Source: Octopus sinensis (Eukaryota). Taken from it: DNA of 64,000 nucleotides. Both the position numbers and the translations under genes were made by a program. The stretch's first letter is position 1. The number at the start of each line of letters is the position of its first letter. The notes below the pieces were generated by a model. That model saw nothing but the letters and a program-made list of their open reading frames with translations, made no database searches and was not told where the DNA came from. Positions 1 to 64,000 of the stretch are shown here, in pieces. Location of the stretch: contig NC_043010.1 in the NCBI RefSeq assembly GCF_006345805.1, forward strand, positions 64,418,001 to 64,482,000, in the 5' to 3' direction.

Positions 1-856
1 TGACTGCAAAATTGATGCAACACAACATATTGATCGGAGTCCCACCCATAAGGGACAAGAGTAGGGTGGGTTGAAACAACCATTGTACAAAATAAACATT
101 AACACCAAACCCATTTTCTCGTTACTTAAGAAAATGTTATTATCTCAACAACACTGCAGAGTTTCTGAAGTAGATCCAACGGAAATATACCCCGACTACG
201 GATGATACCAGGTAGCACAAACTGTGCCAGTGCTCTATTGAGTACTTCAACACACTAATTGACACACACACATTACTCCAAAATACAAAACACACACACA
301 CACACAAGTGTATCGGCTGTACTCAGGTACTCAGTCATTTTTCATTACTTTATAAATGCACGTTCTTTCAATATGATTGCATTTTATGTTATAGCTCTAT
401 GTTTTCCCTTATTCATGTTCGAGCTGTTTCATTTCATATTGCATGCCTTGCCAGCATTCTCCCCACATGCATACTATATGTATATTTGCACATATACACT
501 ATAAAAGTATATGATACAATGATATCAAACCAATGTAAAACATGCTACCTTAAAGATAGCATGTATACACTAGAATAGATAGTGGATGGCTAAAACATTT
601 AATTCAAAGGTTCAGCTTTGTCACACAGTACCACGATGACTCTGTGAGGATTATGTTACGATGCTGGGCTGTGGGGATCGAACCCAGAGTTTCGTGATTG
701 TGTAACCATCCTAATATATATGACCCTATGGCAGTTTGGTCCCTGTATTATTCTCTTCAAACTTAATGATCTTCTCTGTATAATGTATGTCCCCACTGAA
801 ATTATTTCACTATGGAATGTATCTGCTATCATAAAATGCTTTATTTATAATTTCAG

Positions 857-991
857 CATGTGCACCCGGGACTTATGGTTATGATTGTACAGGAGTTTGC
901 AACTGTCGTGATAATGCTACTTGTTACATAATGAATGGTAACTGTTCAAATGGATGCGAAATCACCTACACAGGAGCTGATTGTCAGACTC
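857..991 (+). CDS. Exon: EGF/laminin-EGF-like (MEGF10/SCARF-type) repeat of a receptor PTP-like gene
   Basis: tttcag acceptor, gtaag donor, phase 1-1; translates xCAPGTYGYDCTGVCNCRDNATCYIMNGNCSNGCEITYTGADCQT (8 Cys). Confidence 0.9.
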
Positions 992-1054
992 GTAAGTATT
1001 TTCTTATTAATGTAAGCATTATGATAGTGCTGATGATGGTGATGATATATCTAT

Positions 1055-1096
<42 letters not shown>

Positions 1097-1189
1097 TATT
1101 ATAAATCATATATACATACATAGATAGATACATACATACACATATATTATAAATCATTTTATCCTACACAGGTAGAAATATAGGAAAAA

Positions 1190-2330
1190 TAGAAGTTGAA
1201 AATGCACCAAGAATAGTTGAAATATTTTTTATTGATATATTTAAAGCTTTAACCGGTTTCACAGTTTACAATGATTTACAAAAAGCTCAAATAGAAAGAC
1301 GTGGCTTATGTCGCAGCTGTCTTGCTTCTGACTAGTGTTTGAAGCTTTCCTATTTTTATAGGGAGTTCATGGCTCAAACTAGTATACGTCTTGAACAGGA
1401 TTTGATAGGTACAGGATAGTCACATGACTTTGCTAGTATCAAGTGTCAATGTTTGGTGTCGTAAGTTAAGGCTGACACGTTTAACTGAATAAGTTCAAAC
1501 AATCAAAGCTCTGAATGTTTTTTGTCAAGTGTTTGTAGAGAATGAACACATGATTAAGTTTATAACCGTTTGTACGTCTCCTGCTATGTTCGTGCATTTG
1601 TTCTAAATAGATGGCTGACACGGTTGAGTGAACATGTTTAGTTATAATCAAGGCACTCCAAATTTACTCTGTCTGGCGGGAGAGTAGACAGGAGTCGTTT
1701 GTATGTAGTCCAGGGGCAACAATTTAGGTTGATAGCTGTGTAGCTTCATCATGATATGTGGCAGAATGAATTTTGTGTGTGAATAGTTATTTGTGTATGT
1801 ACTCTGTTAAACTTTGTTTAGTCTTGGTTTTTACTTTTGTATGAAAGTATTTTCTTTGTTTATCTGTGCTTCATCTGTAATATTCGCTGAACATAGGTAG
1901 AGTGAGAAGACCTGGAATTTCAGTGACTTACTTTTTGAACATTGGTCTATGTGACCACTCAGTGGAATCTGTCTACTACTAGGGTCTCGTAGCTGTTGTC
2001 AGTGAATGGTCAGTCTATTTTTAGAGTAAGTTTTGTTTGACCTATGAAATCTTCATTACATCCTCGACATTTGATAGTGTATATTAAATTGCCTGAAGAA
2101 CATGTAAAGTGATTTTTTTCGGTAAAAGTCTGTCCTGATTTGAATTTGTGTGTCGTGTCTTCAATAAATTTGATGAAGGTCCCGCAATTGGGGCGGCCGC
2201 ACTTTTTGATTGTTGGCGTAGGAATTGTGAAAGTTAATTTAACAATTGTTAGGAATTTTTTGAGGGACTTTGATTGGCTTTTACTTTTGATTATTTTCTG
2301 TATTTCAAATGAAGCAAGCATTCGAAATAC
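1190..2330 (-). mobile_element. Penelope-like element 3' fragment (GIY-YIG endonuclease plus 3' region)
   Basis: ORF 2010-2321: CGRPNC...FTCSSGNLIYTIKCRGCNEDFIGQT, the PLE Zn-finger/GIY-YIG signature; continues degenerate (IPLSGHIDQC...KENTFIQK). Confidence 0.8.
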
Positions 2331-2655
2331 ACAAAATAATCAAAAGTAAAAGACATACCACCTTAACATTGGCTACCCCTCAACACTGGCTTCTCCATAA
2401 CCAAGAACAGGGTTCCTAATCACCAATATCTATGCAGGCAGTAGACTGACATTCATCCCCTGCAACACTCTACATTCACCTCCATTCAGGTGGTGTAGGC
2501 ATGCAATCCCCATACACAAGTCTGTACACACATGCCTATCCACGCATACACAGATCTACGTGTACCTCTCTCCTTCCTCCCCAAGAGACACCATCAACCT
2601 CAGTCCAATGCCTGTTCCCTGCCCCCGTCAGCAATGCTCTTACAGCTATACTATC

Positions 2656-3529
2656 TGTTGTGGCGAGAGTCATTGACAACCCTGTGAGATTGGAAGAATG
2701 GACTAGCCGAACTCTTAGAAAAAAGAGCGTATTGGTTGAGACGACAGAGAAGTCGTAGGAGTTGTTGAGAGTTTGTGGAAGTTGTAGGAAAAATATTTTT
2801 GTTATTTTTTGTTTCAGTTTGCCTGATGACTTGTTTTTACTGGAAGAAAAAAACATTTATATTTTTACAGATAAGATTTATAGGGAGGTCCCATAAATGA
2901 AACAATTCCATCCAGTCAGTACCGAACAAGTTTGTTGCATTATTTAACAAAAAAACTTTCGCTTTGCTTTTCGTACTTAAAAGTATAAAAATGGAAGAGA
3001 AGGTTTGGTGGACGAAGTAGTAACAAAAGAAATAGACAAAATGATGTATATGAAAAGAGGCGAAAAATGGGAGCGCAAGACATTTAAACCAGCTAAAAAT
3101 AGATATACAGACAAAAGAAAAGAGATACCTATGGAAGTGCCAACGCCACAAGAAGTCGAACCGAGGCGTAACAGCACAAAAAAGAGGAAACAAACAGAAC
3201 GGTTGGAAATAGAGCCTAAACAGAAGAAATATTAAATTTCCCCAAGAAGAAAATCTCAAAAAGGGAGGTGTGGTGAAAGAAGAAGAAAAAAAATAACATT
3301 AACTTCCAACGGAAGTCAATCTCAAAAGGGGAGATGTTGTGGCGAGAGTCACTGACAGCCCTATGGGATTGGAAGAATGGATTAGTCGAACTCTTAGAAA
3401 AAGTAGCGTATTAGTCCAGACGACAGAGAAGTCGTAGGAGTCACTGAGAGTTCGTGGAAGTCATTGAGATTGACGAGAATTTGTATTTATTGGAGTAATT
3501 TGAAGTAAGTCGTGTGAGGACAGTTATGT
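2656..3529 (+). mobile_element. Internally deleted Gypsy-type LTR element
   Basis: About 128-bp direct repeats starting TGTTGTGGCG at 2656 and 3335; polypurine tract aaaaggggaga before the second; integrase C-terminal remnant (VTKEIDKMMY...RHLNQLKNRY...RRNSTKKRKQTERL); CTATC at 2651-2655 and 3530-3534. Confidence 0.7.
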
Positions 3530-3989
3530 CTATCCCCACTTCATGAAATATGTGCATCCAAGGAATAGAAGGATATAAAACTATCATACATTTGTCACAC
3601 TCACACACACACATACACATGCACATGCACACACAAGACAAAAACACACGCATGCATATGTATTTTCTTCCAGACAAGCATGCACGCATACATTTTCTTC
3701 CAGACAAGAATATACGCACACACTCAAATGACACAAATGTAAGAATGTACATACTTATACACACAAGCGCCCACACTTATATATATGTAAACACACACAC
3801 ATGCCCACACCAGACGAAACACTCGTACGCACATATGTTCATCCAGACAAACCTGCACGCACTCATACGTTTATACACAAATGCAAGAATGTATACACTT
3901 CCGCACACACGCTCATAAATGCACTGATCCCACCCTCAAACGAACTGAGAAACATCAGGTATGGGTTCAAAGTATATAATATTATATGG

Positions 3990-5690
3990 ACGATCTAAAG
4001 CTGTTTGCTAGAAATGACGAAGAGCTAGTAGGGCTGTTAACAACTGTTAAAGAGTTCAGAAATGACATTCAGATGGATTTTAGCCTTGATAAGCAACTTT
4101 TGTAAGAGGCAAGCTCAAACAAACAGCCTTCACTACATTAGATACCGATACTACCATCAAGGAGCTTTACCCTACAAGGAAGCTATAAATACCTGAGAAT
4201 AAACGAACGAGATGGTATAGAACATGCTATTATGAAGGAAAAAATAAGAAAGGAGTATTACAGGAGAGTAAGGCTCATACTAAAAACTGAACTCAACTCC
4301 AAACATCGCATCAAAGCCATTAACACCCTGGCACTTTCAGTAGTCCAATACAGCTTTAACATCATTAACTGGAAAGTTAGAGCTCCAACGCTTGAACAGG
4401 AAGTCAAGCAGACTACTAACATCTAAGAACATGCACTACCCAAAAGCAGACGTTGATCGTCTGAACCAACCTAGAAGTAATGGTGTAAGAGGAGTGATGC
4501 AGGTAGAACTACTATAAGACCTCCACAACAGCAATGAACAGGTATGTATCTAGTACACAGGACTGGATGCTGCAGCTTGTGTGCAAACACGAAAGCAGAA
4601 AAAAATCACATTCTATTGTCAAGGAAGCCTGCAAATTCGCAAGGGAACTCGGTATTAACCCTGGATTAGATGAAGAACCTGAAACCATTGTCACAAAACA
4701 AGTGAAACGGGTAAAAAAAGAACTGGCAGAAATTGAAGAGCGGTGGAGCCAGAATAATAATAATAATAATGGGCAGTATATACTTCGAAGTCGAAACATT
4801 ATTATTATCATCATTATTATTATTTACTTTTAATAATGTTGATGTAGATTAAGCAACGACCCATCAGTGGCTGAGAAGTGCAGGACTGAAACCAGAGACT
4901 GAAGGTTTCATATTAGCGGCACAAGACCAAAGCTTACTTACTAAAGACTACAAGCCTAATGTCCTTCAAAACGGTTCTGACCCTAAATGCAGATTCTGCG
5001 GTGCATTTGACGAAACTATTGACCATCTTGTTACGGGATGTTCTGTGCTGACAACAAACGAATACAAAAATTGCTACGATAGGATAGGGCAGTATTTATA
5101 TTGGAAAATATGTAAACACTACAAAATCAACACCCTTGCTTACTGTTATGAATATCATGCTGATCCAATTCTTGAAGGTAAAAATGTCACTATCCTCCGG
5201 GATTTTCCAGTCAACACTGACAGAACGATCAAGGCAAATCGACTTTGATAATTATTAAAGACAGGAAAGAAAATACTTGTAGACTTATAGGTGTCAGTGT
5301 TCCCACTGATAAAAATATATCTGTCAAGGAATTTCACAAACTAAGTAAATATAAGGACCTGGAAATTGAAATACAAAAGACGTGTTATTGTAGGTGCCCT
5401 AGCTATGATAAGAAAGGGATGTCAGAAACATCTAGATAATATCCCAGGAGAACCATGTCTCAGAGAAATCCAAAAGATTGTACTGACAAGTACTGCCCAC
5501 ATCCTTAGAAAAACATTATTAATTTAAATGTGTGTGCTGTATTACATGAATATATTTCGCTACTGCCCCTGCCACTTTCCCTCCCCAAGCTTTCAGTTAT
5601 ATTGTAACATCTATCCTTCACTCGCCCCTAGACGCTAGGTGTGTCTCGTCAAGTGATTGTAACAAACAAGTAGATTAAAAGTAAATAATA
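3990..5690 (+). mobile_element. R4/Dong-clade (RLE) non-LTR retrotransposon, 5'-truncated, degenerate
   Basis: MKEKIRKEYYRRVRLILKTELN, QWLRSAGLKPETEGF, CRFC zinc knuckle, DFPVNTDRTIKANR..KYKDLEIE; (AAT/GAT)n tail. Confidence 0.88.
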
Positions 5691-5922
5691 ATGATGATAA
5701 TAATAATGATGATGATGATGATGATGATACACATATAAATAATTATGATACACATATATATCTACACACATAAGAAAGCGACGAGCGATAAAGAGAATGA
5801 GATATGAATAGTTTAAAGTGAATGAGACAGTGAACGTAATATTCTGTTAACATTTTAATAATTCATCACTCTTTTTTCAATGAAAAGGCTCAGCTCAGTC
5901 AATGATTTTATACTTTTTACAG

Positions 5923-5998
5923 CAACGTATATATTCGAACTTATTGGAACCGGAATACTAGTGTGTCTAGTTTTAATAGCTGTGTGTGTCTACTGCTG
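5923..5998 (+). CDS. Exon: transmembrane helix
   Basis: tttttacag / gtaagt, phase 1-2; TYIFELIGTGILVCLVLIAVCVYC. Confidence 0.85.
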
Positions 5999-6311
5999 GT
6001 AAGTGGTCGATTTATTTTAAGTTTATGAATCTCTCATATAAATATCTTATATAAGCTGAATGAATCTTTCATATTAGCCGAATGAACTGCCCCTTGATAT
6101 TTTTGATGTGATAATCAAATATATCGAAGTGCAGTTCGATTTCGTGAAGTTAAGAATTTCCATTTGCAAACTTGTAGTTCTGGGTTCGACCTTAAGTTAT
6201 TTTGCTTGCGTTGTAGATTTTTACACACTCTGGTGTTCACTTATTCACATTTCTGCATGAACTTATATAAGCTTCCCGCTGCTGCTGATCAGCGACAAGC
6301 ATTGGCAATCT

Positions 6312-7295
6312 GCCTGACCGGTCTTGAAACATGGACCTAGGAGTCCCAGTCAACTGTGAGTCGTTGCAGCCTTTGACTTCGTGAACTCTGGCGGCACAGG
6401 GGAAGCTAGAATGCGATACGTAATCGTACTTGTGTTGCTCCTCCTGGGAACGGTGTGTTGCACAACGTTTCTAAGTATCGTTTCCTGGTCTAGTCCGCGA
6501 GTTCACGTCTACCCCCAAGGGCCGCACATTCCCGCTCTAACTCAAGTGTAGCAGGTTGCTGGGGAGCCGAAAGATAGCGATCCACGCTCGGTCAGGACGA
6601 AGCTAGAGGAAACTCTGGTGTAAGTTCGAAGTGCCTCTGACGTGCAAATCAATCGTTGTAATATGATGTAGGAATGAAAACATGAATCGAGCTGAAGTTT
6701 CCCTCAGCACAGCTGGCGAAATCACGAGAACGATTTGTAACTCTGTCCGGTAAAGCTGGCGGACCCAGTGATGTTGAGGGCCTCAATCCTCTCTCGAACG
6801 GACGAAAAGGTCCGCTTCTCTTGCGTGGAGGTGGCCGTAAATTATTGCAGCCATTGTAATGCGTCACGAACGCATGGTGGTAAGTGGGCTACTTTTAGTA
6901 AGCAGAACTGGTGATGTGGGATGAACCGAACGTCCGGCTAAGGTGTCTTACACCTCGCACTCTAGATCCCCGAAAGGATGTCGGTCGAGATAGACGGCAG
7001 GATGATGGCCATGGTTGTCAGAATCCGCTCAGGAGTGTGTAACAATTTCCTGCCGAATCGACTGGCTTCGAAAATATATGGCTCGAGCAAGCAACCGATA
7101 TCGGACCTGCTGGGCGACAGGTTGCGCGATCACCGGTGAGGCGACTTTCTGATGCTCGGTCTAGTAGGACGGTGCTATGAGCACGATCCTGGATGAAACC
7201 GATCGCAGGTGCAGATCTCGGTGGTAGTAGCAATTATTTGAACGAAACTTTCGAAGACCGAAGTAGAGAAGAGTTCCGTACCAACGGGTCGCATC
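6312..7295 (+). pseudogene. Degenerate 28S (LSU) rRNA fragment
   Basis: Mutated versions of conserved LSU motifs in order: gaccggtcttgaaacatggacc, gaggaaactctggtg, ctgacgtgcaaatc, gtaagcagaactgg..gatgaaccgaacg, aggagtgtgtaacaa, ggtgcagatctcggtggtagtagcaa; no 18S/5.8S or 3' LSU sequence nearby. Confidence 0.88.
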
Positions 7296-8439
7296 CGTGC
7301 GTATATTTTATATATACACATATCTTCTCATGCCCACCACCATCAATATGTATAATTTTGTTTGTTTTATTCTGTGTCAATACTTTTCGTACTTACTAAG
7401 TAAGATTGGTGTCCAAATATTTCCCCTGAATGCTGGATAGATTAAATTTCATAAATATTTTTCCCAATTACCCTAAGTCCAACAACAAGGAACTTGGAAT
7501 GCACGTGCACACACGCATGCATACACAGACGCACACACACACACACACACACAACACAACACATGCAAAAACATATCAGTGCATACACACATATGCACAC
7601 TCTCATAAACTAAGGATTCACGAACGCTTGTATTTATAAAGACAAAGTACAGAATATTTAAGGCTGCGTTTGCATAATCTATTAGAAGCTGAAACTTCTT
7701 CAATCGTTACAATGATTTTACAATTGCCAATTCTTTAAAGGAATGAAGAATAGACACTTTGTAACAATATATATTCGAAAATATTCGTGAAATCAAAATT
7801 GAATTGTCACTGAAAAAAGGTTAGAAAATGTGTCAGATATTCATTTATTCAATTATATGCAGAACATCATATATTCAAACGCAATATTTTCCTCAGGTAT
7901 TTAGTAATTCCTCTGTGAATATCAATAGAAAATTTTGCAAAAAGTCACCGATTTCAAATGACACCTATTAGAGCTATTATTGTACAGAATATGCCCATTG
8001 TCATGCATAGACGTATAACACCATGTTATAAACCAGTTGCAATTTTGAAAAATTGGAATTGTTGAATTTTGCAGACATATCTATCGATATTTATTGAAGA
8101 ATTTTCCAAATACCAACTGGGAAACATTACATTATTTCTTCCGTGATGGATTTCTCATAACCTGAAATGTGGCCATATATTGAAACACTAAAACTACTTT
8201 AACAATAGCTACAATGCTTGCTTCTGTGTGTTTTATACATATGATTCTCATGACATGAAAGTGTCATGTATTTGTATATGTCCACAGATGAATATCTAAT
8301 GCTTCGCGTATTTTAATCAAATAGATAAATGTGTGGCACATTTTCTTACCTTTTTAGTTACCTTCTCGATAACTAGACATATTTCGATATGAATATTTTG
8401 CTAATGCATTTTTGCATTATTTCTTGATAAATTTCAATA

Positions 8440-9575
8440 ATTGGCAACATGAAACTCAAAATAACATTTCAAAAAGTTCCAGCTTCCAATAAAAATAATA
8501 TGACTATTGAACTCAACAACAGGCTCTGATATGTTTCCAGAAATTCAGTTAAACACAAGTTAAGAAGCTCTTCCCAGGGATTCCTTTCATGTGGCAAGAT
8601 TCCCCAAGTGTTAAAATAGAATATAATCTACACAATCCATAAAGGAGGAAGCAGAGCAGATGCCTGTCTTTCTGATCTCATAGAATGCATTGTCAGAGGG
8701 GAGCTGATCACATGCCTAGAAGAAAATCGTTTGCTTACTCACACAAAGCACAGCTCCCGTCCGAGAAAGAACTGTTCCACACAACTACTATAACTTTATG
8801 ACTGAATTTATTTAAGCAAGGATGTCACATATGACTTTGCAAATGACTTCAATAAAGCAGATCCCGGGATGGGGAGCTATTGTAATCACGGAGTCACAGT
8901 GGTGATCTGGGAATCCCCCTGAGTAATGAGACATCGTTCCATGAGAATATTTCTAAGACGATGACGATGTGCAGGTTACTTTAGTTGAATTCTAAGATAA
9001 TTTAAAACGAGTAGAAGGGAAATCATGTTGGCCTTATTCTCAGTCGTTTGGACTAGTCTACCGCTCCCTACTGTAGATGCCAATTGCACCAAACTAACAG
9101 CAGAGCTTGAGGCAATCCAACAGTGTTACACCACGAGGATTGTCTCAGTGAAACAGATGAGCTACTGGAAGAAGCTAAAAGAACAGCTCATACTCCCTAG
9201 AGAGAAGATGTGAAGGATATATACGAAAAATCCTGGAGGGTCTATCGCCTAAATATAGGACTGAAAGAGATAACAACCCCCAAACTGGACGCCACTACAT
9301 GGTAGCAAAGGGCTGATTATTTCAGTCTAGAGTAAGAAAAAAGTACTGTAATAGATGAGTCCAGAGTTTTACAACACCTTGACAAAACACCCCAGGTATC
9401 TACAAAACATAGAGCTGAATGTGTTCAAAAATTTGTTTTCGGATGAACACAAGAAAGGCATATAAAGACAGTGTTGTCCAACTCATTCACTTGAACAAAA
9501 CACGGAGGGAGGGTTTAGTAAATAAAATGGCATTACCCCAACATGGTCACAGCCCATGGTGGAAACAAGTAAAAA
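8440..9575 (+). mobile_element. Heavily deleted CR1-like LINE relic
   Basis: RT-like remnants (IYTIHKGGSRADA; LEAIQQCYTTRIVSVKQMSYWKKLK) and 3' end ccccaacatggtcacagcc. Confidence 0.55.
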
Positions 9576-10023
9576 GGGAAAAGTTATACACACATATACA
9601 TATTATATGTATATGTATATATATATATTAATTTGCATGGAGAATATGTTAAACTCACAAAGGGATGTTTTGTTGCATCTAAGGAAAGACTGGTTCTATA
9701 CGTAGTATTTTTGGGAAATGAAATTTCCTTAAATAAATAGGTATGTATTAAGCATATAATTCATGTTCATTAACTGAAGGAAAGAAAATGGAAAATTAAA
9801 AGTTAATGTTTATTTATTATTAAAAAAATTGGTAATCTTTACTTCCAACAGCCGTTTCCATTAGTGCCCAATAGGTAAATTAAAAACTTATGCTTTAAAT
9901 TTGCATTTGTTATGAGCATAATTCCATCAGAGAAAACAATATACATTAAGATATTACATGCTGACCTATCCATTAATGCAAGCAAACTAAATATTAGGAG
10001 TTATTATTATTATTATTATTATC

Positions 10024-11534
10024 ATTCAGTAGTTTTATTTTTATAACGTGCTTTCACTTCACTTCCGAGCGCAGCTCTGTGTGCCTTGGGTATGTGCTGT
10101 GATTTGTTGTGATGCTCTAATGGTTACTGTATGGAAAGTGTTCTGTGTAGGATGTGTGCAGTGCCTAGTAGTGCAATTTTCTGTATGTTATATGTGTTTG
10201 TAAGTCTTGGTGTTTTTGTCATGTATTTGTCTGAATATTTTTTTATCATGCCCAATGCACCCACTATGATAGGAATTGCTTCTGTTTTTAGATTCCACAT
10301 TCTAGTCACCTCCATTTCCAGGTCTTTGTATTTTGAAAGTTTCTCTATTTCTTTTAGAGACACGTTGTCATCTGCTGGAATTGATACAACAATTAGAAAG
10401 CATTTTTTTTCTTCATGATCTCTGACAACTATATCTGGTCTGTTGGCTTTAATTTCTCTGTCTGTGTGTATTGGCATATCCCAGAGTATGGTTGCTTTCT
10501 CGTTTTCTGTGACCTTTTCTGGTGTGTGCCTATACCATCTTTTTTCTGTTATTCCATAATGTTGGTATAGCTTCCAGTGTTTGTAGGTCCCAACTCTGTC
10601 GTGTCTGTGAATATATCCCTTCTTAGCCAGGACTAGGCAGCCAGAGATAATATGATTTATTGTTTCTTGTCCATCTCCACATATTCTGCAGTTACTTGTT
10701 ATATTTCTTTTCATTACATGTTTTTGGTAATTTCTGGTGGGGAGGCTTTGGTCTTGTGCTGCAATTAAAAATCTCTCTGTCTCTGCTTTGAGTCCTGAGC
10801 TTCTCAACCACTGCTGGGATATTTCTTTGTCTATTTCTTTTGCATTTAGTTTAGTCCAGTACTTTCCATGAAGGGGCTTTTCTTGCCATCGTTTTATCTT
10901 GGTTCGTTGCTGTTCTAGTTTTAGTTTTGATTTCATTTGCTTTATAGCTTTTGTTGTGTTTTTCTTCTTCTTCTTCTTCTTATTTGTTAGGTGGTATGAT
11001 TTCTTGTTTGTATTTGTCAGCTTCCTTAAATACTGAGAACAATTTTTTGTTTTGCTCGTGTTTTGCCGCTATTTGTATCAGTTTTACTTGCTTCTGAAGT
11101 AGGTATTTTTGCCGTCAAATGGTGGTTATTTTATAGTAGTTTTCCAGCTTTATAAGGCCTCTAACACCTTCTATACGTTGTATATATAGCCTTTCTATGT
11201 CAGATTTTGGGTGATGCATCCTAGATCCTGTCATTATTTTTCTTGTTTTCCTATCTATTTTGGTTAGTTCATTTATCGTCCAGTAAAGGATATTGTAGCT
11301 ATAGCTTATAACTGGGACGGCTAAAGTGTTAATACCTATTATCTTGTTTTTAGCATTGAGCTCTGTTTTTAGTATTGATCTAACTCGTCTATAGTATTCT
11401 TTCTTTATTTTCTCTTTCATTTGTGTGTGTTGTGTCTTACCCAGTTCATGGATTCCTAAATATTTGTAAGTTTGGTTTTGGTCTAATTCTCTTATTTCAT
11501 TGACTTTATCTAGTGTTATGTTGCTACTCTTAAC

Positions 11535-11535
<1 letters not shown>
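10024..11535 (-). mobile_element. R4/Dong-clade retrotransposon, 5'-truncated, inserted in (TAA)n
   Basis: ORF 10124-10936 with CRIC..ETINHIISGC knuckle and RLE motif RPDIVV..KE.EKLSKYKDLE; TAA repeats at both ends. Confidence 0.93.
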
Positions 11536-11565
<30 letters not shown>

Positions 11566-11763
11566 GGATTAATTAGAATATAATGAGTGGTAAAGTAAAG
11601 AATAAGATGGAATACAAAAGAAAAAGTAAATAAAGTAAAAAATGGAAATATAATAAAATGAAGATAATTTAAAATAAATAAAATATGTGTAAAGTAAGTA
11701 AATAAAAGGAAGGACAAGAATATCCATTTATGAGATATATAAAAGAATATGTAAATACATATA

Positions 11764-12999
11764 CAGGGTGCATAAGATATTTGAGGACAGATTTATGTTT
11801 ATAAAAAAGCAGATATATAATAACGGATAATAACTTTATTTATCAAAAAATGCTTTGAGGATAAAAATAAACCTTCTTTTCTATAATGTTATTCAATAAA
11901 GCTACCTTCAGCTTCAACTACTGTTTCTATATGAGATCTAAATCATTTACATGCTCAAATCAAGTGGTCCTGGTTCATTTTGGACAATACTCTGACTATA
12001 GTAGCATTCAAAGAATCTTTGGTGTTGTGGGCGTGTTCATTGACTTCTGTCTCAACAAAGCTCCGCATGTAATAGTCCAATGGATTGAGATCTGGGGAAT
12101 TAGGAGGCCAAATGTTAGGCGTTATGTGATCATGAAAATTTTCAGCTATTCATTCCTGTGTTACTAGAGCCATGTGTGATAGTGCAGAGTCTTACTGAAA
12201 CACATATGACCTTTCATTGCATACACTGTCAATACAGGGCTTAACAATTATTTCCAGGACCTCAGTGTAAGCGGCAGAGTTAATTCTAAGGCCTTGTGGA
12301 AAGAAGTAATGAGGCATCAAATATCCTTCATTGCGGACAACCCCTAAACCCATGACAGTTGCAAGAAATTTTGTATGCATAGCACTTGGAACTTCAGAAG
12401 GGTCTGCACATAACCATCTGTCATTTCTTCTGTTAACGTTTTGATCTTGTTCAAAGTTTTTCTCGATTGAGAAAAACAAAATCAAATCTAGTTTAAGAGC
12501 CTTTTAGATCTGATATAGGTGATTTTCTTTTGCTTTTTCTGACAAATTGATGTTCTCTCATCATATTAAACTTATATCCGATGTTTCCGTGGACAACATT
12601 TCTGACTCTTCATTCTGACACATGGAGATCTTTTGCAATTGACCTCATGGACATTCTGGGACTGTAATCAATAGTGTGTTGAACTTGCTTTAGGATGCCT
12701 TTAGAATGCTTTTAGAGTGCCTTTCATGCTTTGACACTGGTGATACATTTCCATCTTCAGTCTCTAGCTTCTTACAAACTTTGTAGACGAAAGATCTGGC
12801 AACTTTTAAAAATCGAGATATTTCTAAATCGTAATGCCCAGCCTTTATAACCACAATAACAGCCTGCCTCTTCATTTGTTGAGTAATCTGAGGGTCTGCT
12901 ATTATTATTTTCTGAAACAAAGATTATACAGAGTTAGCAAAAAAAAAAATACAGCAATGACCCCAAAAAGGTATGACCTCAAATACCATATGCACCCTG
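11764..12999 (-). mobile_element. Tc1/mariner superfamily (maT-like) DNA transposon, degenerate
   Basis: TIRs cagggtgcataagatatttgagg / cctcaaataccatatgcaccctg with TA at both ends; transposase remnants DQNVNRRNDRW, FFPQGLRINSAAY, WPPNSPDLNPLDY. Confidence 0.9.
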
Positions 13000-13199
13000 T
13001 ATATTCATACTCACTTACATATATAAAAAATTAACATACAAACCCAGTATTAATCAATCAGTTCCAATTGGTTGAAGAAATTTTAAAATAGTGTACATAC
13101 GCAATAGCGTCTCTAGAGAGAAATGTATCTAGTCATAACGCTTATTCAAAATATGGGAATGTGTGGAGCTATGTGGTCATAAGACTAGCAGTTATAATA

Positions 13200-13248
13200 G
13201 CACGTGTATACATACATATATAGCTATACAGATACGCACATATATAGG

Positions 13249-13280
<32 letters not shown>

Positions 13281-13480
13281 TACATATGCATACACATACA
13301 CATATATATATATACACAGATATACATACATACACACGTATATATACATACATATAGATATGCATACATATACATTCATGTATACATACATACGTACCTA
13401 TATACATATTTGTGTACATAAATGTACAGATATACACATACTTTCACATAAGTACATATATTTTGCGTATAATCATACAC
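13200..13480. repeat. Mixed (AT)n/(AC)n/(ATAC)n microsatellite
   Basis: Directly visible; source of several spurious ORFs. Confidence 0.9.
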
Positions 13481-14518
13481 TCATATGCGATTAATAGCTT
13501 GCAAATTGGTTTAATGAATATGTTAAATTATAGTTGCTGATGTAAGGTAATAAAAGCAACGATATGTTGTATTGTAAGTTGTATAGTTGATATCATTTAG
13601 TTACGTGTAAATATATGGGAAGAAGAGAATTACGTTATTGGAAATAATAGCTCCAATGGGTTCAGAAAAAAAAAACATCATATGAATGGGCACATATTAA
13701 TTTCAATTTGTTATATAGGTTAATGATTATTAATTAATATATATGGTTAATGATAATTAAATAATTTGTAAGAATATGTTAAATTATACCTATTAATTTA
13801 AGGTCATGAAGCCAACGATAATGTGTAATATAAGTGTTGTAATCAATATTATTTAGTTATGTGTAAATACACGGGAGGCAGAGAATTATAATAGCGGAAT
13901 TGATGACTCCAAAAGGTTCTGAAAATTCTTCCAATAAAAGGGCACATATTTATTTCAATTTGTTAATAATATTATATTTTTCTAATTACATTATCCTACA
14001 ATATAATTATATATTTTAAAATTAAAATTAGAGAACACATATTTCACTGCATTAATTTACAATTAGTTCTAACTTTGCAGTCACAATTTTCATTTCCATC
14101 TTTATGTGCATATTTATTAGAAGAATTAGCAGTAAGGGAGAGGGTATAAGTTATTTCCCTTCCGTCGTTATAGAATCTATGGCTTTTAGTATTATTGTAT
14201 AAATGTGGGAGGTTTTAGTTGCGATGATTTATTGTCTTGGATATTTCTGTTAGTGTAGAATTTATTTAATTTTCTGTTATTAATAGATGATATGATTGTG
14301 AACAAGTTATGGGTTAGACTAAAACTAATTCGGACAAGTTTATAATTGGTAATTTCACTATGTTTGTTATCGATGTTGAAATGCTTATAAATAGGCTAAT
14401 ATATGGATTTTATTATATTATTTTTAATTTGTATTGCATATGGAGCAATAAATCAAACCGTATTTGGTTCATCAGAATTATTTTTATAGTATAATCATTT
14501 TTAGATTTTTGAGCTTAC

Positions 14519-15007
14519 CTGATTGAAAGTGTTATCATGTACATTGATTTGTCTTTGTATAAAAGATGGGCTACAGTAAATATTCTGCTCAATACCAGAG
14601 ATCTACTTGTCAGCCAGTTGAGCATGTCCCTTGGAAGCTGACGATATGTGCATCTCTGATCATGAGCAGAAGTAGTTGGGGAGCATCATAGCCATGTGTC
14701 GAAAGGAATTCTTTGGGGTTTGAGTAATTCACCTCTGGAAACATGGGTGTTTTGTTCATTTTCCTTAAAAAAAAAAAAACTTATTCTCTTGAGCAAGATG
14801 GCGACTCGATCTGAAGAAAATTCTAACTGGGCCCCACCTGTAAGGTCATACGCTATTTATCTTGATATGAGATCACCATGTTGCGCACATATAGTTGTGA
14901 TGCATGTGCCTGGTGTACCCTTATCAGACGAGTAATCATGGTGGGTATATTAGGTTTCGTATATTTGTACTCAGTGTCACTTTGATGGCATGCCTTGTCC
15001 TCTCACT
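14519..15007 (+). mobile_element. AAT-associated SINE-like element, copy A (left-truncated)
   Basis: Matches six other copies in the window; ends ...ctctcact. Confidence 0.85.
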
Positions 15008-15573
15008 GAATGCAGTACCAGGCAGTGGCTCTCATGGCTTCTGATCTTAACTGATTGTTAAGTGTTATCATGTACATTGGATTGGAAGTGTTATCATGTA
15101 CATTGTTTTGTCTTGGTATAAAAGATGGGCTACAGCAAATATTCTGCTCAATACCACAAATTTGCTTGTCAGTTGTTTGACCTTAACCAGTTGAGCATGT
15201 CCCTTAGTGGCTGACGATATGTGCATCTCTGATCACGAGCAGAAGTAGTGGGGGAGCATTATAGTCATGTGTTGAGAGGGATTGTTTGGGGTTTAAATAA
15301 TTCACCTCTGGTTTCATTTAATATCCTTAAATAACCCTTATTGAAGGACCTTTTGAGTGGGATGGGTTACTCGACCAGAAGAAAATTCTAACTGGGCCCC
15401 ACCTGCAAGGTCATGTGCTGTTTATCTTGATATGAGATCACCATATCGCACACATATGGTTGTGATGCATGTGCCTGGTGTACCCTTATCAGACGGGTAG
15501 TCACGATGGGTATACTGGGCTTCGTATATTTTACCCCAGTGTCACTCTGATGGCATGCACTGCTCTCTCACTC
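15008..15573 (+). mobile_element. AAT-associated SINE-like element, copy B (full length)
   Basis: gcagtaccaggcagtggc ... gcactgctctctcactc followed by (AAT)n. Confidence 0.88.
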
Positions 15574-15619
<46 letters not shown>

Positions 15620-15623
<4 letters not shown>

Positions 15624-16455
15624 AAAGACGATAAACAAAAGGTTTTGCAAAAAAAAGACCAGTGTAAACATTTGATAACGAAAATAACAATATAGCAAGT
15701 AAAAACTCCCAATAGGGGGAGGTGCTTTGAAGGTTACTCGTGGAAAAACCCATAAAAGCCACGGGTGTCTGGTCAACAGAGCAAGAGTCCTTTCTCCCTT
15801 TTATACCTCTTATTACAGGTGTACTCTCAGAATTGGTCCTTCCATGCTGGCCATTTTTCCGACATTCACTCTCCTTTCAATAAATTTGCTAGAAGTCAAC
15901 ACTTCCCTCTCTACTCTCATCTTCCTTTACAAGTGGAACTTAAAAACGTTGATGAGGCCTTGGCTAAAGAGGAAAGTGTCTGAATAGCCTTTTCAAACGG
16001 GCTCACCATACTATTTCTTTCGCTACAGCCATCAGACAAATGAAAATTGCCTTCCCCGCGCGGTTAAAGGAGGCCGGTGAGGCAATCTTCACTTTGGATT
16101 CAGTAGACAGTTGGATTCGTCCTACATGCAACAGCAGCTGTTCGACATAAACCCACAGGTCAGTAATGCTCGGGCACTGACGAGTGTGTGCAGAACGGTT
16201 TCATCGCTCTAAGCTCACCTCGGGAAAGCCTGGCTGATGGCACTCCGTGCCTGTAAAGTTTATCCCAAACAAGCAGCGCCCCTCGGTAGCACTGCCAGGC
16301 GGGGGAATTCTGGAAGTTATCCATGAGCCCTGGCCTGAAAGTTCTCCGAAATAGACTGCTTAGCTGATCATCATCGACACTTAGAGTTTCCCCGAGAATG
16401 TCGTCGCACTTTTCATCCAATAAGCCTCTATAGAACGCTAGAGTGAAACTACTAG
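15620..16455 (-). mobile_element. Tx1/L1-clade LINE, 3' fragment of ORF2
   Basis: FRPGLMDNFQNSPAWQCYRGAL.VWDKLYRHG, degenerate CxxC..ET..H..C knuckle, LWVYVEQLL, AVAKEIVW. Confidence 0.7.
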
Positions 16456-16460
16456 CGATC

Positions 16461-16912
16461 GCTACAGCAAATATTCTGCTCAATACCACAGATTTGCTTG
16501 TTAGTTTGACCGTAACCAGTTGAGCATGTCCCTTAGTGACTGACGATATGTGCATCTCTGATCACGAGCAGAAGTAGTGGAGAAGCATCATAGCCACATG
16601 TTGAGTGGGATTCTTTGGGGTTTGAATAATTCTCCTCCGGAAAATGGGTGTTTTGTTCAATATCCTTAAACAACCCTTATTCAGGGATCTTTTGTGTGGG
16701 ATGGGTTACTCGACCAGAAGAAAATTCTAACTGGGCCCCACCTGTAAAGTCATGCGCTGTTTATCTTGATATGAGATCACCATGTTGCGCACATATGGCT
16801 ATGATACATGTGCTTAGTGTACCCTTATGAGACGAGTAGTCATGATGGGTATACTGGGCTTCGTATATTTTACCCCAGTGTCACTTTGATGGCATGCACT
16901 ACTCTCTCACTC
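16461..16912 (+). mobile_element. AAT-associated SINE-like element, copy C (left-truncated)
   Basis: Aligns to copy B from gctacagcaaatattc onward; (AAT)n tail 16913-16995. Confidence 0.85.
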
Positions 16913-16975
<63 letters not shown>

Positions 16976-17359
16976 AACAACAACAACAATAATTATAATC
17001 TATCTATATTTACAAGTAAATAGAAGCTTTTAAGTGTAAAATATAAATACAAATTCGTGCGTGCAAAAAGATTGATACTTCATTTTTTTTTACTCAAAAG
17101 TCAAATCCGAGGGTGATAATCACCCATGAGTTGTTCCCCAAGAGTCATCGCCTTGATGTTTTTGTTTACCGAAAATGCTTGCGAGACTTCCCGTGACTTT
17201 TCTAGCTTTAATACTAAATGGAGACGAACACCAATTTTTCTGTATGATCGGGTTGAATATTTAAGATTTTCTTAACAGGAAATCAATGGTAGCCTTAAAG
17301 CACAGATAAAGAATATATATATATAATCTTTATGTCGTATTAAGCACTCATTCTCATAG

Positions 17360-17371
17360 TTCGATATTTAC

Positions 17372-17437
<66 letters not shown>

Positions 17438-17705
17438 CATACGTACATACACACACACACACACACACACATATATATGTAAGTTCAGCAAAATTTAGAT
17501 TCAAATGAATATGGTACTTAAGTCAGATGCACCGGAATTTTGTACGGTGTTATCCATATAAATCTATGGGGTGATTACCGAAGACATTCTTGTTGCTTAT
17601 TTTGAGTATATATATATATATCGTAGTCTGGTATTTGACTTGCCACAATACGTTCAGGTATGAAGTCTGTTTCTTATTTTACAACATATTTACATTTATG
17701 GATAT

Positions 17706-17758
<53 letters not shown>

Positions 17759-17855
17759 GCATATATATATATACATACACATACATATATATATGTATGT
17801 GTATGTATAAATGCATATGTGTGTATATATATATGTAAGTGTATGTATATATATA

Positions 17856-17915
<60 letters not shown>

Positions 17916-18034
17916 CTCCATAAATGTAAATATGTTGTAAAATAATGAACAGACTTGCAAGTTGTGTCCTTGTATAGTAGCAGACAATCGATATCTTACA
18001 CACATACACACATTCTGAACATGTATAGATTTAC

Positions 18035-18082
<48 letters not shown>

Positions 18083-18130
18083 AGGCACACACACACACAC
18101 ATATATATATACCTATATATATCATGCGTG
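17360..18130. repeat. (AT)n/(AC)n microsatellite block
   Basis: Directly visible. Confidence 0.9.
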
Positions 18131-18247
18131 TACATAATAATACATGTTGCATGCACTCTTACATGTACATGTACCCCACCACACACACATATCACTGAGA
18201 ACCTGAAAGCAACGTAATATCTCGAAAAAAACTTTTTTCTTTCGTAG

Positions 18248-21200
18248 TATATCAATGGTTTCCAAGAAACGAAAGGCTGAGAAAGAAAAGAACCCCCAAA
18301 AGTTTAAAGAGAAGCCTGAAAAAAAAACCAAAGCTGAGAAGAGTAAAGAAAAACGCGAAAAAAAACCGAAACCTGAGAAGACTAAAGAGAAGCCTGAAAA
18401 AAAAGAAAAAGCGAAAATTGATAAGGCTAAACAGAAACCTGAAAAAAGAGAAAAAGAGAAAACTGATAAGGCTAAACAGAAACCTGAAAAAAAAGAAAAA
18501 GAGAAATCTGATAAGGCTAAACAGAAACCCGAAAAAAAAGAAAAAGAGAAAACTGATAAGGCTAAACAGAAACCCGAAAAAAAAGAAAAAGAGAAAACTG
18601 ATAAAGCTAAACAGAAACCCGAAAAAAAAGAAAAAGAGAAAACTGATAAGGCTAAACAGAAACCCGAAAAAAAAGAAAAAGAGAAAACTGATAAGGCTAA
18701 ACAGAAACCTGAAAAGAAAGAAAAAGAGAAAACTGATAAGGCTAAACAGAAACCTGAAAAGAAAGAAAAAGAGAAATCTGATAAGGCTAAACAGAAACCT
18801 GAAAAAATAGAAAAAGAGAAAATTGATAAGGCTAAACAGAAACCTGAAAAGAAAGAAAAAGAGAAAACTGATAAGGCTAAACAGAAACCTGAAAAGAAAG
18901 AAAAAGAGAAAACTGATAAGGCTAAACAGAAACCTGAAAAAAAAGAAAAAGAGAAAACTGATAAGGCTAAACAGAAACCTGAAAAGAAAGAAAAAGAGAA
19001 ATCTGATAAGGCTAAACAGAAACCTGAAAAAATAGAAAAACAGAAAATTGATAAGGCTAAACAGAAACCTGAAAAAATAGAAAAAGAGAAAACTGATAGG
19101 GCTAAAGAAAAGCCAAGTAAAACTAAAAAAGATGATAAAACACAGAAAACCAAAAAAGCCCCAAAACCTGAGAGTAAAGAAAAGCCAAAGGAAACAAAGA
19201 AGCCTGAGAGCAAAGAGAAACCCCAAAAAAAGCCTAAAGTTGAGGATCAACAAAAACCTGATAAAGCACGGAAACCTGAGAGTAAAGAAAAAAATGAAAA
19301 AGAACGGAAACCTGAAAGCAAAGAGAGTACAGACAAAGCACGAAAACCTGAGAGTAAAAAGGATCATGAAAAAGTACGGAAACCTGAGAGTAAAAAGAGG
19401 CCTGAAACGGCGCGGAAACCTGAAAGTAAAGTGGAACGTGAAAAAGCACGGAAACCTGTGAGTAAAGAGAGGCCTGAAACGGCGCGGAAACCTGAAAGTA
19501 AAGTGGAACGTGAAAAAGCACGGAAACCTGTGAGTAAAGAGAGGCCTGAAACGGCGCGGAAACCTGAAAGTAAAGAGGAACGTGAAAAAGTACGGAAGCC
19601 TGAGAGTAGAGAGGAACGCGAGAAAGCAGGAAAACCTGAGAGTAAAGAGAGGCCTGAAACAGCACGGAAACCTGAAAGTAAAGAGGAACGTGAAAAAGTA
19701 CGGAAGCCTGAGAGTAGAGAGGAACGCGAGAAAGCAGGAAAACCTGAGAGTAAAGGGAGGCCTGAAACAACCCAGAAACCCGAGGGTAAAGAGAGACTCG
19801 AAATGGCACGGAAACCTGAGAGTAAAGAGGAACGTGAAAAAGCCCGAAAACCCGAGAGTAAAGAGAGGCCTGAAACAGCATGGAAACCTGAGAGTAAAGA
19901 GAGACCCGAAGCGATACGAAAACCCGAGAGCAAAGAGGAACGGGAAAAAGCCCGAAAACCTGAGAGTAAAGGGAGGCCTGAAATCGCACGGGGACCCGAG
20001 ATTAAAGAGGAACGGGAAAAAGCCCGAAAACCTGAGAGTAAAGAGAGACCTGAAACGGCACGGAGACCTGAAAGTAAGGAGAGACCCGAAACGGCACGGA
20101 GACCCGAGAGTAAAGAGAGACCTGAAACCGCTTGGAAGCCTGAAAGTAAGGAGAGACCCGAAACGGCACGGAGACCCGAGACTAAAGAAAGACCTGAAAC
20201 CGCACGGAAACCCGAGAGTAAAGAGAGACCTGAAACCACACGGAAGCCTGAAAGTAAGGAGAGACCCGAAACGGCACAGAGACCCGAGAGTAAAGAAGAA
20301 CGTGAAAAAGCATGGAAAGCTGAGAGTAAAGGGAGGCCTGAAACGGCACGGAGACCCGAGGGCAAAAAGGAATGGTTAAAAGCATGGAAAGCTGAGAGTA
20401 AAGGGAGGACTGAAACGGCACGGAGACCCGAGAGTAAAGAGGAATGGTTAAAAGCATGGAAAGCTGAGAGTAAAGGGAGGCCTGAAACGGCACGGAGACC
20501 CGAGGGCAAAGAGGAACGGGAAAAAGCATGGAAAGCTGAGAGTAAAGGGAGGCCTGAAATGGCACGGATACCCGAGAGTAAAGAGGAATGGTTAAAAGCA
20601 TGGAAAGCTGAGAGTAAAGGGAGGACTGAAACGGCACGGAGACCCGAGGGCAAAGAGGAACGGGAAAAAGCATGGAAAGCTGAGAGCAAAGGGAGGCCTG
20701 AAATGGCACGGATACCCGAGAGTAAAGAAGAACGGGAAAAAGCATGGAAAGCTGAGAGTAAAGAGAGGCCTGAAACGGCATGGAGACCCGAGGGTAAAGA
20801 GGAATGGTTAAAAGCATGGAAAGCTGAGAGTAAAGGGAGGACTGAAAAGGCACGGACACCCGAGAGTAAAGAGGAATGGTTAAAAGCATGGAAAGCTGAG
20901 AGTAAAGGGAGGACTGAAAAGGCACGGAGACCTGAGGGCAAAGAGGAACGGGAAAAAGCATGGAAAGCTGAGAGTAAAGGGAGGCCTGAAATGGCACGGA
21001 TACCCGAGAGTAAAGAGGAATGGTTAAAAGCATGGAAAGCTGAGAGTAAAGGGAGGACTGAAACGGCATGGAGACCCGAGGGTAAAGAAGAACGGGAAAA
21101 AGCATGGAAAGCTGAGAGTAAAGAGAGGCCTGAAACGGCATGGAGACCCGAGGGTAAGGAGGAATGGGGAAAACCCCAGAGAGCTGATATTAAAGACTGG

Positions 21201-21870
21201 CCTGAAAAAGAACGAATACCTGAAAGCAAAGCGAGACCTTTTAGTAAAGCGATACGCGACATAAAACAGAAATATGAGAGTAAAGAGATATACAGAAAGG
21301 AAAAGATTTCTGAGGAACCACAGATAGCTGATAAAAAAGAAAAAGCTGCGAAAATACATTTTCCTGAAAAAACACCAAAAATTAGTAGAATAGAGTCACT
21401 TGAAAGCAAAAAGATATCTGAGCATTTCCAGGTACCTGGGAAAACACAAAAGACTGAGAGAACGCCAATATCTGAAAGAATACAGATTTCTGAAGATAAA
21501 CAGGTATCCGATAAAACACAAATTCATGCAAAAACACCAAAAACTGGTAAAATACACACTGATTATTATCAAGTACCTGAGAGATCGCAGAAATCAATAA
21601 CAATCCAGATTCCGGAAGATAAACAGATATTTGAGAGAATACGAACTCCTGAAAAACAACCAAAAACTTGGAAAATAAAGCTACCTGGGTTTAATAGGAT
21701 ATCTAAGTTTTTCCAGAAACGTAGGGAGGTACAGATTCCTGAATGTAAAGAGATATCTGAAGAAATGTCCGAGGAGACACCGAAAGAGGAGGCCAAGCAG
21801 GCAACTGGGGAGTTATCTAAATATTTTCATATATCTGAGTATGGGCTGATACCTAGGACAAAAATAATTG
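18248..21870 (+). CDS. Giant exon: about 1207-codon K/E/P/R-rich tandem-repeat cytoplasmic region
   Basis: ttttttctttcgtag acceptor (phase 2, matches TM exon: VYC-C-ISMVSKKRK); attg/gtaag donor (phase 1); no stop in 3623 bp; 45-, 39- and 78-bp repeat units. Confidence 0.85.
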
Positions 21871-21928
21871 GTAAGATTATCTATCTATCTATCTATCTAA
21901 CAATGTCCATCATTCTTGTCTCTCTTTC

Positions 21929-21979
<51 letters not shown>

Positions 21980-22178
21980 CCGAGTGAGAGAGAGAGAGAG
22001 AGAGGGGGGGAATAAAGAAGGGAGAGACAAGAATGAGAAAAGAAATTTAGCGAGGTGTAAAATTCACGCAAGGGATATTAAATATCCAAAAACTTTACTG
22101 GTTTATATTATCTATATCAATAACAATGTTATTCCAATAGGTAAATAAAAAATAAACATAAGTTTATTAATATATAAA

Positions 22179-22691
22179 TCTCTATATATAAAACTGTAGT
22201 TGTGTGAGTGTCTGTCCCCTTCGATTTAGATTCCTAACTACTCCCACATTTTGCGGTGCAGTTTAACCAAATTCGGGTATCTTATAGTCGTGATTCATAT
22301 CGAGCCCGTGTGGGTATTAGTGCGCGTCTACGATGAGTCTACGATTTTAAAAATAATTTAACATCATTTTTTATTCCATTTTAATGCATAATTTTTCGTG
22401 TGTCGATGGCGGCGGAGTTGGCGTCCATGGTCACACCTGCACCTGTTTGCTTCTCCCCCTTCTTCCCTCCCTCGTGAAGCTGTGGGGAAGGGAGTGTAAG
22501 GAAATCAACGTCGTAAAGCGTTGTCAAGGAGACCAGCGTTCTTTTAGAACAACGACTTCATGGCTTGAAGACACCAAAACAGAAATGGCTAAGAAAGCCC
22601 GAATTGGCATCTATAAGGGAAGTAACTCTCTAAAAATGCTTATATAGTTATATCCCTTACAAACCCGAGCAACGCCGGGCGATACTGCTAG
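22179..22691 (+). mobile_element. Non-autonomous Helitron
   Basis: 5' TC, 3' hairpin cccgagcaacgccggg then CTAG, inserted between A and T. Confidence 0.85.
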
Positions 22692-23124
22692 TATAAATAT
22701 AAATAAGAAATGGAAAACAATAAATTGAACAACTATAAATTCAATTCAATTTAAATATTTTATACAAACAAATGACACATCTCATAAATAACAACTGTTT
22801 CCACTTCATTAATAAAACAAAGTTTTTCAAGAATAATCAAATCCGTTTAAATATGTAAAGATGCTTCATCAGAAATGAAAATATTTATAACTGCTAAGGC
22901 TTTACGAAAACGCTTTTTAAGAGCGAGCCTAATCATAAATAAGTAAATAATCTAACTGAAATTCCTAAATTTAATCTATAAATATTCAGTTCTATAACCA
23001 ATTTTATTGCACAATACACATATTCATATATACATATTTATATATACTTATATATATATACACACACATACACCCATCATTTTTGTATACATACACACAT
23101 GCATATTCACATACGCAAGTTATC

Positions 23125-23178
<54 letters not shown>

Positions 23179-23180
23179 TG

Positions 23181-23261
23181 CCCTGATGCAGTACCAGGCA
23201 GTGGCTCACGTGGCTTCTGATCTTAACTGATTGGAAGTGTTATCATGTACATTGTTTTGTC
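23181..23261 (+). mobile_element. AAT-associated SINE-like element, copy D (5' 80 bp only)
   Basis: (AAT)n then ccctgatgcagtaccaggcagtggc...acattgttttgtc. Confidence 0.85.
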
Positions 23262-23283
23262 GTAAGTTTTGTCAGTAAGTTGT

Positions 23284-23350
23284 CATAACAGGACTCAGAG
23301 TTTCAAATGCCGGGGCTAAGAGCTACGATGCATTCTCATCAGCTGTTATG
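23284..23350 (-). ncRNA. Type I hammerhead ribozyme motif
   Basis: Minus strand: CATAACAG CTGATGA GAATGC atcgtagctcttagccccg GCATTT GAAA C tctga GTC CTGTTATG; all core nucleotides, 8-bp stem I, 6-bp stem II, short stem III, GUC site. Confidence 0.85.
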
Positions 23351-23659
23351 AGAATAGATGCTATAAAAAACCGTTGAATGAAAGTAAAGTTACTCTAATA
23401 GGAAAAAATATAAAAAGAAAAATACATGCAACTATATTCTCATAATACATTGACATAAAAACCACCTGCGTTTATAACGTCTACTTACGTACACACTTAC
23501 ACAAACGTATGAGTACATGCCCATACACACAGAAATATATATGTGCATTTACGTACCCATACAAATATACACATACATACACGCACACAGACATATACGT
23601 ATATATGCACGCAACTTCATCCCCATATACACATAGGTGTATGCTTATATATATATTTA

Positions 23660-23699
<40 letters not shown>

Positions 23700-23705
23700 T
23701 GTCTG

Positions 23706-23739
<34 letters not shown>

Positions 23740-23917
23740 AAGCCAGCTATCTATCTATCTGTCTACTTATTTATCTATCTATATAGGTATATAAAGTTAA
23801 GATCCAAAGATTAAGGTATAGGAAGTAAGTGAGCTTAAATCTGTAGAAAATATAAAAATAGCAACTTTCAGGAACTATAGTGTTTATTGGACTGGAATAC
23901 GAACTGGTAGGAGCTTG

Positions 23918-23961
<44 letters not shown>

Positions 23962-24303
23962 TTTTACACACACACACACACACACACATAATATCCAAGC
24001 TCCTGCTAGTTCGTATTCCAGTCCATTCATTCCTAGACTTCCATCCCTCGCTTGCTCCCTCCCTCTCTCCACCCATCCTTCCACTCATTCTGCATTACTG
24101 CTTTAATTAAACTCGCTTCAGTTACCGTCCCATAGAAAAAAGTAAAAAAAAAAATTATAGGAAAAATGAATGATATTAGATATTGGAACGATGAAAATTG
24201 TGAATAACGTTAAATATAATACATTGTTGGTTGAGGGTAGTAAAAATATAGGTAAAACCGCATAAATTCTTAACCACCTTCTTTTGGTCTGTTGTTTTCT
24301 GAG

Positions 24304-24434
24304 GATTACCTAAGGACCATGTGAGGTTTGAAGACGAAATTACTTCTAGTTATCGGCCATTAAGTGATCCACCAATTATGAAATACATAAAACAACAATT
24401 GCAACTGTCTGAACCGTTTTTAGATGACTTTTTG
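24304..24434 (+). CDS. Exon: juxtamembrane segment preceding the PTP domain
   Basis: Phase 1-0, gtaagt donor; GLPKDHVRF...MKYIKQQLQLSEPFLDDFL joins TLPKG; acceptor is an uncommon GAG after a pyrimidine tract. Confidence 0.7.
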
Positions 24435-25482
24435 GTAAGTGTTTTCATTAAGTTGTTAATTTGAATACAATTATAAATACATCTTGTAAAATGTGAAAAA
24501 AAAACCCTTCTGGCCCGTTGCATTTTTGACAGGGTTAGGGTTAAGGTTAAGGATAAAGAAGTGTCTAATTCAATGTCGAACAAATCGCGCAAGAAACTTT
24601 GTTCAAAGAGAATCGATGTTTGTTTCTCATCGATGTTACACCATTTAATGATATACATTGATGAAGGCTACACAGAGACATACATACACACAAGTGCACG
24701 CGCACACACACACTCATGCAAGCACCCATACATGAACATTTAACATGTACGACTGCAAAAGATTTCGTGTACCAAATTCCATTCACAACTTATTGGCCAT
24801 TTATAGGCCATGACAAAAGTCACTTGTTCAAAGCGTCACATCGTGGAAGGGAACGTGGATCCATGGTGGCTGTTAAATGAACTTGTTTACCACGCAACAA
24901 CATCTGCACTCATATAGGAGAGTATGGGAGACTTTAGTGTAACGTCCTGAAAATGTGCAATGTTATTTTCAATGCTGGTGAGCAACAATTTTTAAACTAG
25001 AATATAATTCTTATTTGTAATTTTCATTTATGTTGCAAATACACTTGAGAAAGGCGTGAACATTACACCATTACATATCGTCTGCTTTAAAATCAAGATA
25101 TTGATCATATCTAGAGATTAAATCTTTCAGACAAGAAATATAGCATGTAATCTCAAAATGAAGCAAGTTTTTAGTCAGTAGTACATTATTCGGAATGCGT
25201 TTTCAACTTATTTTCCATCTTCATTGGTCTATGGCAGGTGAGTAGCCCAAAAGTTAAAAAGAACGAATATCTGTAACAAGGATCTAAAGTGTACTAATAA
25301 GTTTTGGCTTATAAAAAGGCAAATAGGGACGATCTGTACATTACCATTTCATTAAAACATCCTTCTTCATTGCCAGAACATTCCACTTCATATATTGACC
25401 TTTAGAATTAATTTATTTTTTAATCGATTAATTAAATACATGCTTAAATATTCATGTTGCTAAAATATCTATGATTTTGCAG

Positions 25483-25570
25483 ACGTTACCAAAAGGCCTA
25501 ATCCACCCTACTAAAGCGGCTAGTAAGACAGTGAACACAGGAAAAAACCGCGACAAATCTATACTTCCAT
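25483..25570 (+). CDS. Exon: PTP motif 1 region
   Basis: 88 bp, phase 0-1; TLPKGLIHPTKAASKTVNTGKNRDKSILP. Confidence 0.88.
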
Positions 25571-25789
25571 GTGAGATTTTCTAATTATACATTTATAAAA
25601 AAGACAATAACGATATGAAGGTTATTACGTTCCACAATTTTAAATTTCTATCCAGGAGAGTTAGAATTGACCAGCAGTGTAAAACAGGCACATATATACT
25701 TCCTATCCTAAGCAAGGCAATGTCAGATAAAGAATAGATGCAGAAAAGATTACTTACAGTGATTTTTGTGGCGAGGTGGGGATAGATGT

Positions 25790-28130
25790 TCCGTTCCCAT
25801 GATTATATATGAATGTTTCCACAAGCAGTCGTTTATACAGTCTTTTGTTGATATTTCTCCCGAAAGATTCCACTACTTCGGGATATTTAGTTTTTATGGA
25901 ACTGTATGTGTTTTGTGGTGTTAGGATGAATTTTATGCGTGTTCGTATGTTTTTGTTGGTGTGCTAAAATCGCTGTTTGAGGTCTGTACAGCTTCATATG
26001 TGTTCAATCAGTTCTTCATTGTTCATGTTTATTGCTGTGTAATTAAGGATATTTGAATATTGCTGGTGTTGAGATGTGCTTTCTGAGAGTTATGTGACTG
26101 AACTGGGTTGAGTTTCTGATTGTGGTGTCTGTGATGATTGTAATGGGGATGTTGTTGTTGACGGAACTGGTATGGTTGCTGTTGTGGTTGGCATTTGTGT
26201 ATTTGTTCGCAAAGCGTCTCTCTCCTCTGATCATATCTACCAGTTTTTTTGTTGGTGTCGGAGTGTTTTTATTTCTTTTTCTTGTTTTACACCTACCGAC
26301 TGAATATGTCTGATCCGAACACGGAAGGGGCATATCTGAAAGAGATTTTTACTATTGTTCTGTTGATAATAAAGTTCTTGTTTTAGGGGATTCTAATGCT
26401 GTTGTTTATGCTGCTGTGTGATATGTGGAAGCCATAAATGTTGGTGAGTTATCTGTTCTGTTTGCTGCAGTTGCTTCCACTGTTGTTTCTTGTTGTTGCT
26501 GCTGCTACTGCTGTTGTAGTCGCTGTTGCAGTTGCGGTTGATTTTACAGTTGTAGTGGTTCCCCGCCCCTGCTTGTGCTGTTGATATTGTAGTTGCGGAG
26601 GTGTCTGCAAATTTGGGGGACTCCCTTCTCTCTTTTGTTGTAGGCAAAAGGTTTTTAGAAGATTCTTGCACTAATGATGGTCACATTTGCATCAAGCGAC
26701 TTGAGATCGTTGAGCAAGTGACCTACTTCCAAACCGAAACCAGACTCCGGACATTTGCACATCTTACTATAAGTGTAGCCACTTAGGTTAAAATAAAGAA
26801 AATTAAGTTATTTATCTTCGTCATCGTGGACGACTGTTGAAACAGCCTTTACTTTTGACTGAAGGTTGTGGAAAGAGTTTTCTATGTCCTGGGAAAATTT
26901 CTGTTTTAAATTCAGATACATTTAAATTAACATTCTGTTTGAAGGAATTTTCAGGGGGTGTTCAGCAAAGCATTCCTCACTTATCAGAATGTTTTTGTTG
27001 TTAGTCTCTTCTCCAATCAACGCAATGTTGCTCTTTTGAACAACAGTGGAGTTGATGAAAGAAGTACATACACAAGCTGGTGACTGTTGGTCATTTTGTT
27101 GATCGGGTGTTTCTTTTTTTTTCCGCAATTTTTAATTCGTTTGTGCTTGTGAAAGTCTTTAAAAGCTGGTTTCCTTGCTGTGATGAAGGTGCTGATGTTG
27201 ATGTTTTGGTACTTGATATTGTGACGGATGTACTATATTGCCATCATGTCTTAAGGCTTTCAATTTGGGCCGGCCTCTATTTATATGAATTTGAGTCTTC
27301 CTCTTATCCCTGACAAAGGCCTTATGGTGAGATTTCAACGGATCTTCATCCCCAACGAGGTCTTTGCTTTTGTGAGGCCTCAGTTAGAGGAAAGACGCAG
27401 TTGTGAGGTAGTTTTAGTATTCTCACCTATTGTTTAAGGAAGGAATTTTTCTTGAGGAGTTGGTAGCGGTGGCAGAGTAAATCGTGCCTTCTCCACTGCG
27501 GAGCAAAAGGCTTCAAGGTGGTTAGTATTTCCTCAAACGAAATATTTGCGAAAAAAAAAAGGGAATCCGACTTATTTCTTCTGGAGGAACTAATATCTGG
27601 AATTCCATAAGAATTCTCCTCCTGTTGAATTGTTGGGTGGATTTCATCACAATATCTCCTTGCTCCTCCAAAATGACAGATTCTTGCCGGATCTCGATGA
27701 ACCAGCCCGTTCTTGACGTGAATTCAAGTCAACCTTTTACCCATATGATGAGGAATCATAAAGGTCTGGGACATGCGAGTAATTTTTATCATTGTTCTGC
27801 CTTCTTTCTTGCTGCTGCACATAGCTCTTGCCGTCCCATATTGTTTTCCTTTATATGTGTAGCACTGAGGATCACATAGTTTGGAGGAATTTTTTCTGTT
27901 TCTGCCAGAGTAGGAAATTTAAGTTTTCTCTCCTTGTGAGAAACGCTTTTATACAGAATAGTTTTTCATTCAGAGTTAGTTATTTACATCTTCATTGAGG
28001 GATAAATCCCCTGGTTTTAAAATATTATTTTTGTGTTGGGGGGATTTACCTTTCAGATCTTGCACCGGTCCACTGGCAAACATCTCTCAAGAAAAGATAG
28101 AGTGGATCTTTTCTTTTTGATGGACGGAAT
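25790..28130 (-). mobile_element. Composite degenerate Tx1-like LINE fragments (ORF1 and start of ORF2)
   Basis: ORF2 start-like VRCANVRSLVSVWK..LLNDLKSL near 26700-26800, homologous to 29500-29600; T/Q/N-rich ORF1-like tails. Confidence 0.55.
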
Positions 28131-28168
28131 TTTCTAGTTAACTAAAAAATTTGAAACTTCGTATACTG

Positions 28169-29169
28169 GTAGAATGTGTCAAAAGAAAACATTATTGTAA
28201 ACAAAATTGAAAACAAAATTGTAATTCGTAACTAACGTAGTTTAATTCTTCGAATTTTAACCAATGAAATCCCAGCATCTTCGAATTTTAACCAATGAAA
28301 TCCGAGCATTTGAGCTCAAATCATTTGCTGCATTATCGATATTGATAAAGAAACGTAGCAGACGCATGCCGCACACACACACACATATTCAGATACATAC
28401 ACACGTACACTTGCACACACACACTCTCTGTCACTCTCTCTCTCTCTCAAACACATGCATATACATTTGCACAAGCACATAGCAATTAATATATAAGCGT
28501 ACTCACACATACAAACGGAGATATACATACACACACATACAAACGGAGATATACATACACACACATACGCACACAAGCATACATACACGTTCGTGAGTTG
28601 GCCCTTGCCGCAACAAATTTACACAAAAGGTAAATAAACCAGAAGGGGGGGTCAATGTTTCATCGTTTCGGGGTCAATAAATTAAGTACCAATTACGCAC
28701 TGGTGTCGAGGATTTTTTCCCCATTTTATATCACAGCATCCGACAAGCTGGGACATCCTTTTATGAAAAAATATTTCGCAATTTTTTAGACCGCTTTAGG
28801 CATATTATTGTTTTGTTTTTGTTGTTTCTGGCCCTTCAAAACCATGGAAGAAGCCTTTTCGGTAAAAAAAAAATAAAGAAAATATTCAAAATACATCGTT
28901 AATATTTTTATTGGGCGACGAAATTCATCGATTTAAGAGATATAGCTGTTATTTCTAGCACATGTAGAAGACAGACGACAGAAGACAGAAGAGAGAAAGG
29001 ATGAATAAGATGTGTGTGTGTGTGAGTTTTTAGACGCAGCAAATGGTTTGAGCTCGAATGCTAGGATTTCATTGGTTAAAATTCGTAGAATTAAACTATG
29101 TTAAAGTTACGAATTACAATTTTGTTTTCAATTTTGTTTACAATAATGTTTTCTTTTGACACATTTTAC
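28169..29169. mobile_element. Foldback/MITE-like element with about 135-bp inverted arms
   Basis: 28169-28331 is the reverse complement of 29036-29169. Confidence 0.75.
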
Positions 29170-29170
29170 A

Positions 29171-30870
29171 TTTAAAACTCTATTCCAATACCCCACTAAT
29201 GCTAAAGAGCGGGACGCTCTTTGAAAAGATTCCAGGTGTCTAAAGAAATATAGCCGTCCTACCCCTGTCGAGGCACAGACGGCAACTAGCCTAAAAATAT
29301 GTCCTTCGCTGTCTCTCACGTCTAAGACCACCGACTTACTTTCCGGATTCAGGAAGATCGTCCGTATTATAAAACCCAGATTTTTCCGAACCACCTCCCA
29401 CTCCCGGACGACTTGGAGATGCGTACACCTCAGAGTCATGGAAAATAGGTCGGAAGTCCCGTGAGTTGGAAATTCTGGTTTCACTAATAGCCACTACGTC
29501 AACATTCAGTTACCTGGGGTCGTTGAGCAGGTGACCTGCTTCCAAGGCGACCTCAGGCCACGTACCTTCACGCTGTCGATTTTGTACACGACCATATTGT
29601 CGGAAAAAGAGAAGAAAAGAAATGGAAAACTTACTTGGTTTTGTTTGGAGTGGTAGATTGCCCGTCCCACCCGTTGGTATGGGGGTGTTTCCAACAGCAA
29701 ATCACCCACAGCTCTCTTGGTGATGTTCTGGCGAAAAGTGTGTGTGTGTATATTCTTTGTGTTGTTTGAATGATTTGTATGTTTGCAGGTACGGAGAATC
29801 TGAGTGTGGTAAAATCTTTTGGTGTAATATTTGTGCATGTTATATATGTCATTAATTCATCGTTGTTTGAATTTTGTGTTCGTTGTTGTTGTTGCTGTGG
29901 TGGTGGTGGTTGTGATTGTTGTTGCATGTGTGAAATGGTTTGTGTTTCCGGTGTTAGAGGTGGTGGTGTCGATGCAGTGTTTGTTTTGGGCGTGTTTGTT
30001 TTTGCTGTTTTGATTTTTTCTTCTCCACTTCTTGTGTGGATGAGGATTGTTGTGGTAGTTGTTTGTCCATATGTTTATTTTTCCTTCTCTCTCTTATGTT
30101 TTTTTTTTTTTTGTTTTTAACTGCTAGTCTTCATCGCGGTCCGTCTCTCCAGCTATGATGTCCACTCGCTCTGCATCGGGAAGTGGAATATCTTCCGGCG
30201 ATGAGAAGTGTTTGAGTGAATTCGATGTCGGTATGGTTATTGGTGTTAGTGTTGGTGGTGCTATGGTTGAATCTACTGCTGGTGATGGTGCTGCTGCTGT
30301 TGTCGTTGGAGTTCTGGTGGCCGATGTTGGTGTAGAGAGCGAAGGTGCCCGTCTCTCTTTTTCGTTTATCTTAGGGCAGTCAATTTTTAAATGCTTGGGT
30401 GAAAAGCAAAAGTAGCCTTTTGGTTTTCTTCCATCAACCCTGAACGGAATTATGCTACCTCTAGGAGGAAGGATCTAGCCTGGGAGAGATCCACATTTTA
30501 TTGTGTTGTTTGAATGAGGAGTTCTACGGCCATCCCAGAGCAGTCTTCCTTTATGGTATGATAGGCTTCGAGGATTTTCGAGTTTTCCTCAATATCTATC
30601 AGCACTGCCGCAATTAGCCAAGGAATGGCTATTTCTGGCACACCGGCTGGATTATAATTTTTGAGGGGATTCAGAGAGTGATGTTTGGCTTCTTTCTCTG
30701 TGTAGAATTGAACGTCCACCATTCCATAGGTCTTTCCTTACTGTATATATTCCTTTAGATTCCAGACTGAACCTAAAGCTTGTTATATTTGAGCCTCTGC
30801 GGCTCTTTCCACCCTCCTTGACTTTAACCCGATTGTACGGTATGTCACTGTGCGACATATCGAAGCATGG
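29171..30870 (-). mobile_element. Tx1-like LINE 5' half (ORF1 with zinc knuckle, APE endonuclease start)
   Basis: VPFRVDGRKPKGYFCFSPKHLKIDCP; SVVLDVRDSEGHIFRLVAVCA...LALVGYWN. Confidence 0.75.
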
Positions 30871-30879
30871 ATTGTCTCA

Positions 30880-31162
30880 GGTGGGGTATTCCACAAATAT
30901 GTGTATGTGTGTGTGTACAAGAAAACTATGTAAAACTTTACATATGCATATAAAGTAAAACAAAATCGGAAAAATAATCCAGAATCCTTGTCCGGTGCCG
31001 AATCGACCCCAAAATTTAATGAGACCGTCCCATTTGCAAAGCCAAATATCCCTGCAGTTCGTTTCGGATCCATCCCGCGGTTCTTGAGATATCTTGTCCA
31101 CGGACAAACAAACAAACAAACGAACACGAATGAAAACAATACCTCTGCCTTCGCTAAGGCGG

Positions 31163-31168
<6 letters not shown>
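30880..31168 (+). mobile_element. Non-autonomous Helentron/DINE-like element (tentative)
   Basis: (ACAA)n tract then gaaaacaatacctctgccttcgctaaggcggtggtaat terminal hairpin. Confidence 0.45.
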
Positions 31169-31199
<31 letters not shown>

Positions 31200-31208
31200 G
31201 GTAATATT

Positions 31209-31732
31209 CCCTGATGCAGTACAAGGCAGTGGCTTTCATGGCTTCTCATGTACATTGTTTTGTTTTTGTATAAAAGATGGGTTACAGATAATATTCTGCT
31301 CAATACGACAGATTTGCTTGTTAGTTGCTTGACCTTAACCAGTTGAGCATGTCCCTTAATGACTGACAATATGTGCATCCCTGATTGTGAGCAGAAGTAG
31401 TGGGGGAGTATCATAGCCATGTGTTGAGAGGAATTCTTTGATGTTTGGATAATTCACCTCTGGAAACATGGGTGTTTCGTCCAACATCCTCAAACAACCC
31501 CTTTTCAAGGACTTTTTGAGCGGGATGGGTCACTCGACCTGATGAAAATTCTAAATGGGCCCCATCTACAAGGTCATGCACTGTTAATCTTGATATGAGA
31601 TCACCATGTTGCGCACATATGGTTATGATGCATGTACCTGGTGTACCCTTATTAGACGGGTAGTCATTATGGGTATACTGGGCTTCGTATATTTTACCCC
31701 AGTGTCACTTTGATGGCATGCACTGCTCCCTC
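31209..31732 (+). mobile_element. AAT-associated SINE-like element, copy E (full length)
   Basis: (AAT)n on both sides; same 5' and 3' ends as copy B. Confidence 0.88.
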
Positions 31733-31763
<31 letters not shown>

Positions 31764-31766
<3 letters not shown>

Positions 31767-34331
31767 GAACAGCTAAAACAAAATATCTTCGCCAAAGAAC
31801 AAAAAATCCGCATGTATGAAAAATGCCAACGTTTCTTTGAACAAACGTTCAACTCCAACCCCAAAAGAGTCTACCAAGAACTTGACAAAAGCAAAACAGA
31901 GAACAATGCAGCACTAACAACAGAAGAAGTGGAATAGTGTCTGAAAGAAATGTTGTCAGTGAAGGAACAACCTCAGAAAAGAACTATCAAAACAACGAAC
32001 TCAGCACCTGAACAACTCTGAACTCCAGTAACAACTGAAAAGGACACCCAGGCACTGCAAAAACTAAGCAACGGGAAGACACCTGGGCACAATAAGACAC
32101 CCAACTTCTGGTTAAAATACCTGACTGAAATACATAAATAGCTGGCTGAGAAATTTAATGAAATACTATCAGAGCCGGCATGGCTCACAGATGGGAAAAC
32201 TATCCTAATTCCCAAATTCACTGAAACAGCAAACCCAAAAATTACAGACCGGTAACTTATCTCCATACAGTTTACAAAGCCTTTATTCCAATAACGTTGC
32301 AGAAAATGAGTAAGCATCTGGAAGAAAACAACCCATTTCCTGGAGAGCAGAAGGAATGCTGCAAGGATTCATACGGCTGTAAAGATCAGCTACCGATCAA
32401 TAAAGCCATAACTGAAGACAGTCGCCGAAAGACAAAGGGTATGGCCTGGATCGATTACCGATAGGCTTTTGATAGTATTTCTCACAGATGGATCCTACAA
32501 ACAAGCCATGAACAAGGTACCACCAATATGAAGAAGGTAACACCAATAATCATAAAATATATAAAACATTTCATGAATAAATGGCAGACAGTGCTAGAGA
32601 TCCAGACAAATGAGGGACTCATAAAACCAAATCTATCCCCATTAGAAGAGAAATATTCCAGAGAGACACTCTCTCCACTCCTTTTCTGCTTGGCACTGAC
32701 ACCTTTATCTGATATGCTAAAAAAACTGGATGTGGATACAACGGTTACGGCAAAACAATTAGCCACCTCTTATATATAGATGATCTAAAACTATACACTA
32801 CAAATGATAAACACCTGGAAACATTACTGCAGATAGCACATTGATTTACCAAAGAAATAAACATGAAATTTGGCTTAGAAAAATGTTCCAAAGCAAACGT
32901 AAAAAGAAGAATGCTAGTCAAGAGTAGCAACATCACACTGGATAAAGCAAATAAAATAAAAGAATTATGCCAAAACCAGACATACAAATACTTAGGAATC
33001 AATGAACAAGATACGATACAAATGAAAGAGAAGATAAGAAAAGAATACTATAGATGAGTTAGATTAATACTGAAAACAGAGCTCAATGTGAAAAACAAGA
33101 TAATAGGTATCAACACTCTAGCCATCCCTGTTATAGGTTACAGCTACAATATCCTTAACTGGACTCTAAACGAACTTATCAAAATATAAGGAGAACAAGA
33201 AAAACAATGACAGGATTTAGGATGCACCAACCAAAATCTGACATGAAAGTTTATATATACAATGTGTGGAAGGTGGTAGAGGCCTTATACTGCTAGAAAG
33301 CTATTACAAAATAACCACCAGGGGACTACAAAAATACCTACTTCAGAAACAAGGAAAACTAGTACAAATAGCCTCAAAAGATGAACATTACAAAAAGCTG
33401 TTTTCAGTCTTTAAGGAAGCTAACAGATACAAAAAAGAAGTCCCTGTACCTAATAACAATGAAGAAAAAGAAGAAACAGCTGAAATCCAAACTAAAACTG
33501 AATCAGCAATGGATCATGATAAAACGGTGTCAAGAAAAGCCCCTTCATGCAAATACTGGGTCAAAACTAAATGCGAAAGAAATAGACAAAGCAAAATCCC
33601 AACAATGGCTGAGAGGCTCAGCCCAAATTGAAGGATTTTTAATTGCAGCGGAAGACCAAAGCCTCCCCATAAGAAATTACCAAAAACATATAATGAAAAA
33701 AAAAAGGACACAAGTGACTGCAGAATATGTGGAGATGGATACGAAGCAATAAACCATATTGTCTCTGGCTGCCCAGTCCTGGCTAAGAAGGAATATGCCA
33801 ACACTAAGGAATAACAACAGAAAAGATGGTATAGGCACACGCCAGAAAAGGTCACAGAAAATGAGAAAGCAGCCATACTATGGGATATGCCAATATACAC
33901 AGATAGAGAAATTAAGGCCAATAGGCCGGATATAGTTATTAGAAATCATCAAGAAAAATGCTTTCTAATCGATGTATCAATACCAACATATGATAACGTT
34001 TCTCTAAAAGAAATGAAGAAACTTTCAAAATACAAAGACCTGGAAATAGAGGTAACTCGAATATGGAGTCTAAAAATGCAAACAATTCCTCTCATAGTAA
34101 GCGCATTAGGTATTACAATAATATTCAGGCAAATACATAACAAAACTACCATAACTAACAAGTATATATAACATACAAAAAATAGCATTACTAGGCACCT
34201 CACACATCCTACGTAAAACAATTTCAATACAGTAAAAATAAGAGCATCACAATAAACCATAGCACAACCCAAGGCACACAGAGCTGTGCTCGGTAGTGCA
34301 GTGAAAGCACGTGATAAAACAAGACTACTGA
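31764..34331 (+). mobile_element. R4/Dong-clade retrotransposon, 5'-truncated, multiply frameshifted
   Basis: RT remnants (LSPLLFCLAL, YIDDLKLY, MKFGLEKC), RLE (ANRPDIVIR..KYKDLEIE); same 3' UTR as 10024-10120; AAT/GAT tail. Confidence 0.92.
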
Positions 34332-34369
34332 ATAATGATGATGATGATAATAATAATGGAGAAAAGGCT

Positions 34370-34720
34370 TATGCTTGAGTGTCTCTGATGAATTAGACGG
34401 GTGATGCGGTCAAAATGTAATGGAAGGAAAAAAGTTTCAAGCAATCAATACATGGGCAACTGCATTCGTGAAGTATGAGATAATTATCCTCAATGAGAGG
34501 AAAGAGAAGTTACAGAAGCTACATCGAAAATAGAGGAATCTACTCACAATGCACGGAGCAATCCACAGCAAGAACAATATTGACAGGCTGTATGTAACCA
34601 GACACAAAGATGAGGGCTAATAAGCTATGAATGTTATATATTCTTAGAAGAGAATAGCTTAGAGTGTTGTATCAACAGTGCCATAAAATCTTTCCGTGTT
34701 CAGGGGTAATATCTGGTATA
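34370..34720 (+). mobile_element. R4/Dong-like fragment, older subfamily
   Basis: QAINTWA, LLTMHGAIHSKNNIDRLYV remnants; resembles 63290-64000. Confidence 0.6.
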
Positions 34721-36055
34721 GCCAAGACAGAAACTTGCGTGGAGGCAGAGAACTACAAAGAAGTACGGAAGTCGAAAGTAAATGGAATGGAAACCGATAT
34801 AGGGTCAGTTTGCGAGAGAGAGAGAGAGAGAGAGAGTGAGAGAGAGAGAAAGAGGAGTACGGATACAGATGGCGATGAAAGATGGCTCTACAATCTTACG
34901 CAAGTTTTATTTGTGGCAGAATCTGAAAATCTGCCATTATATCTTTTAAGTTCTGAAGAAAATGATTGGAGACTAACTGTTCCGTTAATTAATCGATTAA
35001 TTGGTAAATCGATTTATTGATTGATTATACATGCAAGCCATCGTTTAGCGTGGAAACAATTCCTTAAGGCACTCGAAACGTTCGTAAGTGGATATAGTTA
35101 CGTAATATCAAACTTATTCATTCTTGCTACACACACACAGTATCTTGATATTTCACACAGGTCTTGCGAGATTATTAGCTTAGAACTCCATATACGTATG
35201 CTTCAGAACGAGGTGTTAGACGAGTATAGAGTAGTAATAAGAACATGAAATAACAAAGGAATATAATGATTATGTTATGTACTTCATTAACTTACAACTG
35301 TTTCTGCTATAGATGCAATAAACTCATAGTTGAATACCTGAATAACACTTTATAGCTTCGTTGGAGTTTTGAATAGGAAGTGCAATTTATTTGGGAAAAT
35401 AATATTTGTACATATATTTAGAGAAAGCCATTTCTATATATACTTTTGTTTCTGATGTTTTGATTTTCATATTAAAGGAGAGGTAAATTTAGATACGTTG
35501 CAGGTGTGTTTTGACTAAAATATTTCTGATAATTTTAGGGTGGTTAGATATTTTGCTTATATATTGAAGGTTTTCCTTTTGTTTGTGGTATGGAAAAGTA
35601 GTGAATTTTAAAAACTTGCAATGAAGTACAAGATATAACTGAAAGATGACTGAGTTCTAAACAACGTGAAGCCACAAAAATGATCAAATGAGAAATGAAA
35701 TAAACTCTTCCTTTAAGTAATTATAAATTAAAATAACAATTATTACAATGGTGAATATCTTAACTTTCTTAGATTTTGAGTCAATTGTAGAAGACAAAAT
35801 CACTGAGAAGATCACAGCTCTCTGGATAAAGACTTTCACATCCTTATCAACAATTTATTTATTAACAATAACTAAATGAATTACACTTAGTATGTATGTG
35901 TGTGTGTGTATATGTGTGTGCCTTTAATCAAAAAGCACTCCCAGAATATAACAACATCAGTTTCAACACACATCCTCATTTCAATAATCATGCAAAAGAA
36001 ATACAAACCTACATGCACATATACAAGATTATATTTATTCATTCTTTCTCCTATT

Positions 36056-36099
<44 letters not shown>

Positions 36100-36974
36100 T
36101 ATAACATATGGTATAACTATAAACAGGGCAAATTTTAACCATTTCTCCGCAGACTGAAAAAAATCTCTTTTCGAACCTTATTGGGTTCTCATCAGAGGTG
36201 TCTACACTATTCTGACAGTCTCCAGAGAAACAATCAGCCAAACTGTTTATATACTCAACAAATGCAGCAGTTACTCTATGAAAGAGTCCATAATTTCCGT
36301 ACTGAAACTGTTTAACACTCTATAAATACCAGCGGTTTGTCAACGGCGATCTTAGTCCACACAGTATCAAGGTATAGCTTTGAATGTCGAATAGTCTCTT
36401 CAGACAACTAAGAAACACAAAAACCAACACAAGGAATACAGATGGAACATTCCCATCAAAACAGCTGTCAAGTGAAAGCGTAACAGGTCGGACATTGTTA
36501 TTTGAGACAGACAAGAAAAACTATGTACCATCTTGTCTAGATCATAAATTCAAATTTGCATTAATAATAATTGGTGCACTTAGTTTTGTGAGCAAATGCC
36601 TAAGTGACAATCTGGATAAGATTGAGTTTTCAGAAAAATGAATCAACCAACTAACTCGCAATTTCCAAAAACAATTTGTAAGTGGAACACTAAAAATATA
36701 GAAGGCTTTTCTGAAGTTGAAAATGTGACATTGTTTTTGCTATCAACATCATAACGACGGAGCTTTGTATCTTTGTTAGAAATCAGCTCTTTCCTCAGAA
36801 GAACATAGAAAATAAAAAGCTTAAGTGAACATAAATACAAATATATATATAAGTACGATATATATATATATATATAAAGTTAATCCAAACATGAAAACAC
36901 AACGCAAGGACGTGGAAAAAGTATAGTATTATTGGACGCTTAGGAAAGAAGAAGGGTTTAACGTTTCGAGCGGA

Positions 36975-37060
36975 GCTAAGACACTTGCACAAGGTGCCAC
37001 GTAGTGGGACTGAATCCAGAACCATGTGGTTGGGAAGGAAGCTTCTTAGGACACAACTAC
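36975..37060 (-). mobile_element. tRNA-derived SINE head fragment
   Basis: Minus strand agcttccttcccaaccacatggttctggattcagtcccactacgtggcacc (B-box-like). Confidence 0.6.
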
Positions 37061-37115
37061 TCTACTCCTGCGGCATATATATGTATATTTATTTATTTGT
37101 ATGTATGTATGTGTA

Positions 37116-40100
37116 TGTATGGCCATTGCACATGGCTTAACTGTTATTGGTGCTGTGATCGAATGTGACTTCTTAGCACAGCTAAAGATCTACAATGTCT
37201 TGGACAGAATTGGCAGCTAAAACCTTCACTGGCAATAGCCGGCTGTAATTGTAATTGGGCTTCATGTACCTTTGCATGTCATTTAAGTCCTCCCATTGAA
37301 TCACACTTCCTTCTTCATGCCTGACAGAAATGATTAGTATGGTGTGTAACACCACCACCAGCGTACGGTCTTGCACAGACACTGCATGTCAGAGTCATAG
37401 GAGGACCCTTGTCTGGAAGTGCAACAGCGATGCCCTTCCTGACATCCCTCCTTACTTTCTCATGCGCAACTCAAGATTTCTCAAACGAAGCTGTCCCTCT
37501 TGCACAACCCTCTCCACATACTACAGTCAAAAGCTATGCCCTCCTATGTGTCAGGAGAGATGCTAGCATCTTTCAATGAAGCCTTTGGCATGTCTTTATA
37601 CCTCTTTTTTGGTTTATGTTGAGGTCGTTCTCCTTTAGTTAACTCTCTATAAAAGCGTTGTTTTGGCATTCTTGAATCTTTCATCCTGACTAGATGACCA
37701 CTACATCAGAGCCTTTGCTTCAACACAAGAACTTCTATACTTTCACACCGAGAGCTTTTCAATATCTCAAGATCACTGATATACATCTGATGGAAACGCT
37801 CCAGCTGTTTAAGGTGGTATCGATATGTGACCCGGGTTTCGCAGGCATAAAGAAGAGCAGAGAGCACACATGCCTTGTACACCTATATCGTTGTCTTCCT
37901 ACATATGTCTCACCGACTCCAGAGGCGCCTTTCTAGCCTTCCGAAAGCATTACTTGCTTTCCTAATTCTGTATGGAATTTAACTATACAAATTGCTATAT
38001 CTATAAACAGTGTTTCCCAGGTAGACAAACTGATCCACTACACCAAGTCATTTACCATACACATAGATATTTGGTTCACTATACTGCTTACCGGAGGCAG
38101 GCTGGTACATGAGAATAGTTTTCTTGAAACTGACTGTCAATCCTAAGCAGCGCAAGCATCGGAGAATGCATTCAAAATGTCTGTGTGAGCTACAACATCA
38201 CCATCATCAGCATACAAACGGTCTCTTATGATAGTGGTAAATACCTTTGTTTTTGCAGCAAAGCGCCTGATATTAAATATGCTGCCAGGGGTTCGATAAT
38301 GGATGTAAACACCATATCTGCAGTTTTTGAACGCAATACTGAAAACCATCAAATAATATATGGCAAATAGGATCGGTGCCAGAATATCCCCGTTTCACTC
38401 CATTTTGTATTGAGATAGGCTCCGACATTTTACCTCCAACATTAATCTTACCCTTCATGTCTTCATGAAAAGATCTTACCAAAGCAAGGAACTTTTTAGG
38501 ACAACCAAGTTTCTGGAGGATTTTCCACAGTGCATTTCTATTAACGGTATCAAAGGCCTTTGTCAGATCGACAAAAAACTGATATAAATCCAGACCCTGT
38601 TCCACACACTTCTCCTGAAGCTGTCTAGCTGAGTAGATCACCTCAGCAGTGCCGTGTCCCACACGAAAGCCAGATTGACTTTCTGGAAGAACACAATCTG
38701 CAACGTGCTTCAGCAGATGATCCAGAAGTACCCTGCATAAAATCTTTCCTACGACAGAAAGCAATGATATTCCCCTATAGTTACCACAATCATTCCTATT
38801 GCCCTTTTCCTAATATCAGACCACCATTACTGTATCTCTCCAGTCCTCAGGTACAGATTCACTAGCCCATATCCTGCCAAACAAGGAGTGAAGTTGCTGC
38901 AGAAGTTTCCCACCGCCATGCAGTAACTCCGCCTGTATGCCATCCATACCCGGAGATCTCTCATTATTTATCCTTGAGACAGCTACAGTAACTTCTTCAG
39001 CATTGGTGATTCCGCGAGAGCCACCTTCACAGGTAACTCAGGGATGAGATTGAGAATATCCTCACTAACTACAGACTGCTGATTCAAAAGTTCATCAAAG
39101 TGTTCTCACCACCTTCGCAGAATCCCTTGTGAATCATGGAGTTCTTTAACATCTCTGCTTCGAAGTGGTGTCATCAGAGAAGTCGATCCATAGACTTTTC
39201 GCAAGAGACCATAAAACTTTATGTTGTTGGAATCTGACGCCGCTTGTATCTCATCAGCCTTCTTACTCCACCACGTATCCCTCATTTGAGAGAGCCTCTG
39301 CCTCACATGTAATTTCACATCTTTGAGTTCCCCATGCAACACACTCTCTCCTGTGGCTTTGCTGACAAACAGCGTGACAAAGTACATCTTTTATCAGTCA
39401 ATAAATCATCTATATGCTCATCATTTTCTTTAAACTAATCTTGATGCGCTCTTTGCATCAATCCCAGAACTTTCCTGCCTATATCATAAACTGGCTTTTA
39501 AAGGGTCGGCCAATCCTCACCAATATCTGCTACATTCATTTCCTCTCGTAAAGTTCTCTTCACACTATTACGCCTAAGACTAGTAGCATTCAGTCTTTTA
39601 GACAGAGTAATACCTGCAGCACGGATTTTACCTTTTGTGATTAATTTCACTTTTGCACGTACCAGACTGTGGTCAGTCCAACACTCAGCCCTACGAAGAA
39701 TACGAACACACTGCACATTCGTCTGTCATGCACCCTAACAAGGATGTAATCCAGAATATGCTATTCTTTAGATGCAGGTTGCATCCATGTAGTCATAAAC
39801 TTATTCTTTTGTTGAAACATGGTATTGGTAACACACTGACGCAGATCCTCGCACATCTGCAGCTGAAGCATACCATTACTATAACACTTTCCCACCCCAT
39901 GCTTTCCAGTTACAGTCTATGTATTAAAATCCCTACCCACTCTAGCATTAAAGTCACCCAGTACAATGACTTTGTCTGCTCGAAGGATATTTTTTATAAT
40001 GCCCTTCAAAGCATGGCAAAAAGAAACTTTTTGTCATCAATAGAGCAGATAGTTGGAGCATACACACTCACCAAGGTCACATAATTTCCTTTAATCAAAG

Positions 40101-41112
40101 GAATTCTCAGACGCTCGTTAATCCCGACTGAGAATTCTTCCAACTTGTCCACAAGAGTAGTCTTAGCAGCAAATGCTACGCCAGCCTCTCCTCTAAATAT
40201 TTCATCTCTCCCTTTCCAAAAGAATGTATATTTTCCACAAGATTCAGTAAGATGACCATCTCCAACTAATCTCGTCTCAGATTAAACAATGATGTCAAGA
40301 TCATAGCATCGAAGCTCCTTCACAACAAGAGCAGTCTTTCGTTAAGGACATTCTGAGGACTCGCGGTCAAGCAGTGTCCATACATTACAACAGCCAATAT
40401 TCAATATTTTATTTGGTTCTATCACAGTAGCACGATGACGGCCGGGTTCAGACTGTGATTCCCTGGAGTCCCTGCCGGGCCAGACTCTTTCATTTGAAAT
40501 GGTTCCAGAGTCCTTACTGCCATTTATTTTTATACTGTTTAGGTACATCATTGATTGTTTGCTTTTTAACGCTACAGCCAGCCATTCGGTTGACATTCAT
40601 AGCACTATCAACAATCATCAATTAGTTAATTAATTAATCAATCAATCAGTCAATTTTGTTATTGGGCAATGCTTGTGCAAGAAGATTTTTTTTAAGTGAG
40701 GGAAGGCAGTGCACCGAGTCAATCCCACTCACTAAACAACAGCAGCCATAATCCGAAAAGAAGTCAACATCATTGGTAACCACTAAGCTGCAGGTTTTAT
40801 GTCGGAGTTATCCCAGTTACCTGAGTTGCTTTCTCCTAGAAGGATGCCCTAACAAAGGCTAGGGGTCCTTCACTCCCAATGGTTTAACCACGCGATTGGG
40901 TATTCAGTCCGATTATTTCTACGTCCCCGCGCAAGATACAGCCATACGCTGGATAAACTAGATAAAAAAATCTACAATATATAAAAATATTGATATACAA
41001 TATATACATAAAATATACGATATGGAATACATAAGATTGACATACAACATATACAATTTAAAAACACAATATAAAATATGTACACACACACATGCTGAAA
41101 TACAATATGCAC

Positions 41113-41170
<58 letters not shown>

Positions 41171-41424
41171 CTAAAATGCAATATTTACAATACACACATG
41201 CAAACACTCCACAAACACACGAATTTGAATGGCCGTTGACTACGTTGTAGTTCCTCTGCCTTTTGACGGGTCTTATTTTTTGTCTCGCAGGGTGTTCATC
41301 AAGCACACATGTCACCAAGCATGCCTGGTGGCATTGCTAGTTTAGTCGCCGACGACCAGACCATGGAACAAGTTGTACTGGAATACATGGTACCAGTAGC
41401 ACTCAAGCGCAACCTTACCTGGCC
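37116..41424 (-). mobile_element. Near full-length RTE (BovB-like) LINE, degenerate
   Basis: APE start LNIGCCNVWTLLD, WTDHSLV; RT LPESQSGFR, FVDLTKAFDTVNR, LYADDG; 5' UTR 40590-40957 and 41225-41424 split by a microsatellite. Confidence 0.92.
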
Positions 41425-41426
41425 TG

Positions 41427-41465
<39 letters not shown>

Positions 41466-41466
<1 letters not shown>

Positions 41467-41742
41467 GAGACACAATGGCCCAGTGTTTAGGGCAGCGGTT
41501 TCGATTCGCAGATCGGGCATTGTGAGTGTTTATTGAGCGAAAACACCTATGGCTCCACGAGGCTCCGGCAGCGGGTGGTGGCGATCCCTGCTGTACTCTT
41601 TCGCTACCTTCTCTCACTCTTTCTTCTGTTGGCCTGCATGCCTAGCCAGCGGGATGGCATCATTTGAAGGCTGAAACAATGCGAGGCGCATTGTGACCAG
41701 CGATGTGTAGCAACATCTGATAGCCTGGTCGGTCACGGTGGT
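41466..41742 (+). mobile_element. tRNA-derived SINE
   Basis: A-box-like tggcccagtg, B-box-like ggtttcgattc; ends in (AT)n. Confidence 0.7.
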
Positions 41743-41779
41743 GTATATATATATATATATATGTGTGTGTGTATATATA

Positions 41780-41858
<79 letters not shown>

Positions 41859-42001
41859 CTTACTTGGAAATGGATGCGTGGCGTTCGATCATTTATATGA
41901 AAAATATATGCATATAACCATACATATACGTACATTTGTTTTTACACATTATATATTATGTCTATGTAATTACTATTGATAATTATATTATCTTATTTCA
42001 G

Positions 42002-42075
42002 ATGATCATTCTCGCATAATTCTGCATCCAGATGAGATATCATATTCAGATTACATTAATGCATCCTATTTAAAC
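42002..42075 (+). CDS. Exon: PTP motifs 2-3
   Basis: tttcag / gtaagt, phase 1-0; YDHSRIILHPDEISYSDYINASYLN. Confidence 0.95.
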
Positions 42076-44242
42076 GTAAGTATTACAAAGAATATATTTA
42101 GAGTACACTTCAATGTAATTTATATGCAGTTTAGATCGTTAAACATTATATTCCATACGTTTATCTTTATCTTATATATTAATATTATAAAATACACATA
42201 GCATATTATTATAAGACTTTTAAAAGGTTCGTGCAATACGTCTAACATATGTGTGAAATACATATACGTTATCTCTACATTACATACACTATATGCAACA
42301 TGTTTCTTTAGATTTTTATACGGCATGACAGCATATAAGATGTACCATACGTATAGTGTACATGCAACATATAACGTATATATGTCCTAAAACATTTTTG
42401 TGTCATATTTGTATACATGACCCATCTTTGGAATATATGGACATATATAATATATGCTTGCAATATATTATATATTATTTACCTATATTCTAATTCATTA
42501 AGCAAAATACACACATATGAGCAAGTATTATGTAATATAAGCCAACGAGAGTACACCCACGTAGTTCTTTGAAATAAAATCCAAACATCTTAAAAATGAA
42601 AATGGATACTGTGGTCCTAGATGTCTTTCAAATATCAAGATGTGTTCATAGGTCAGAACAATCAAGTCAGAGCTGGAGTTAAACAACGTTTGCCACGTCA
42701 TTTTGCAACATATCTGTAGAAAGCGTAGTGTATCTTGTGTAGGAAATATTTCATCAGCTCTTTAGTTTGCTTTTAGCCTTCATGGCCAAATCCACGCTGA
42801 TACATCACTCTATATGTATGTGTTCTGAATGTATGCACAAACATACATGCATACATACACACATACATGCATGCATACATACATAAATACATGCATAAAC
42901 ACATACATACATACGTGCACACATGCAAACATAACACATACATACATAAATACATACATACATACATACATACATACATACATACATACATACATACATA
43001 CACACGCAAGCATATGCGTGTGACTTGCTGTAATAGAAATATTTTGATAATTGGCGTCTTAGATATAAAATATTTGTATCTATATTCTGTATGTACTACA
43101 TAAAATTGAAGTGGAGCTTCTAAGTGGCTGCTCGACCTGACCTTCTAGCAATAGTAGCCAAACACCCTTGTAAACTCACTTATCAAGTAAAAGAAGAAGA
43201 AAAGGGTGCAGTGGATAGTGCAGTTTCATATATCCTTAAAACAGGATACTCATCTCTAACACGACCTTCATAACAAACTTTGTTGATCAAAGTTAACCAG
43301 GGGTTAAACAACAACAACAACAACAACATCAACAACAAAAATAACATTGTCATGTATGTAGTTGATGCATGTACCACATCTTCGGTAACAACGATAGAAA
43401 CGTTAGGGTCTCACATATGTAATATAATGTGTAATATGCAATATACACATTATATAACGTGATACAAAATCACATTCGTAATATAAAAATCTTCAATTAT
43501 ATGAGTTTATTCTTGTAATTAGTCGACAAAGGTTTCATCTTGGCCGGATTTAACATTTAGTAAGAGCTCCTGCCTGAAAATTTCTTTGATAATCTCTATT
43601 CTTCGTATTTTTTCTCTGGTAGTAAATTGACATTTGAATGTGGAAGATTCAATTTTGTAACTTTTAAACAAAATATTAGCATCTCATGGTTTTACTCAGG
43701 TAAATTCAATATTTCTATCGTTCACTCCGGCTGATGAATATTCCAAGAAATTTTCTATGATTAACTGGTTTAAAGAAACATGACATGTGTCTTGGTAATA
43801 AGAACAAATCACGGTAAACTACAGTCGTAAGTCGCGAGCAGATATTAATACCCCCTTGGTCCTTCCACTTTTGACCAAGCGGAAACTCCAGAATTTAACT
43901 GAGGCGAGAGAGAGGAGAGAGAGAGAGAGACGCAGAGAGGAAGAGGTAAGAAGCGAAAGAGATAGAGAGAGAGAGAAAGAGAGAGAGAGAGAGGGAGAGA
44001 GAGAGAGAGAAAATGGGGCTGCATCAGAACACGGCTGGTACTAATTACATCTAAGTAAAGTAGACTAACATGAAACGAAGTGAATTGCTCAAGAGTACAT
44101 CGCGACGCCTAATTGTCTATGTATATTAGGTATTTGTATTTAATATGTAGAAACTGCTTGGAAGTATTTTCACTTTAGCTATTTTGTTGACGCTATATGT
44201 TCTTTCTGTCACTTGTTTGCTTAATCTGTTTCTCTGTTACAG

Positions 44243-44267
44243 AATCGGAAGTACATAATAACTCAAG
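44243..44267 (+). CDS. Microexon: PTP motif 4
   Basis: ctctgttacag / gtaagt, 25 bp, phase 0-1; NRKYIITQ(G). Confidence 0.88.
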
Positions 44268-44899
44268 GTAAGTGGGTTCAGACTGAACATAGCAATCTAT
44301 CACGAACTTATGTTATTTTAATAATTTTATTATCTGTTATATATATTTTCTTTGCTGATGTAAAATAACAATAGCTTTCTCAGATTATAAATAATATATT
44401 TATTTATAAGTGGTGATTGTTATTTCTCAATTTCACAATACAGCATATTTTGGGAACTTTTATGTGGTCACTCGATATGCTATCAACAGAAGAGTGCAAT
44501 GGACAATGTAGTACCTACTATACAAAAAGGACAGGATGGTGACAGCTTGATCGTTTTTGACCACAGTTAAACTCAATTAGGTTTACTTAGGACTATACAA
44601 TAATAGCAACATGCCAAGCTCACGAAGGGGCCTTACAATGCTGCAGAACAAACAGTTAGAAATATCACATAAATCTTCTTCAAGTCACACTCGTCAGAAA
44701 AAGATTGGTCACGTAAGTTAATTTAATGCAGTCCCAGAAAATAGGTGGAATGGTCACGGCTTAAATGATCTTGAAAGTAGGCCTGCTCAATTAAGGCTAA
44801 CCACGGGCTAAATAATAACAGTAGCGTTATGCTTTTGTAACTTATTGATTATGATAATTAAAGTACCTGACTATAGAGGTTTGTGTAGTGGTTTGATTC

Positions 44900-45240
44900 T
44901 GACACAATCAGGTCAGGTGAGGGGACATGCTGCAATCACCATTTGTCGGTATATTCCCGAGTTCTCCCGGGCGACCCGTCAAACAGAGTTCCAGTCAGTC
45001 TTCATCTCCACGAGACACCGCCTTATCTTCCGTGATCATGTGGCATATGGTCGACCAATACAAATTGTCAACCTATCTGGGTCCTCAATGAAGAAAACAT
45101 TGTAACAAGATCTAACTCGGGAAATCGAGCAACATGGCCAAACAATCTGAGCTGGCACTCCCAAATTAAATGAGTAACAAGATGCATCCTAGTTTCTGAG
45201 TAGAGTCGTTGGTTAGTCATAGTTTAAAAATTCTGGTCTA
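44900..45240 (-). mobile_element. Old RTE-like RT 3' fragment
   Basis: CQLRLFGHVARFPE remnant. Confidence 0.55.
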
Positions 45241-45349
45241 TATTTCATTCAAAATTGGTGAAATTATACGTTCCCCACTGCCCCAAGCACTCTCCTCTAT
45301 CCACAGCATCTGATGTTATTTCTTTTTGGTATCTAATCCATGATTTTTT

Positions 45350-45648
45350 AAGGCCATTTCAAACTGCTAAGAGTGATGCACTTAGTGCTTAACTGTTTCG
45401 GTGCCATTTTCCCGAGCAGGAAACAGAATTTCACGGAAGAACGCTGTTCTTTCGTTTTAGCCATCACAAAAATCGATGAAACAATGGAAAACAAAGATGC
45501 ACCACGTGGCAATACGATATCTGTACAGAACGCCAGTGGCAGACTGATGTTTGAGGGTCGCACAAAGTAGCTTCTAGTGTCAGAAGCCTGAACTACAACT
45601 AGCTTGTCCCACAGAGAACATTTCCGGTTACTTTTGTACACTCCCTTG
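45350..45648 (-). mobile_element. Mariner 5' fragment
   Basis: TIR tacaagggagtgtacaaaagtaaccgg; MAKTKEQRSSVKFCFLLGK N-terminus. Confidence 0.75.
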
Positions 45649-46598
45649 TATACATATTTACCGAGCGTCAAGCTAATAGGTTACTTTTGCACGTCCTGTT
45701 CGTTAATTTTATTCGTTTACTTGAATGATAATTTATTTGAATTGACTATATATATATATACATGTGTGTGTTTGTGTGTGTGTGCGTATGTGTGCGTGTG
45801 AGAGAGAGAAACTGATAAACTAATCATTTTACCATAAAAAATTGCAGTATATTTTGATTAAAACAGCAGCAACTTTTAGTTCGCCTGCATTTATTATCAG
45901 CTTCTGTTACACATTCCCACTCCATTAGCTGTTTTAGCTTTCTTTTCCAGCGTAAGAGGCTTGTCAATAAATTATCTTTTCAACTTCTACACTTCGGAAC
46001 TTGAAATTGTAAAGATAACTAACCTAAACCACCTTAAACCCGTTTTCGGGGGAAAAAAAAAGGTCCATAGTGAACATGACGTAAGTTAAATTAGTTTAAA
46101 CATACAAAAACTAACTTCCTACCAATTCTATTTAGTGAAAATAGTGGTCAACGTACAAACAAACTTAGCTTTTTATAAGTACAATGATATAATGAGTGCA
46201 CAAACAAAAGAAAGTAGGTCCCAGTATATTTGTTTAAAGTTTTTATGAGCACTCCGATTTGATATGGTGAATTCCTAGTACACCCATGAAATTTTAAGCA
46301 ATGTAAAACTAAGTGACAGTTTTATTAAATGTGTGTGTATATGTGTATGTGTGTGTGCGCATGCGCGTTTGTGCATGTGTGTGCATATGTATGCATATAT
46401 GTATGTATATGTGTGTGTGTATGTAGTTATATATGTATGCGTCTGTCTGTCTAGCTATGTATCTATCTATCTATTGAAAAGTTTAGTGTTTCCGGTCGTG
46501 AGACAATTATTTATCGTATACTAATAAATCTTATCCAAGTTGTAGATCCGCCTGATGAATTGGTTGATCTCATAGATTTTATGTTTCTCTTTTTACAG

Positions 46599-46695
46599 GG
46601 CCTCTAAAAGAAACCATTGTAGATTTTTGGAGAATGATATGGCAACAAGAATGTACAACGATTATCATGTTTCAGAATATGAAGAAAAAGGAAAG
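46599..46695 (+). CDS. Exon: PTP motifs 5-6, carries an apparent 1-nt deletion
   Basis: GPLKETIVDFWRMIWQQECTTIIMF then frame shifts to EYEEKGK; 97 bp where 98 is needed for the phase 0 junction. Confidence 0.9.
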
Positions 46696-48137
46696 GTGAC
46701 GAAGATAAATTAAGCATCAGCATCATTTCAGGATCAGTTATTCTGATACGATGCAAATTGTTCTTGGTGTAGTAAACAGTATGTCTAGCACTGGTGATTT
46801 TGTTGCTGGACCCCTTGTCAGCTCTCACTCTGCAGACACGAAGTCAAAGATTTTCTGTCCTTCTCCTTCCGATTCTTTCCTCTCTCTGATATTCTCTACT
46901 TAAAACTACATTATGCAGTGTTTCATTCCTCTTTCAAAATGGTAAGGAGATTTTGTTGCTGTTCCTAGTAGTACGGGGGACTATGTGACAAAGATTGTCT
47001 TGTTTGCTACTGAATTGCCTGTATCAACTTTGATAAACAATATCAGATTAGAGGTCGCCACACGAACATATAGATGTGACCCATTGGTCAACTTGATCCG
47101 CGTTGTTATTGATGTTGTTTAGGTCCAGACCAGTCGCGACTGAGGGCACTTATGATTCCAGCCACATCATTCCAACCATAAACATTCTGTCTTCAGTTTT
47201 AGATAAAATATATCTAAGACTATATTACTCTAAACACGTTTTCTTCTTTTATGGGGATGTAATTTGAGGAAGATGCAATCGCTATTTCTAGGATGTAGAA
47301 ATGCTGTGTAAATGCTCCTCTGAACAATTACTCATTCCTTCTAATTTAGTTGTTGGCGTTCCTCCTGATTTTTACTGTAGCTATGTTTTCAGCGAAGTAG
47401 CTATTAGTGATCAAAGTTGTTGTTGCTGTAGTTTTTGATGTTGTTGTTGTTTAACCCTTGGTGAGGACCGACGAAGTACGTTTATGTTCCAAATGCGTTC
47501 CAGATGTGACTGTTGTTGAATTAGATGATAAAACAGTTAGCATCCGCTGCTATTGATGATGATGATGATGATGATAGTTAGCCATAGTCATCTGAGAATG
47601 CTTAGATTTATGAGTAAAACGTGAAACTATAAAACGCTTATTGTTTTGACTTGTAAACCCGATACGGTGCATTTAATTTCACCTATACCACAGTGGTGCT
47701 ATTTATGACTGAAGACTTTTTCACTTCAGAGTTAATCACATGCTACTGTTTTGTGAAAACTTTATAATACTCTTGTAACTACGTCACCTTAGGTCAATGC
47801 TGATCGAGAAGACCAATGAGCAAAGCTGTTATAACCGTGTCCATTATATCGTTTTTAAAAGATATCTATCTTGGACTATTTTTCTAATGTATCCGTTGTA
47901 TATTTAAAAGAGTATGTATGATTGGAGAGATTTCGCTGTTATTTTTAGCAAATCAAACGATCAGTAAAGGCTCCCTTATTGGTTTGGTTTAAGATTCTGT
48001 TTTTTTTTCTTGCTCAAAACTAGTTCCTTGTTTGGGTGTGCCGTTTTATGACTTAGAGCTCATAGTGTTATCATTATTAGACTTGTTTTGAGAATATAAA
48101 TTGGCGATACTTCTTATTTCTTCTTCTGTTTGTTGAA

Positions 48138-48250
48138 TACGAAGGGATGCTGAAAAGTTTATGGCTTTGGGTAAAAGAAAATACAAGCGGTTCAACATAT
48201 TCTCCTCTCATATTGATACACTTATTGTAGCATTCTTCAGTTTTTCTAAT
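48138..48250 (+). mobile_element. Mariner-type TIR fragment (a related one at 53616-53690)
   Basis: tacgaagggatgctgaaaagtt / gcgagggtgggctgaaaagttc. Confidence 0.6.
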
Positions 48251-49714
48251 TCCTCTTTCGCGATACCCTTAAAGCGGGGAAATTCTTAGCACCTCCTCAT
48301 ATGTTGCTGTTGGAATTGCTTTGGATCTTATATTTTGCGTTTCAGTAAATGTTAGACTGACAGTTCCATACACCTGAAAATAGTGCTAGATATTTGTTAT
48401 AAGGTATCAATTTTTTTATGACTGTAATGCCAAACCTTTTTTATTGGGCTTCTCAAAATTTTAATTTCTTTAATCTTCCTGTTATTGGCGTGTCACTTAC
48501 ATGCATTTTGTTATAAAAATTTTATGAACTAATTATTTTTTGGAAAATCTCTTAGCACACAAAGCCATAAATAATATCACGTAAATACTTTTGGATAGAA
48601 AAAGTCGAAAGTTACCCGTGGGCCTCGAACCTACATATCTTGTAGACATGACAGGCATTCTACAGAAGATGCGGGTTCGAGCTCTACAGCTAGCTTTCGA
48701 ATTTTTTTTTATCCAATAGGATTTTGCAACCCAATATTTACGAGCTTGAAGGTTTTCAAAAAGAAGAAAAGAAAAAAAATCTAGTTCACGTTGTCTCGAA
48801 AGTTTATAAAATTCTTACGACGTCAACAACATACAATTCTCGTGGGTAAGAATTAAATTTCAAAAATGGATTGATAAATTCGAAGGATTTCTATGGTAGG
48901 ATGAATGTTATGTCTACAGAATAAGTAGGTTGCCATCTAACAGGCAGTATTTGCCTTTTTCTACCCCAAAGGGTTTTTAACCCAATATTTATATGCTATT
49001 ATAATTTTATGTGTGTCCTTCCAGATATTCCAAAAGAATATGCACTTTTGTATTTTAGTTCTATGTAAATGCTTACAAATAAGAACTTTTGCAATATGAT
49101 GTAGGGAATACTTTTTCTCCCACTTCATTTCATGTTGCCATTACTGATATGAGTGTCATAGGTCGCCTTTATTGCCCCAATTCATGTTAGTGAACAAGTG
49201 GTTAATGTTGGTCATTACATTGCCTGTTGAAAAATAAAGAAGTATTTTGTAACTTTACTTTTCCCTGTATAGGACTGACAAAATGTGAATGAAGCTAAGA
49301 AGTTTCAACTATTTCATAGAAAAATAACTATGGACTCAGCTAAAATATAGTAGATATATCAGAGTGTTAATTGAAGTTCCACTGAGTTCAACGTTGACTG
49401 CCATCATTCAAGAGTTGATGAAATAAAGTAGCATTCAACTCTAGGGTCAATATAATATTTCTGTAAAAGAATCTAGATGTGAATAAAAAGTTATAACATA
49501 ACTTGTAAAATGTAACATTTTATACTATTTTATTATCTAGCTTCTATTTAGTAGTAGTATATTTTATACCTTGTACACGTAAGATTTTCTAGTATTATCT
49601 GACTCCTTAATGTAGTACTATTATCTTCGTGTACTGGCTGGGTCTCAGATATGGGTGCTGTAATTGAGATTTATCAGTGTATAATAACTAAAACATAGAT
49701 TTACTTGATTGTAG

Positions 49715-49837
49715 ATAAAAAATATTCAGTACTGGCCAAATGTCACAGAAACAGTGGAGTATGGTTTAATGAAAATTAAAACCATTAGTATAGCTACAAA
49801 CGCAGTCTACGAAAAGAGGAAATTCCACATCTTCAAG
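49715..49837 (+). CDS. Exon: PTP motif 7
   Basis: ttgtag / gtaatg, phase 0-0; IKNIQYWPNVTETVEYGLMKIKTISIATNAVYEKRKFHIFK. Confidence 0.9.
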
Positions 49838-50519
49838 GTAATGTGCTAACCTAATAAATTCGATTTCACTTAGCAGAAAATATTATATGGGAAAACCTCG
49901 CGTAAATAAGCAAGACATCTACGTAGTAGTGGATGTGTGCGTGTGTGCGTATGGGGGTGGATGGATGAGAGTATGTATGTATGTGTGTGTGTGTGTGTGT
50001 ATGTGCGCGCGTGAGAGAGAGAGAGAGAGCTAGTGAAGGAAATAAAAGGAGAGTGTAACGTCTGTTGTGGTGTTTATCACCAAGTATCATCACCAGTTGT
50101 AACGTATTAGAATAAGAAATAGTAAACAATAGCACGACTGACGAAAACGATTAGACCGTAGTCTCAGGTTCAGGACTGAAGCTACTCCCTGTGATATTTT
50201 CCAAGCTCAATTTCTGCCCCAACAAAAATTTCAAAATCACCATTTCAAGACAACAAAATAAATTTGAATACGAAGTTTTACATTTCACAGCCAAAAAATT
50301 GTAGTTTTTATAATGTAATTATTTATAGCCATATGAACTGGGCCAGTAAAAGTTAACAGCCTTGACTTTGGATGGTGTACCACCGATCGATATGTAGAAT
50401 GAATGGGATAGAAATAAATTCATTCCAGATGAATCAAGTGGAATGAGTGTCTGGTCTCTACCCACTACGATCCTCCCAGGAATAGTGGAGGGAGGAGATG
50501 GATATATACATGTACATAC

Positions 50520-50580
<61 letters not shown>

Positions 50581-51506
50581 TTTATATATTGTGTGTGTGT
50601 GTGTGTGAATGTACGAGTTTTGGGTGTTTATTTTTTATTTACGTATAAAAATGCAAAGTACTTAATACAGGTCTCTTAGAATTTTAGACAGTCTGTTACA
50701 ATTTTGCACTGTAAACGGAAATATAAACTGATATCAGAAGGATTCATCTGCAGGTTTGATATAGTCTATATTCCAGACCAACCGATGTGAACGGATGATC
50801 AATGTTTGCACGCAAAACACATATTTTGTATACATACATATAAGGTGGTTGTTTACTTCTTATACAAAGTCTGACCACCTCTTTTACTTACACCTTAGAT
50901 TTATCATGGCGTCTAATGTGGCTTTTTAAACCAGTCAATATTTTAAAAAGACACCCACATATATTACATATCTGCTTTAGACTATCAAGACCTGCAGTTA
51001 AGTTCTGATCTTAAAATGTCTTTTGAGGCCACTGTTAGATTTGCAGACTGTGTGACATATGCACAGACAGATTGATAGAGTAATTGGTGGAGGTTTGTTT
51101 TTCAAGGGTCTGTAAATGAGACTTGAGCCCAGCAAAAGAAAGGAATGGTCTTCCACATATTGTGCACACAAAAAAGGTAGTTCGAATTTATTTTCTCGTT
51201 GATCGCAGCATTTTTCTTTAAATTTCTTTTAAGTTTTGGATGGGTCATCTTGAATTCTTCAAAAGCCTTCACTCCACTCTATACTTTCATTCATTCATAC
51301 ATACATACATACATACATACATACATACATACAAACAAAAATACCCTGTGTTGGGGTAGAAGTTCCAACGAAAGAGCTTCGAATCTGTCTTGATACAACA
51401 CAAATGATATTATATACAGTTATTATACTATGAACCTTCCATAGTAGCTTTCTCTCCGTAACTCGCAAAGCCATTCGGGTTTGTTTATAAAGATATTATT
51501 TATGTA

Positions 51507-51552
<46 letters not shown>

Positions 51553-51609
51553 GTATAGGTATGTATATATATGTGTATGTATGTTATATATATATAAGAT
51601 GTACCCAGT

Positions 51610-52280
51610 GTAAGCTATGGACACATAAGAGGTGCAGCAATGTCAAAGGTAGGCTAACTGGGAAGATAGTTTTTGTGTGGCAGATGCTCGGGAGACTTAA
51701 CCTCCGAAAATCTGCAGAAAACAACTTCCGTCACTTTCTAGGGGGAGAAACTAGAAGTAGTTGATAGCTTCGGTTATCTAGGTGACCAAGTCAGTAGTGG
51801 GGTGGGTGCGCTGAAAGCGTAACTGCTAGAATAAGGATAGCCTGGGCAAAGTTTAGGGAGCTCTTACCTCTGCTGGTGACTAAAGGCCTCTCGCTCAGAG
51901 TAAAAGGCAGACTGTTGATGCATGTGTACGAACAGCCATGCTACATGGCAGTGAAACATGGGCCGTGACTGCTGAGGACATGCGTAAGCTCGTGAGAAAT
52001 GAAGCCAGTATGCTCCGATGGATGTGTAATGTCAGTGTACATACTCGACAGAGCGTTAGTACCTTGAGAGAAATGTTGTACCTAAGAAGCATCAGTGGCA
52101 TGTAAAAAGCACCAACTACACTCACGGAGTGGTTGGCGTTAGGAAGGGCATCCAGCTGTAGAAACATTGCCAGATAAGACTGGAGCCTGGTGCAGCCTTC
52201 TGGCTTCCCAGATCCCAGGTTGAACCATCCAACCCATGCTAGCATGGAGAACGGACGTTAACCGATGATGATGATGATGA
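51610..52280 (+). mobile_element. RTE-clade LINE 3' fragment with internal deletion
   Basis: LEVVDSFGYLGDQVS..IRIAWAKFRELLPLL..MLHGSETW; 3' end ggacgttaaccgat(GAT)n. Confidence 0.85.
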
Positions 52281-52282
52281 TG

Positions 52283-52328
<46 letters not shown>

Positions 52329-52480
52329 ATTTGAATGTCTTTGTGAAAATTACTTTTAAAAAAAATTATAAAATCTTTTATCTGGATGTTACCTTTTTGA
52401 AACAAGCTTTATTCCTAGTGCGTGTGCACACTTTCGATTAATCTTCTCAAAAATGTGTATATTTATATGTATGTATGTAT

Positions 52481-53034
52481 GTCAGGTCACTTTCGAATGC
52501 TACTGGTAACATGTAACCCAGTACAACCTGTAGCATGGTCGGGTCGTCGGCGACTAAACCGGCAACCCCACCAAGCTTGCTTGGTGAGGAGGGTGTTTAT
52601 TGGACACCCTGCAGGATGAAAAACAAAACCCGTCAATGGGCGGAGGAACTCTTGAGGGTCAACAGCCATCCAATAAATGTCTTAAGGCTGTATCATGTGC
52701 GGGGACATAGAAATAATCGGACTGAATACCCGATCGGGCGGTTAAACCATTGGGAGTGAAGGACTCCTAGCCTTTGTTAGGGCATCCTTCTAGGAGAAGG
52801 TAACTCAGGTAACTGGGATAACTCCGACATAAAACCTGCGGCTCAGTGGTTACCGATGATGTTGACTTGTTCTTCTTTTCGGATTATGGCTGCTGTTGCT
52901 TAGTGAGTGGGATTGACTCAGGGCACAGCCTTTCCTCACTTTAAAAAAAATCTTCTTGCACAGGCATTGCACAATAACAACATTGATTAAGCTTTGTGCA
53001 ATGGCCATACTTGATAACGAGGGGGCAGCCACCA
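52481..53034 (+). mobile_element. Bipartite non-autonomous RTE derivative (5' UTR plus 3' end)
   Basis: 52481-52980 matches the RTE 5' UTR at 40590-41424; 52987-53010 matches the RTE 3' end at 37116-37140. Confidence 0.8.
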
Positions 53035-53724
53035 TGTATGTATGTATGTACGTATGTATGTACGTACATATGTATGTACGTACGTATGTATGTACGTATG
53101 TATGTATGTATGTATACATACATATATTTATAAGTTTTAAGCAGAATAGAGTGTGGTGGTGAAAAAGATGTTCAGAGAAGATGAAAGAACAGAGAAACGA
53201 GGAATGTTTAGAGAGGAAACACCTATCCAGCCGCCAAAAATTTCGCGGGAATGTAATTATTTACCTACCAAATATTACAATATACCACAGCATTGAACTC
53301 AATTTATTTATTGCTTTATGGGGATAATTAGTAATTTTGGAAGGTGGCCTATTTTTATGGAAGCAATCTGTTTTGTTAAGGGGTTTATTTAGAAAGTTGA
53401 TATAATGTTTATTTATATTGGTACTACTCGATATATTCTTTGGCGTTTGTTTTAGTATTTCTTAAATGACCAGTTTTAGTTTCGACTGCGGATATCCAGT
53501 TGCGACTGTATATCGTAACTTGCTTGAAAACCCTGTGTACCAAATAACCTTAATTATAATAATCTTAACTATGGTATCGAGTACCCTTACTTCTGATAGT
53601 CAATACAAAATAGAATATGCGAGGGTGGGCTGAAAAGTTCATAGGCTGACTATAAAGGAGCGATACTAGAGCTGTGAAATTTTGCATCCATCCATCCGTC
53701 CGTCTGTCTATCTTTCTATATCTA

Positions 53725-53761
<37 letters not shown>

Positions 53762-53767
53762 TTCTAT

Positions 53768-53812
<45 letters not shown>

Positions 53813-54404
53813 GGATTTAATAAAAACAACAAACGGAAAATTTGAAAAAGCCACAGCACACGGAAAATTCGTAGCTAATTTCTTACCAGTCAACGTTCAA
53901 GAGATCATAATAGTTTGGTGCCGTTATCTTCTTGGAAGCATCAGTTGCCAAAAGCCACTGAGAATAGCTAATTGACGTATAGGACAATGACAAAAACAAA
54001 CAAAGCTGTGCGGGTACCAGACAGATGAATATAGGTAACGCAAAGGAAAACGAAAATGTCCTGAAGGACTGGAACACGAGAAGGGCAGTACGAACGATGA
54101 AATAATCAAACCTTATAGGAAAAAGATGAAGAAACATGAAGAAGCATGATCGACCTGGTCGCCAGCAAAGCAAAACAAAATGACGCAGGCTTAGATGGTC
54201 ACGTGGTAGTGGGAGGAGAAAGAAAAAGAGTCGTGGAGAGCAAAGGAACAGAAGAAACAGAGGAGAATAATAGAGAGGGAAAGAGAGAAAGATCGAGAGA
54301 GGAATATAAGAGAGAGAAAGAGAAAAGGAGTGATTTGGACATTGCAGAAAATATATTCCAAGGTTATTTTTACAAATGTGTAAAACTGCATGCACACACA
54401 CACA

Positions 54405-54458
<54 letters not shown>

Positions 54459-54466
54459 ACACACAC

Positions 54467-54513
<47 letters not shown>

Positions 54514-55264
54514 CGGGGTGAAAGGATGATTTCTAACTCAAATTCCAAGCATGATTTCGCATATATTATACTCTTGACATAGAACGTATAAGCAAAGCAA
54601 ACGACAGTAGCTGGATTTGAACATCTACTGTAGCCAAACATTCTTTGAAAAGACACATATTTTTCTATTCATACGAGTTGGTGCAGGATTTGTAAGATGT
54701 ATTTTCTTTAGATTATAACTCGTAAGAGTTGATTGACTAGTTCGTGTAGAATTATTTAGGTCCGATAATGCATAATTTTCCTATATTGTGTAACATGCAA
54801 ACTTTTATTGCTCATAAAGTTGAAGTTAATAATATAGTGTTTCTGTATTGTGTAAAATGTAGCATTTTATATTTTTACAGCAACATGCAGTGCTTTCTAC
54901 ATCTTTATGGCTCTTGTATCATTACTTAGGTTCTGGAATGTATGTTTTCTATCTTCTAACATGCTGCATGTTATAGATCATATAGCATGCATTATTTAGA
55001 AAAAAGACCCTGACGAAATCTTAGTGCCAAAATGCATAAGGGAAAATAAAAAGAAGGGGAAGGATGGAAGAAGCAGAGCAAAAGAATTAAATAAGAGGTA
55101 AAAAGAATGAGCGAAAAAGAATGAATAAGGGAGAGAGAGACTGAGAAAGAGAGAAACAAGGATAGAGAGAGTAATAAAGAGGAAGAGAGAGTGAAAGAAA
55201 ACTAGGTATAGAAAAAGGTTAAAGAGTGAATGAAGTCAATTGAAAGAGTTTGAGAGAATGAAGT

Positions 55265-55301
<37 letters not shown>

Positions 55302-55457
55302 GTGTGTGTGTGAACGTGTTTGAGCGTGTGTGCATGTGTGTATGTGAGCGCGCGCGTGTGTGAGAGAGAGTGAGTGAGTGAGGACGTTTGAGTAATATGT
55401 AAGTAAACTATATTTATCAAAATTACTGAAATTTGGAAAGTTACATTTACATTGCAG

Positions 55458-55615
55458 AAAGAACTGGTGAAAACTGAAGGTTGGGAAATTAATCATTTCA
55501 CTTTCTTGAAATGGCCAGAACGAGGTGTACCTATTGATCCAGAACACATTCTAGATTTTCGAAATGCTGTTACAAACATTTTCAATAAGAAACTACCAAT
55601 TGTTGTGCAAAGCAG
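55458..55615 (+). CDS. Exon: PTP WPD loop and start of P-loop, catalytic residues substituted
   Basis: ttgcag / gtcag, phase 0-2; ...HFTFLKWPERGVPIDPEHILDFRNAV...LPIVVQS(S/R). Confidence 0.93.
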
Positions 55616-55664
55616 GTCAGTATAACTGAGCAGTAATATTATCGGTTTACAGAAAGTAGTCAGT

Positions 55665-57140
55665 TATCTACAAACACTCACTTACAGACACATTGTCTAC
55701 AATATATGGATGGCACATAACCACCGGCCAACAACAGCTGAAAACATTACTACAGACAGTACATGGATTTACTAAAAAAACAAACATGACATTTGGCTTC
55801 GAAAAATGTTCCAAAGCAACCTTGAAAAGAGGGAAGCTAGTTAAGAGTAGCAATATCATACTAGATAAAGCAAATGAAATAAAAGAATTAGATCAAAGCC
55901 AGACATACAAATACTTAAGGATCAATGAATTAGTTACAGTACAACAAATACAAATGAAGAGAAGATAAGAACAGAATACTATAGGCGAGTTAGATTAATA
56001 CTGAAAACGGAGCTCATTGCGATAAACAAGATAATAGGTATCAACACTCTAACCATCCCAGTTATAAGTTACAGCTACAATATACTTAACTGGATTCTAA
56101 ATGAACTAATCAAAATAGACAGGAAAGCAAGAAAAATAATGACAGGATTTAGGATGCACTACCTTTCTGACATAGAAAGTTTATACATACAATGTATGGA
56201 AGGTGGTAGAGGCCTTATACAACTATAAAACTATTACAACATAACCACCATAAGACTATAGAAACACCTACTTCACAAGCAAGGAAAACTAATACAAATA
56301 GCTACTCACAAACAACGAACAAAACAAAAGAACTGTTTTCAATCTTTAAGGAAGCTGACAAATGCAAGAAAGAAATCATAGTAGCTAACAACTATGAAGA
56401 AAAAGAAGAAACAACAAACGCTGTAAAACAACTGAAATCCAATCTAAAACTGGAGCAGCAACGGATCATGATTAAACGATGGCAGAAAAAGCCCCTTCAT
56501 AGCAAATACTGGATTAAACTAACAGAAAATAAATAGACAAATCAAAATTCCAACAATAGCTGAGAAGCTCAGGACTCAAAGTAGAGACTGAAGGATTTTT
56601 AATTACAGCGTCAGACCAAAACCTTCCCACCAAAAATTACCAAAAACATGTGATGAAAAGAAATACAGGTAATGGCAGAATATGTGGAGATGGACAAGAA
56701 ACAATAAATTAAGTTGTCTCTGGCTGCCCAGTCCTGGCTAAGAAGGAATATATTCACAGAGCTGGGACCTATATATGCTGGAAGCGATGCCAACATTATA
56801 GAATGACAGCATAAAAAAAATGGTTTGGGCACATGCTAGAAAAGGTCACAGAAAATGAGAAAGCAACCATACAATGGGATATGCCAATACACACAGATAG
56901 AGAAATTAAGGCCAATAGGCCAGATATACTTGTCAGAAATCATCAAGAAAAACTGCTTTCTAATCGATGTTTCAACACTAATAGAGGACGATGTTTCTCT
57001 AAGAGAAACGGAGAAACTTTCAAAATACAAAGACCTGGAAATAGAGGTTACTCGAATGTGGAGTTTAAAAACAGAAACAGTTCCTATCATACTAGGAGCA
57101 TAGTAGGCGTAATAAAAAATATTCAGACACATATATAACA
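55665..57140 (+). mobile_element. R4/Dong-clade retrotransposon, truncated at both ends
   Basis: FGFEKCSKATLKRGKLVKSSNI, WDMPIHTDREIKANRPDI, KLSKYKDLEIEVTRMW. Confidence 0.9.
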
Positions 57141-57146
57141 AAAACA

Positions 57147-57379
57147 CCGGTTGAGCATGTATCTTAGTGGCTGACAGTATGAGCATCTCTGATCATGTGC
57201 AGAGACCTTTTGAGTGCTATAGGCTACTTGACCTGAAGAAAATTTTAACTGGGCCCAGTCTCCAAGGTCATGCATTGTTTATCTTGATGACTACAACAGG
57301 TAGTCATGATAGGTGTATTGGATTTCGTATATTCATACTCCAGTGTATCATACTGATGGCATGCGCTGTTCTCTCACTC
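57147..57379 (+). mobile_element. AAT-associated SINE-like element, copy F (left-truncated, internally deleted)
   Basis: Ends ctctcactc(AAT)n. Confidence 0.75.
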
Positions 57380-57403
57380 AATAATAATAATAATAATAAT
57401 AAA

Positions 57404-57947
57404 TGCTCTTATGCAGTACCAGGCAGTGGCCCTCATGTCGTTTGATAGTAACTAATTGGAAGTACTGTCATGTACATGTTTTGTTTTGGTACAAAAGACG
57501 GGCTACAGTAAATATTCTGCTCAATAACAGATTTGCTTGTCAGTTGCTTGACCTTAACCAGTTGAACATGTCCGTTAGTTACTGACGATATCTGCATCAT
57601 TGATGACGAGCAGTAGATGGGGAGCATCATAGCCATGTGCTGAGAGGAATTCTTTGGAGCTTTCAATGATTCAGCTATGGAAACATAATTATTTCGTTCA
57701 TTATCCTTAAACCTTTTACAGGGAACTTTTGAGCGGGATGGGTAACTGGACCTGGAGAAAATTCTAATTTGGCGCCACCTGCAAGGTCATATGCTGTTTA
57801 TCTTGTGAGATCACCATGTCGCGCACATGTGGTTGTGGTGCATGTGCCTGATGTATTCTTATTAGACGGGTAGTCATAATGGGCATACTGAGCTTCGTAT
57901 GTTTGTACCCCAGAGGCAATTTAATGACATGCGTTGCTCTCTCACTC
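57404..57947 (+). mobile_element. AAT-associated SINE-like element, copy G (full length)
   Basis: (AAT)n on both sides; tail 57948-58085. Confidence 0.85.
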
Positions 57948-57988
<41 letters not shown>

Positions 57989-58044
57989 TAACAATAATAA
58001 CAACAACAACAATAATAATAATAATAACAACAACAACAATAGTG

Positions 58045-58086
<42 letters not shown>

Positions 58087-58599
58087 GATAGTAATAGTGC
58101 TGATAATCTATCTATCTACACACACGTACACAAACACACACACACACACAGAGTTCAGCCAACACAAACCTCACCTCCGCTCTTTAGATGTTAACCAAAT
58201 ACGAATGTATCATCTGCCAGGCAAGAATTCTGGCGTTGAAGACAGCCAGCCAACCAGCCAGCCAGCCAGCCAACCACCCAGCCAGCCAACAAGACAGACA
58301 GACACACAACTCAACCCGCTGCCAACGTACTGTGATGGTGATAATGATAAAAACCAAAATAACAATAATAAGATACTGCTGTGACTACACATAAAACAAT
58401 ATCATTGATGATGATGATGATGATGGTGATGGTGATGATGATGATAATGATAGTAATAGTGGTGATAATAATGGTGATGATAATAACAATAATAAGCCGA
58501 CTACGGCTGCTATAATGGTACGATTATAATTGTAACGGCAATGATGGCCGTCTCCCCACGAGCCACTCAAAGCTCAAAAATGATAACATTATCGTAGCA

Positions 58600-61500
58600 C
58601 CAAAATGTTTTTGGAAACTAAAAGGAAAACTAAATCAGTATACCAAATTGCTTGTCCTATGGTTAATCTGGAAGCGTGTCCCCCAGGGAAGAGCCAGCCT
58701 GGGATCGAAAAGTCATCAACTGGCACAAACTCTTCTCCGAATACGGACATGGATGGTCACTTGAACAGGAAATTCCCCAACTCGATCCCTCCAAGTTCAC
58801 CACCACAACCACCACAGAAAGAAAAATGTAAGCGGAACAAATGGACCCGAGAAGAGTATAAAGAAGTAATATACGCTTATTACTATGCATTAGGTAGGTC
58901 ATCTCAAGAGAGACACACCGCAAACTCTTACAGTATATGGAGAACACGGAATCAAGACAGTAGGCCCTATTTGGGCGAGAACAAATTGGCAAATGTGAGG
59001 AGGGATATCCTTAGAAATAACAGACTTACAGACAGTGAAAGAAGCGCGATCAAGCACGCAATGGAAAATGACATAAATATAAGACACAAAGGAAATGAAG
59101 AATGAGATGAACAGAATAGCCCGCCACGAGGCTTAATTGAAAGACTGCCATCTGACCTAAGTATGCAAAGGCCTGAAGATACAAGAAATTCTATTGAACC
59201 TGTTAAAGATAGCCAGGAAAATGATAAAACAACAGTAATTGAAGATCTCGCATTTGCTGAAAAACACAGAGAGTCTATGGCAGAAATGAGGCAGAAAATC
59301 CTGAATACGCTTGAAGTTGTAAGACATACAAGTATGAATGATAGAGAACCACTTCATAAATTCTCAAATACAAACCAAAATAATAAAAAAAATCAAAATT
59401 GGCAACTATGTAACAAATGAAATAATACAAGAATTAAAACCTGATTTTACTGAGTTAAATGAAATCATTTACGCTTCTGCTAGGGCAATTGAAACCAGCT
59501 GTATGCCCCCGAAAAAACAAAGAAAACCAAACCTGGGAAGAAATCAAACCTGGAGAAGTAAAATTGAAAAAGAGATTGAATTTATGAGAGGGGAAATCAT
59601 CATCATCATCATCATCATCATTTAACGTCCGCTTTCCATGCTAGCATGGGTTGACGGTTCAACTGGGGTCTGGGGAGCCCGAAAGTGCACAGTCCATCAG
59701 ATCTGGCAGTGTTTCTACAGCTGGATGCCCTTCCTAACGCCAACCACTCCGAGAGTGTAGTGGGTGATTTTATGTGCCACCGACACAGGTGCCAGACGAG
59801 GCTGACAAACGGCCACGCTCGGATGGTGTTTTTTATGTGCCACCGACACAGGTGCCAGACGAGGCTGGCAGACGGCCACGCTCGGATGGTGTTTTTTATG
59901 TGCCACCGACACAGGTGCCAGACGAGGCTGGCAGACGGCCACGCTCGGATGGTGTTTTTATGTGCCACGACACAGGTGCCAGACGAGGCTGGCAGACGGC
60001 CACGCTCGGATGGTGTTTTTATGTTCCACCGACACAGGTGCCAGATGAGGCTGGCAAACGGCCACGATCGGATGGTGCTTGTTACGTGCCCACAGCACGG
60101 AGGCCAGTCGATGCGGTACTGGCTACGGCCACGTTCGGATGGTTTTCTTATGTGCACGTGCCACCGGCACTGGTACCACAAAGATACAAATTCCATTGAT
60201 GTTCATCTATTTTGATTTGTTTTGATTTGATTTGATTTGATTTTCACTTGCCTCAACAGGTCTTCACAAGTGTCACAAGAAGGAAGGTATGCACAGGTGG
60301 ACTGACTACGTCCCAGGTAGGGGCCATGGGTTATGGCCTGACTAGTCTTGCCGGGTCTTCGGATGGTGTTTTTATGTGCCACCGACACAGGTGCTAGATG
60401 AGGCTGGCGAACATCAATATTAAATGAACTAATATGTGGAAATGATGTAAGATCCAGAACAGGAAGAAAGATGAAGAGAAAATTTGGATCCTCACCAAGA
60501 GAAGAACTGATATCAATAAAAGAAATGCTGAAACAAAAAGTCCAAGCAAAAGCCCAAAGAATACGAAGATTTGAGAAGAGAAACAAGTTTTACAAGCAAA
60601 ATAAGCTGTTCACATCCAATGCCAAAAAATTCTACAGAGAAATAGGGAAGGAGAAAGTAACCGTTAAGATCCCCCTCCCATGGAAGAAGTTCAAAACTTT
60701 TGGAAAAGGATTTGGAGTGACAAGAAGTCGTACAACATAAATGCAGACTGGATTATACAAACAGAAGGATCCTACCAAAATTTACAACAAGCATGGGAAG
60801 ACATCACAATAGCAGACCTAAGAAAGGCACTCACGAAGGCCCATAATCGGAAATCCCCCGGTAAAGATAGGGTGCTGAATTTCTGGCTCTCATCGCTCCC
60901 ATGCGCACACGGTAAGCTAGTTCAGCTGCTCAATGGAATTATGAGAGACCCAAAGAAAACATCTGAATGGTTAGCATGTGGTATTACTTACCTACTCCCA
61001 AAGAATAACGAAACCAACCTTCCAAAAAACTATGGGCCTATAACCTGTCTATCCACCACGTATAAAATCCTAACATCTATCCTGGTGGAGAAAACATATG
61101 CATTTATGGAGAAGAACGATATTTTCCCCATTGAACAAAAAGGGTGCCGCCGAGGCTCATACGGATGCAAAAATCAACTGCTAATTAATCGTATGATCCT
61201 TGAGAATTGTCACAACAAGCGCAGAAATCTCAGCTCCGCATGGATTGACTATAAATAGGCCTTCGACAGTATACTGCATCCATGGATCTTGAGATCGCTG
61301 GACATCTTCAAAATTTCCCCTGTGATTTCAAGCTTCCTGAAGCACAATATGTCGTTGTGGAATACGAATCTCTAACTATACCACTCTAATGGAATACTTG
61401 CCTCAGAGAATATAAACATCAACTGTGGAATTTTTCAAGGTGACTCACTTTCACCTCTAATATTCTGCACAGCCCTAATACCCCTTACAAGTGAATTAAA

Positions 61501-63270
61501 CAGAACAGAGTATGGGTATAAAATTGCCAATAAAAAAATAAGCCATCTATTTTATATGGATGACTTAAAACTCTATGGTAAAGACGATAATGAACTTGCG
61601 CACTATGAAAGCATTCAGCGATGACATCGGGATGGAGTTTGGGCTTGAGAAGTGTGCCAAGGCCACTTTCCAGAAAGGGAAAGTGAAGACCACAAATTCA
61701 GTCGTGTTAGATGTTGACACAGTCATAAGAGAGCTTGAGCAAGAACAAACCTACAAATATTTAGGGATGAATGAAGGCTCTGGTATTCAGCATGCAAGCA
61801 TGAAAGAGAAGATCAGAAAGGAATGTTATTGGAGAATTCGTGCAGTCCTCAAATCTGAACTAAATGCACATAACAAGGTGTTAGCTATAAATTCCTTAGC
61901 AGTTCCAGTTGTTACTTATAGCTACAATGTGTTGAACTGGAATATGAGTGAAGTAAAGAATATAGATAGGAAAATACGCAAGCTGCTGAGTTGTAATAGG
62001 ATGCACCACCCAAAGGCAGACGTAGATCGCCTTTACCTCCCCAGAGCCCAAGGAGGTCGAGGCCTGATCCAATTTGAACTAGGTTACAAAACAACCACAA
62101 TTAGACTGGCCAAATATCTTGAAATAACGAATGACTGGATGCTAAAGCTCGTGGAAAATCACGAGAGACGAAAGAAGCTTCATTCTATCATAAAGGAAAG
62201 CAAAAAAATTGCTATTGATCTCGTGCAGGATACCCAAACTGAACAACCCGAGGGAAGTATGGCAACTATTGTTGCAAAGAAGGTGAAAATAATGGCAACG
62301 AAAAAAGCGCACGAGCAATTGACTGATAGGTGGGAGGAGAAACCTCTGCACGGCAAATATGTGGCCCGTAGCAAACAAACTGATGTTGACCAGAAGCAAA
62401 CCCATCAGTGGCTACGGAGCTCAGGGCTAAAAGCAGAGAGCGAAGGTTTCATCCTGGCTGCTCAAGATCAAAGCCTATTAACCTGGAACTACCAGGCCAA
62501 TGTGATGAAAAATGGAGCAGACCCAAAATGCCGATTCTGCAACGACATGATTGAAACAGTGGACCACCTAATCTCTGGATGTAAAGTCTTAGCACCAGTG
62601 GAGTATAAATTAAGACATGACAGAGTTGGCCAATATCTACACTGGCTAATAAGTCGGCATTACAATATCAAAACTGCCGACAATCACCACCCTGAAGCTG
62701 TAACTGAAGGAGAAAATGTAACGATTCTGTGGGACTTCCCAGTACATACAGACCGAACCATCAAAGCCAATAAACCGGATATTGTTGTGAAAGATCAAAA
62801 CAATAAAGTTTGCTTATTGATCGACATGAGCATCCCCTGTGATCATAATATCTCGGCGAAAGAGTTTGACAAGCTCAGAAAATATAAAGACCTGCTCATT
62901 GAAATTGAGAAAATGTGGCATCCCAAGGCGGTTACAATACCAGTGATTGTAGGAGCACTAGGGATGATCAAGAAGGGAACCGAAAATTATATGAGAATGA
63001 TCCCTGGCTTACCATCCCTGCAAGCAGTGCAAAAGATTGTCTTAACTGGTACATCACACGTATTGAGAAGAGCATTGTCGATGTGAGAACTATTACTACC
63101 AATGTATTTTAATTTAACTTTATTTCTATAAAAAAAAAAAATGAACGAACTAGTGAGTTTAGTTTAATGGCCTACCAATGTATACTATGAGTTTCTTTGC
63201 CCTAGGAGTCAGGAAGACACTTGGCAAGAAATGGAAGCAAATTTGAAAGAAGAAGAAAAAAATGATGATG
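58600..63270 (+). mobile_element. Near full-length R4/Dong-clade retrotransposon, inactivated
   Basis: N-terminal KWTREEYKEV..KLANVRRDI domain, RT (LFYMDDLKLY), CRFC..ETVDHLISGC knuckle, RLE (KPDIVVKD..KEFDKLRKY); stops, frameshifts and an 815-bp insertion. Confidence 0.93.
59598..60412 (-). mobile_element. RTE-tailed SINE-like element with internal 63-bp tandem array, inserted in the Dong ORF
   Basis: 3' end and (GAT)n tail match 52110-52280; splits Dong codons MRGEI/SILNE. Confidence 0.8.
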
Positions 63271-63289
63271 ATAAAGATACTGGCATGAG

Positions 63290-63847
63290 AAATGTGGTGC
63301 AATGATTCTCAAATGGGGGAAAATCAGTAAAAGCCATGGGATCAAACTGGAAAGTGGTGAAACTATAAAGGAAGTCGGAGAGGAAGGATATAAGTACCTG
63401 GGTATCATTGAAAGAGATAAGATGAATGAACACAAGAGGAAAGAAGTGTACATGAAAGAGTATTTGAGGAGAACTCGGCTTGTAATCCAGTCGAAGCTAA
63501 ATGGCCGCTATAAGATGAGAGCAATTAACACTTGGCCGGTTGCTTTGATGAGACATGGAGCAGAAATAATATCTTGGAAGAAACATGAATTACAAGAGAT
63601 AGACCGTAGGACACGTAAATTAATGATAATGATCAAGGAACTGCACCCCAGGAGTGATTTGTCAAGTTGTATGTAAAGAGGAAAGGAGGACGGGGATTAG
63701 TGGGTTGTGAAGGCTGTGTAAAAGAAGAGGAGAATAGCCTGGCTTCGTATACCAAGGGGAGTAAAGAAATAATGATTGAAGCAATGAAAATGTAGGGATC
63801 CTTAAAAGTGAAAGCAGCCGTAGATCCAGCACAATTTAAGAAAGACC

Positions 63848-63928
<81 letters not shown>

Positions 63929-64000
63929 CAGATGAAGAAGTTTTGGCAAGACAAGAAAATGCACAGTCAGTTCTTGAAGAATAAAGATGTGATTGATTGG
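63290..64000 (+). mobile_element. R4/Dong-like fragment (further subfamily), interrupted by (AG)n near 63855-63930
   Basis: GYKYLGII..KEYLRRTRLVIQSKLNGRYKMRAINTW..HPRSD. Confidence 0.85.

What the first reader, a model, noticed from the sequence alone, without database searches (positions are those of the whole stretch)
857..55615. Receptor with EGF ectodomain, 1200-aa repeat stalk inside the cell, and a dead membrane-proximal phosphatase
Seen: ten exons with GT-AG ends (one GAG acceptor) and matching phases (one needing a 1-nt correction) give EGF-like repeat, TM helix, CC plus KKRK, giant charged repeat region, PTP fold. Established: in receptor PTPs D1 lies close to the membrane and is usually the active domain; molluscs have expanded EGF-repeat receptor PTP families. 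Inference: a scaffold or decoy receptor whose pseudophosphatase is held far from the membrane by a long disordered tether; I do not recognise this architecture.
Basis: partly seen in the sequence, partly recalled or inferred. Interest (0 to 1): 0.8.

Follow-up and report, generated by a model that had tools for sequence, protein, structure and literature searches.

The report
Octopus dead receptor phosphatase, giant repeat exon

Summary
All ten exons lie on the + strand with AG/GT borders, and every junction is in phase except 46695->49715. The window is Octopus sinensis chromosome C14.

The rest of D1 and a second phosphatase domain, D2, lie 1.5-24 kb past the window end. Many more EGF exons lie upstream.

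D1 reads KNRD, WPE and VVQSSNGVGRSG (catalytic Cys->Ser). D2 reads VHGSDGMKNSG. Both states are shared with the O. bimaculoides orthologue (P0047).

The giant exon (18248-21870, 1207 codons) sits where active paralogues have a ~95-nt basic exon with the same phases. It has 0 stops in frame, against 18 and 224 in the other frames. Its repeat units are 45 and 72 nt. Its last 235 residues have no relative outside P0047. P0047 keeps the frame through two in-frame indels.

Between the two species, 17.5 frameshifting indels are expected in the coding sequence and one is seen. dN/dS is 0.55-0.73, so constraint is weak.

That single lesion is a 1-nt deletion in O. sinensis (TTTCAG against TTTCCAG). 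It is either an assembly error or a recent null allele. I found no transcript evidence and no O. sinensis or O. vulgaris protein model.

Verdict: a new variant of known kinds (mollusc EGF/discoidin receptor phosphatases; PTPRU-like receptor pseudophosphatases). Interest is moderate.

The parts
857..991 (+). Last EGF-like (8-Cys, MEGF/laminin-type) ectodomain exon. It enters and leaves in phase 1.
   Evidence: It is 33-42% identical to EGF modules of paralogues. It is conserved in O. bimaculoides at L019 3191-3325.
5923..5998 (+). Transmembrane-helix exon (TYIFELIGTGILVCLVLIAVCVYC). It ends in phase 2.
   Evidence: The O. bimaculoides counterpart is 79 nt, an in-frame 3-nt difference.
6280..7365 (+). 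Degenerate 28S-rRNA-like fragment inside the intron. It is not part of the coding model.
   Evidence: Rfam RF02543, 285 bits. It is conserved in O. bimaculoides.
18248..21870 (+). Giant juxtamembrane exon of 3623 nt (1207 whole codons), entering in phase 2 and leaving in phase 1. It starts C-ISMVSKKRKAEKEK. Composition: K 25%, E 20.5%, P 9%, R 9%.
   Evidence: It sits at the position of a ~95-nt exon with the same phases in paralogue par1. It is unique in the genome. It is also present in O. bimaculoides.
18361..19106 (+). Tandem array 1: 45-nt unit x 16.6 copies (KEKTDKAKQKPEKKE), 94% matches, 0% indels.
   Evidence: AlphaFold2 predicts one helix of about 236 residues at pLDDT 70-82.
19266..21173 (+). 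Tandem array 2: 72-nt unit (36-nt sub-period) x 26.5 copies (ARKPESKEEREKAWKPESKERPET), 84% matches, 0% indels.
   Evidence: There are 29 synonymous distinct variants against 20.2 expected at random. It holds 27 of the exon's 30 in-phase AGA|GTAAAG donor-like sites.
21174..21870 (+). Non-repetitive 3' part of the giant exon (232 codons).
   Evidence: P(open) is about 2e-8. Against O. bimaculoides: dN/dS 0.73, with two indels of 63 and 72 nt, both in frame. The only hit among 1.84 billion representative proteins is P0047. AlphaFold2 pLDDT is 35-48.
24304..24434 (+). Juxtamembrane/pre-D1 exon (G-LPKDHVRFEDE...PFLDDFL) with a 'gag' acceptor. It enters in phase 1 and leaves in phase 0.
   Evidence: The acceptor and sequence are conserved in O. 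bimaculoides. It is homologous to the paralogue JM exon.
25483..25570 (+). D1 exon carrying KNRD in place of KNRY.
42002..42075 (+). D1 exon (YDHSRIIL...DYINASYLN).
44243..44267 (+). 25-nt D1 microexon (NRKYIITQ-G).
   Evidence: The paralogues have the same microexon (NQRYIACQ). It is conserved in O. bimaculoides.
46599..46695 (+). D1 exon (GPLKETIVDFWRMIWQQ...) carrying the 1-nt deletion, TTTCAG at about 46665-46670. It is 97 nt, against 98 nt in O. bimaculoides. As assembled, the next exon then reads AGA TAA.
   Evidence: The assembly holds no second copy of this stretch.
49715..49837 (+). D1 exon (IKNIQYWPN...), with KN in place of KC.
55458..55615 (+). D1 exon with WPERGVP (WPD->WPE), ending ...PIVVQS-S (HC->QS). 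This is the last exon inside the window.
   Evidence: The paralogue exon ends ...VVHC at the same splice position.

Best explanation
The locus is the middle of one large Octopus sinensis gene. The part I reconstructed spans at least 87 kb. If a discoidin-like exon 202 kb upstream belongs to it, the gene spans about 290 kb.

The gene belongs to the mollusc family of receptor tyrosine phosphatases with a discoidin/MEGF-type EGF ectodomain, one TM helix and tandem D1-D2 PTP domains. Two things set it apart from its active neighbours on the same chromosome.

(1) Both PTP domains are catalytically dead by sequence.
- D1 has Cys->Ser in the signature motif (VVQSSNGVGRSG), WPD->WPE and KNRY->KNRD.
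- D2 has lost both the Cys and the Arg (VHGSDGMKNSG).

(2) The short basic exon that follows the TM exon in paralogues has grown from about 95 nt (31 residues) to 3623 nt. The growth came from in-frame tandem duplication of 45-nt and 72-nt units. It places about 1200 K/E/P/R-rich, non-globular residues between the membrane and D1.

Shown here:
- exon structure and phases
- the dead motifs and their conservation in O. bimaculoides
- positional homology of the giant exon with the small paralogue exon
- long-term maintenance of the reading frame

Inferred:
- The protein acts without catalysis, as a ligand-binding receptor whose pseudophosphatase domains bind partners.
- In that role it would compete with, or scaffold for, the active paralogues, as PTPRU does for PTPRK.
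- The charged repeat would act as a long spacer that sets how far from the membrane the PTP domains sit.

In the assembled O. sinensis sequence a single-base deletion in a D1 exon breaks the frame. I cannot tell whether this is an assembly error or a recent null allele.
For: Exons and phases:
-. With one N placed at the deletion, the model reads through 1851 codons to a stop at window coordinate 88079.

Identity and family:
- paralogue P0003 lies on the same 68.4-Mb contig.
- a cluster of PTP exons on C14 between 64.4 and 65.3 Mb.
- the octopus clade has 100/99 support.

Dead motifs:
- alignment to PTPRS D1.
- the paralogues have VVHCSAGVGRTG, WPD and KNRY at the same exon positions.

Orthologue:
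- P0047 is 83% identical over 96% of the query, including the last 200 residues of the giant exon.
- All 18 mappable splice sites are conserved.
- The repeat also lies at the orthologous site in O. bimaculoides, mostly hidden in a ~2.4-kb run of N.

Frame maintenance:
- Introns differ by 7.8% and carry 8.8 indels per kb, 77% of them not multiples of 3.
- That predicts 17.5 frameshifting indels in 2575 aligned coding nt. One is seen.
- No stop codons occur in any exon.

Giant exon specifically:
- Stops per frame are 0/18/224.
- P(open) is about 2e-8 for the unique part.
- Repeat periods are 45 and 72 nt with 0% indels.
- There is an excess of synonymous variants among copies.
- Its two indels against O. 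bimaculoides are both in frame.
- Skipping it gives TGG ATT ACC TAA.
- The paralogue exon has the same phases, 2 in and 1 out.

No globular fold:
- pTM is 0.20 in both AlphaFold2 jobs.

Precedent for a scaffold role of a receptor with two dead PTP domains:
- PMC7320164.
Against: - I have no transcript evidence of any kind.
- No O. sinensis or O. vulgaris protein model for this locus exists in the 5.8-billion-protein collection between 265 and 4557 aa. This would fit a locus annotated as a pseudogene.
- The assembled sequence has a frameshift in D1.
- dN/dS is 0.55-0.73, and the confidence intervals include 1. Amino-acid constraint is weak.
- The O. bimaculoides model may owe its first exon to ab initio ORF extension rather than to RNA evidence.
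- Loss of the KNRY Tyr argues against strong phosphotyrosine binding by D1. A substrate-trapping type of decoy is therefore not obvious.
Confidence: 0.6

Rival explanations
1. The gene has recently become a pseudogene in the O. sinensis (perhaps O. sinensis/O. vulgaris) lineage. On this reading the 1-nt deletion in exon 46599-46695 is real, the mRNA carries a premature stop in D1, and what we see is a freshly dead copy of a formerly functional pseudophosphatase receptor.
For: - The exon is 97 nt here and 98 nt in O. bimaculoides, and the next exon then reads AGA TAA.
- No protein model from O. sinensis or O. vulgaris was found in any length class searched.
- dN/dS is high.
- The assembly holds no alternative copy that could contradict the base call.
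Against: - This is the only lesion in 1851 codons.
- At the intron indel rate, many more lesions would be expected if decay had lasted more than a small fraction of the time since the split from O. bimaculoides.
- Single-base indels are a common error of long-read assemblies (general knowledge).
- All splice sites are intact.
Confidence: 0.25
2. The giant open frame is not translated in full. Either a shorter in-frame isoform is made from one of the 30 donor-like AGA|GTAAAG sites inside the repeats, or the exon is skipped. Skipping gives a stop after three codons and hence a membrane-anchored ectodomain with no PTP domains.
For: - Thirty AGAGTAAAG sites lie in the exon, against 0.73 expected in the window, and all are in phase 1 like the true donor.
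- Skipping yields TGG ATT ACC TAA.
- No transcript data exist to exclude either outcome.
Against: - The internal sites have A at -1 and A at +5, so they are weaker than the real donor TTG|GTAAGA. That donor is conserved in O. bimaculoides.
- The non-repetitive 3' 232 codons lie downstream of 29 of the 30 sites, yet they are kept open and free of frameshifts across species. This argues that they are translated.
Confidence: 0.1
3. The locus is a long-dead duplicate, and the 'giant exon' is merely a purine-rich minisatellite that happens to be open. T-poor DNA has few stop codons.
For: - The exon is 47% A, 27% G and 11% T, and long frames are open on both strands.
- Catalytic residues are lost in both PTP domains.
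- dN/dS is near 0.7.
Against: - Only one of the three + frames is fully open, with stops of 0/18/224.
- The unique 3' part has 20% T and still has no stop (P about 2e-8).
- Seventeen frameshifts are expected and one is seen.
- The dead motifs are identical in two species, and a VVQS/WPE D1 is also found in paralogue P0007 on another chromosome. The dead state is therefore old and has been maintained.
- The repeat is not a dispersed satellite.
Confidence: 0.05

Closest known systems
Mollusc MEGF/galactose-binding-domain receptor PTPs (for example the SudRes1 RPTP paralogue cluster of Biomphalaria sudanica, PMC12297450) and the octopus paralogues P0002, P0003 and P0006
   Same: - MEGF-type EGF repeats are encoded one per exon.
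- A discoidin/GBD domain is present in relatives and in the upstream O. bimaculoides model.
- There is a single TM helix and tandem PTP domains, with D2 already degenerate.
- The genes lie in tandem clusters of fast-evolving paralogues.
- Exon boundaries and phases in the JM and D1 region are identical, including the 25-nt microexon.
   Different: - The paralogues keep KNRY, WPD and VVHCSAGVGRTG in D1.
- They have about 105 residues between the TM helix and KNRY.
- This gene has a dead D1 and about 1280 residues there.
PTPRU, the human receptor pseudophosphatase (PMC7320164)
   Same: It is a receptor with two non-catalytic PTP domains and WPE in D1. [quoted passage not shown]
   Different: - PTPRU keeps the catalytic Cys, which is occluded, and belongs to the R2B MAM-Ig-FN3 class.
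- It has no giant juxtamembrane repeat.
- It is not an orthologue: D1 of this gene sits inside an octopus-specific clade.
Octopus sinensis paralogue P0007 ('RPTP alpha-like isoform X2', chromosome C10)
   Same: - D1 has VVQS (HC->QS) and WPE.
- It groups with this gene at 89/84 support.
- The ectodomain type is the same.
   Different: - P0007 has also lost the P-loop Arg (VVQSKTGAGSTG).
- It has a normal short juxtamembrane region.
- The grouping joins long branches and may be an artefact.
PTPRN/IA-2 and PTPRN2/phogrin (from my own knowledge, not tested here)
   Same: They are receptor-type PTP family members regarded as catalytically inactive or nearly so on phosphotyrosine.
   Different: They have a single PTP domain that keeps the Cys, a different ectodomain and no repeat spacer.
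Charged repeat spacers such as ER/K single alpha-helices and the titin PEVK segment (from my own knowledge; a functional analogy only)
   Same: They are K/E(/P)-rich tandem repeats with a high fraction of charged residues and no globular fold. Here the charged fraction is 0.57, and AlphaFold2 predicts a long helix for array 1.
   Different: - There is no sequence homology.
- A proline every 12-15 residues is atypical for ER/K helices.
- The mechanical or spacer role is not tested.

Membership tests
Classical receptor-type protein tyrosine phosphatase (tandem PF00102 domains) | PTP-fold domain matching the whole Y_phosphatase profile, present twice (D1, D2) | tested here: met
   PF00102 at E=2.9e-90, 302 bits, two stretches. 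D1 covers profile positions 1-234 of 234. D2 exons lie at window coordinates 82227-88079.
Classical receptor-type protein tyrosine phosphatase (tandem PF00102 domains) | Signature motif (I/V)HCxAGxGR(S/T)G with the nucleophilic Cys in D1 | tested here: not met
   pivvQSsNgvgrsg aligned to pivvHCsAgvgrtg of PTPRS. The same holds in O. bimaculoides. The Arg is kept.
Classical receptor-type protein tyrosine phosphatase (tandem PF00102 domains) | WPD loop with the general-acid Asp, and the KNRY phosphotyrosine-recognition Tyr | tested here: not met
   WPERGVP and KNRD. The active paralogues have WPDHGIP and KNRY.
Classical receptor-type protein tyrosine phosphatase (tandem PF00102 domains) | Type I topology: ectodomain, one TM helix, cytoplasmic PTP domains | tested here: met
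   By reading the sequence only, with no TM predictor run. A 23-residue hydrophobic stretch is followed by CC and KKRK, with EGF exons 5' and PTP exons 3'. The signal peptide was not found, because the 5' end of the gene lies outside what I reconstructed.
Receptor pseudophosphatase (PTPRU-like in function) | Both PTP domains lack residues required for catalysis | tested here: met
   D1 has Cys->Ser and Asp->Glu. D2 reads VHGSDGMKNSG, with no Cys and no Arg.
Receptor pseudophosphatase (PTPRU-like in function) | No phosphatase activity in vitro, while partners of active paralogues are still bound | not testable with these tools
   This needs recombinant protein, pNPP or phosphopeptide assays, and pull-downs.
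Receptor pseudophosphatase (PTPRU-like in function) | Orthology to vertebrate PTPRU (R2B class) | tested here: not met
   D1 falls in an octopus-only clade (100/99). The ectodomain is EGF-type, not MAM-Ig-FN3.
Mollusc MEGF/GBD receptor PTP family | Extracellular MEGF-type (8-Cys) EGF repeats | tested here: met
   The exon at 857-991, plus at least 17 further modules upstream on the same strand. Pfam gave no EGF hit for the single module at E<0.01.
Mollusc MEGF/GBD receptor PTP family | Extracellular discoidin / galactose-binding-like (F5/8 type C) domain | tested here: inconclusive
   The O. bimaculoides model that contains the orthologous EGF and TM exons carries PF00754 and PF22633. In O. 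sinensis the nearest + strand discoidin-like exon is 202 kb upstream. Linkage to this gene is not shown.
Mollusc MEGF/GBD receptor PTP family | D1 groups with family members and the exon structure is shared | tested here: met
   (tree). Searches show the same exon borders and phases as par1 and par2.
Unprocessed pseudogene | Several disabling lesions (stops, frameshifts, lost splice sites) | tested here: not met
   There is one 1-nt deletion, no stops, and all splice sites are intact. 17.5 frameshifting indels are expected and 1 is seen.
Unprocessed pseudogene | Neutral evolution (dN/dS about 1) | tested here: inconclusive
   0.55 (0.31-1.20) for JM+D1, 0.72 (0.37-1.9) for linker+D2, and 0.73 (0.38-1.85) for the giant-exon 3' part.
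ER/K single alpha-helix or PEVK-like spacer | Extended, non-globular charged repeat that acts as a rod or entropic spring | tested here: inconclusive
   Charged fraction 0.57, net charge +0.11 per residue, 9% Pro. AlphaFold2 without an alignment gives array 1 as one helix (pLDDT 70-82), array 2 as short helices (50-69) and the tail as disordered (35-48), with pTM 0.20. Single-sequence models of low-complexity sequence are weak evidence.

The most novel reading that the evidence does not exclude
The receptor has a cytoplasmic 'ruler'. A fast-evolving, repeat-built charged spacer sets how far a catalytically dead PTP tandem sits from the membrane, at tens of nanometres. The spacer length could be tuned in evolution by gain and loss of repeats. 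It could perhaps also be tuned within an animal, by use of any of 30 in-phase donor-like sites. The protein would then sequester or scaffold partners of the active paralogues away from the membrane.
Probability: 0.1. Interest if true: 0.7.

Novelty: new variant of a known kind. Interest (0 to 1): 0.42.

Why it matters
Receptors whose D1 and D2 are both dead are rare. PTPRU is described as the only one among human RPTPs (PMC7320164). This gene would be an independent invertebrate case, with a clear Cys->Ser change kept in two octopus species.

The 38-fold in-frame growth of a juxtamembrane exon, from about 95 nt to 3623 nt, is not a feature I know from any RPTP. It gives a natural test of whether the distance from the membrane matters for a non-catalytic PTP scaffold.

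There is also a practical lesson. The repeat sits in an assembly gap in O. bimaculoides, and that gap split the gene into two annotated models. A one-base indel may have removed the gene from the O. sinensis annotation.

The value is limited by three things: there are no expression data, amino-acid constraint is weak, and the O. sinensis copy may be a null allele.

Tried and rejected
(1) I looked for an annotated protein from this locus with three word-index searches covering lengths 265-4557 aa. Only the partial O. bimaculoides model P0047 came up, with nothing from O. sinensis or O. vulgaris.

(2) I looked for a second copy or haplotig of the frameshifted exon in the assembly. Only the window itself matched, so the base call cannot be cross-checked.

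(3) I looked for relatives of the giant exon.
- Own genome: only weak low-complexity matches.
- 1.84 billion representative proteins: only P0047.
- Pfam: nothing.
I therefore rejected a transposon, a dispersed satellite and an exon captured from another gene as its origin.

I rejected this. The next exon exists 9.9 kb downstream, outside the window, and continues ...VVQS|SNGVGRSG. The Cys codon lies in the exon inside the window and reads AGC.

(5) I considered alternative donors or acceptors that could absorb the 1-nt shortfall at 46695/49715. None exists.

(6) I considered whether the frame is open merely because the DNA is T-poor. I rejected this for the frame as a whole and for the unique 3' part. 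It does explain the many long open frames on the other strand.

(7) dN/dS did not separate 'weakly constrained gene' from 'neutral'. The indel test did.

(8) I did not reach the 5' end of the gene. EGF exons continue to at least -146 kb.

Full report
**Where the window lies.** The window is G000:C14:64418001-64482000 of a 2.72-Gb genome in 13,516 contigs. A paralogous protein named 'LOC115219456 [Octopus sinensis]' lies on a contig of exactly the C14 length, 68,403,164 bases. The organism is therefore Octopus sinensis. The window is AT-rich and full of microsatellites and retrotransposon remnants.

**Check of the observation.**
- 857-991: one 8-Cys EGF-like module
- 5923-5998: TM helix, TYIFELIGTGILVCLVLIAVCVYC
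- 18248-21870: giant exon, starting C-ISMVSKKRKAEKEK
- 24304-24434: acceptor preceded by G ('gag')
- 25483-25570
- 42002-42075
- 44243-44267: a 25-nt microexon
- 46599-46695
- 49715-49837
- 55458-55615

Phases chain through all junctions except 46695->49715, which is one base short. Pfam finds Y_phosphatase at E=2.9e-90 on the spliced product.

The model ends at a donor site in the middle of D1.
- The next exon lies at window coordinate 65501-65636, 1.5 kb past the window end. It continues the P-loop.
- Eight more exons finish D1, a linker and a second PTP domain. They end at a TGA at coordinate 88079.
- With one N placed at the frameshift, the 19 exons read as 1851 codons without a stop.
- Upstream, EGF-module exons of three recurring types continue on the same strand to at least -146 kb.
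- A discoidin-like exon lies 202 kb upstream.

**The family.**
- The genome holds at least 107 exon-level PTP matches, with a dense cluster on C14 between 64.4 and 65.3 Mb.
- Two neighbouring copies, which I call par1 and par2, have the same exon borders and phases, including the microexon. They are compact, at about 20 kb.
- Annotated octopus paralogues (P0002, P0003, P0006) share one plan: discoidin domain, many EGF repeats, TM helix, about 105 juxtamembrane residues, an active D1 (KNRY, WPD, VVHCSAGVGRTG) and a degenerate D2.
- The same architecture (MEGF, galactose-binding domain, tandem PTP) in clusters of variable paralogues is described for the snail Biomphalaria (PMC12297450).

**The dead phosphatase.** Aligned to PTPRS D1, the window's D1 shows these changes:

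| Canonical motif | This gene |
|---|---|
| KNRY | KNRD |
| IKC.QYWP | IKNIQYWP |
| WPDHGVP | WPERGVP |
| pivvHCsAgvgrtg | pivvQSsNgvgrsg |

- The nucleophilic Cys is Ser, the general-acid Asp is Glu and the phosphotyrosine-stacking Tyr is Asp.
- The Cys codon lies in the exon that ends at 55615. The paralogue splits the motif at the same position (VVHC|SAGVGRTG). 'Dead' is therefore not an artefact of the truncated model.
- D2 reads VHGSDGMKNSG, with no Cys and no Arg.
- A further O. sinensis paralogue on chromosome C10 (P0007) also has VVQS and WPE. It groups with this gene at 89/84 support, but both sit on long branches.

**The orthologue.**
- P0047, 'RPTP T [Octopus bimaculoides]', is 821 aa. 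It is 83% identical over 96% of a query made of the last 200 residues of the giant exon plus the JM region and D1.
- Its locus (L019) is collinear with the window.
- All 18 splice sites that can be mapped are conserved, the 'gag' acceptor included.
- The dead motifs of D1 and D2 are identical.
- In O. bimaculoides the repeat lies at the same place, but about 2.4 kb of it is a run of N. The same WK.ESKGRPETARRPESKEEREKA units emerge from the gap, in frame.
- P0047 starts at the first Met after the gap.
- The orthologous EGF and TM exons fall into a separate upstream model of 691 aa that carries discoidin domains. The gap therefore split one gene into two annotated models.

**Is the giant exon coding?**

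(a) Position.
- In par1 a single exon lies between the TM and JM exons. It encodes KFRGKRPIAKRDQKIRKIPENKYAGAIPEDT and enters in phase 2 and leaves in phase 1, like the giant exon.
- The giant exon is thus the counterpart of a ~95-nt exon. Both lengths are 2 mod 3.
- Skipping it gives TGG ATT ACC TAA.

(b) Frame.
- Stops in the three + frames are 0, 18 and 224 in 1207 codons.
- The purine-rich repeats would be open by chance in two frames. The non-repetitive last 232 codons have 20% T and P(open) of about 2e-8, with 0 of 20000 shuffles open.

(c) Repeats.
- Units are 45 nt x 16.6 copies (94% matches) and 72 nt x 26.5 copies (84% matches), both with 0% indels.
- Among distinct variants in array 2, 29 are synonymous against 20.2 expected at random.

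(d) Cross-species comparison.
- In the 214 alignable codons of the 3' part, the only indels are 63 and 72 nt, both in frame. dN/dS is 0.73.

(e) Origin.
- The peptide has no counterpart elsewhere in the genome.
- It matches no Pfam family.
- Among 1.84 billion representative proteins it hits only P0047.
- It is therefore a local expansion, not a dispersed satellite or a transposon.

**Gene or pseudogene?**
- Introns differ by 7.8% between the two species and carry 8.8 indels per kb, 77% of them not multiples of three.
- At that rate, 2575 aligned coding bases should hold about 22.7 indels, 17.5 of them frameshifting. I see four, of which one is frameshifting.
- There is no stop codon in any exon.
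- dS (0.063-0.081) equals the intron divergence, and dN is lower.
- dN/dS is 0.55 (0.31-1.20) for JM+D1, 0.72 for linker+D2 and 0.73 for the giant-exon tail. It is 2.2 for the 70 codons of EGF+TM, too few to interpret.
- The reading frame has therefore been maintained over the time since the two species split, while the amino-acid sequence is only weakly constrained. That pattern fits a fast-evolving, lineage-specific receptor better than a long-dead copy.

**The frameshift.**
- Exon 46599-46695 is 97 nt here and 98 nt in O. bimaculoides.
- O. bimaculoides reads ...IIMFPEYEEKGK|IKNIQYWP. The window reads ...IIMF then QNMKKKE+AG, and the PEYEEKGK peptide reappears in the +1 frame.
- One C of TTTCCAG is missing. 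As assembled, the next exon reads AGA TAA.
- No alternative splice site repairs this, and no second copy exists in the assembly.
- It is the only lesion. It is therefore either an assembly error or a very recent, possibly polymorphic, null allele.
- The absence of any O. sinensis or O. vulgaris protein model for this locus is compatible with either reading.

**Nature of the spacer.**
- The 1208 residues are K 25%, E 20.5%, P 9%, R 9% and A 7%.
- The charged fraction is 0.57, the net charge is +0.11 per residue and 9.5% of residues are hydrophobic.
- AlphaFold2 without an alignment gives pTM 0.20 for both halves.
- Array 1 is modelled as one helix of about 236 residues (pLDDT 70-82). Array 2 is modelled as 10-15-residue helices between prolines (pLDDT 50-69). 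The unique tail is modelled as disordered (pLDDT 35-48).
- 'Non-globular spacer' is supported. 'Disordered' is only partly supported.

**How it most likely works (inference).**
- The ectodomain binds a ligand as in the paralogues.
- The cytoplasmic part cannot dephosphorylate. D1-D2 would act as a binding module.
- The nearest documented precedent is PTPRU, a receptor with two dead domains and WPE in D1. It binds substrates of the active PTPRK and is proposed to compete as a scaffold (PMC7320164).
- The spacer would place this module tens of nanometres from the membrane. That is far from where the active paralogues' D1 sits, about 105 residues from the bilayer.
- Loss of the KNRY Tyr makes classical substrate trapping doubtful.

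**Novelty.**
- Known kinds: the mollusc MEGF/discoidin RPTP family and receptor pseudophosphatases.
- New: a Cys->Ser D1 together with a Cys-less D2, kept in two species, and the 38-fold in-frame expansion of a juxtamembrane exon.
- Without expression data, and with a possible null allele in this genome, I rate interest as moderate.

Noticed in passing
window 6280-7365 (+), in the intron after the TM exon: A degenerate fragment of 28S rRNA (Rfam LSU_rRNA_eukarya, 285 bits) sits in the intron. The 5' part of the reported match (5630-6280) is AT-rich noise that overlaps the TM exon. The fragment is conserved in O. bimaculoides. There it is overlapped by the odd terminal ORF (L019 4851-5165) of the upstream gene model, which may be why that model ends there.
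   Followed up: partly
window 18340-21285 (+), inside the giant exon: There are 30 copies of AGA|GTAAAG, against 0.73 expected in the window. All are in phase 1 like the true donor at 21870, so any of them would splice in frame to 24304. They are weaker than the real donor.
   Followed up: partly
C14 upstream of the window, window coordinates -9380 to -146204 (L006-L010, L021-L030): At least 17 further EGF-module exons lie on the + strand in recurring triplets of three sequence types, spaced 1-25 kb apart, with no PTP exon between them. This is either one very long ectodomain or segmental duplicates of ectodomain exons. A discoidin-like exon lies at C14:64216306-64216560.
   Followed up: partly
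L019 7403-9824 (O. bimaculoides CM046614.1): A ~2.4-kb run of N covers most of the orthologous repeat. The gene is annotated there as two separate models: a 691-aa discoidin/EGF/TM part and the 821-aa P0047, which starts at the first Met after the gap.
   Followed up: yes
P0007 (Octopus sinensis, chromosome C10): A second paralogue has a dead D1 (VVQSKTGAGSTG, WPEGMIP, KNRF) and a normal short juxtamembrane region. It groups with this gene at 89/84, but the join is between long branches.
   Followed up: partly
window 857-991 and 5923-5998 against L019: The EGF and TM exons show 21 non-synonymous and 3 synonymous differences between the two octopus species (dN/dS 2.2 over 70 codons). That is too few sites to call positive selection.
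   Followed up: no
window 38273-38809 (-), 10124-11792 (-), 4853-5248 (+), 33242-33945, 56815-57135, 60668-63676 (+): Remnants of non-LTR retrotransposons lie in the introns and downstream. There is an RVT_1 match at 38273-38809 and zf-RVT matches at 10124-11068 and 4853-5248. The remaining open frames resemble these.
   Followed up: partly
window 59618-60215: A tandem repeat of roughly 90-nt units is open on both strands (CHRHRCQTRLADGHARMVF... on the + strand). Its nature was not examined.
   Followed up: no
G000:C27:7686416-7687275 (+): This is the only other place in the genome with weak similarity (31-34% identity, E=1e-5) to the non-repetitive tail of the giant exon. It is probably a compositional match.
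   Followed up: no
window 17679-18158 and 21890-22000: (TA)n/(CA)n and (CT)n microsatellites directly flank the giant exon on both sides.
   Followed up: no

Follow-up and report, generated by a model that had tools for sequence, protein, structure and literature searches.

The window analysed here, a stretch of 64,000 nucleotides of the Octopus sinensis genome, carries on its forward strand part of a gene resembling those for receptor-type tyrosine-protein phosphatases (RPTPs), including one 3.6-kb exon built of charged tandem repeats and a degenerate tail (Table 1). The exon was delimited at 18248-21870 from its splice sites, a polypyrimidine/AG acceptor whose last base is 18247 and, starting at 21871, a GTAAG donor, within an open frame spanning 18207-22145 on the plus strand. 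These limits are the same as those given in an initial annotation made from the sequence alone, and its claim that no stop interrupts the frame also holds, since none was found in the coding frame, compared with 224, 18, 29, 11 and 7 in the other five. Only one of the six frames is thus open through three unrelated arrays and 700 nt of non-repeat tail. The exon is, however, rich in purines (73%) and poor in T (11%), and a separate 63-nt minisatellite at 59768-60090 of the window carries, on each strand, ORFs exceeding 170 aa, so that a long ORF alone is weak evidence. Signals from neutrality tests within the arrays were modest: the combined chance of zero stops arising in them was ~0.04 (product of three per-array values, with shared variants counted once; a lone 'stop' in array C was an artefact of scoring a two-change codon one base at a time), and synonymous variants were enriched between array B units (p=0.015). 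What argues for coding is the phase of splicing together with the orthologue and the pattern of indels, and on these grounds the stretch belongs, as a true coding exon, to an RPTP-like gene, presumably expressed as exactly this isoform.

Table 1. Features of the receptor gene in the window (positions refer to the whole 64,000-nucleotide stretch).
Feature	Position	Strand	Description
EGF-like extracellular exon, cysteine-rich	857..991	+	CAPGTYGYDCTGVCNCRDNATCYIMNGNCSNGCEITYTGADCQT; 1 spare base at end; splice sites; same gene
Transmembrane (TM) exon	5923..5998	+	P-TYIFELIGTGILVCLVLIAVCVYC-C; 2 spare bases (TG) at end
Charged-repeat exon	18248..21870	+	Single 3,623-nt exon, 1,207 aa, repeats and tail
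Lead segment	18248..18389	+	Stop-transfer-like basic (C)ISMVSKKRKAEKEK and degenerate KPEK units; net charge per residue +0.26
Array A	18390..19109	+	16 x 45 nt (15 aa), KPEKKEKEKTDKAKQ; Lys 45%, net +46
Array B	19164..20279	+	~31 x 36 nt (12 aa)
Array C	20280..21143	+	12 x 72 nt (24 aa), RPE[SG]KEE(REK/WLK)AW-KAESKGR[PT]ETAR; Trp-bearing
Tail	21165..21870	+	Degenerate, non-tandem, 235 aa; last base G spare
Exon preceding phosphatase D1	24304..24434	+	(G)LPKDHVRFEDE...PPIMKYIKQQLQLSEPFLDDFL
PTP D1 exon, KNRD loop (canonical KNRY)	25483..25569	+	Boundaries approximate
PTP D1 exon	42004..42075	+	DHSRIILHPDEISYSDYINASYLN; boundaries approximate
Small PTP D1 exon	44246..44266	+	RKYIITQ; boundaries approximate
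PTP D1 exon	46610..46687	+	ETIVDFWRMIWQQECTTIIMF...; boundaries approximate
PTP D1 exon	49715..49837	+	IKNIQYWPNV...; boundaries approximate
PTP D1 exon, WPERGVP (WPE loop, not WPD)	55458..55613	+	Omega 0.1

Upstream of the repeats, the EGF-like exon matched Pfam EGF_laminin weakly (E=0.028, below the cut-off) and is 91% identical in nucleotides to positions 2842-3359 of the orthologous Octopus bimaculoides locus, and the TM exon reaches a best 19-residue Kyte-Doolittle mean of 2.74 and has its orthologue, one codon different in length, at 4539-4613 of the same locus. Downstream, a tblastn search with PTP1B as a generic PTP query located PTP-domain exons on the same strand as the repeat exon at 42.0, 46.6, 49.7 and 55.4 kb; the window covers D1 from the KNR to the WPE loop, the active-site signature exon and D2 lying beyond it. 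Splice phases agree along the series. The single base left by the EGF-like exon fits the TM exon (+1), the TG of the TM exon joins the first T of the repeat exon to read ...VYCC-ISMVSKKRK, a classic TM plus KKRK stop-transfer junction, and the G at 21870 combines with GA at 24304-5 to give the Gly that precedes LPKDHVRFEDE, as in the orthologue. Skipping of the repeat exon breaks the reading frame, since the TM exon joined directly to the exon at 24304 reads W-I-T-stop. The gene shows the receptor-type PTP architecture, with a single-pass TM helix, an N-terminal extracellular region and C-terminal PF00102, and the repeat exon is its entire cytoplasmic juxtamembrane region, between the TM helix and the phosphatase domains. 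This context had been missed in the initial annotation, even though the exon had been correctly recognised as coding.

When the tail was compared with 1.84 billion representative proteins, one match was obtained (E=5e-103, 80% identity): XP_014769029.1, an O. bimaculoides "receptor-type tyrosine-protein phosphatase T-like" protein that extends from the final repeat unit across the tail to two Pfam Y_phosphatase domains (E=2.3e-87, two stretches). Donor and tail are the same in this protein and in the window exon, and the donor sequence at 21871 is conserved between species. XP_014769029.1 is a computational (XP_) model, and of the repeat exon it includes just the tail and the final unit. The O. 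bimaculoides locus (GCA_001194135.2) is collinear with the window at 87-93% nucleotide identity, and in it the repeat array is replaced by a gap of 2,422 N (CM046614.1, about 5.2993-5.3018 Mb) with the same flanking sequences as in the window; the model is truncated and starts in the last unit since everything before it in the array falls in this gap. The exon is consequently compared between species from 2.7 kb past its acceptor onwards. The O. bimaculoides TM exon falls within the span of the neighbouring upstream model, which contains F5_F8_type_C (discoidin) domains. The two O. bimaculoides models, one with the discoidin, EGF and TM parts and the other 'PTPRT-like', are probably halves of a single receptor gene broken by the gap, and the window corrects this annotation by showing both the content of the gap and how the two halves join. 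For cephalopod genomics this also serves as a warning that short-read assemblies can lose long purine-rich coding repeats. Other searches were negative within their scope: the whole-exon protein had no match in a 5.8-billion-protein index or in Pfam, probably because of its composition bias; two PTP exon peptides joined into a 70-aa query found no candidates in a protein search; the tail extended by the next two exons had no match in a collection that does include XP_014769029.1, reflecting a limitation of the word index and not absence; an exact look-up of the read-through ORF at 18255-22145 retrieved no record; and a literature search on the gene, its accessions and octopus RPTPs found nothing relevant.

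Both phosphatase domains of the orthologue depart from the signature (I/V)HCxxGxxR(S/T) with its nucleophilic Cys. In XP_014769029.1, D1 reads VVQSSNGVGRSG versus VVHCSAGVGRTG, with the catalytic Cys replaced by Ser, and D2 reads VHGSDGMKKSG, with Cys replaced by Gly. The window itself encodes WPERGVP, in which the general-acid Asp of the WPD loop is changed to Glu, and KNRDK, in which the Tyr of KNRY is changed to Asp, and we infer that the catalytic Cys has been lost in the window's own gene as well. Judged from these residues, the tandem D1-D2 module is a predicted pseudophosphatase devoid of catalytic residues.

The anatomy of the repeats was resolved with Tandem Repeats Finder, which reported a 45-nt unit present 16.6 times (94% match) and a 72-nt period present 26.5 times (84% match), both with 0 indels; indeed, no indel was found among the ~80 repeat units. 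The unit consensus sequences are confined to the exon (0 matches expected by chance). Array B begins with transitional units and continues with KPESKERPETAR and KPESKEEREKAR in alternation, which produces the 72-nt higher-order period, and in array C a multi-base change (CGGGAA to TGGTTA) introduced W and L, now present in 6 of the 12 units. All unit lengths are multiples of 3 nt (45, 36 and 72), as had been stated in the initial annotation, whose description of the units needed revision in other respects. Its 15-aa unit was right in length, but the 15-16 copies placed at 18415-19100 are 16 units extending over 18390-19109, its 13-aa units are really of 12 aa (36 nt), and its 26-aa EEWLKAWKAES composite is really of 24 aa (72 nt).

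The exon product contains 57% charged residues, a net charge of +132 and 109 Pro, and its net charge per residue declines along the chain (+0.26, +0.19, +0.10, +0.06). Pro recurs every 6-15 residues in the arrays, and the longest Pro-free run is 27 aa. The AlphaFold2 model is nearly all coil (mean pLDDT 36), with no long helices and only short ones of 4-9 residues, which fall on the EEWLKAWKA units of array C; the program was run without an alignment, and the low pLDDT is therefore only suggestive of disorder. The repeat region is probably disordered according to this model, in line with the earlier description of a disordered polyampholyte in which regular Pro prevents long helices. Two structural candidates were discarded: an ER/K single alpha-helix (SAH) domain, given the Pro spacing, the 4-9-residue predicted helices and a longest Pro/Gly-free run of 26 aa, in the tail (a SAH needs more than ~30-40 aa), and EEWLKAWKA as a membrane-binding amphipathic helix, given its hydrophobic moment of 0.27. 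Phospho-tuning by CK2, also proposed initially, found no backing, since S-x-x-[E/D] sites are as frequent as in composition-preserving shuffles (16 vs 16.4 +/- 3.3), with three T-x-x-[ED] sites besides, and hence show nothing specific to CK2.

Taken together, we favour with moderate confidence that the exon product is a basic, disordered chain close to the membrane, serving a receptor pseudophosphatase, the orthologue of XP_014769029.1, as tether or spacer. The spacer or tether role advanced in the initial annotation seems reasonable, given the position between the TM helix and the phosphatase domains, and the segment may also bind lipids or the cell cortex. The chain would behave as an intrinsically disordered, strongly charged tether, whose membrane-proximal third (net +64 in the first 305 residues) would be attracted towards the inner leaflet, which is acidic, or towards the cortical cytoskeleton, while the remaining near-neutral polyampholyte would form a long flexible spacer, with an estimated Rg of ~10 nm and a contour length of ~430 nm. 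Such a spacer would set the reach of the dead-phosphatase scaffold from the membrane and the packing density of the receptor.

Instead of being a passive spacer, the arrays might bind specifically, array A docking on an acidic partner and the Trp/Arg 'stickers' of array C clustering or condensing the receptor beneath the membrane. KEKE motifs, a compositional class and not a homology family, reportedly require, as set by Realini et al. in 1994, at least 12 residues with more than 60% K+E/D, no W, Y, F or P and no run of five like charges. Eighteen segments comply: a 14-residue stretch in each of the 16 array A units and a single segment each in the lead and the linker, with none in arrays B, C or the tail. 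KKE[EIVK] occurs 12 times in array A, the W/L change of array C coincides exactly with the predicted short helices, and in another system, Plasmodium, lysine-rich tandem repeats are by themselves enough to direct proteins to the cell periphery, an effect that depends on their length (PMC5207086). Nevertheless, no homology was found to MAP1B, triadin or any Pfam family in the protein-index and Pfam searches, and the likeness to MAP1B suggested in the initial annotation appears limited to a shared KKEK/KEKE-type composition in array A; the W units have a low hydrophobic moment, and constraint among unit sequences is weak. Specific binding by the arrays is thus considered unlikely. Tubulin tails, the cortical cytoskeleton and a calsequestrin-like acidic protein would be candidate partners for array A under such binding.

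Comparison between the two species revealed four indels in coding sequence, of which three (21, 23 and 24 aa) fall in the tail and one (1 aa) in the TM exon; all are of whole codons, whereas the locus-wide alignment, which is mostly intron, shows 7.8 indels per kb with only 25% being multiples of 3. By a hand estimate, the locus rates predict ~9 frameshifts over the ~1.56 kb of coding sequence that could be aligned, against none observed; no frameshift, which the initial annotation had named as evidence against its reading, was thus found in O. bimaculoides. The dN/dS ratio was 0.74 for the tail, 0.52 for the other cytoplasmic exons, 0.10 for the WPE exon and 1.7 for the EGF exon. These alignments indicate that the reading frame is strictly kept and that the amino acid sequence is weakly constrained (dN/dS about 0.5-0.7, small counts). 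Because of this weak constraint, the gene may be drifting toward loss of function, relaxed after catalysis was lost, with the repeat exon as a tolerated, functionless runaway expansion. The disappearance of the catalytic Cys, the WPD Asp and the pTyr-loop Tyr would fit such decay, as would the ratios of the cytoplasmic and EGF exons and a nucleotide divergence of the exon (~6%) near the locus-wide, mostly intronic value (7.7%). Decay is improbable, however, in view of a frame that is intact in both species across more than 13 exons, the whole-codon indels, the conservation of the WPE exon and of splice sites, and the fact that PTPRU and similar pseudophosphatases are functional scaffolds (PMC7320164).

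It is very improbable that the exon also, or instead, serves as a first exon, with a transcription start just upstream and translation from ATG 18255 yielding a soluble pseudophosphatase that is no receptor and whose N-terminal region is charged. This ATG is the first codon-aligned Met, 8 nt past the acceptor, the frame closes 42 nt upstream, and XP_014769029.1 likewise begins at an internal Met, but the latter start is a gap artefact, a strong polypyrimidine-AG acceptor lies right at 18247, and the phase matches the TM exon in a TM plus KKRK junction. Finally, a non-coding, intronic, purine-rich minisatellite wrongly drawn into the gene prediction, its open frame arising from T-poor composition and 3n periods, is scarcely credible: base composition, the other 3n-period minisatellite of the window and the modest no-stop statistic would suit it, but not the single open frame across arrays and tail, the two junctions in phase with coding neighbours, the whole-codon tail indels, the inclusion of the tail in an annotated protein or the stop reached without the exon.

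Regarding the origin of the tether that we favour, a K-P-E-x-K-E motif probably expanded in-frame and stepwise into the three arrays of 15-, 12- and 24-aa units, the degenerate tail being the older portion of the exon. Two columns differ between species in every visible unit, a pattern of concerted evolution, and the exon is probably still evolving through gain, loss and homogenisation of whole units, with selection keeping the reading frame and composition and not the exact sequence. A more speculative extension, to which we assign a low probability, is that the segment works as an evolvable intracellular 'ruler', in which the number of units, reset by concerted evolution in each octopus lineage, would tune scaffold reach, surface density or condensate tendency, array A zipping to the acidic inner leaflet and the Trp/Arg of array C giving weak multivalent contacts. 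If so, receptor signalling would be tuned by juxtamembrane length, of which, to our knowledge, there is no description for any RPTP.

The protein does not represent a new class of molecule: low-complexity charged linkers are familiar, and so are pseudophosphatases. The best solved-structure matches of XP_014769029.1 were the D1-D2 modules of PTPRS and LAR (E about 1e-80), and classical RPTPs (LAR-type, PTPRS, PTPRF, PTPRA) are likewise type I proteins with one TM helix and two tandem PF00102 domains. Human RPTP juxtamembrane regions, however, have roughly 80-150 residues, whereas that of the octopus has 1,207, composed of tandem charged repeats in one exon; the octopus ectodomain is EGF-like plus discoidin and not Ig/FN3/MAM, and the gene lacks the Asp of WPD and the Tyr of KNRY and presumably the catalytic Cys as well. 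PTPRU and IA-2 retain the catalytic cysteine and have juxtamembrane regions of ordinary length. PTPRU (PMC7320164) and PTPRN/IA-2 are comparable as receptor-type PTP-fold scaffolds without phosphatase activity, but differ from the octopus orthologue, with its Ser in D1, its Gly in D2 and its giant repeat spacer.

Among proteins with similar repeats, triadin, a KEKE-motif protein, also places alternating Lys/Glu low-complexity repeats beside a membrane anchor, and the KKEE/KKEI repeats of MAP1B, a basic binding module in that protein, are Lys/Glu-rich as well. The charged domain of triadin is luminal and encoded by many small exons; neither protein showed sequence homology in the index and Pfam searches with the octopus exon, whose arrays B and C contain Pro, Arg or Trp and are not KEKE. 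Titin PEVK and the neurofilament M/H side-arms may be analogous as long, disordered Pro/Glu/Lys-rich repeats in which length is the functional variable. PEVK units have ~28 aa and one exon each, and the neurofilament side-arms are KSP phospho-repeats, unlike the octopus exon product with 6 [ST]P sites only. Exported Plasmodium proteins (GARP, KAHRP family; PMC5207086) resemble it in their short Lys-rich repeats, born by expansion and variable in length, although organism and proteins are unrelated and theirs are soluble and exported, whereas the octopus protein is already membrane-anchored. What the octopus adds to these systems is a predicted receptor-type pseudophosphatase with a juxtamembrane region roughly ten times as long as those of well-studied RPTPs, made entirely of young, homogenising charged repeats, and thereby a natural case in which to ask whether selection sees how long and how charged a disordered tether is and not what its sequence is.

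The charged tandem repeats at 18248-21870 are very probably encoded by a real coding exon of a receptor-type tyrosine phosphatase (RPTP)-like gene. This 3,623-nt exon lies within a forward-strand open frame extending from 18207 to 22145 and is well delimited, since a polypyrimidine tract with an AG ending at 18247 (ttttctttcgtag/T) precedes it and a consensus donor (ATTG/gtaagatt) follows directly after 21870; both ends proposed in the initial annotation were thus borne out. Tandem Repeats Finder detected a 45-nt unit repeated 16.6 times at 18361-19106 (94% matches) and a 72-nt period repeated 26.5 times at 19266-21173 (84% matches), both with zero indels. Parsing of the protein resolved a lead, three arrays and a degenerate tail (Table); the units originally described as 13 and 26 aa long turned out to have 12 and 24 aa, the rest of that description holding. 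The unit consensus sequences were found nowhere else in the 64-kb window.

Table. Features of the repeat exon, its host gene and the surrounding sequence (window coordinates unless L001, the orthologous O. bimaculoides locus, is indicated)
Feature	Position	Strand	Description	Source
Lead		+	first part of repeat exon; 47 aa, basic	protein parsing
Array A	18390-19109	+	16 x 15 aa, KPEKKEKEKTDKAKQ	protein parsing
Linker		+	between arrays A and B; 18 aa	protein parsing
Array B	19164-20279	+	~31 x 12 aa; transitional units, then KPESKERPETAR alternating with KPESKEEREKAR	
Array C	20280-21143	+	12 x 24 aa, RPE[SG]KEE(REK/WLK)AW-KAESKGR[PT]ETAR	
Tail		+	last part of repeat exon; 235 aa, degenerate	protein parsing
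PTP exon match	42004-42081	+	DHSRI..DYINAS	tblastn
PTP exon match	46568-46690	+	FWRMIWQQ	tblastn
PTP exon match	49715-49831	+	QYWP	tblastn
PTP exon match	55422-55559	+	WPERGVP	tblastn
Orthologue D1/D2 signature sites	L001 30288-30467 and 40344-41116			
SINE-like copies	14705-15011, 15273-15582, 16602-16921, 31425-31741, 57641-57956		compared with L001 571-888	
Non-LTR fragments	4142-5524(+), 10124-11717(-), 32225-34168(+), 55660-57135(+), 60680-63086(+), 38273-38764(-)			

A local tblastn search of the window with a generic PTP catalytic domain located phosphatase exons on the same strand as the repeat exon and in catalytic-domain order. When the non-repeat tail was compared exhaustively with 1.84 billion representative proteins using HMMER, exactly one match was obtained (E=5e-103, 80% identity), the 821-aa O. 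bimaculoides protein XP_014769029.1 / A0A0L8HVJ5, named 'receptor-type tyrosine-protein phosphatase T-like', which contains two Y_phosphatase domains (Pfam E=2e-87, two stretches) and whose nearest solved structures are the tandem phosphatase domains (D1-D2) of PTPRS and LAR. This orthologue starts within the last repeat unit (MARRPKSKEEWGK...), has the tail in common with the window and, from the same donor, is spliced to FPKDRVRFEDE.... Its locus (L001; GCA_001194135.2, CM046614.1:5,291,933-5,344,108) is collinear with the window, with 87-93% nucleotide identity across exons and introns, which identifies the window as DNA of a sister Octopus species. The array position is occupied there by a 2,422-N run (7403-9824), with a flank matching window 18086-18191 directly before it and array C-type units, then the tail, directly after it; other N runs lie at 1-453, 5661-5741 and 11249-12016. 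The XP_014769029.1 model is cut off by this assembly gap, which is also why the O. bimaculoides assembly examined (GCA_001194135.2) lacks the juxtamembrane repeat region. Directly upstream, a 691-aa gene model with F5_F8_type_C domains, whose span stops at L001 5165, holds the orthologue of the window's transmembrane (TM) exon and so most likely represents the gene's N-terminal half. The gap in GCA_001194135.2 probably splits one receptor gene into this discoidin/EGF/TM model and the 'PTPRT-like' XP_014769029.1.

The intron between the TM and repeat exons spans 12.2 kb here (5999-18247) versus ~2.8 kb in O. bimaculoides (L001 4618-about 7460), and window 7044-16998 is without counterpart in L001, pointing to lineage-specific transposon insertions. 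Eukaryotic in character, the window (GC ~36%) contains microsatellites, five SINE-like copies of ~320 bp each that share 80-87% identity with L001 571-888 and often adjoin (AAT)n or poly-N/I-coding triplet runs, and many non-LTR retrotransposon fragments encoding reverse transcriptase and a C-terminal KPLHGKY...QWLRSSGLKAETEGF...AAQDQSL module, the copy at 61575-63086 having an intact 503-aa ORF.

Judging from its catalytic residues, the host protein is a double pseudophosphatase. Where active PTPs have KNRY and WPD, the window encodes KNRDK (25483-25569) and WPERGVP (55458-55613). The D1 signature of the orthologue reads VVQSSNGVGRSG versus VVHCSAGVGRTG in PTPRS (HCSAG to QSSNG), and its D2 reads VHGSDGMKKSG (Cys to Gly, Arg to Lys). 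We infer the D1 Cys to Ser change for the O. sinensis gene itself, since the signature exon lies beyond the 64 kb. Receptor pseudophosphatases acting as scaffolds are known, e.g., PTPRU (PMC7320164).

The protein segment encoded by the repeat exon (K 25%, E 21%, R 9%, P 9%) has a charged fraction of 0.57 and a net charge of +132, the net charge per residue being +0.26 in the lead, +0.19 in array A (45% Lys), +0.10 in array B, and +0.06 in array C and the tail. Pro occurs every 6-15 residues in the arrays, with a longest Pro-free run of 27 aa. Run without an alignment, AlphaFold2 left every residue below a pLDDT of 70 (mean 36) and produced an almost wholly coil model with helices of 8-9 residues only on the EEWLKAWKA units, a prediction that suggests, short of proof, the disorder supposed at the outset. 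SAH-type long helices were ruled out by the Pro/Gly spacing and the AlphaFold2 model. A standard IDP scaling law would put the region's Rg at ~10 nm and its contour length at ~430 nm.

The most economical reading is that of a disordered tether. The repeat exon would supply the entire link from the membrane to the dead D1-D2 module, its Lys-rich proximal third would be drawn to the acidic inner leaflet or the cortical cytoskeleton, and the distal polyampholyte would serve as a flexible spacer setting reach and crowding. In another system (PMC5207086), lysine-rich repeats are enough to bring about peripheral targeting that depends on their length. This tether/spacer mechanism is put forward tentatively. 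Alternatively, the arrays could dock specifically in the manner of KEKE or MAP1B repeats, or drive clustering through their Trp and Arg residues. By the usual KEKE-motif criteria, every array A unit has a 14-residue KEKE stretch, and none was found in arrays B and C. The WLK variant occurs in 6 of the 12 array C units of the window (20352-21071) and in none of those visible in O. bimaculoides; the change from REK takes three base changes (CGGGAA to TGGTTA), one possible intermediate being a stop (TAA). The proposal of a CK2-dependent, 'phospho-tunable' region found no specific support, as S-x-x-[E/D] sites are at shuffle level (16 vs 16.4 +/- 3.3) and [ST]P sites are few (6).

In the aligned sequences, the two species have kept the reading frame strictly. 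Three indels (21, 23 and 24 codons) separate their tails and a single one (1 codon) their TM exons; all four are multiples of three (0.25^4 = 0.004), versus 25% in the alignment of the whole locus, composed mostly of introns (mismatches 7.7%, indels 7.8 per kb). Frameshifting indels, named in the initial annotation as a refuting observation, were not observed in ~1.56 kb of aligned coding sequence, where ~9 were expected (hand estimate from locus-wide rates). The tail accumulated 10 synonymous and 29 non-synonymous differences (dN/dS 0.74), and dN/dS was 0.42 for the last repeats, 0.52 for the other cytoplasmic exons together and 0.10 for the WPE-loop exon. The EGF-like exon (857-991) has an omega of ~1.7 (12 non-synonymous vs 2 synonymous) with 8/8 Cys kept, and these few differences may indicate diversifying selection on the ectodomain. 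The picture, from small counts, is of a fast-evolving gene with apparently weak amino-acid constraint save in few core elements.

The arrays themselves give a modest signal of selection: array B shows an excess of synonymous variants (25/59 vs 28% expected, p=0.015), arrays A and C no significant one, and the chance of no stop arising, with shared variants counted once, is 0.47 for A, 0.19 for B and 0.43 for C. In array C, two columns (GAG/GAA; GCT-Ala/GAT-Asp) distinguish the species in all visible units and a T/M unit variant is common to both, a pattern indicative of concerted evolution. The weakly constrained sequence, the strictly kept frame and the turnover by units together accord with selection that acts on length, charge and frame and not on the sequence as such. 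A tolerated expansion inside a decaying gene is a further alternative, with the tail's dN/dS on its side and the intact frame against it.

The repeat exon could also, though improbably, be an alternative first exon, starting at ATG 18255; its splice phases argue for an internal position. One spare base at the end of the EGF-like exon is completed by two at the start of the TM exon (5923-5998), two (TG) at the end of the latter by one (T) at the start of the repeat exon, and one (G) at its end by two (GA) in the next exon (24304-). All three junctions are in phase (expected by chance, 1/27), giving the predicted product ...GADCQT-P-TYIFELIGTGILVCLVLIAVCVYC-C-ISMVSKKRKAEKEK...LIPRTKII-G-LPKDHVRFEDE..., in which a basic KKRK stretch directly follows the TM helix, an arrangement typical of type I membrane proteins, and the last junction recreates the orthologue's protein. 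The repeat exon is 3n+2 nt long, and the TM exon joined straight to the 24304 exon (TG+GATTACCTAA) reads W-I-T-stop, so that skipping would give a tail-less receptor and no in-frame isoform. The sequence ..VYCC-ISMVSKKRK (window 5990-5998 / 18248), where the TM helix reaches the cytoplasm, contains an adjacent Cys pair, the second Cys straddling the splice junction 5998/18248; these are candidate palmitoylation sites.

The coding frame of the repeat exon has no stops, versus 224 and 18 in the other forward frames and 29, 11 and 7 on the reverse strand. Nevertheless, the exon is purine-rich (73%) and T-poor (11%), and a GC-rich minisatellite at 59768-60090 (63-nt x 5.2, 95% matches) has ORFs of 176-192 aa on both strands, a useful control for long ORFs arising from 3n-period repeats without coding; thus, an ORF in such a repeat does not prove coding. 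That the exon is itself a non-coding minisatellite is improbable in view of the phased junctions and conserved frame.

The literature searches yielded nothing on this repeat region. Both the RPTP-like pseudophosphatase family and charged low-complexity repeat linkers, as a sequence class, are already known; what is unusual is their combination, a single-exon, 1,207-aa juxtamembrane region built of three young repeat arrays.

Follow-up and report, generated by a model that had tools for sequence, protein, structure and literature searches.

The window examined here is a stretch of 64,000 nucleotides from Octopus sinensis (contig NC_043010.1). As judged from sequence comparison, it is occupied by the 5' two-thirds of a gene that encodes a receptor-type protein tyrosine phosphatase (PTP) of Octopus. 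Its orthologue in Octopus bimaculoides is annotated as a protein of 821 amino acids (P0121, "receptor-type tyrosine-protein phosphatase T"), which was retrieved at E=5e-28 with exon 6 of the first PTP domain (D1) alone. The P0121 gene consists of 17 GT-AG exons with an intact 2,466-nt frame, and its translation equals the annotated protein exactly. Features of the window are collected in Table 1.

Table 1. Exons and other features of the receptor PTP gene in the window (positions from the first nucleotide of the window; a slash marks an exon boundary)
Feature	Position	Strand	Remarks
EGF-like ectodomain exon (…CAPGTYGYDCTGVCNCRDNATCYIMNGNCSNGCEITYTGADCQT)	857..990	+	GT-AG; both ends in phase 1; E ~1e-7 by tblastn with Octopus receptor-PTP paralogues; syntenic with O. 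bimaculoides EGF exon
Transmembrane exon (TYIFELIGTGILVCLVLIAVCVYC)	5923..5998	+	Donor TG/gtaagt, phase 2; hydrophobic segment conserved in O. bimaculoides
Giant Lys/Glu/Pro-rich repeat exon	18248..21870	+	~1,200 codons, 3.6 kb; ORF 18255-22148; acceptor at 18248
Exon preceding D1 (LPKDHVRFEDEITSSYRPLSDPPIMKYIKQQLQLSEPFLDDFL)	24304..24434	+	Aligns with P0121 residues 249-293
D1 exon 1, …KNRDKSILP(Y)	25483..25570	+	KNRY with Tyr to Asp at 25543-25554
D1 exon 2, (Y)DHSRIILHPDEISYSDYINASYLN	42002..42075	+	DHSR 42004-42015; DYINAS 42049-42066
D1 exon 3, micro-exon of 25 nt, NRKYIITQ(G)	44243..44267	+	Identical to O. bimaculoides; YIITQ/GP straddles the junction with exon 4
D1 exon 4, GPLKETIVDFWRMIWQQECTTIIMF then frameshift	46599..46695	+	DFWRMIW 46622-46642
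D1 exon 5, IKNIQYWPNVTETVEYGLMKIKTISIATNAVYEKRKFHIFK	49715..49837	+	KNIQYWP 49718-49738 (KC to KN); out of frame with exon 4 as assembled
D1 exon 6, KELVKTEGWEINHFTFLKWPERGVPIDPEHILDFRNAVTNIFNKKLPIVVQS + AG/	55458..55615	+	WPERGVP 55512-55532 (WPE 55512-55520); PIVVQS 55596-55613, with CAA (Gln) 55608-55610 and AGC (Ser) 55611-55613
Intron after D1 exon 6	55616..64000	+	Reverse-transcriptase-like ORFs 60680-61258 and 61575-63086; retrotransposon fragments swell the intron

The EGF-like and transmembrane exons of the window, together with the tandem of D1 and a second PTP domain (D2) in the orthologue, place the gene by its sequence among the receptor-type PTPs. Both of these exons, as well as the giant repeat exon, were missed by the earlier note on this DNA. 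The transmembrane exon joins the EGF-like exon in frame, and likewise the giant exon, which opens …CC/ISMVSKKRKAEKEK directly after the membrane span and is for this reason assigned to the intracellular juxtamembrane region. The giant exon is built of tandem units of 45 nt (16.6 copies) and 72 nt (26.5 copies) and has no Pfam match; its 3' 730 nt align in frame with P0121 residues 4-249, and the repeat region of the orthologue, at the N-terminus of P0121, is predicted to be disordered by AlphaFold2. In O. bimaculoides an assembly gap appears to have divided the gene between two models, which is of consequence for annotation, and the upstream model carries F5/8 type C.

Exon 6 ends at a donor (AAGCAG/gtcagt) that splits the next Ser codon. 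The same donor is used in the O. bimaculoides gene, where the following exon begins SNGVGRSG 1.66 kb downstream, and the Gln-Ser of exon 6 thus truly replaces His-Cys. No later PTP exon was found in 55616-64000 by tblastn with 120 homologues or by a custom PTP HMM on all open segments, and synteny ends at about 55907; the remainder of the P-loop and any D2 had been expected to lie outside the window. Recovery of the downstream exons, proposed earlier as a check, was achieved through the orthologue, which supplies the D1 P-loop (VVQSSNGVGRSG) and a dead D2, while none of these exons lies in the window itself. Just past the exon 6 donor there is a weak in-frame read-through resemblance (E=1.8), which overlaps a retrotransposon fragment and was discounted.

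Protein searches, within the length ranges searched, gave no orthologous protein outside O. bimaculoides, although paralogues from O. vulgaris and O. sinensis were matched. With the spliced D1 of 188 amino acids as query, all matches were at or below 48% identity and 329 amino acids in length. Nor did a query of 1,437 amino acids that took in the repeat exon yield a same-species protein; a full-length model of ~2,550 amino acids would exceed the lengths covered. With no orthologous protein matched there, the gene may be unannotated or lost in other species.

Catalytic residues and fold of the PTP domains

The 188-aa translation spliced from the six GT-AG exons of D1 (25483-55615, + strand) matches Pfam PF00102 (Y_phosphatase) over positions 1-176 of 234 with E=4.3e-44, a value that excludes a chance match, and P0121 matches the same family over positions 1-234 of 234 in two domains (E=2.3e-87). 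All of the motifs on which the earlier note had based a natural Cys-to-Ser pseudophosphatase domain (KNRD, DHSR, DYINAS, YIITQGP, DFWRMIW, KNIQYWP, WPERGVP and PIVVQS) were located on the + strand where it had placed them. In D1 the nucleophilic Cys of the HCX5R P-loop is Ser and the adjacent His is Gln, the general-acid Asp of WPD is Glu, and the phosphotyrosine-stacking Tyr of KNRY is Asp. The orthologue might have shown His-Cys and WPD, against the earlier note; instead it has the same Gln-Ser, WPERGVP, KNRD and KNIQYWP, and since its gene is intact the substitutions are not sequencing noise. Its Q-loop reads IIENRSQL, as against MVQTxxQY in active PTPs, so that Glu takes the place of the Q-loop Gln; in the P-loop, Asn replaces Ala, whereas the Arg and glycines are retained (GVGRSG), the matching exon lying beyond the window. 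In D2 of P0121 the corresponding sequence is VHGSDGMKKSG, with the P-loop Cys changed to Gly and the Arg to Lys. In the nearest Octopus paralogues these motifs are canonical (KNRY, WPD and VHCSAGVGRTG).

Classical PTPs are inactive once their Cys is mutated to Ser. A-to-I editing of the AGC codon would give GGC (Gly), never Cys, as had been pointed out from the genetic code. The KNRY Tyr, WPD Asp, P-loop Cys and Q-loop are needed for catalysis, and WPD-to-WPE mutations strongly lower activity in several active phosphatases (PMC7320164). Judged by their residues, both PTP domains of the gene are catalytically dead. The inactivity of Cys-to-Ser mutants and the effect of WPE, together with loss of the His, the KNRY Tyr and the Q-loop Gln, make it extremely unlikely that D1 has kept some other enzymatic activity, with a Ser nucleophile or a non-phosphotyrosine substrate. 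Such a reading could appeal to the P-loop Arg and glycines kept in the orthologue, and to cases in PMC10211241 where labelled pseudoenzymes proved active.

Loss has fallen on catalytic positions, and 33 of 37 near-invariant PTP positions are kept, the exceptions being the Cys, the His, the Cys of the KC motif and one Pro that is still present in the window. AlphaFold2, run on the orthologue as had been suggested, predicts a tandem PTP fold with confidence (pLDDT above 90 over D1 and D2). Foldseek comparison with solved PTPs gave target-normalised TM-scores of 0.82-0.89, the best structural matches for the D1-D2 tandem being PTPsigma, LAR and RPTPalpha (0.82-0.84). That the fold has been kept is supported by these data and by non-synonymous change below the intron rate (below). 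Its retention for binding, in the manner of a Cys-to-Ser substrate trap, is a proposal that the sequence weakens: with Asp for the stacking Tyr, Glu for the Q-loop Gln and Asn for the P-loop Ala, phosphotyrosine binding and substrate trapping are doubtful.

Two further Octopus paralogues, P0138 (O. sinensis XP_036362485.1) and P0140 (O. vulgaris CAI9728057.1), also contain PIVVQS, with Gln-Ser likewise encoded by CAA AGC and the intron placed identically, and they share with P0121 the WPE and a degenerate D2. They differ in having lost the P-loop Arg as well (GAGSTG), in reading KNRF rather than KNRD, in their location on a different chromosome-scale record, and in overall identity (27-31%). 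A neighbour-joining tree of D1 sequences groups both with P0121 at 83% bootstrap, a grouping of the two VVQS lineages that could be due to long-branch attraction. The dead state appears old, being common to O. bimaculoides and probably to this second paralogue lineage.

An apparent frameshift in the window copy and tests of selection on the lineage

A further feature was overlooked by the earlier note. Exon 4 of D1 has 97 nt, as against 98 nt in O. bimaculoides, with one C missing at 46673 (TTTCAG for TTTCCAG). As assembled, the gene lacks an intact reading frame in this genome: PEYEEKGK is changed to QNMKKKER, and canonical splicing to exon 5 brings in a TAA stop that ends the transcript at …NMKKKER* before the WPE and Gln-Ser exons. 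Exons 5 and 6, with KNIQYWP, WPERGVP and PIVVQS, are thus out of frame with the upstream exons, and no canonical GT-AG combination, exon skipping or alternative acceptor repairs the phase clash between exons 4 and 5. The as-is and shifted readings score equally against the HMM, the indel being placed by orthologue DNA alone. Neither allele of the frameshift site had a match in a metagenome scan. The missing C may reflect, at roughly even odds, an error of assembly or a loss of very recent date, and with the sequence as assembled the protein may not be made at all in this genome.

Comparison with O. bimaculoides, which confines all measures of divergence and selection to two species, gave an intron divergence of 7.6%. 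For D1, dN is 0.034 and dS 0.074; the resulting omega of 0.47 is below 1, but not significantly so by itself (binomial P=0.08). Set against introns, non-synonymous change is 0.42 of the intron rate (P about 2e-4 to 3e-4), and a single frame-breaking indel is found in 1,442 coding nt where 10.5 would be expected under neutrality, an approximately ten-fold depletion (P=3e-4). Omega is relaxed, at ~0.5-0.75, and the differences in exon 5 are 7 non-synonymous to 1 synonymous. When polarised by paralogues, derived changes are no more frequent in the window lineage than in O. bimaculoides, though this polarisation is mostly uninformative because the differing sites are variable.

These results bear on two ways in which the gene could be without function. 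The first is that in this species the locus has recently been inactivated, as a unitary pseudogene or through a loss-of-function allele, the 46673 deletion being real, the premature-stop mRNA degraded and the Gln-Ser domain never made. We consider this a serious possibility, though of less than even likelihood: the one-base deletion with its TAA stop, the failure of canonical alternative splicing to restore the frame, the lack of an annotated orthologous protein in O. vulgaris or O. sinensis within the lengths searched, and the relaxed omega are all in its favor. However, the deletion at 46673 is the sole disabling change; the original frame is without an in-frame stop, other indels are multiples of three, all eight intracellular exons in the window retain GT-AG sites, and the window lineage has not accumulated an excess of derived substitutions. 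Assembly errors, too, can take the form of one base dropped from a CC pair.

The second, that all members of the lineage, the O. bimaculoides gene among them, are functionless relics of a receptor PTP duplication, with an open frame in O. bimaculoides that is owed to luck or annotation, is very improbable. It could account for the loss of all catalytic motifs in both domains, for an omega that the synonymous/non-synonymous test, taken by itself, does not place significantly below 1, and for a gene met only in Octopus in searches with exon 6 and with proteins. It is at odds with a frame that has stayed intact over 17 exons despite ~60% protein divergence from the nearest paralogues, with the near-invariant core positions retained, with the reduced non-synonymous rate and depleted frame-breaking indels, and with a sister paralogue that also keeps the dead state. 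The several disabling mutations, lost splice sites and omega of ~1 that mark a decaying gene copy are not seen here. Taken together, the sequence data argue for a retained pseudophosphatase and against long-term decay, and we regard such a retained gene lineage as the probable explanation, a judgement that covers the lineage and not the integrity of the window copy. The frameshift bears directly on whether annotation should call this copy a gene or a pseudogene.

Proposed role and comparison with known pseudophosphatases

In the retained pseudophosphatase lineage, the protein would be made up of an EGF-containing ectodomain, one membrane span, a Lys/Glu-rich repeat of ~1,200 amino acids and two dead PTP domains, with the fold and structural core kept and catalysis lost. 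Its likely role, by pure analogy with human PTPRU, would be that of a non-catalytic scaffold or decoy receptor, and partners might be bound through the surfaces of the PTP domains and the charged repeat region rather than through a classical phosphotyrosine trap. A more specific proposal, offered tentatively and with more doubt than confidence, is that an octopus-specific clade of receptor "phosphatases" has both PTP domains dead, one member having a charged repeat tether of ~1,200 amino acids between the membrane and D1; that this member would act as a non-catalytic signalling scaffold or decoy against active F5/8C-EGF receptor PTP paralogues; and that it is being lost, or is polymorphic, in some Octopus species.

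Pseudophosphatases are already an established class, amounting to ~14% of phosphatases according to one review (PMC8269279); receptor PTPs whose membrane-proximal domain is dead are rarer. An independent invertebrate case, with its Cys-to-Ser change and giant charged repeat insert, would provide a natural comparison for receptors without catalysis and would show how lineage-specific PTP expansions in cephalopods diversify.

PTPRU, described as the one human receptor PTP with two pseudophosphatase domains, acts as a decoy by binding the substrates of its active paralogues (PMC7320164). Like the octopus gene it encodes a receptor-type tandem PTP with both domains inactive, a D1 with WPE for WPD and an altered phosphotyrosine-recognition loop, and a proposed role as scaffold or decoy versus active paralogues (PMC7320164). 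The catalytic Cys is still present in PTPRU, in an occluded and redox-sensitive state, and the PTPRU ectodomain is of the MAM-Ig-FN3 type; the octopus protein instead has Ser for Cys and Gln for His, an ectodomain with EGF-like repeats and F5/8 type C (by synteny and paralogues), and the ~1,200-aa charged repeat between membrane and D1. The Octopus paralogues form their own clade in the tree, and PTPRU is therefore not an orthologue. In MK-STYX (STYXL1), as in octopus D1, both residues of the signature His-Cys are naturally replaced, the Cys by Ser; the protein is inactive but functions in binding, and back-mutation restores its activity (PMC2873733). It differs in being a cytosolic, single-domain member of the DUSP/MKP subfamily in which the His is Phe, not Gln. 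The D2 domains of receptor PTPs and IA-2/PTPRN likewise are classical PTP folds that are conserved without catalytic residues, and the tandem geometry of the octopus domains matches that of PTPsigma, LAR and RPTPalpha. In those receptors, however, D1 is active, and IA-2 has a single domain, whereas in the octopus gene the membrane-proximal D1 is, by its residues, dead as well.

D1 in the window and its orthologue

The D1 motifs named in the earlier note were all confirmed in place on the + strand, in AT-rich eukaryotic DNA (GC about 37%) with long, repeat-filled introns. All six D1 exons carry consensus GT-AG sites, and their joined translation matches Pfam Y_phosphatase (E=4.3e-44; profile positions 1-176 of 234). 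The remainder of the P-loop was said to lie beyond the window and this was borne out, as tblastn with homologues, an HMM scan and synteny gave no additional PTP exon in 55616-64000, an intron enlarged by retrotransposon fragments.

Features of the window
Feature	Position	Strand	Remarks
EGF-like exon	857-990	+	matches ectodomain repeats of paralogues
Conserved hydrophobic exon	5923-5998	+	TYIFELIGTGILVCLVLIAVCVYC; in-frame junction with EGF-like exon
Giant repeat exon	18248-21870	+	45-nt units x16.6 (94% matches), 72-nt units x26.5
Repeat ORF	18255-22148		3.9 kb
KNRD	25543-25554	+	D1 motif
DHSR and DYINAS	42004-42066	+	D1 motifs
YIITQ/GP	44243-44267 / next exon	+	D1 motif; split by junction after 25-nt micro-exon
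D1 exon 4	46599-46695	+	97 nt
DFWRMIW	46622-46642	+	D1 motif
D1 exon 5	49715-49837	+
KNIQYWP	49718-49738	+	D1 motif
WPERGVP	55512-55532	+	D1 motif
PIVVQS	55596-55613	+	D1 motif; CAA AGC at 55608-55613
63-nt tandem repeat	59768-60090		5.2 copies, 95% matches; frames open on both strands; within last intron
Retrotransposon fragments	10124-11717 (-), 38273-38764 (-), 55700-57150, 60680-63086 (+), 33098-34854		reverse-transcriptase or zf-RVT matches
Long microsatellites (AT)n, (ACAT)n, (CA)n	17702-17913, 42837-43002, 54393-54514

The spliced 188-aa query recovered only distant PTPs (at most 48% identity, all of at most 329 aa). When exon 6 (52 aa) was searched exhaustively by itself, one close relative emerged, P0121 (E=5e-28), an 821-aa protein that NCBI names 'receptor-type tyrosine-protein phosphatase T [Octopus bimaculoides]'. 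The window corresponds to the orthologous locus in a second Octopus species: exon DNA is about 95% identical and introns are colinear (about 92% identity where aligned). Transposon insertions account for the differences in intron size, and retrotransposon fragments have made window introns up to three times as long as their O. bimaculoides counterparts; copies of one element family sit at 33098-34854, at 56029-57147 and within an intron of O. bimaculoides. P0121 is the exact translation of 17 exons in O. bimaculoides, each with GT-AG sites, so the frame is intact in that species without annotation 'repair'. Databases already list the protein, as an uncharacterised prediction with a misleading automatic name, and in the library searched no paper pairs pseudophosphatases with octopus.

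In PTPs, the deep pocket for phosphotyrosine is formed by the KNRY Tyr, which also stacks on the ring; activation of the hydrolytic water falls to the Q-loop. The D1 P-loop of P0121 is PIVVQSSNGVGRSG, with Arg present, and the Q-loop is degenerate (IIENRSQL). With P-loop Cys, WPD Asp, KNRY Tyr and Q-loop all four changed, D1 is predicted to be catalytically dead; D2 (VHGSDGMKKSG; Cys to Gly, Arg to Lys) lacks both Cys and Arg, and the protein would act without catalysis. A-to-I editing, as the earlier note held, is unable to restore Cys, AGC becoming GGC (Gly).

Frame, fold and selection

A frameshift not mentioned in the earlier note lies in D1 exon 4, which is one nucleotide shorter in the window than in O. 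bimaculoides (98 nt), the sole gap across the exon alignments being one C at 46673 (ATGTTTCAG in the window versus ATGTTTCCAG). The O. bimaculoides reading, …IIMFPEYEEKGK/IKNIQYWP, agrees with the consensus of the family, E-x-G-[RK]-x-K-C-x-x-Y-W-P, whereas the window reads …IIMFQNMKKKE and, after canonical splicing, AGA TAA, a stop. No donor or acceptor of the right phase is available to rescue the frame, nor does exon skipping help, and in the assembled sequence translation does not reach the WPE and Q-S exons in frame. The frameshift stems from either an error in the assembly or a fresh loss, very recent if real. The pseudophosphatase reading of D1, by a natural Cys-to-Ser change, holds for the gene lineage, with a caveat for the window copy.

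Comparison with O. bimaculoides gave 7.6% substitutions and 112 indel events (85 not multiples of three) over 11,713 nt of aligned intron, and one frame-breaking indel over 1,442 shared coding nt, against 10.5 expected if neutral (P=3e-4). The D1 exons differ at 8 synonymous and 15 non-synonymous sites; dN/dS was borderline against 1 (dS 0.074, dN 0.034, omega 0.47, P=0.08), and non-synonymous sites change at 0.42 of the intron rate (Poisson P=2e-4, Fisher P=3e-4). Constraint is weaker in the unique segment of the repeat exon (omega 0.75). Where paralogues polarise, derived changes number two in the window lineage versus four in O. bimaculoides, and the differences spare near-invariant positions except Pro356, absent in O. 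bimaculoides and present in the window. P0121 retains 33 of 37 invariant or near-invariant columns of a 101-sequence alignment, having lost the His, the Cys, the 'KC' Cys and Pro356. These data fit moderate purifying selection with catalytic residues specifically released.

Relative to O. bimaculoides, exon 5 has 7 non-synonymous versus 1 synonymous difference, clustered in …KIKTISIATNAVYEKRK…, and exon 6 has 2 versus 5; a rapidly evolving patch of the surface, or just noise, could explain this.

The suggested structure prediction (AlphaFold2 on P0121, from a 101-sequence alignment) gave a confident fold, with pLDDT >90 over D1 and D2 and pTM 0.72. Structurally the model is closest to the D1-D2 tandems crystallised from PTPsigma, LAR and RPTPalpha (target-normalised TM-scores 0.82-0.84), and a PDB sequence search agrees.

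Receptor architecture

The repeat ORF is built of 45-nt and 72-nt tandem units encoding Lys/Glu/Pro-rich repeats. Across the array further frames are open on both strands, several in all, and ORF length alone is therefore not coding evidence. The 3' part of the ORF aligns in frame with the P0121 N-terminus, making it an exon of the same gene. Membrane span and D1 would thus be separated by about 1,200 aa of repeats (KAKQKPEKKEKEKTD; ARKPESKEEREKAWKAESKGRPET) encoded by this giant exon; the portion contained in P0121 is predicted to be disordered (P0121 residues 1-263). Paralogues align over this region in short stretches only. The hydrophobic exon also joins the giant-exon acceptor at 18248, giving …VYCC/ISMVSKKRKAEKEK.

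In O. bimaculoides, the annotated P0121 start adjoins an assembly gap within the repeat array, and directly upstream on the same strand lies a gene model of 691 aa that carries F5/8 type C domains and has a probably spurious terminal exon. At that locus (L002 1-10000, CM046614.1), P0121 begins at an internal Met directly after the N run. The annotation seems to split a single receptor gene into two models. Most economically, all these parts belong to one protein, ordered ectodomain, membrane span, charged repeat region, D1 and D2; the gene is of receptor type and exceeds its annotated extent.

Paralogues and known pseudophosphatases

KNRY is canonical or nearly so in the nearest paralogues (P0134-P0137 and P0139, from O. 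vulgaris, O. sinensis and O. bimaculoides), which also have KCxQYWP, WPDH and VVHCSAGVGRTG, whereas P0138 (O. sinensis) and P0140 (O. vulgaris) have KNRF, WPE and PIVVQSKTGAGSTG. The latter two have also lost the P-loop Arg (GAGSTG). In all these paralogues D2 is degenerate, with P-loop Arg replaced by Lys or Glu and Cys often gone. The O. vulgaris genome likewise encodes Gln-Ser of PIVVQS as CAA AGC, and the intron that comes next has the same phase (L003 45001-45018, OX597822.1). A D1 neighbour-joining tree places the Octopus receptors in one clade (94.5% bootstrap) and P0121 with P0138 and P0140 (83%, with a caveat of long-branch attraction). The Gln-Ser state thus probably arose once, subject to that caveat, and predates a duplication that gave rise to copies sharing only about 40% identity in D1 today; if so, the dead state has been long retained.

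Binding by a classical substrate trap is doubted, given that Asp replaces the stacking Tyr, that the WPD loop and Q-loop each have Glu, and that the P-loop has Asn, substitutions that would leave a shallower, more acidic pocket. It seems no less likely that binding would involve the charged repeat region or other surfaces. MK-STYX, with Phe-Ser naturally in place of His-Cys, shows that a protein changed in this way can still function in binding (PMC2873733). The closest working analogy for the octopus protein is PTPRU, a receptor in which two domains are pseudophosphatases; it binds substrates of its active paralogues and is a proposed decoy or scaffold (PMC7320164).
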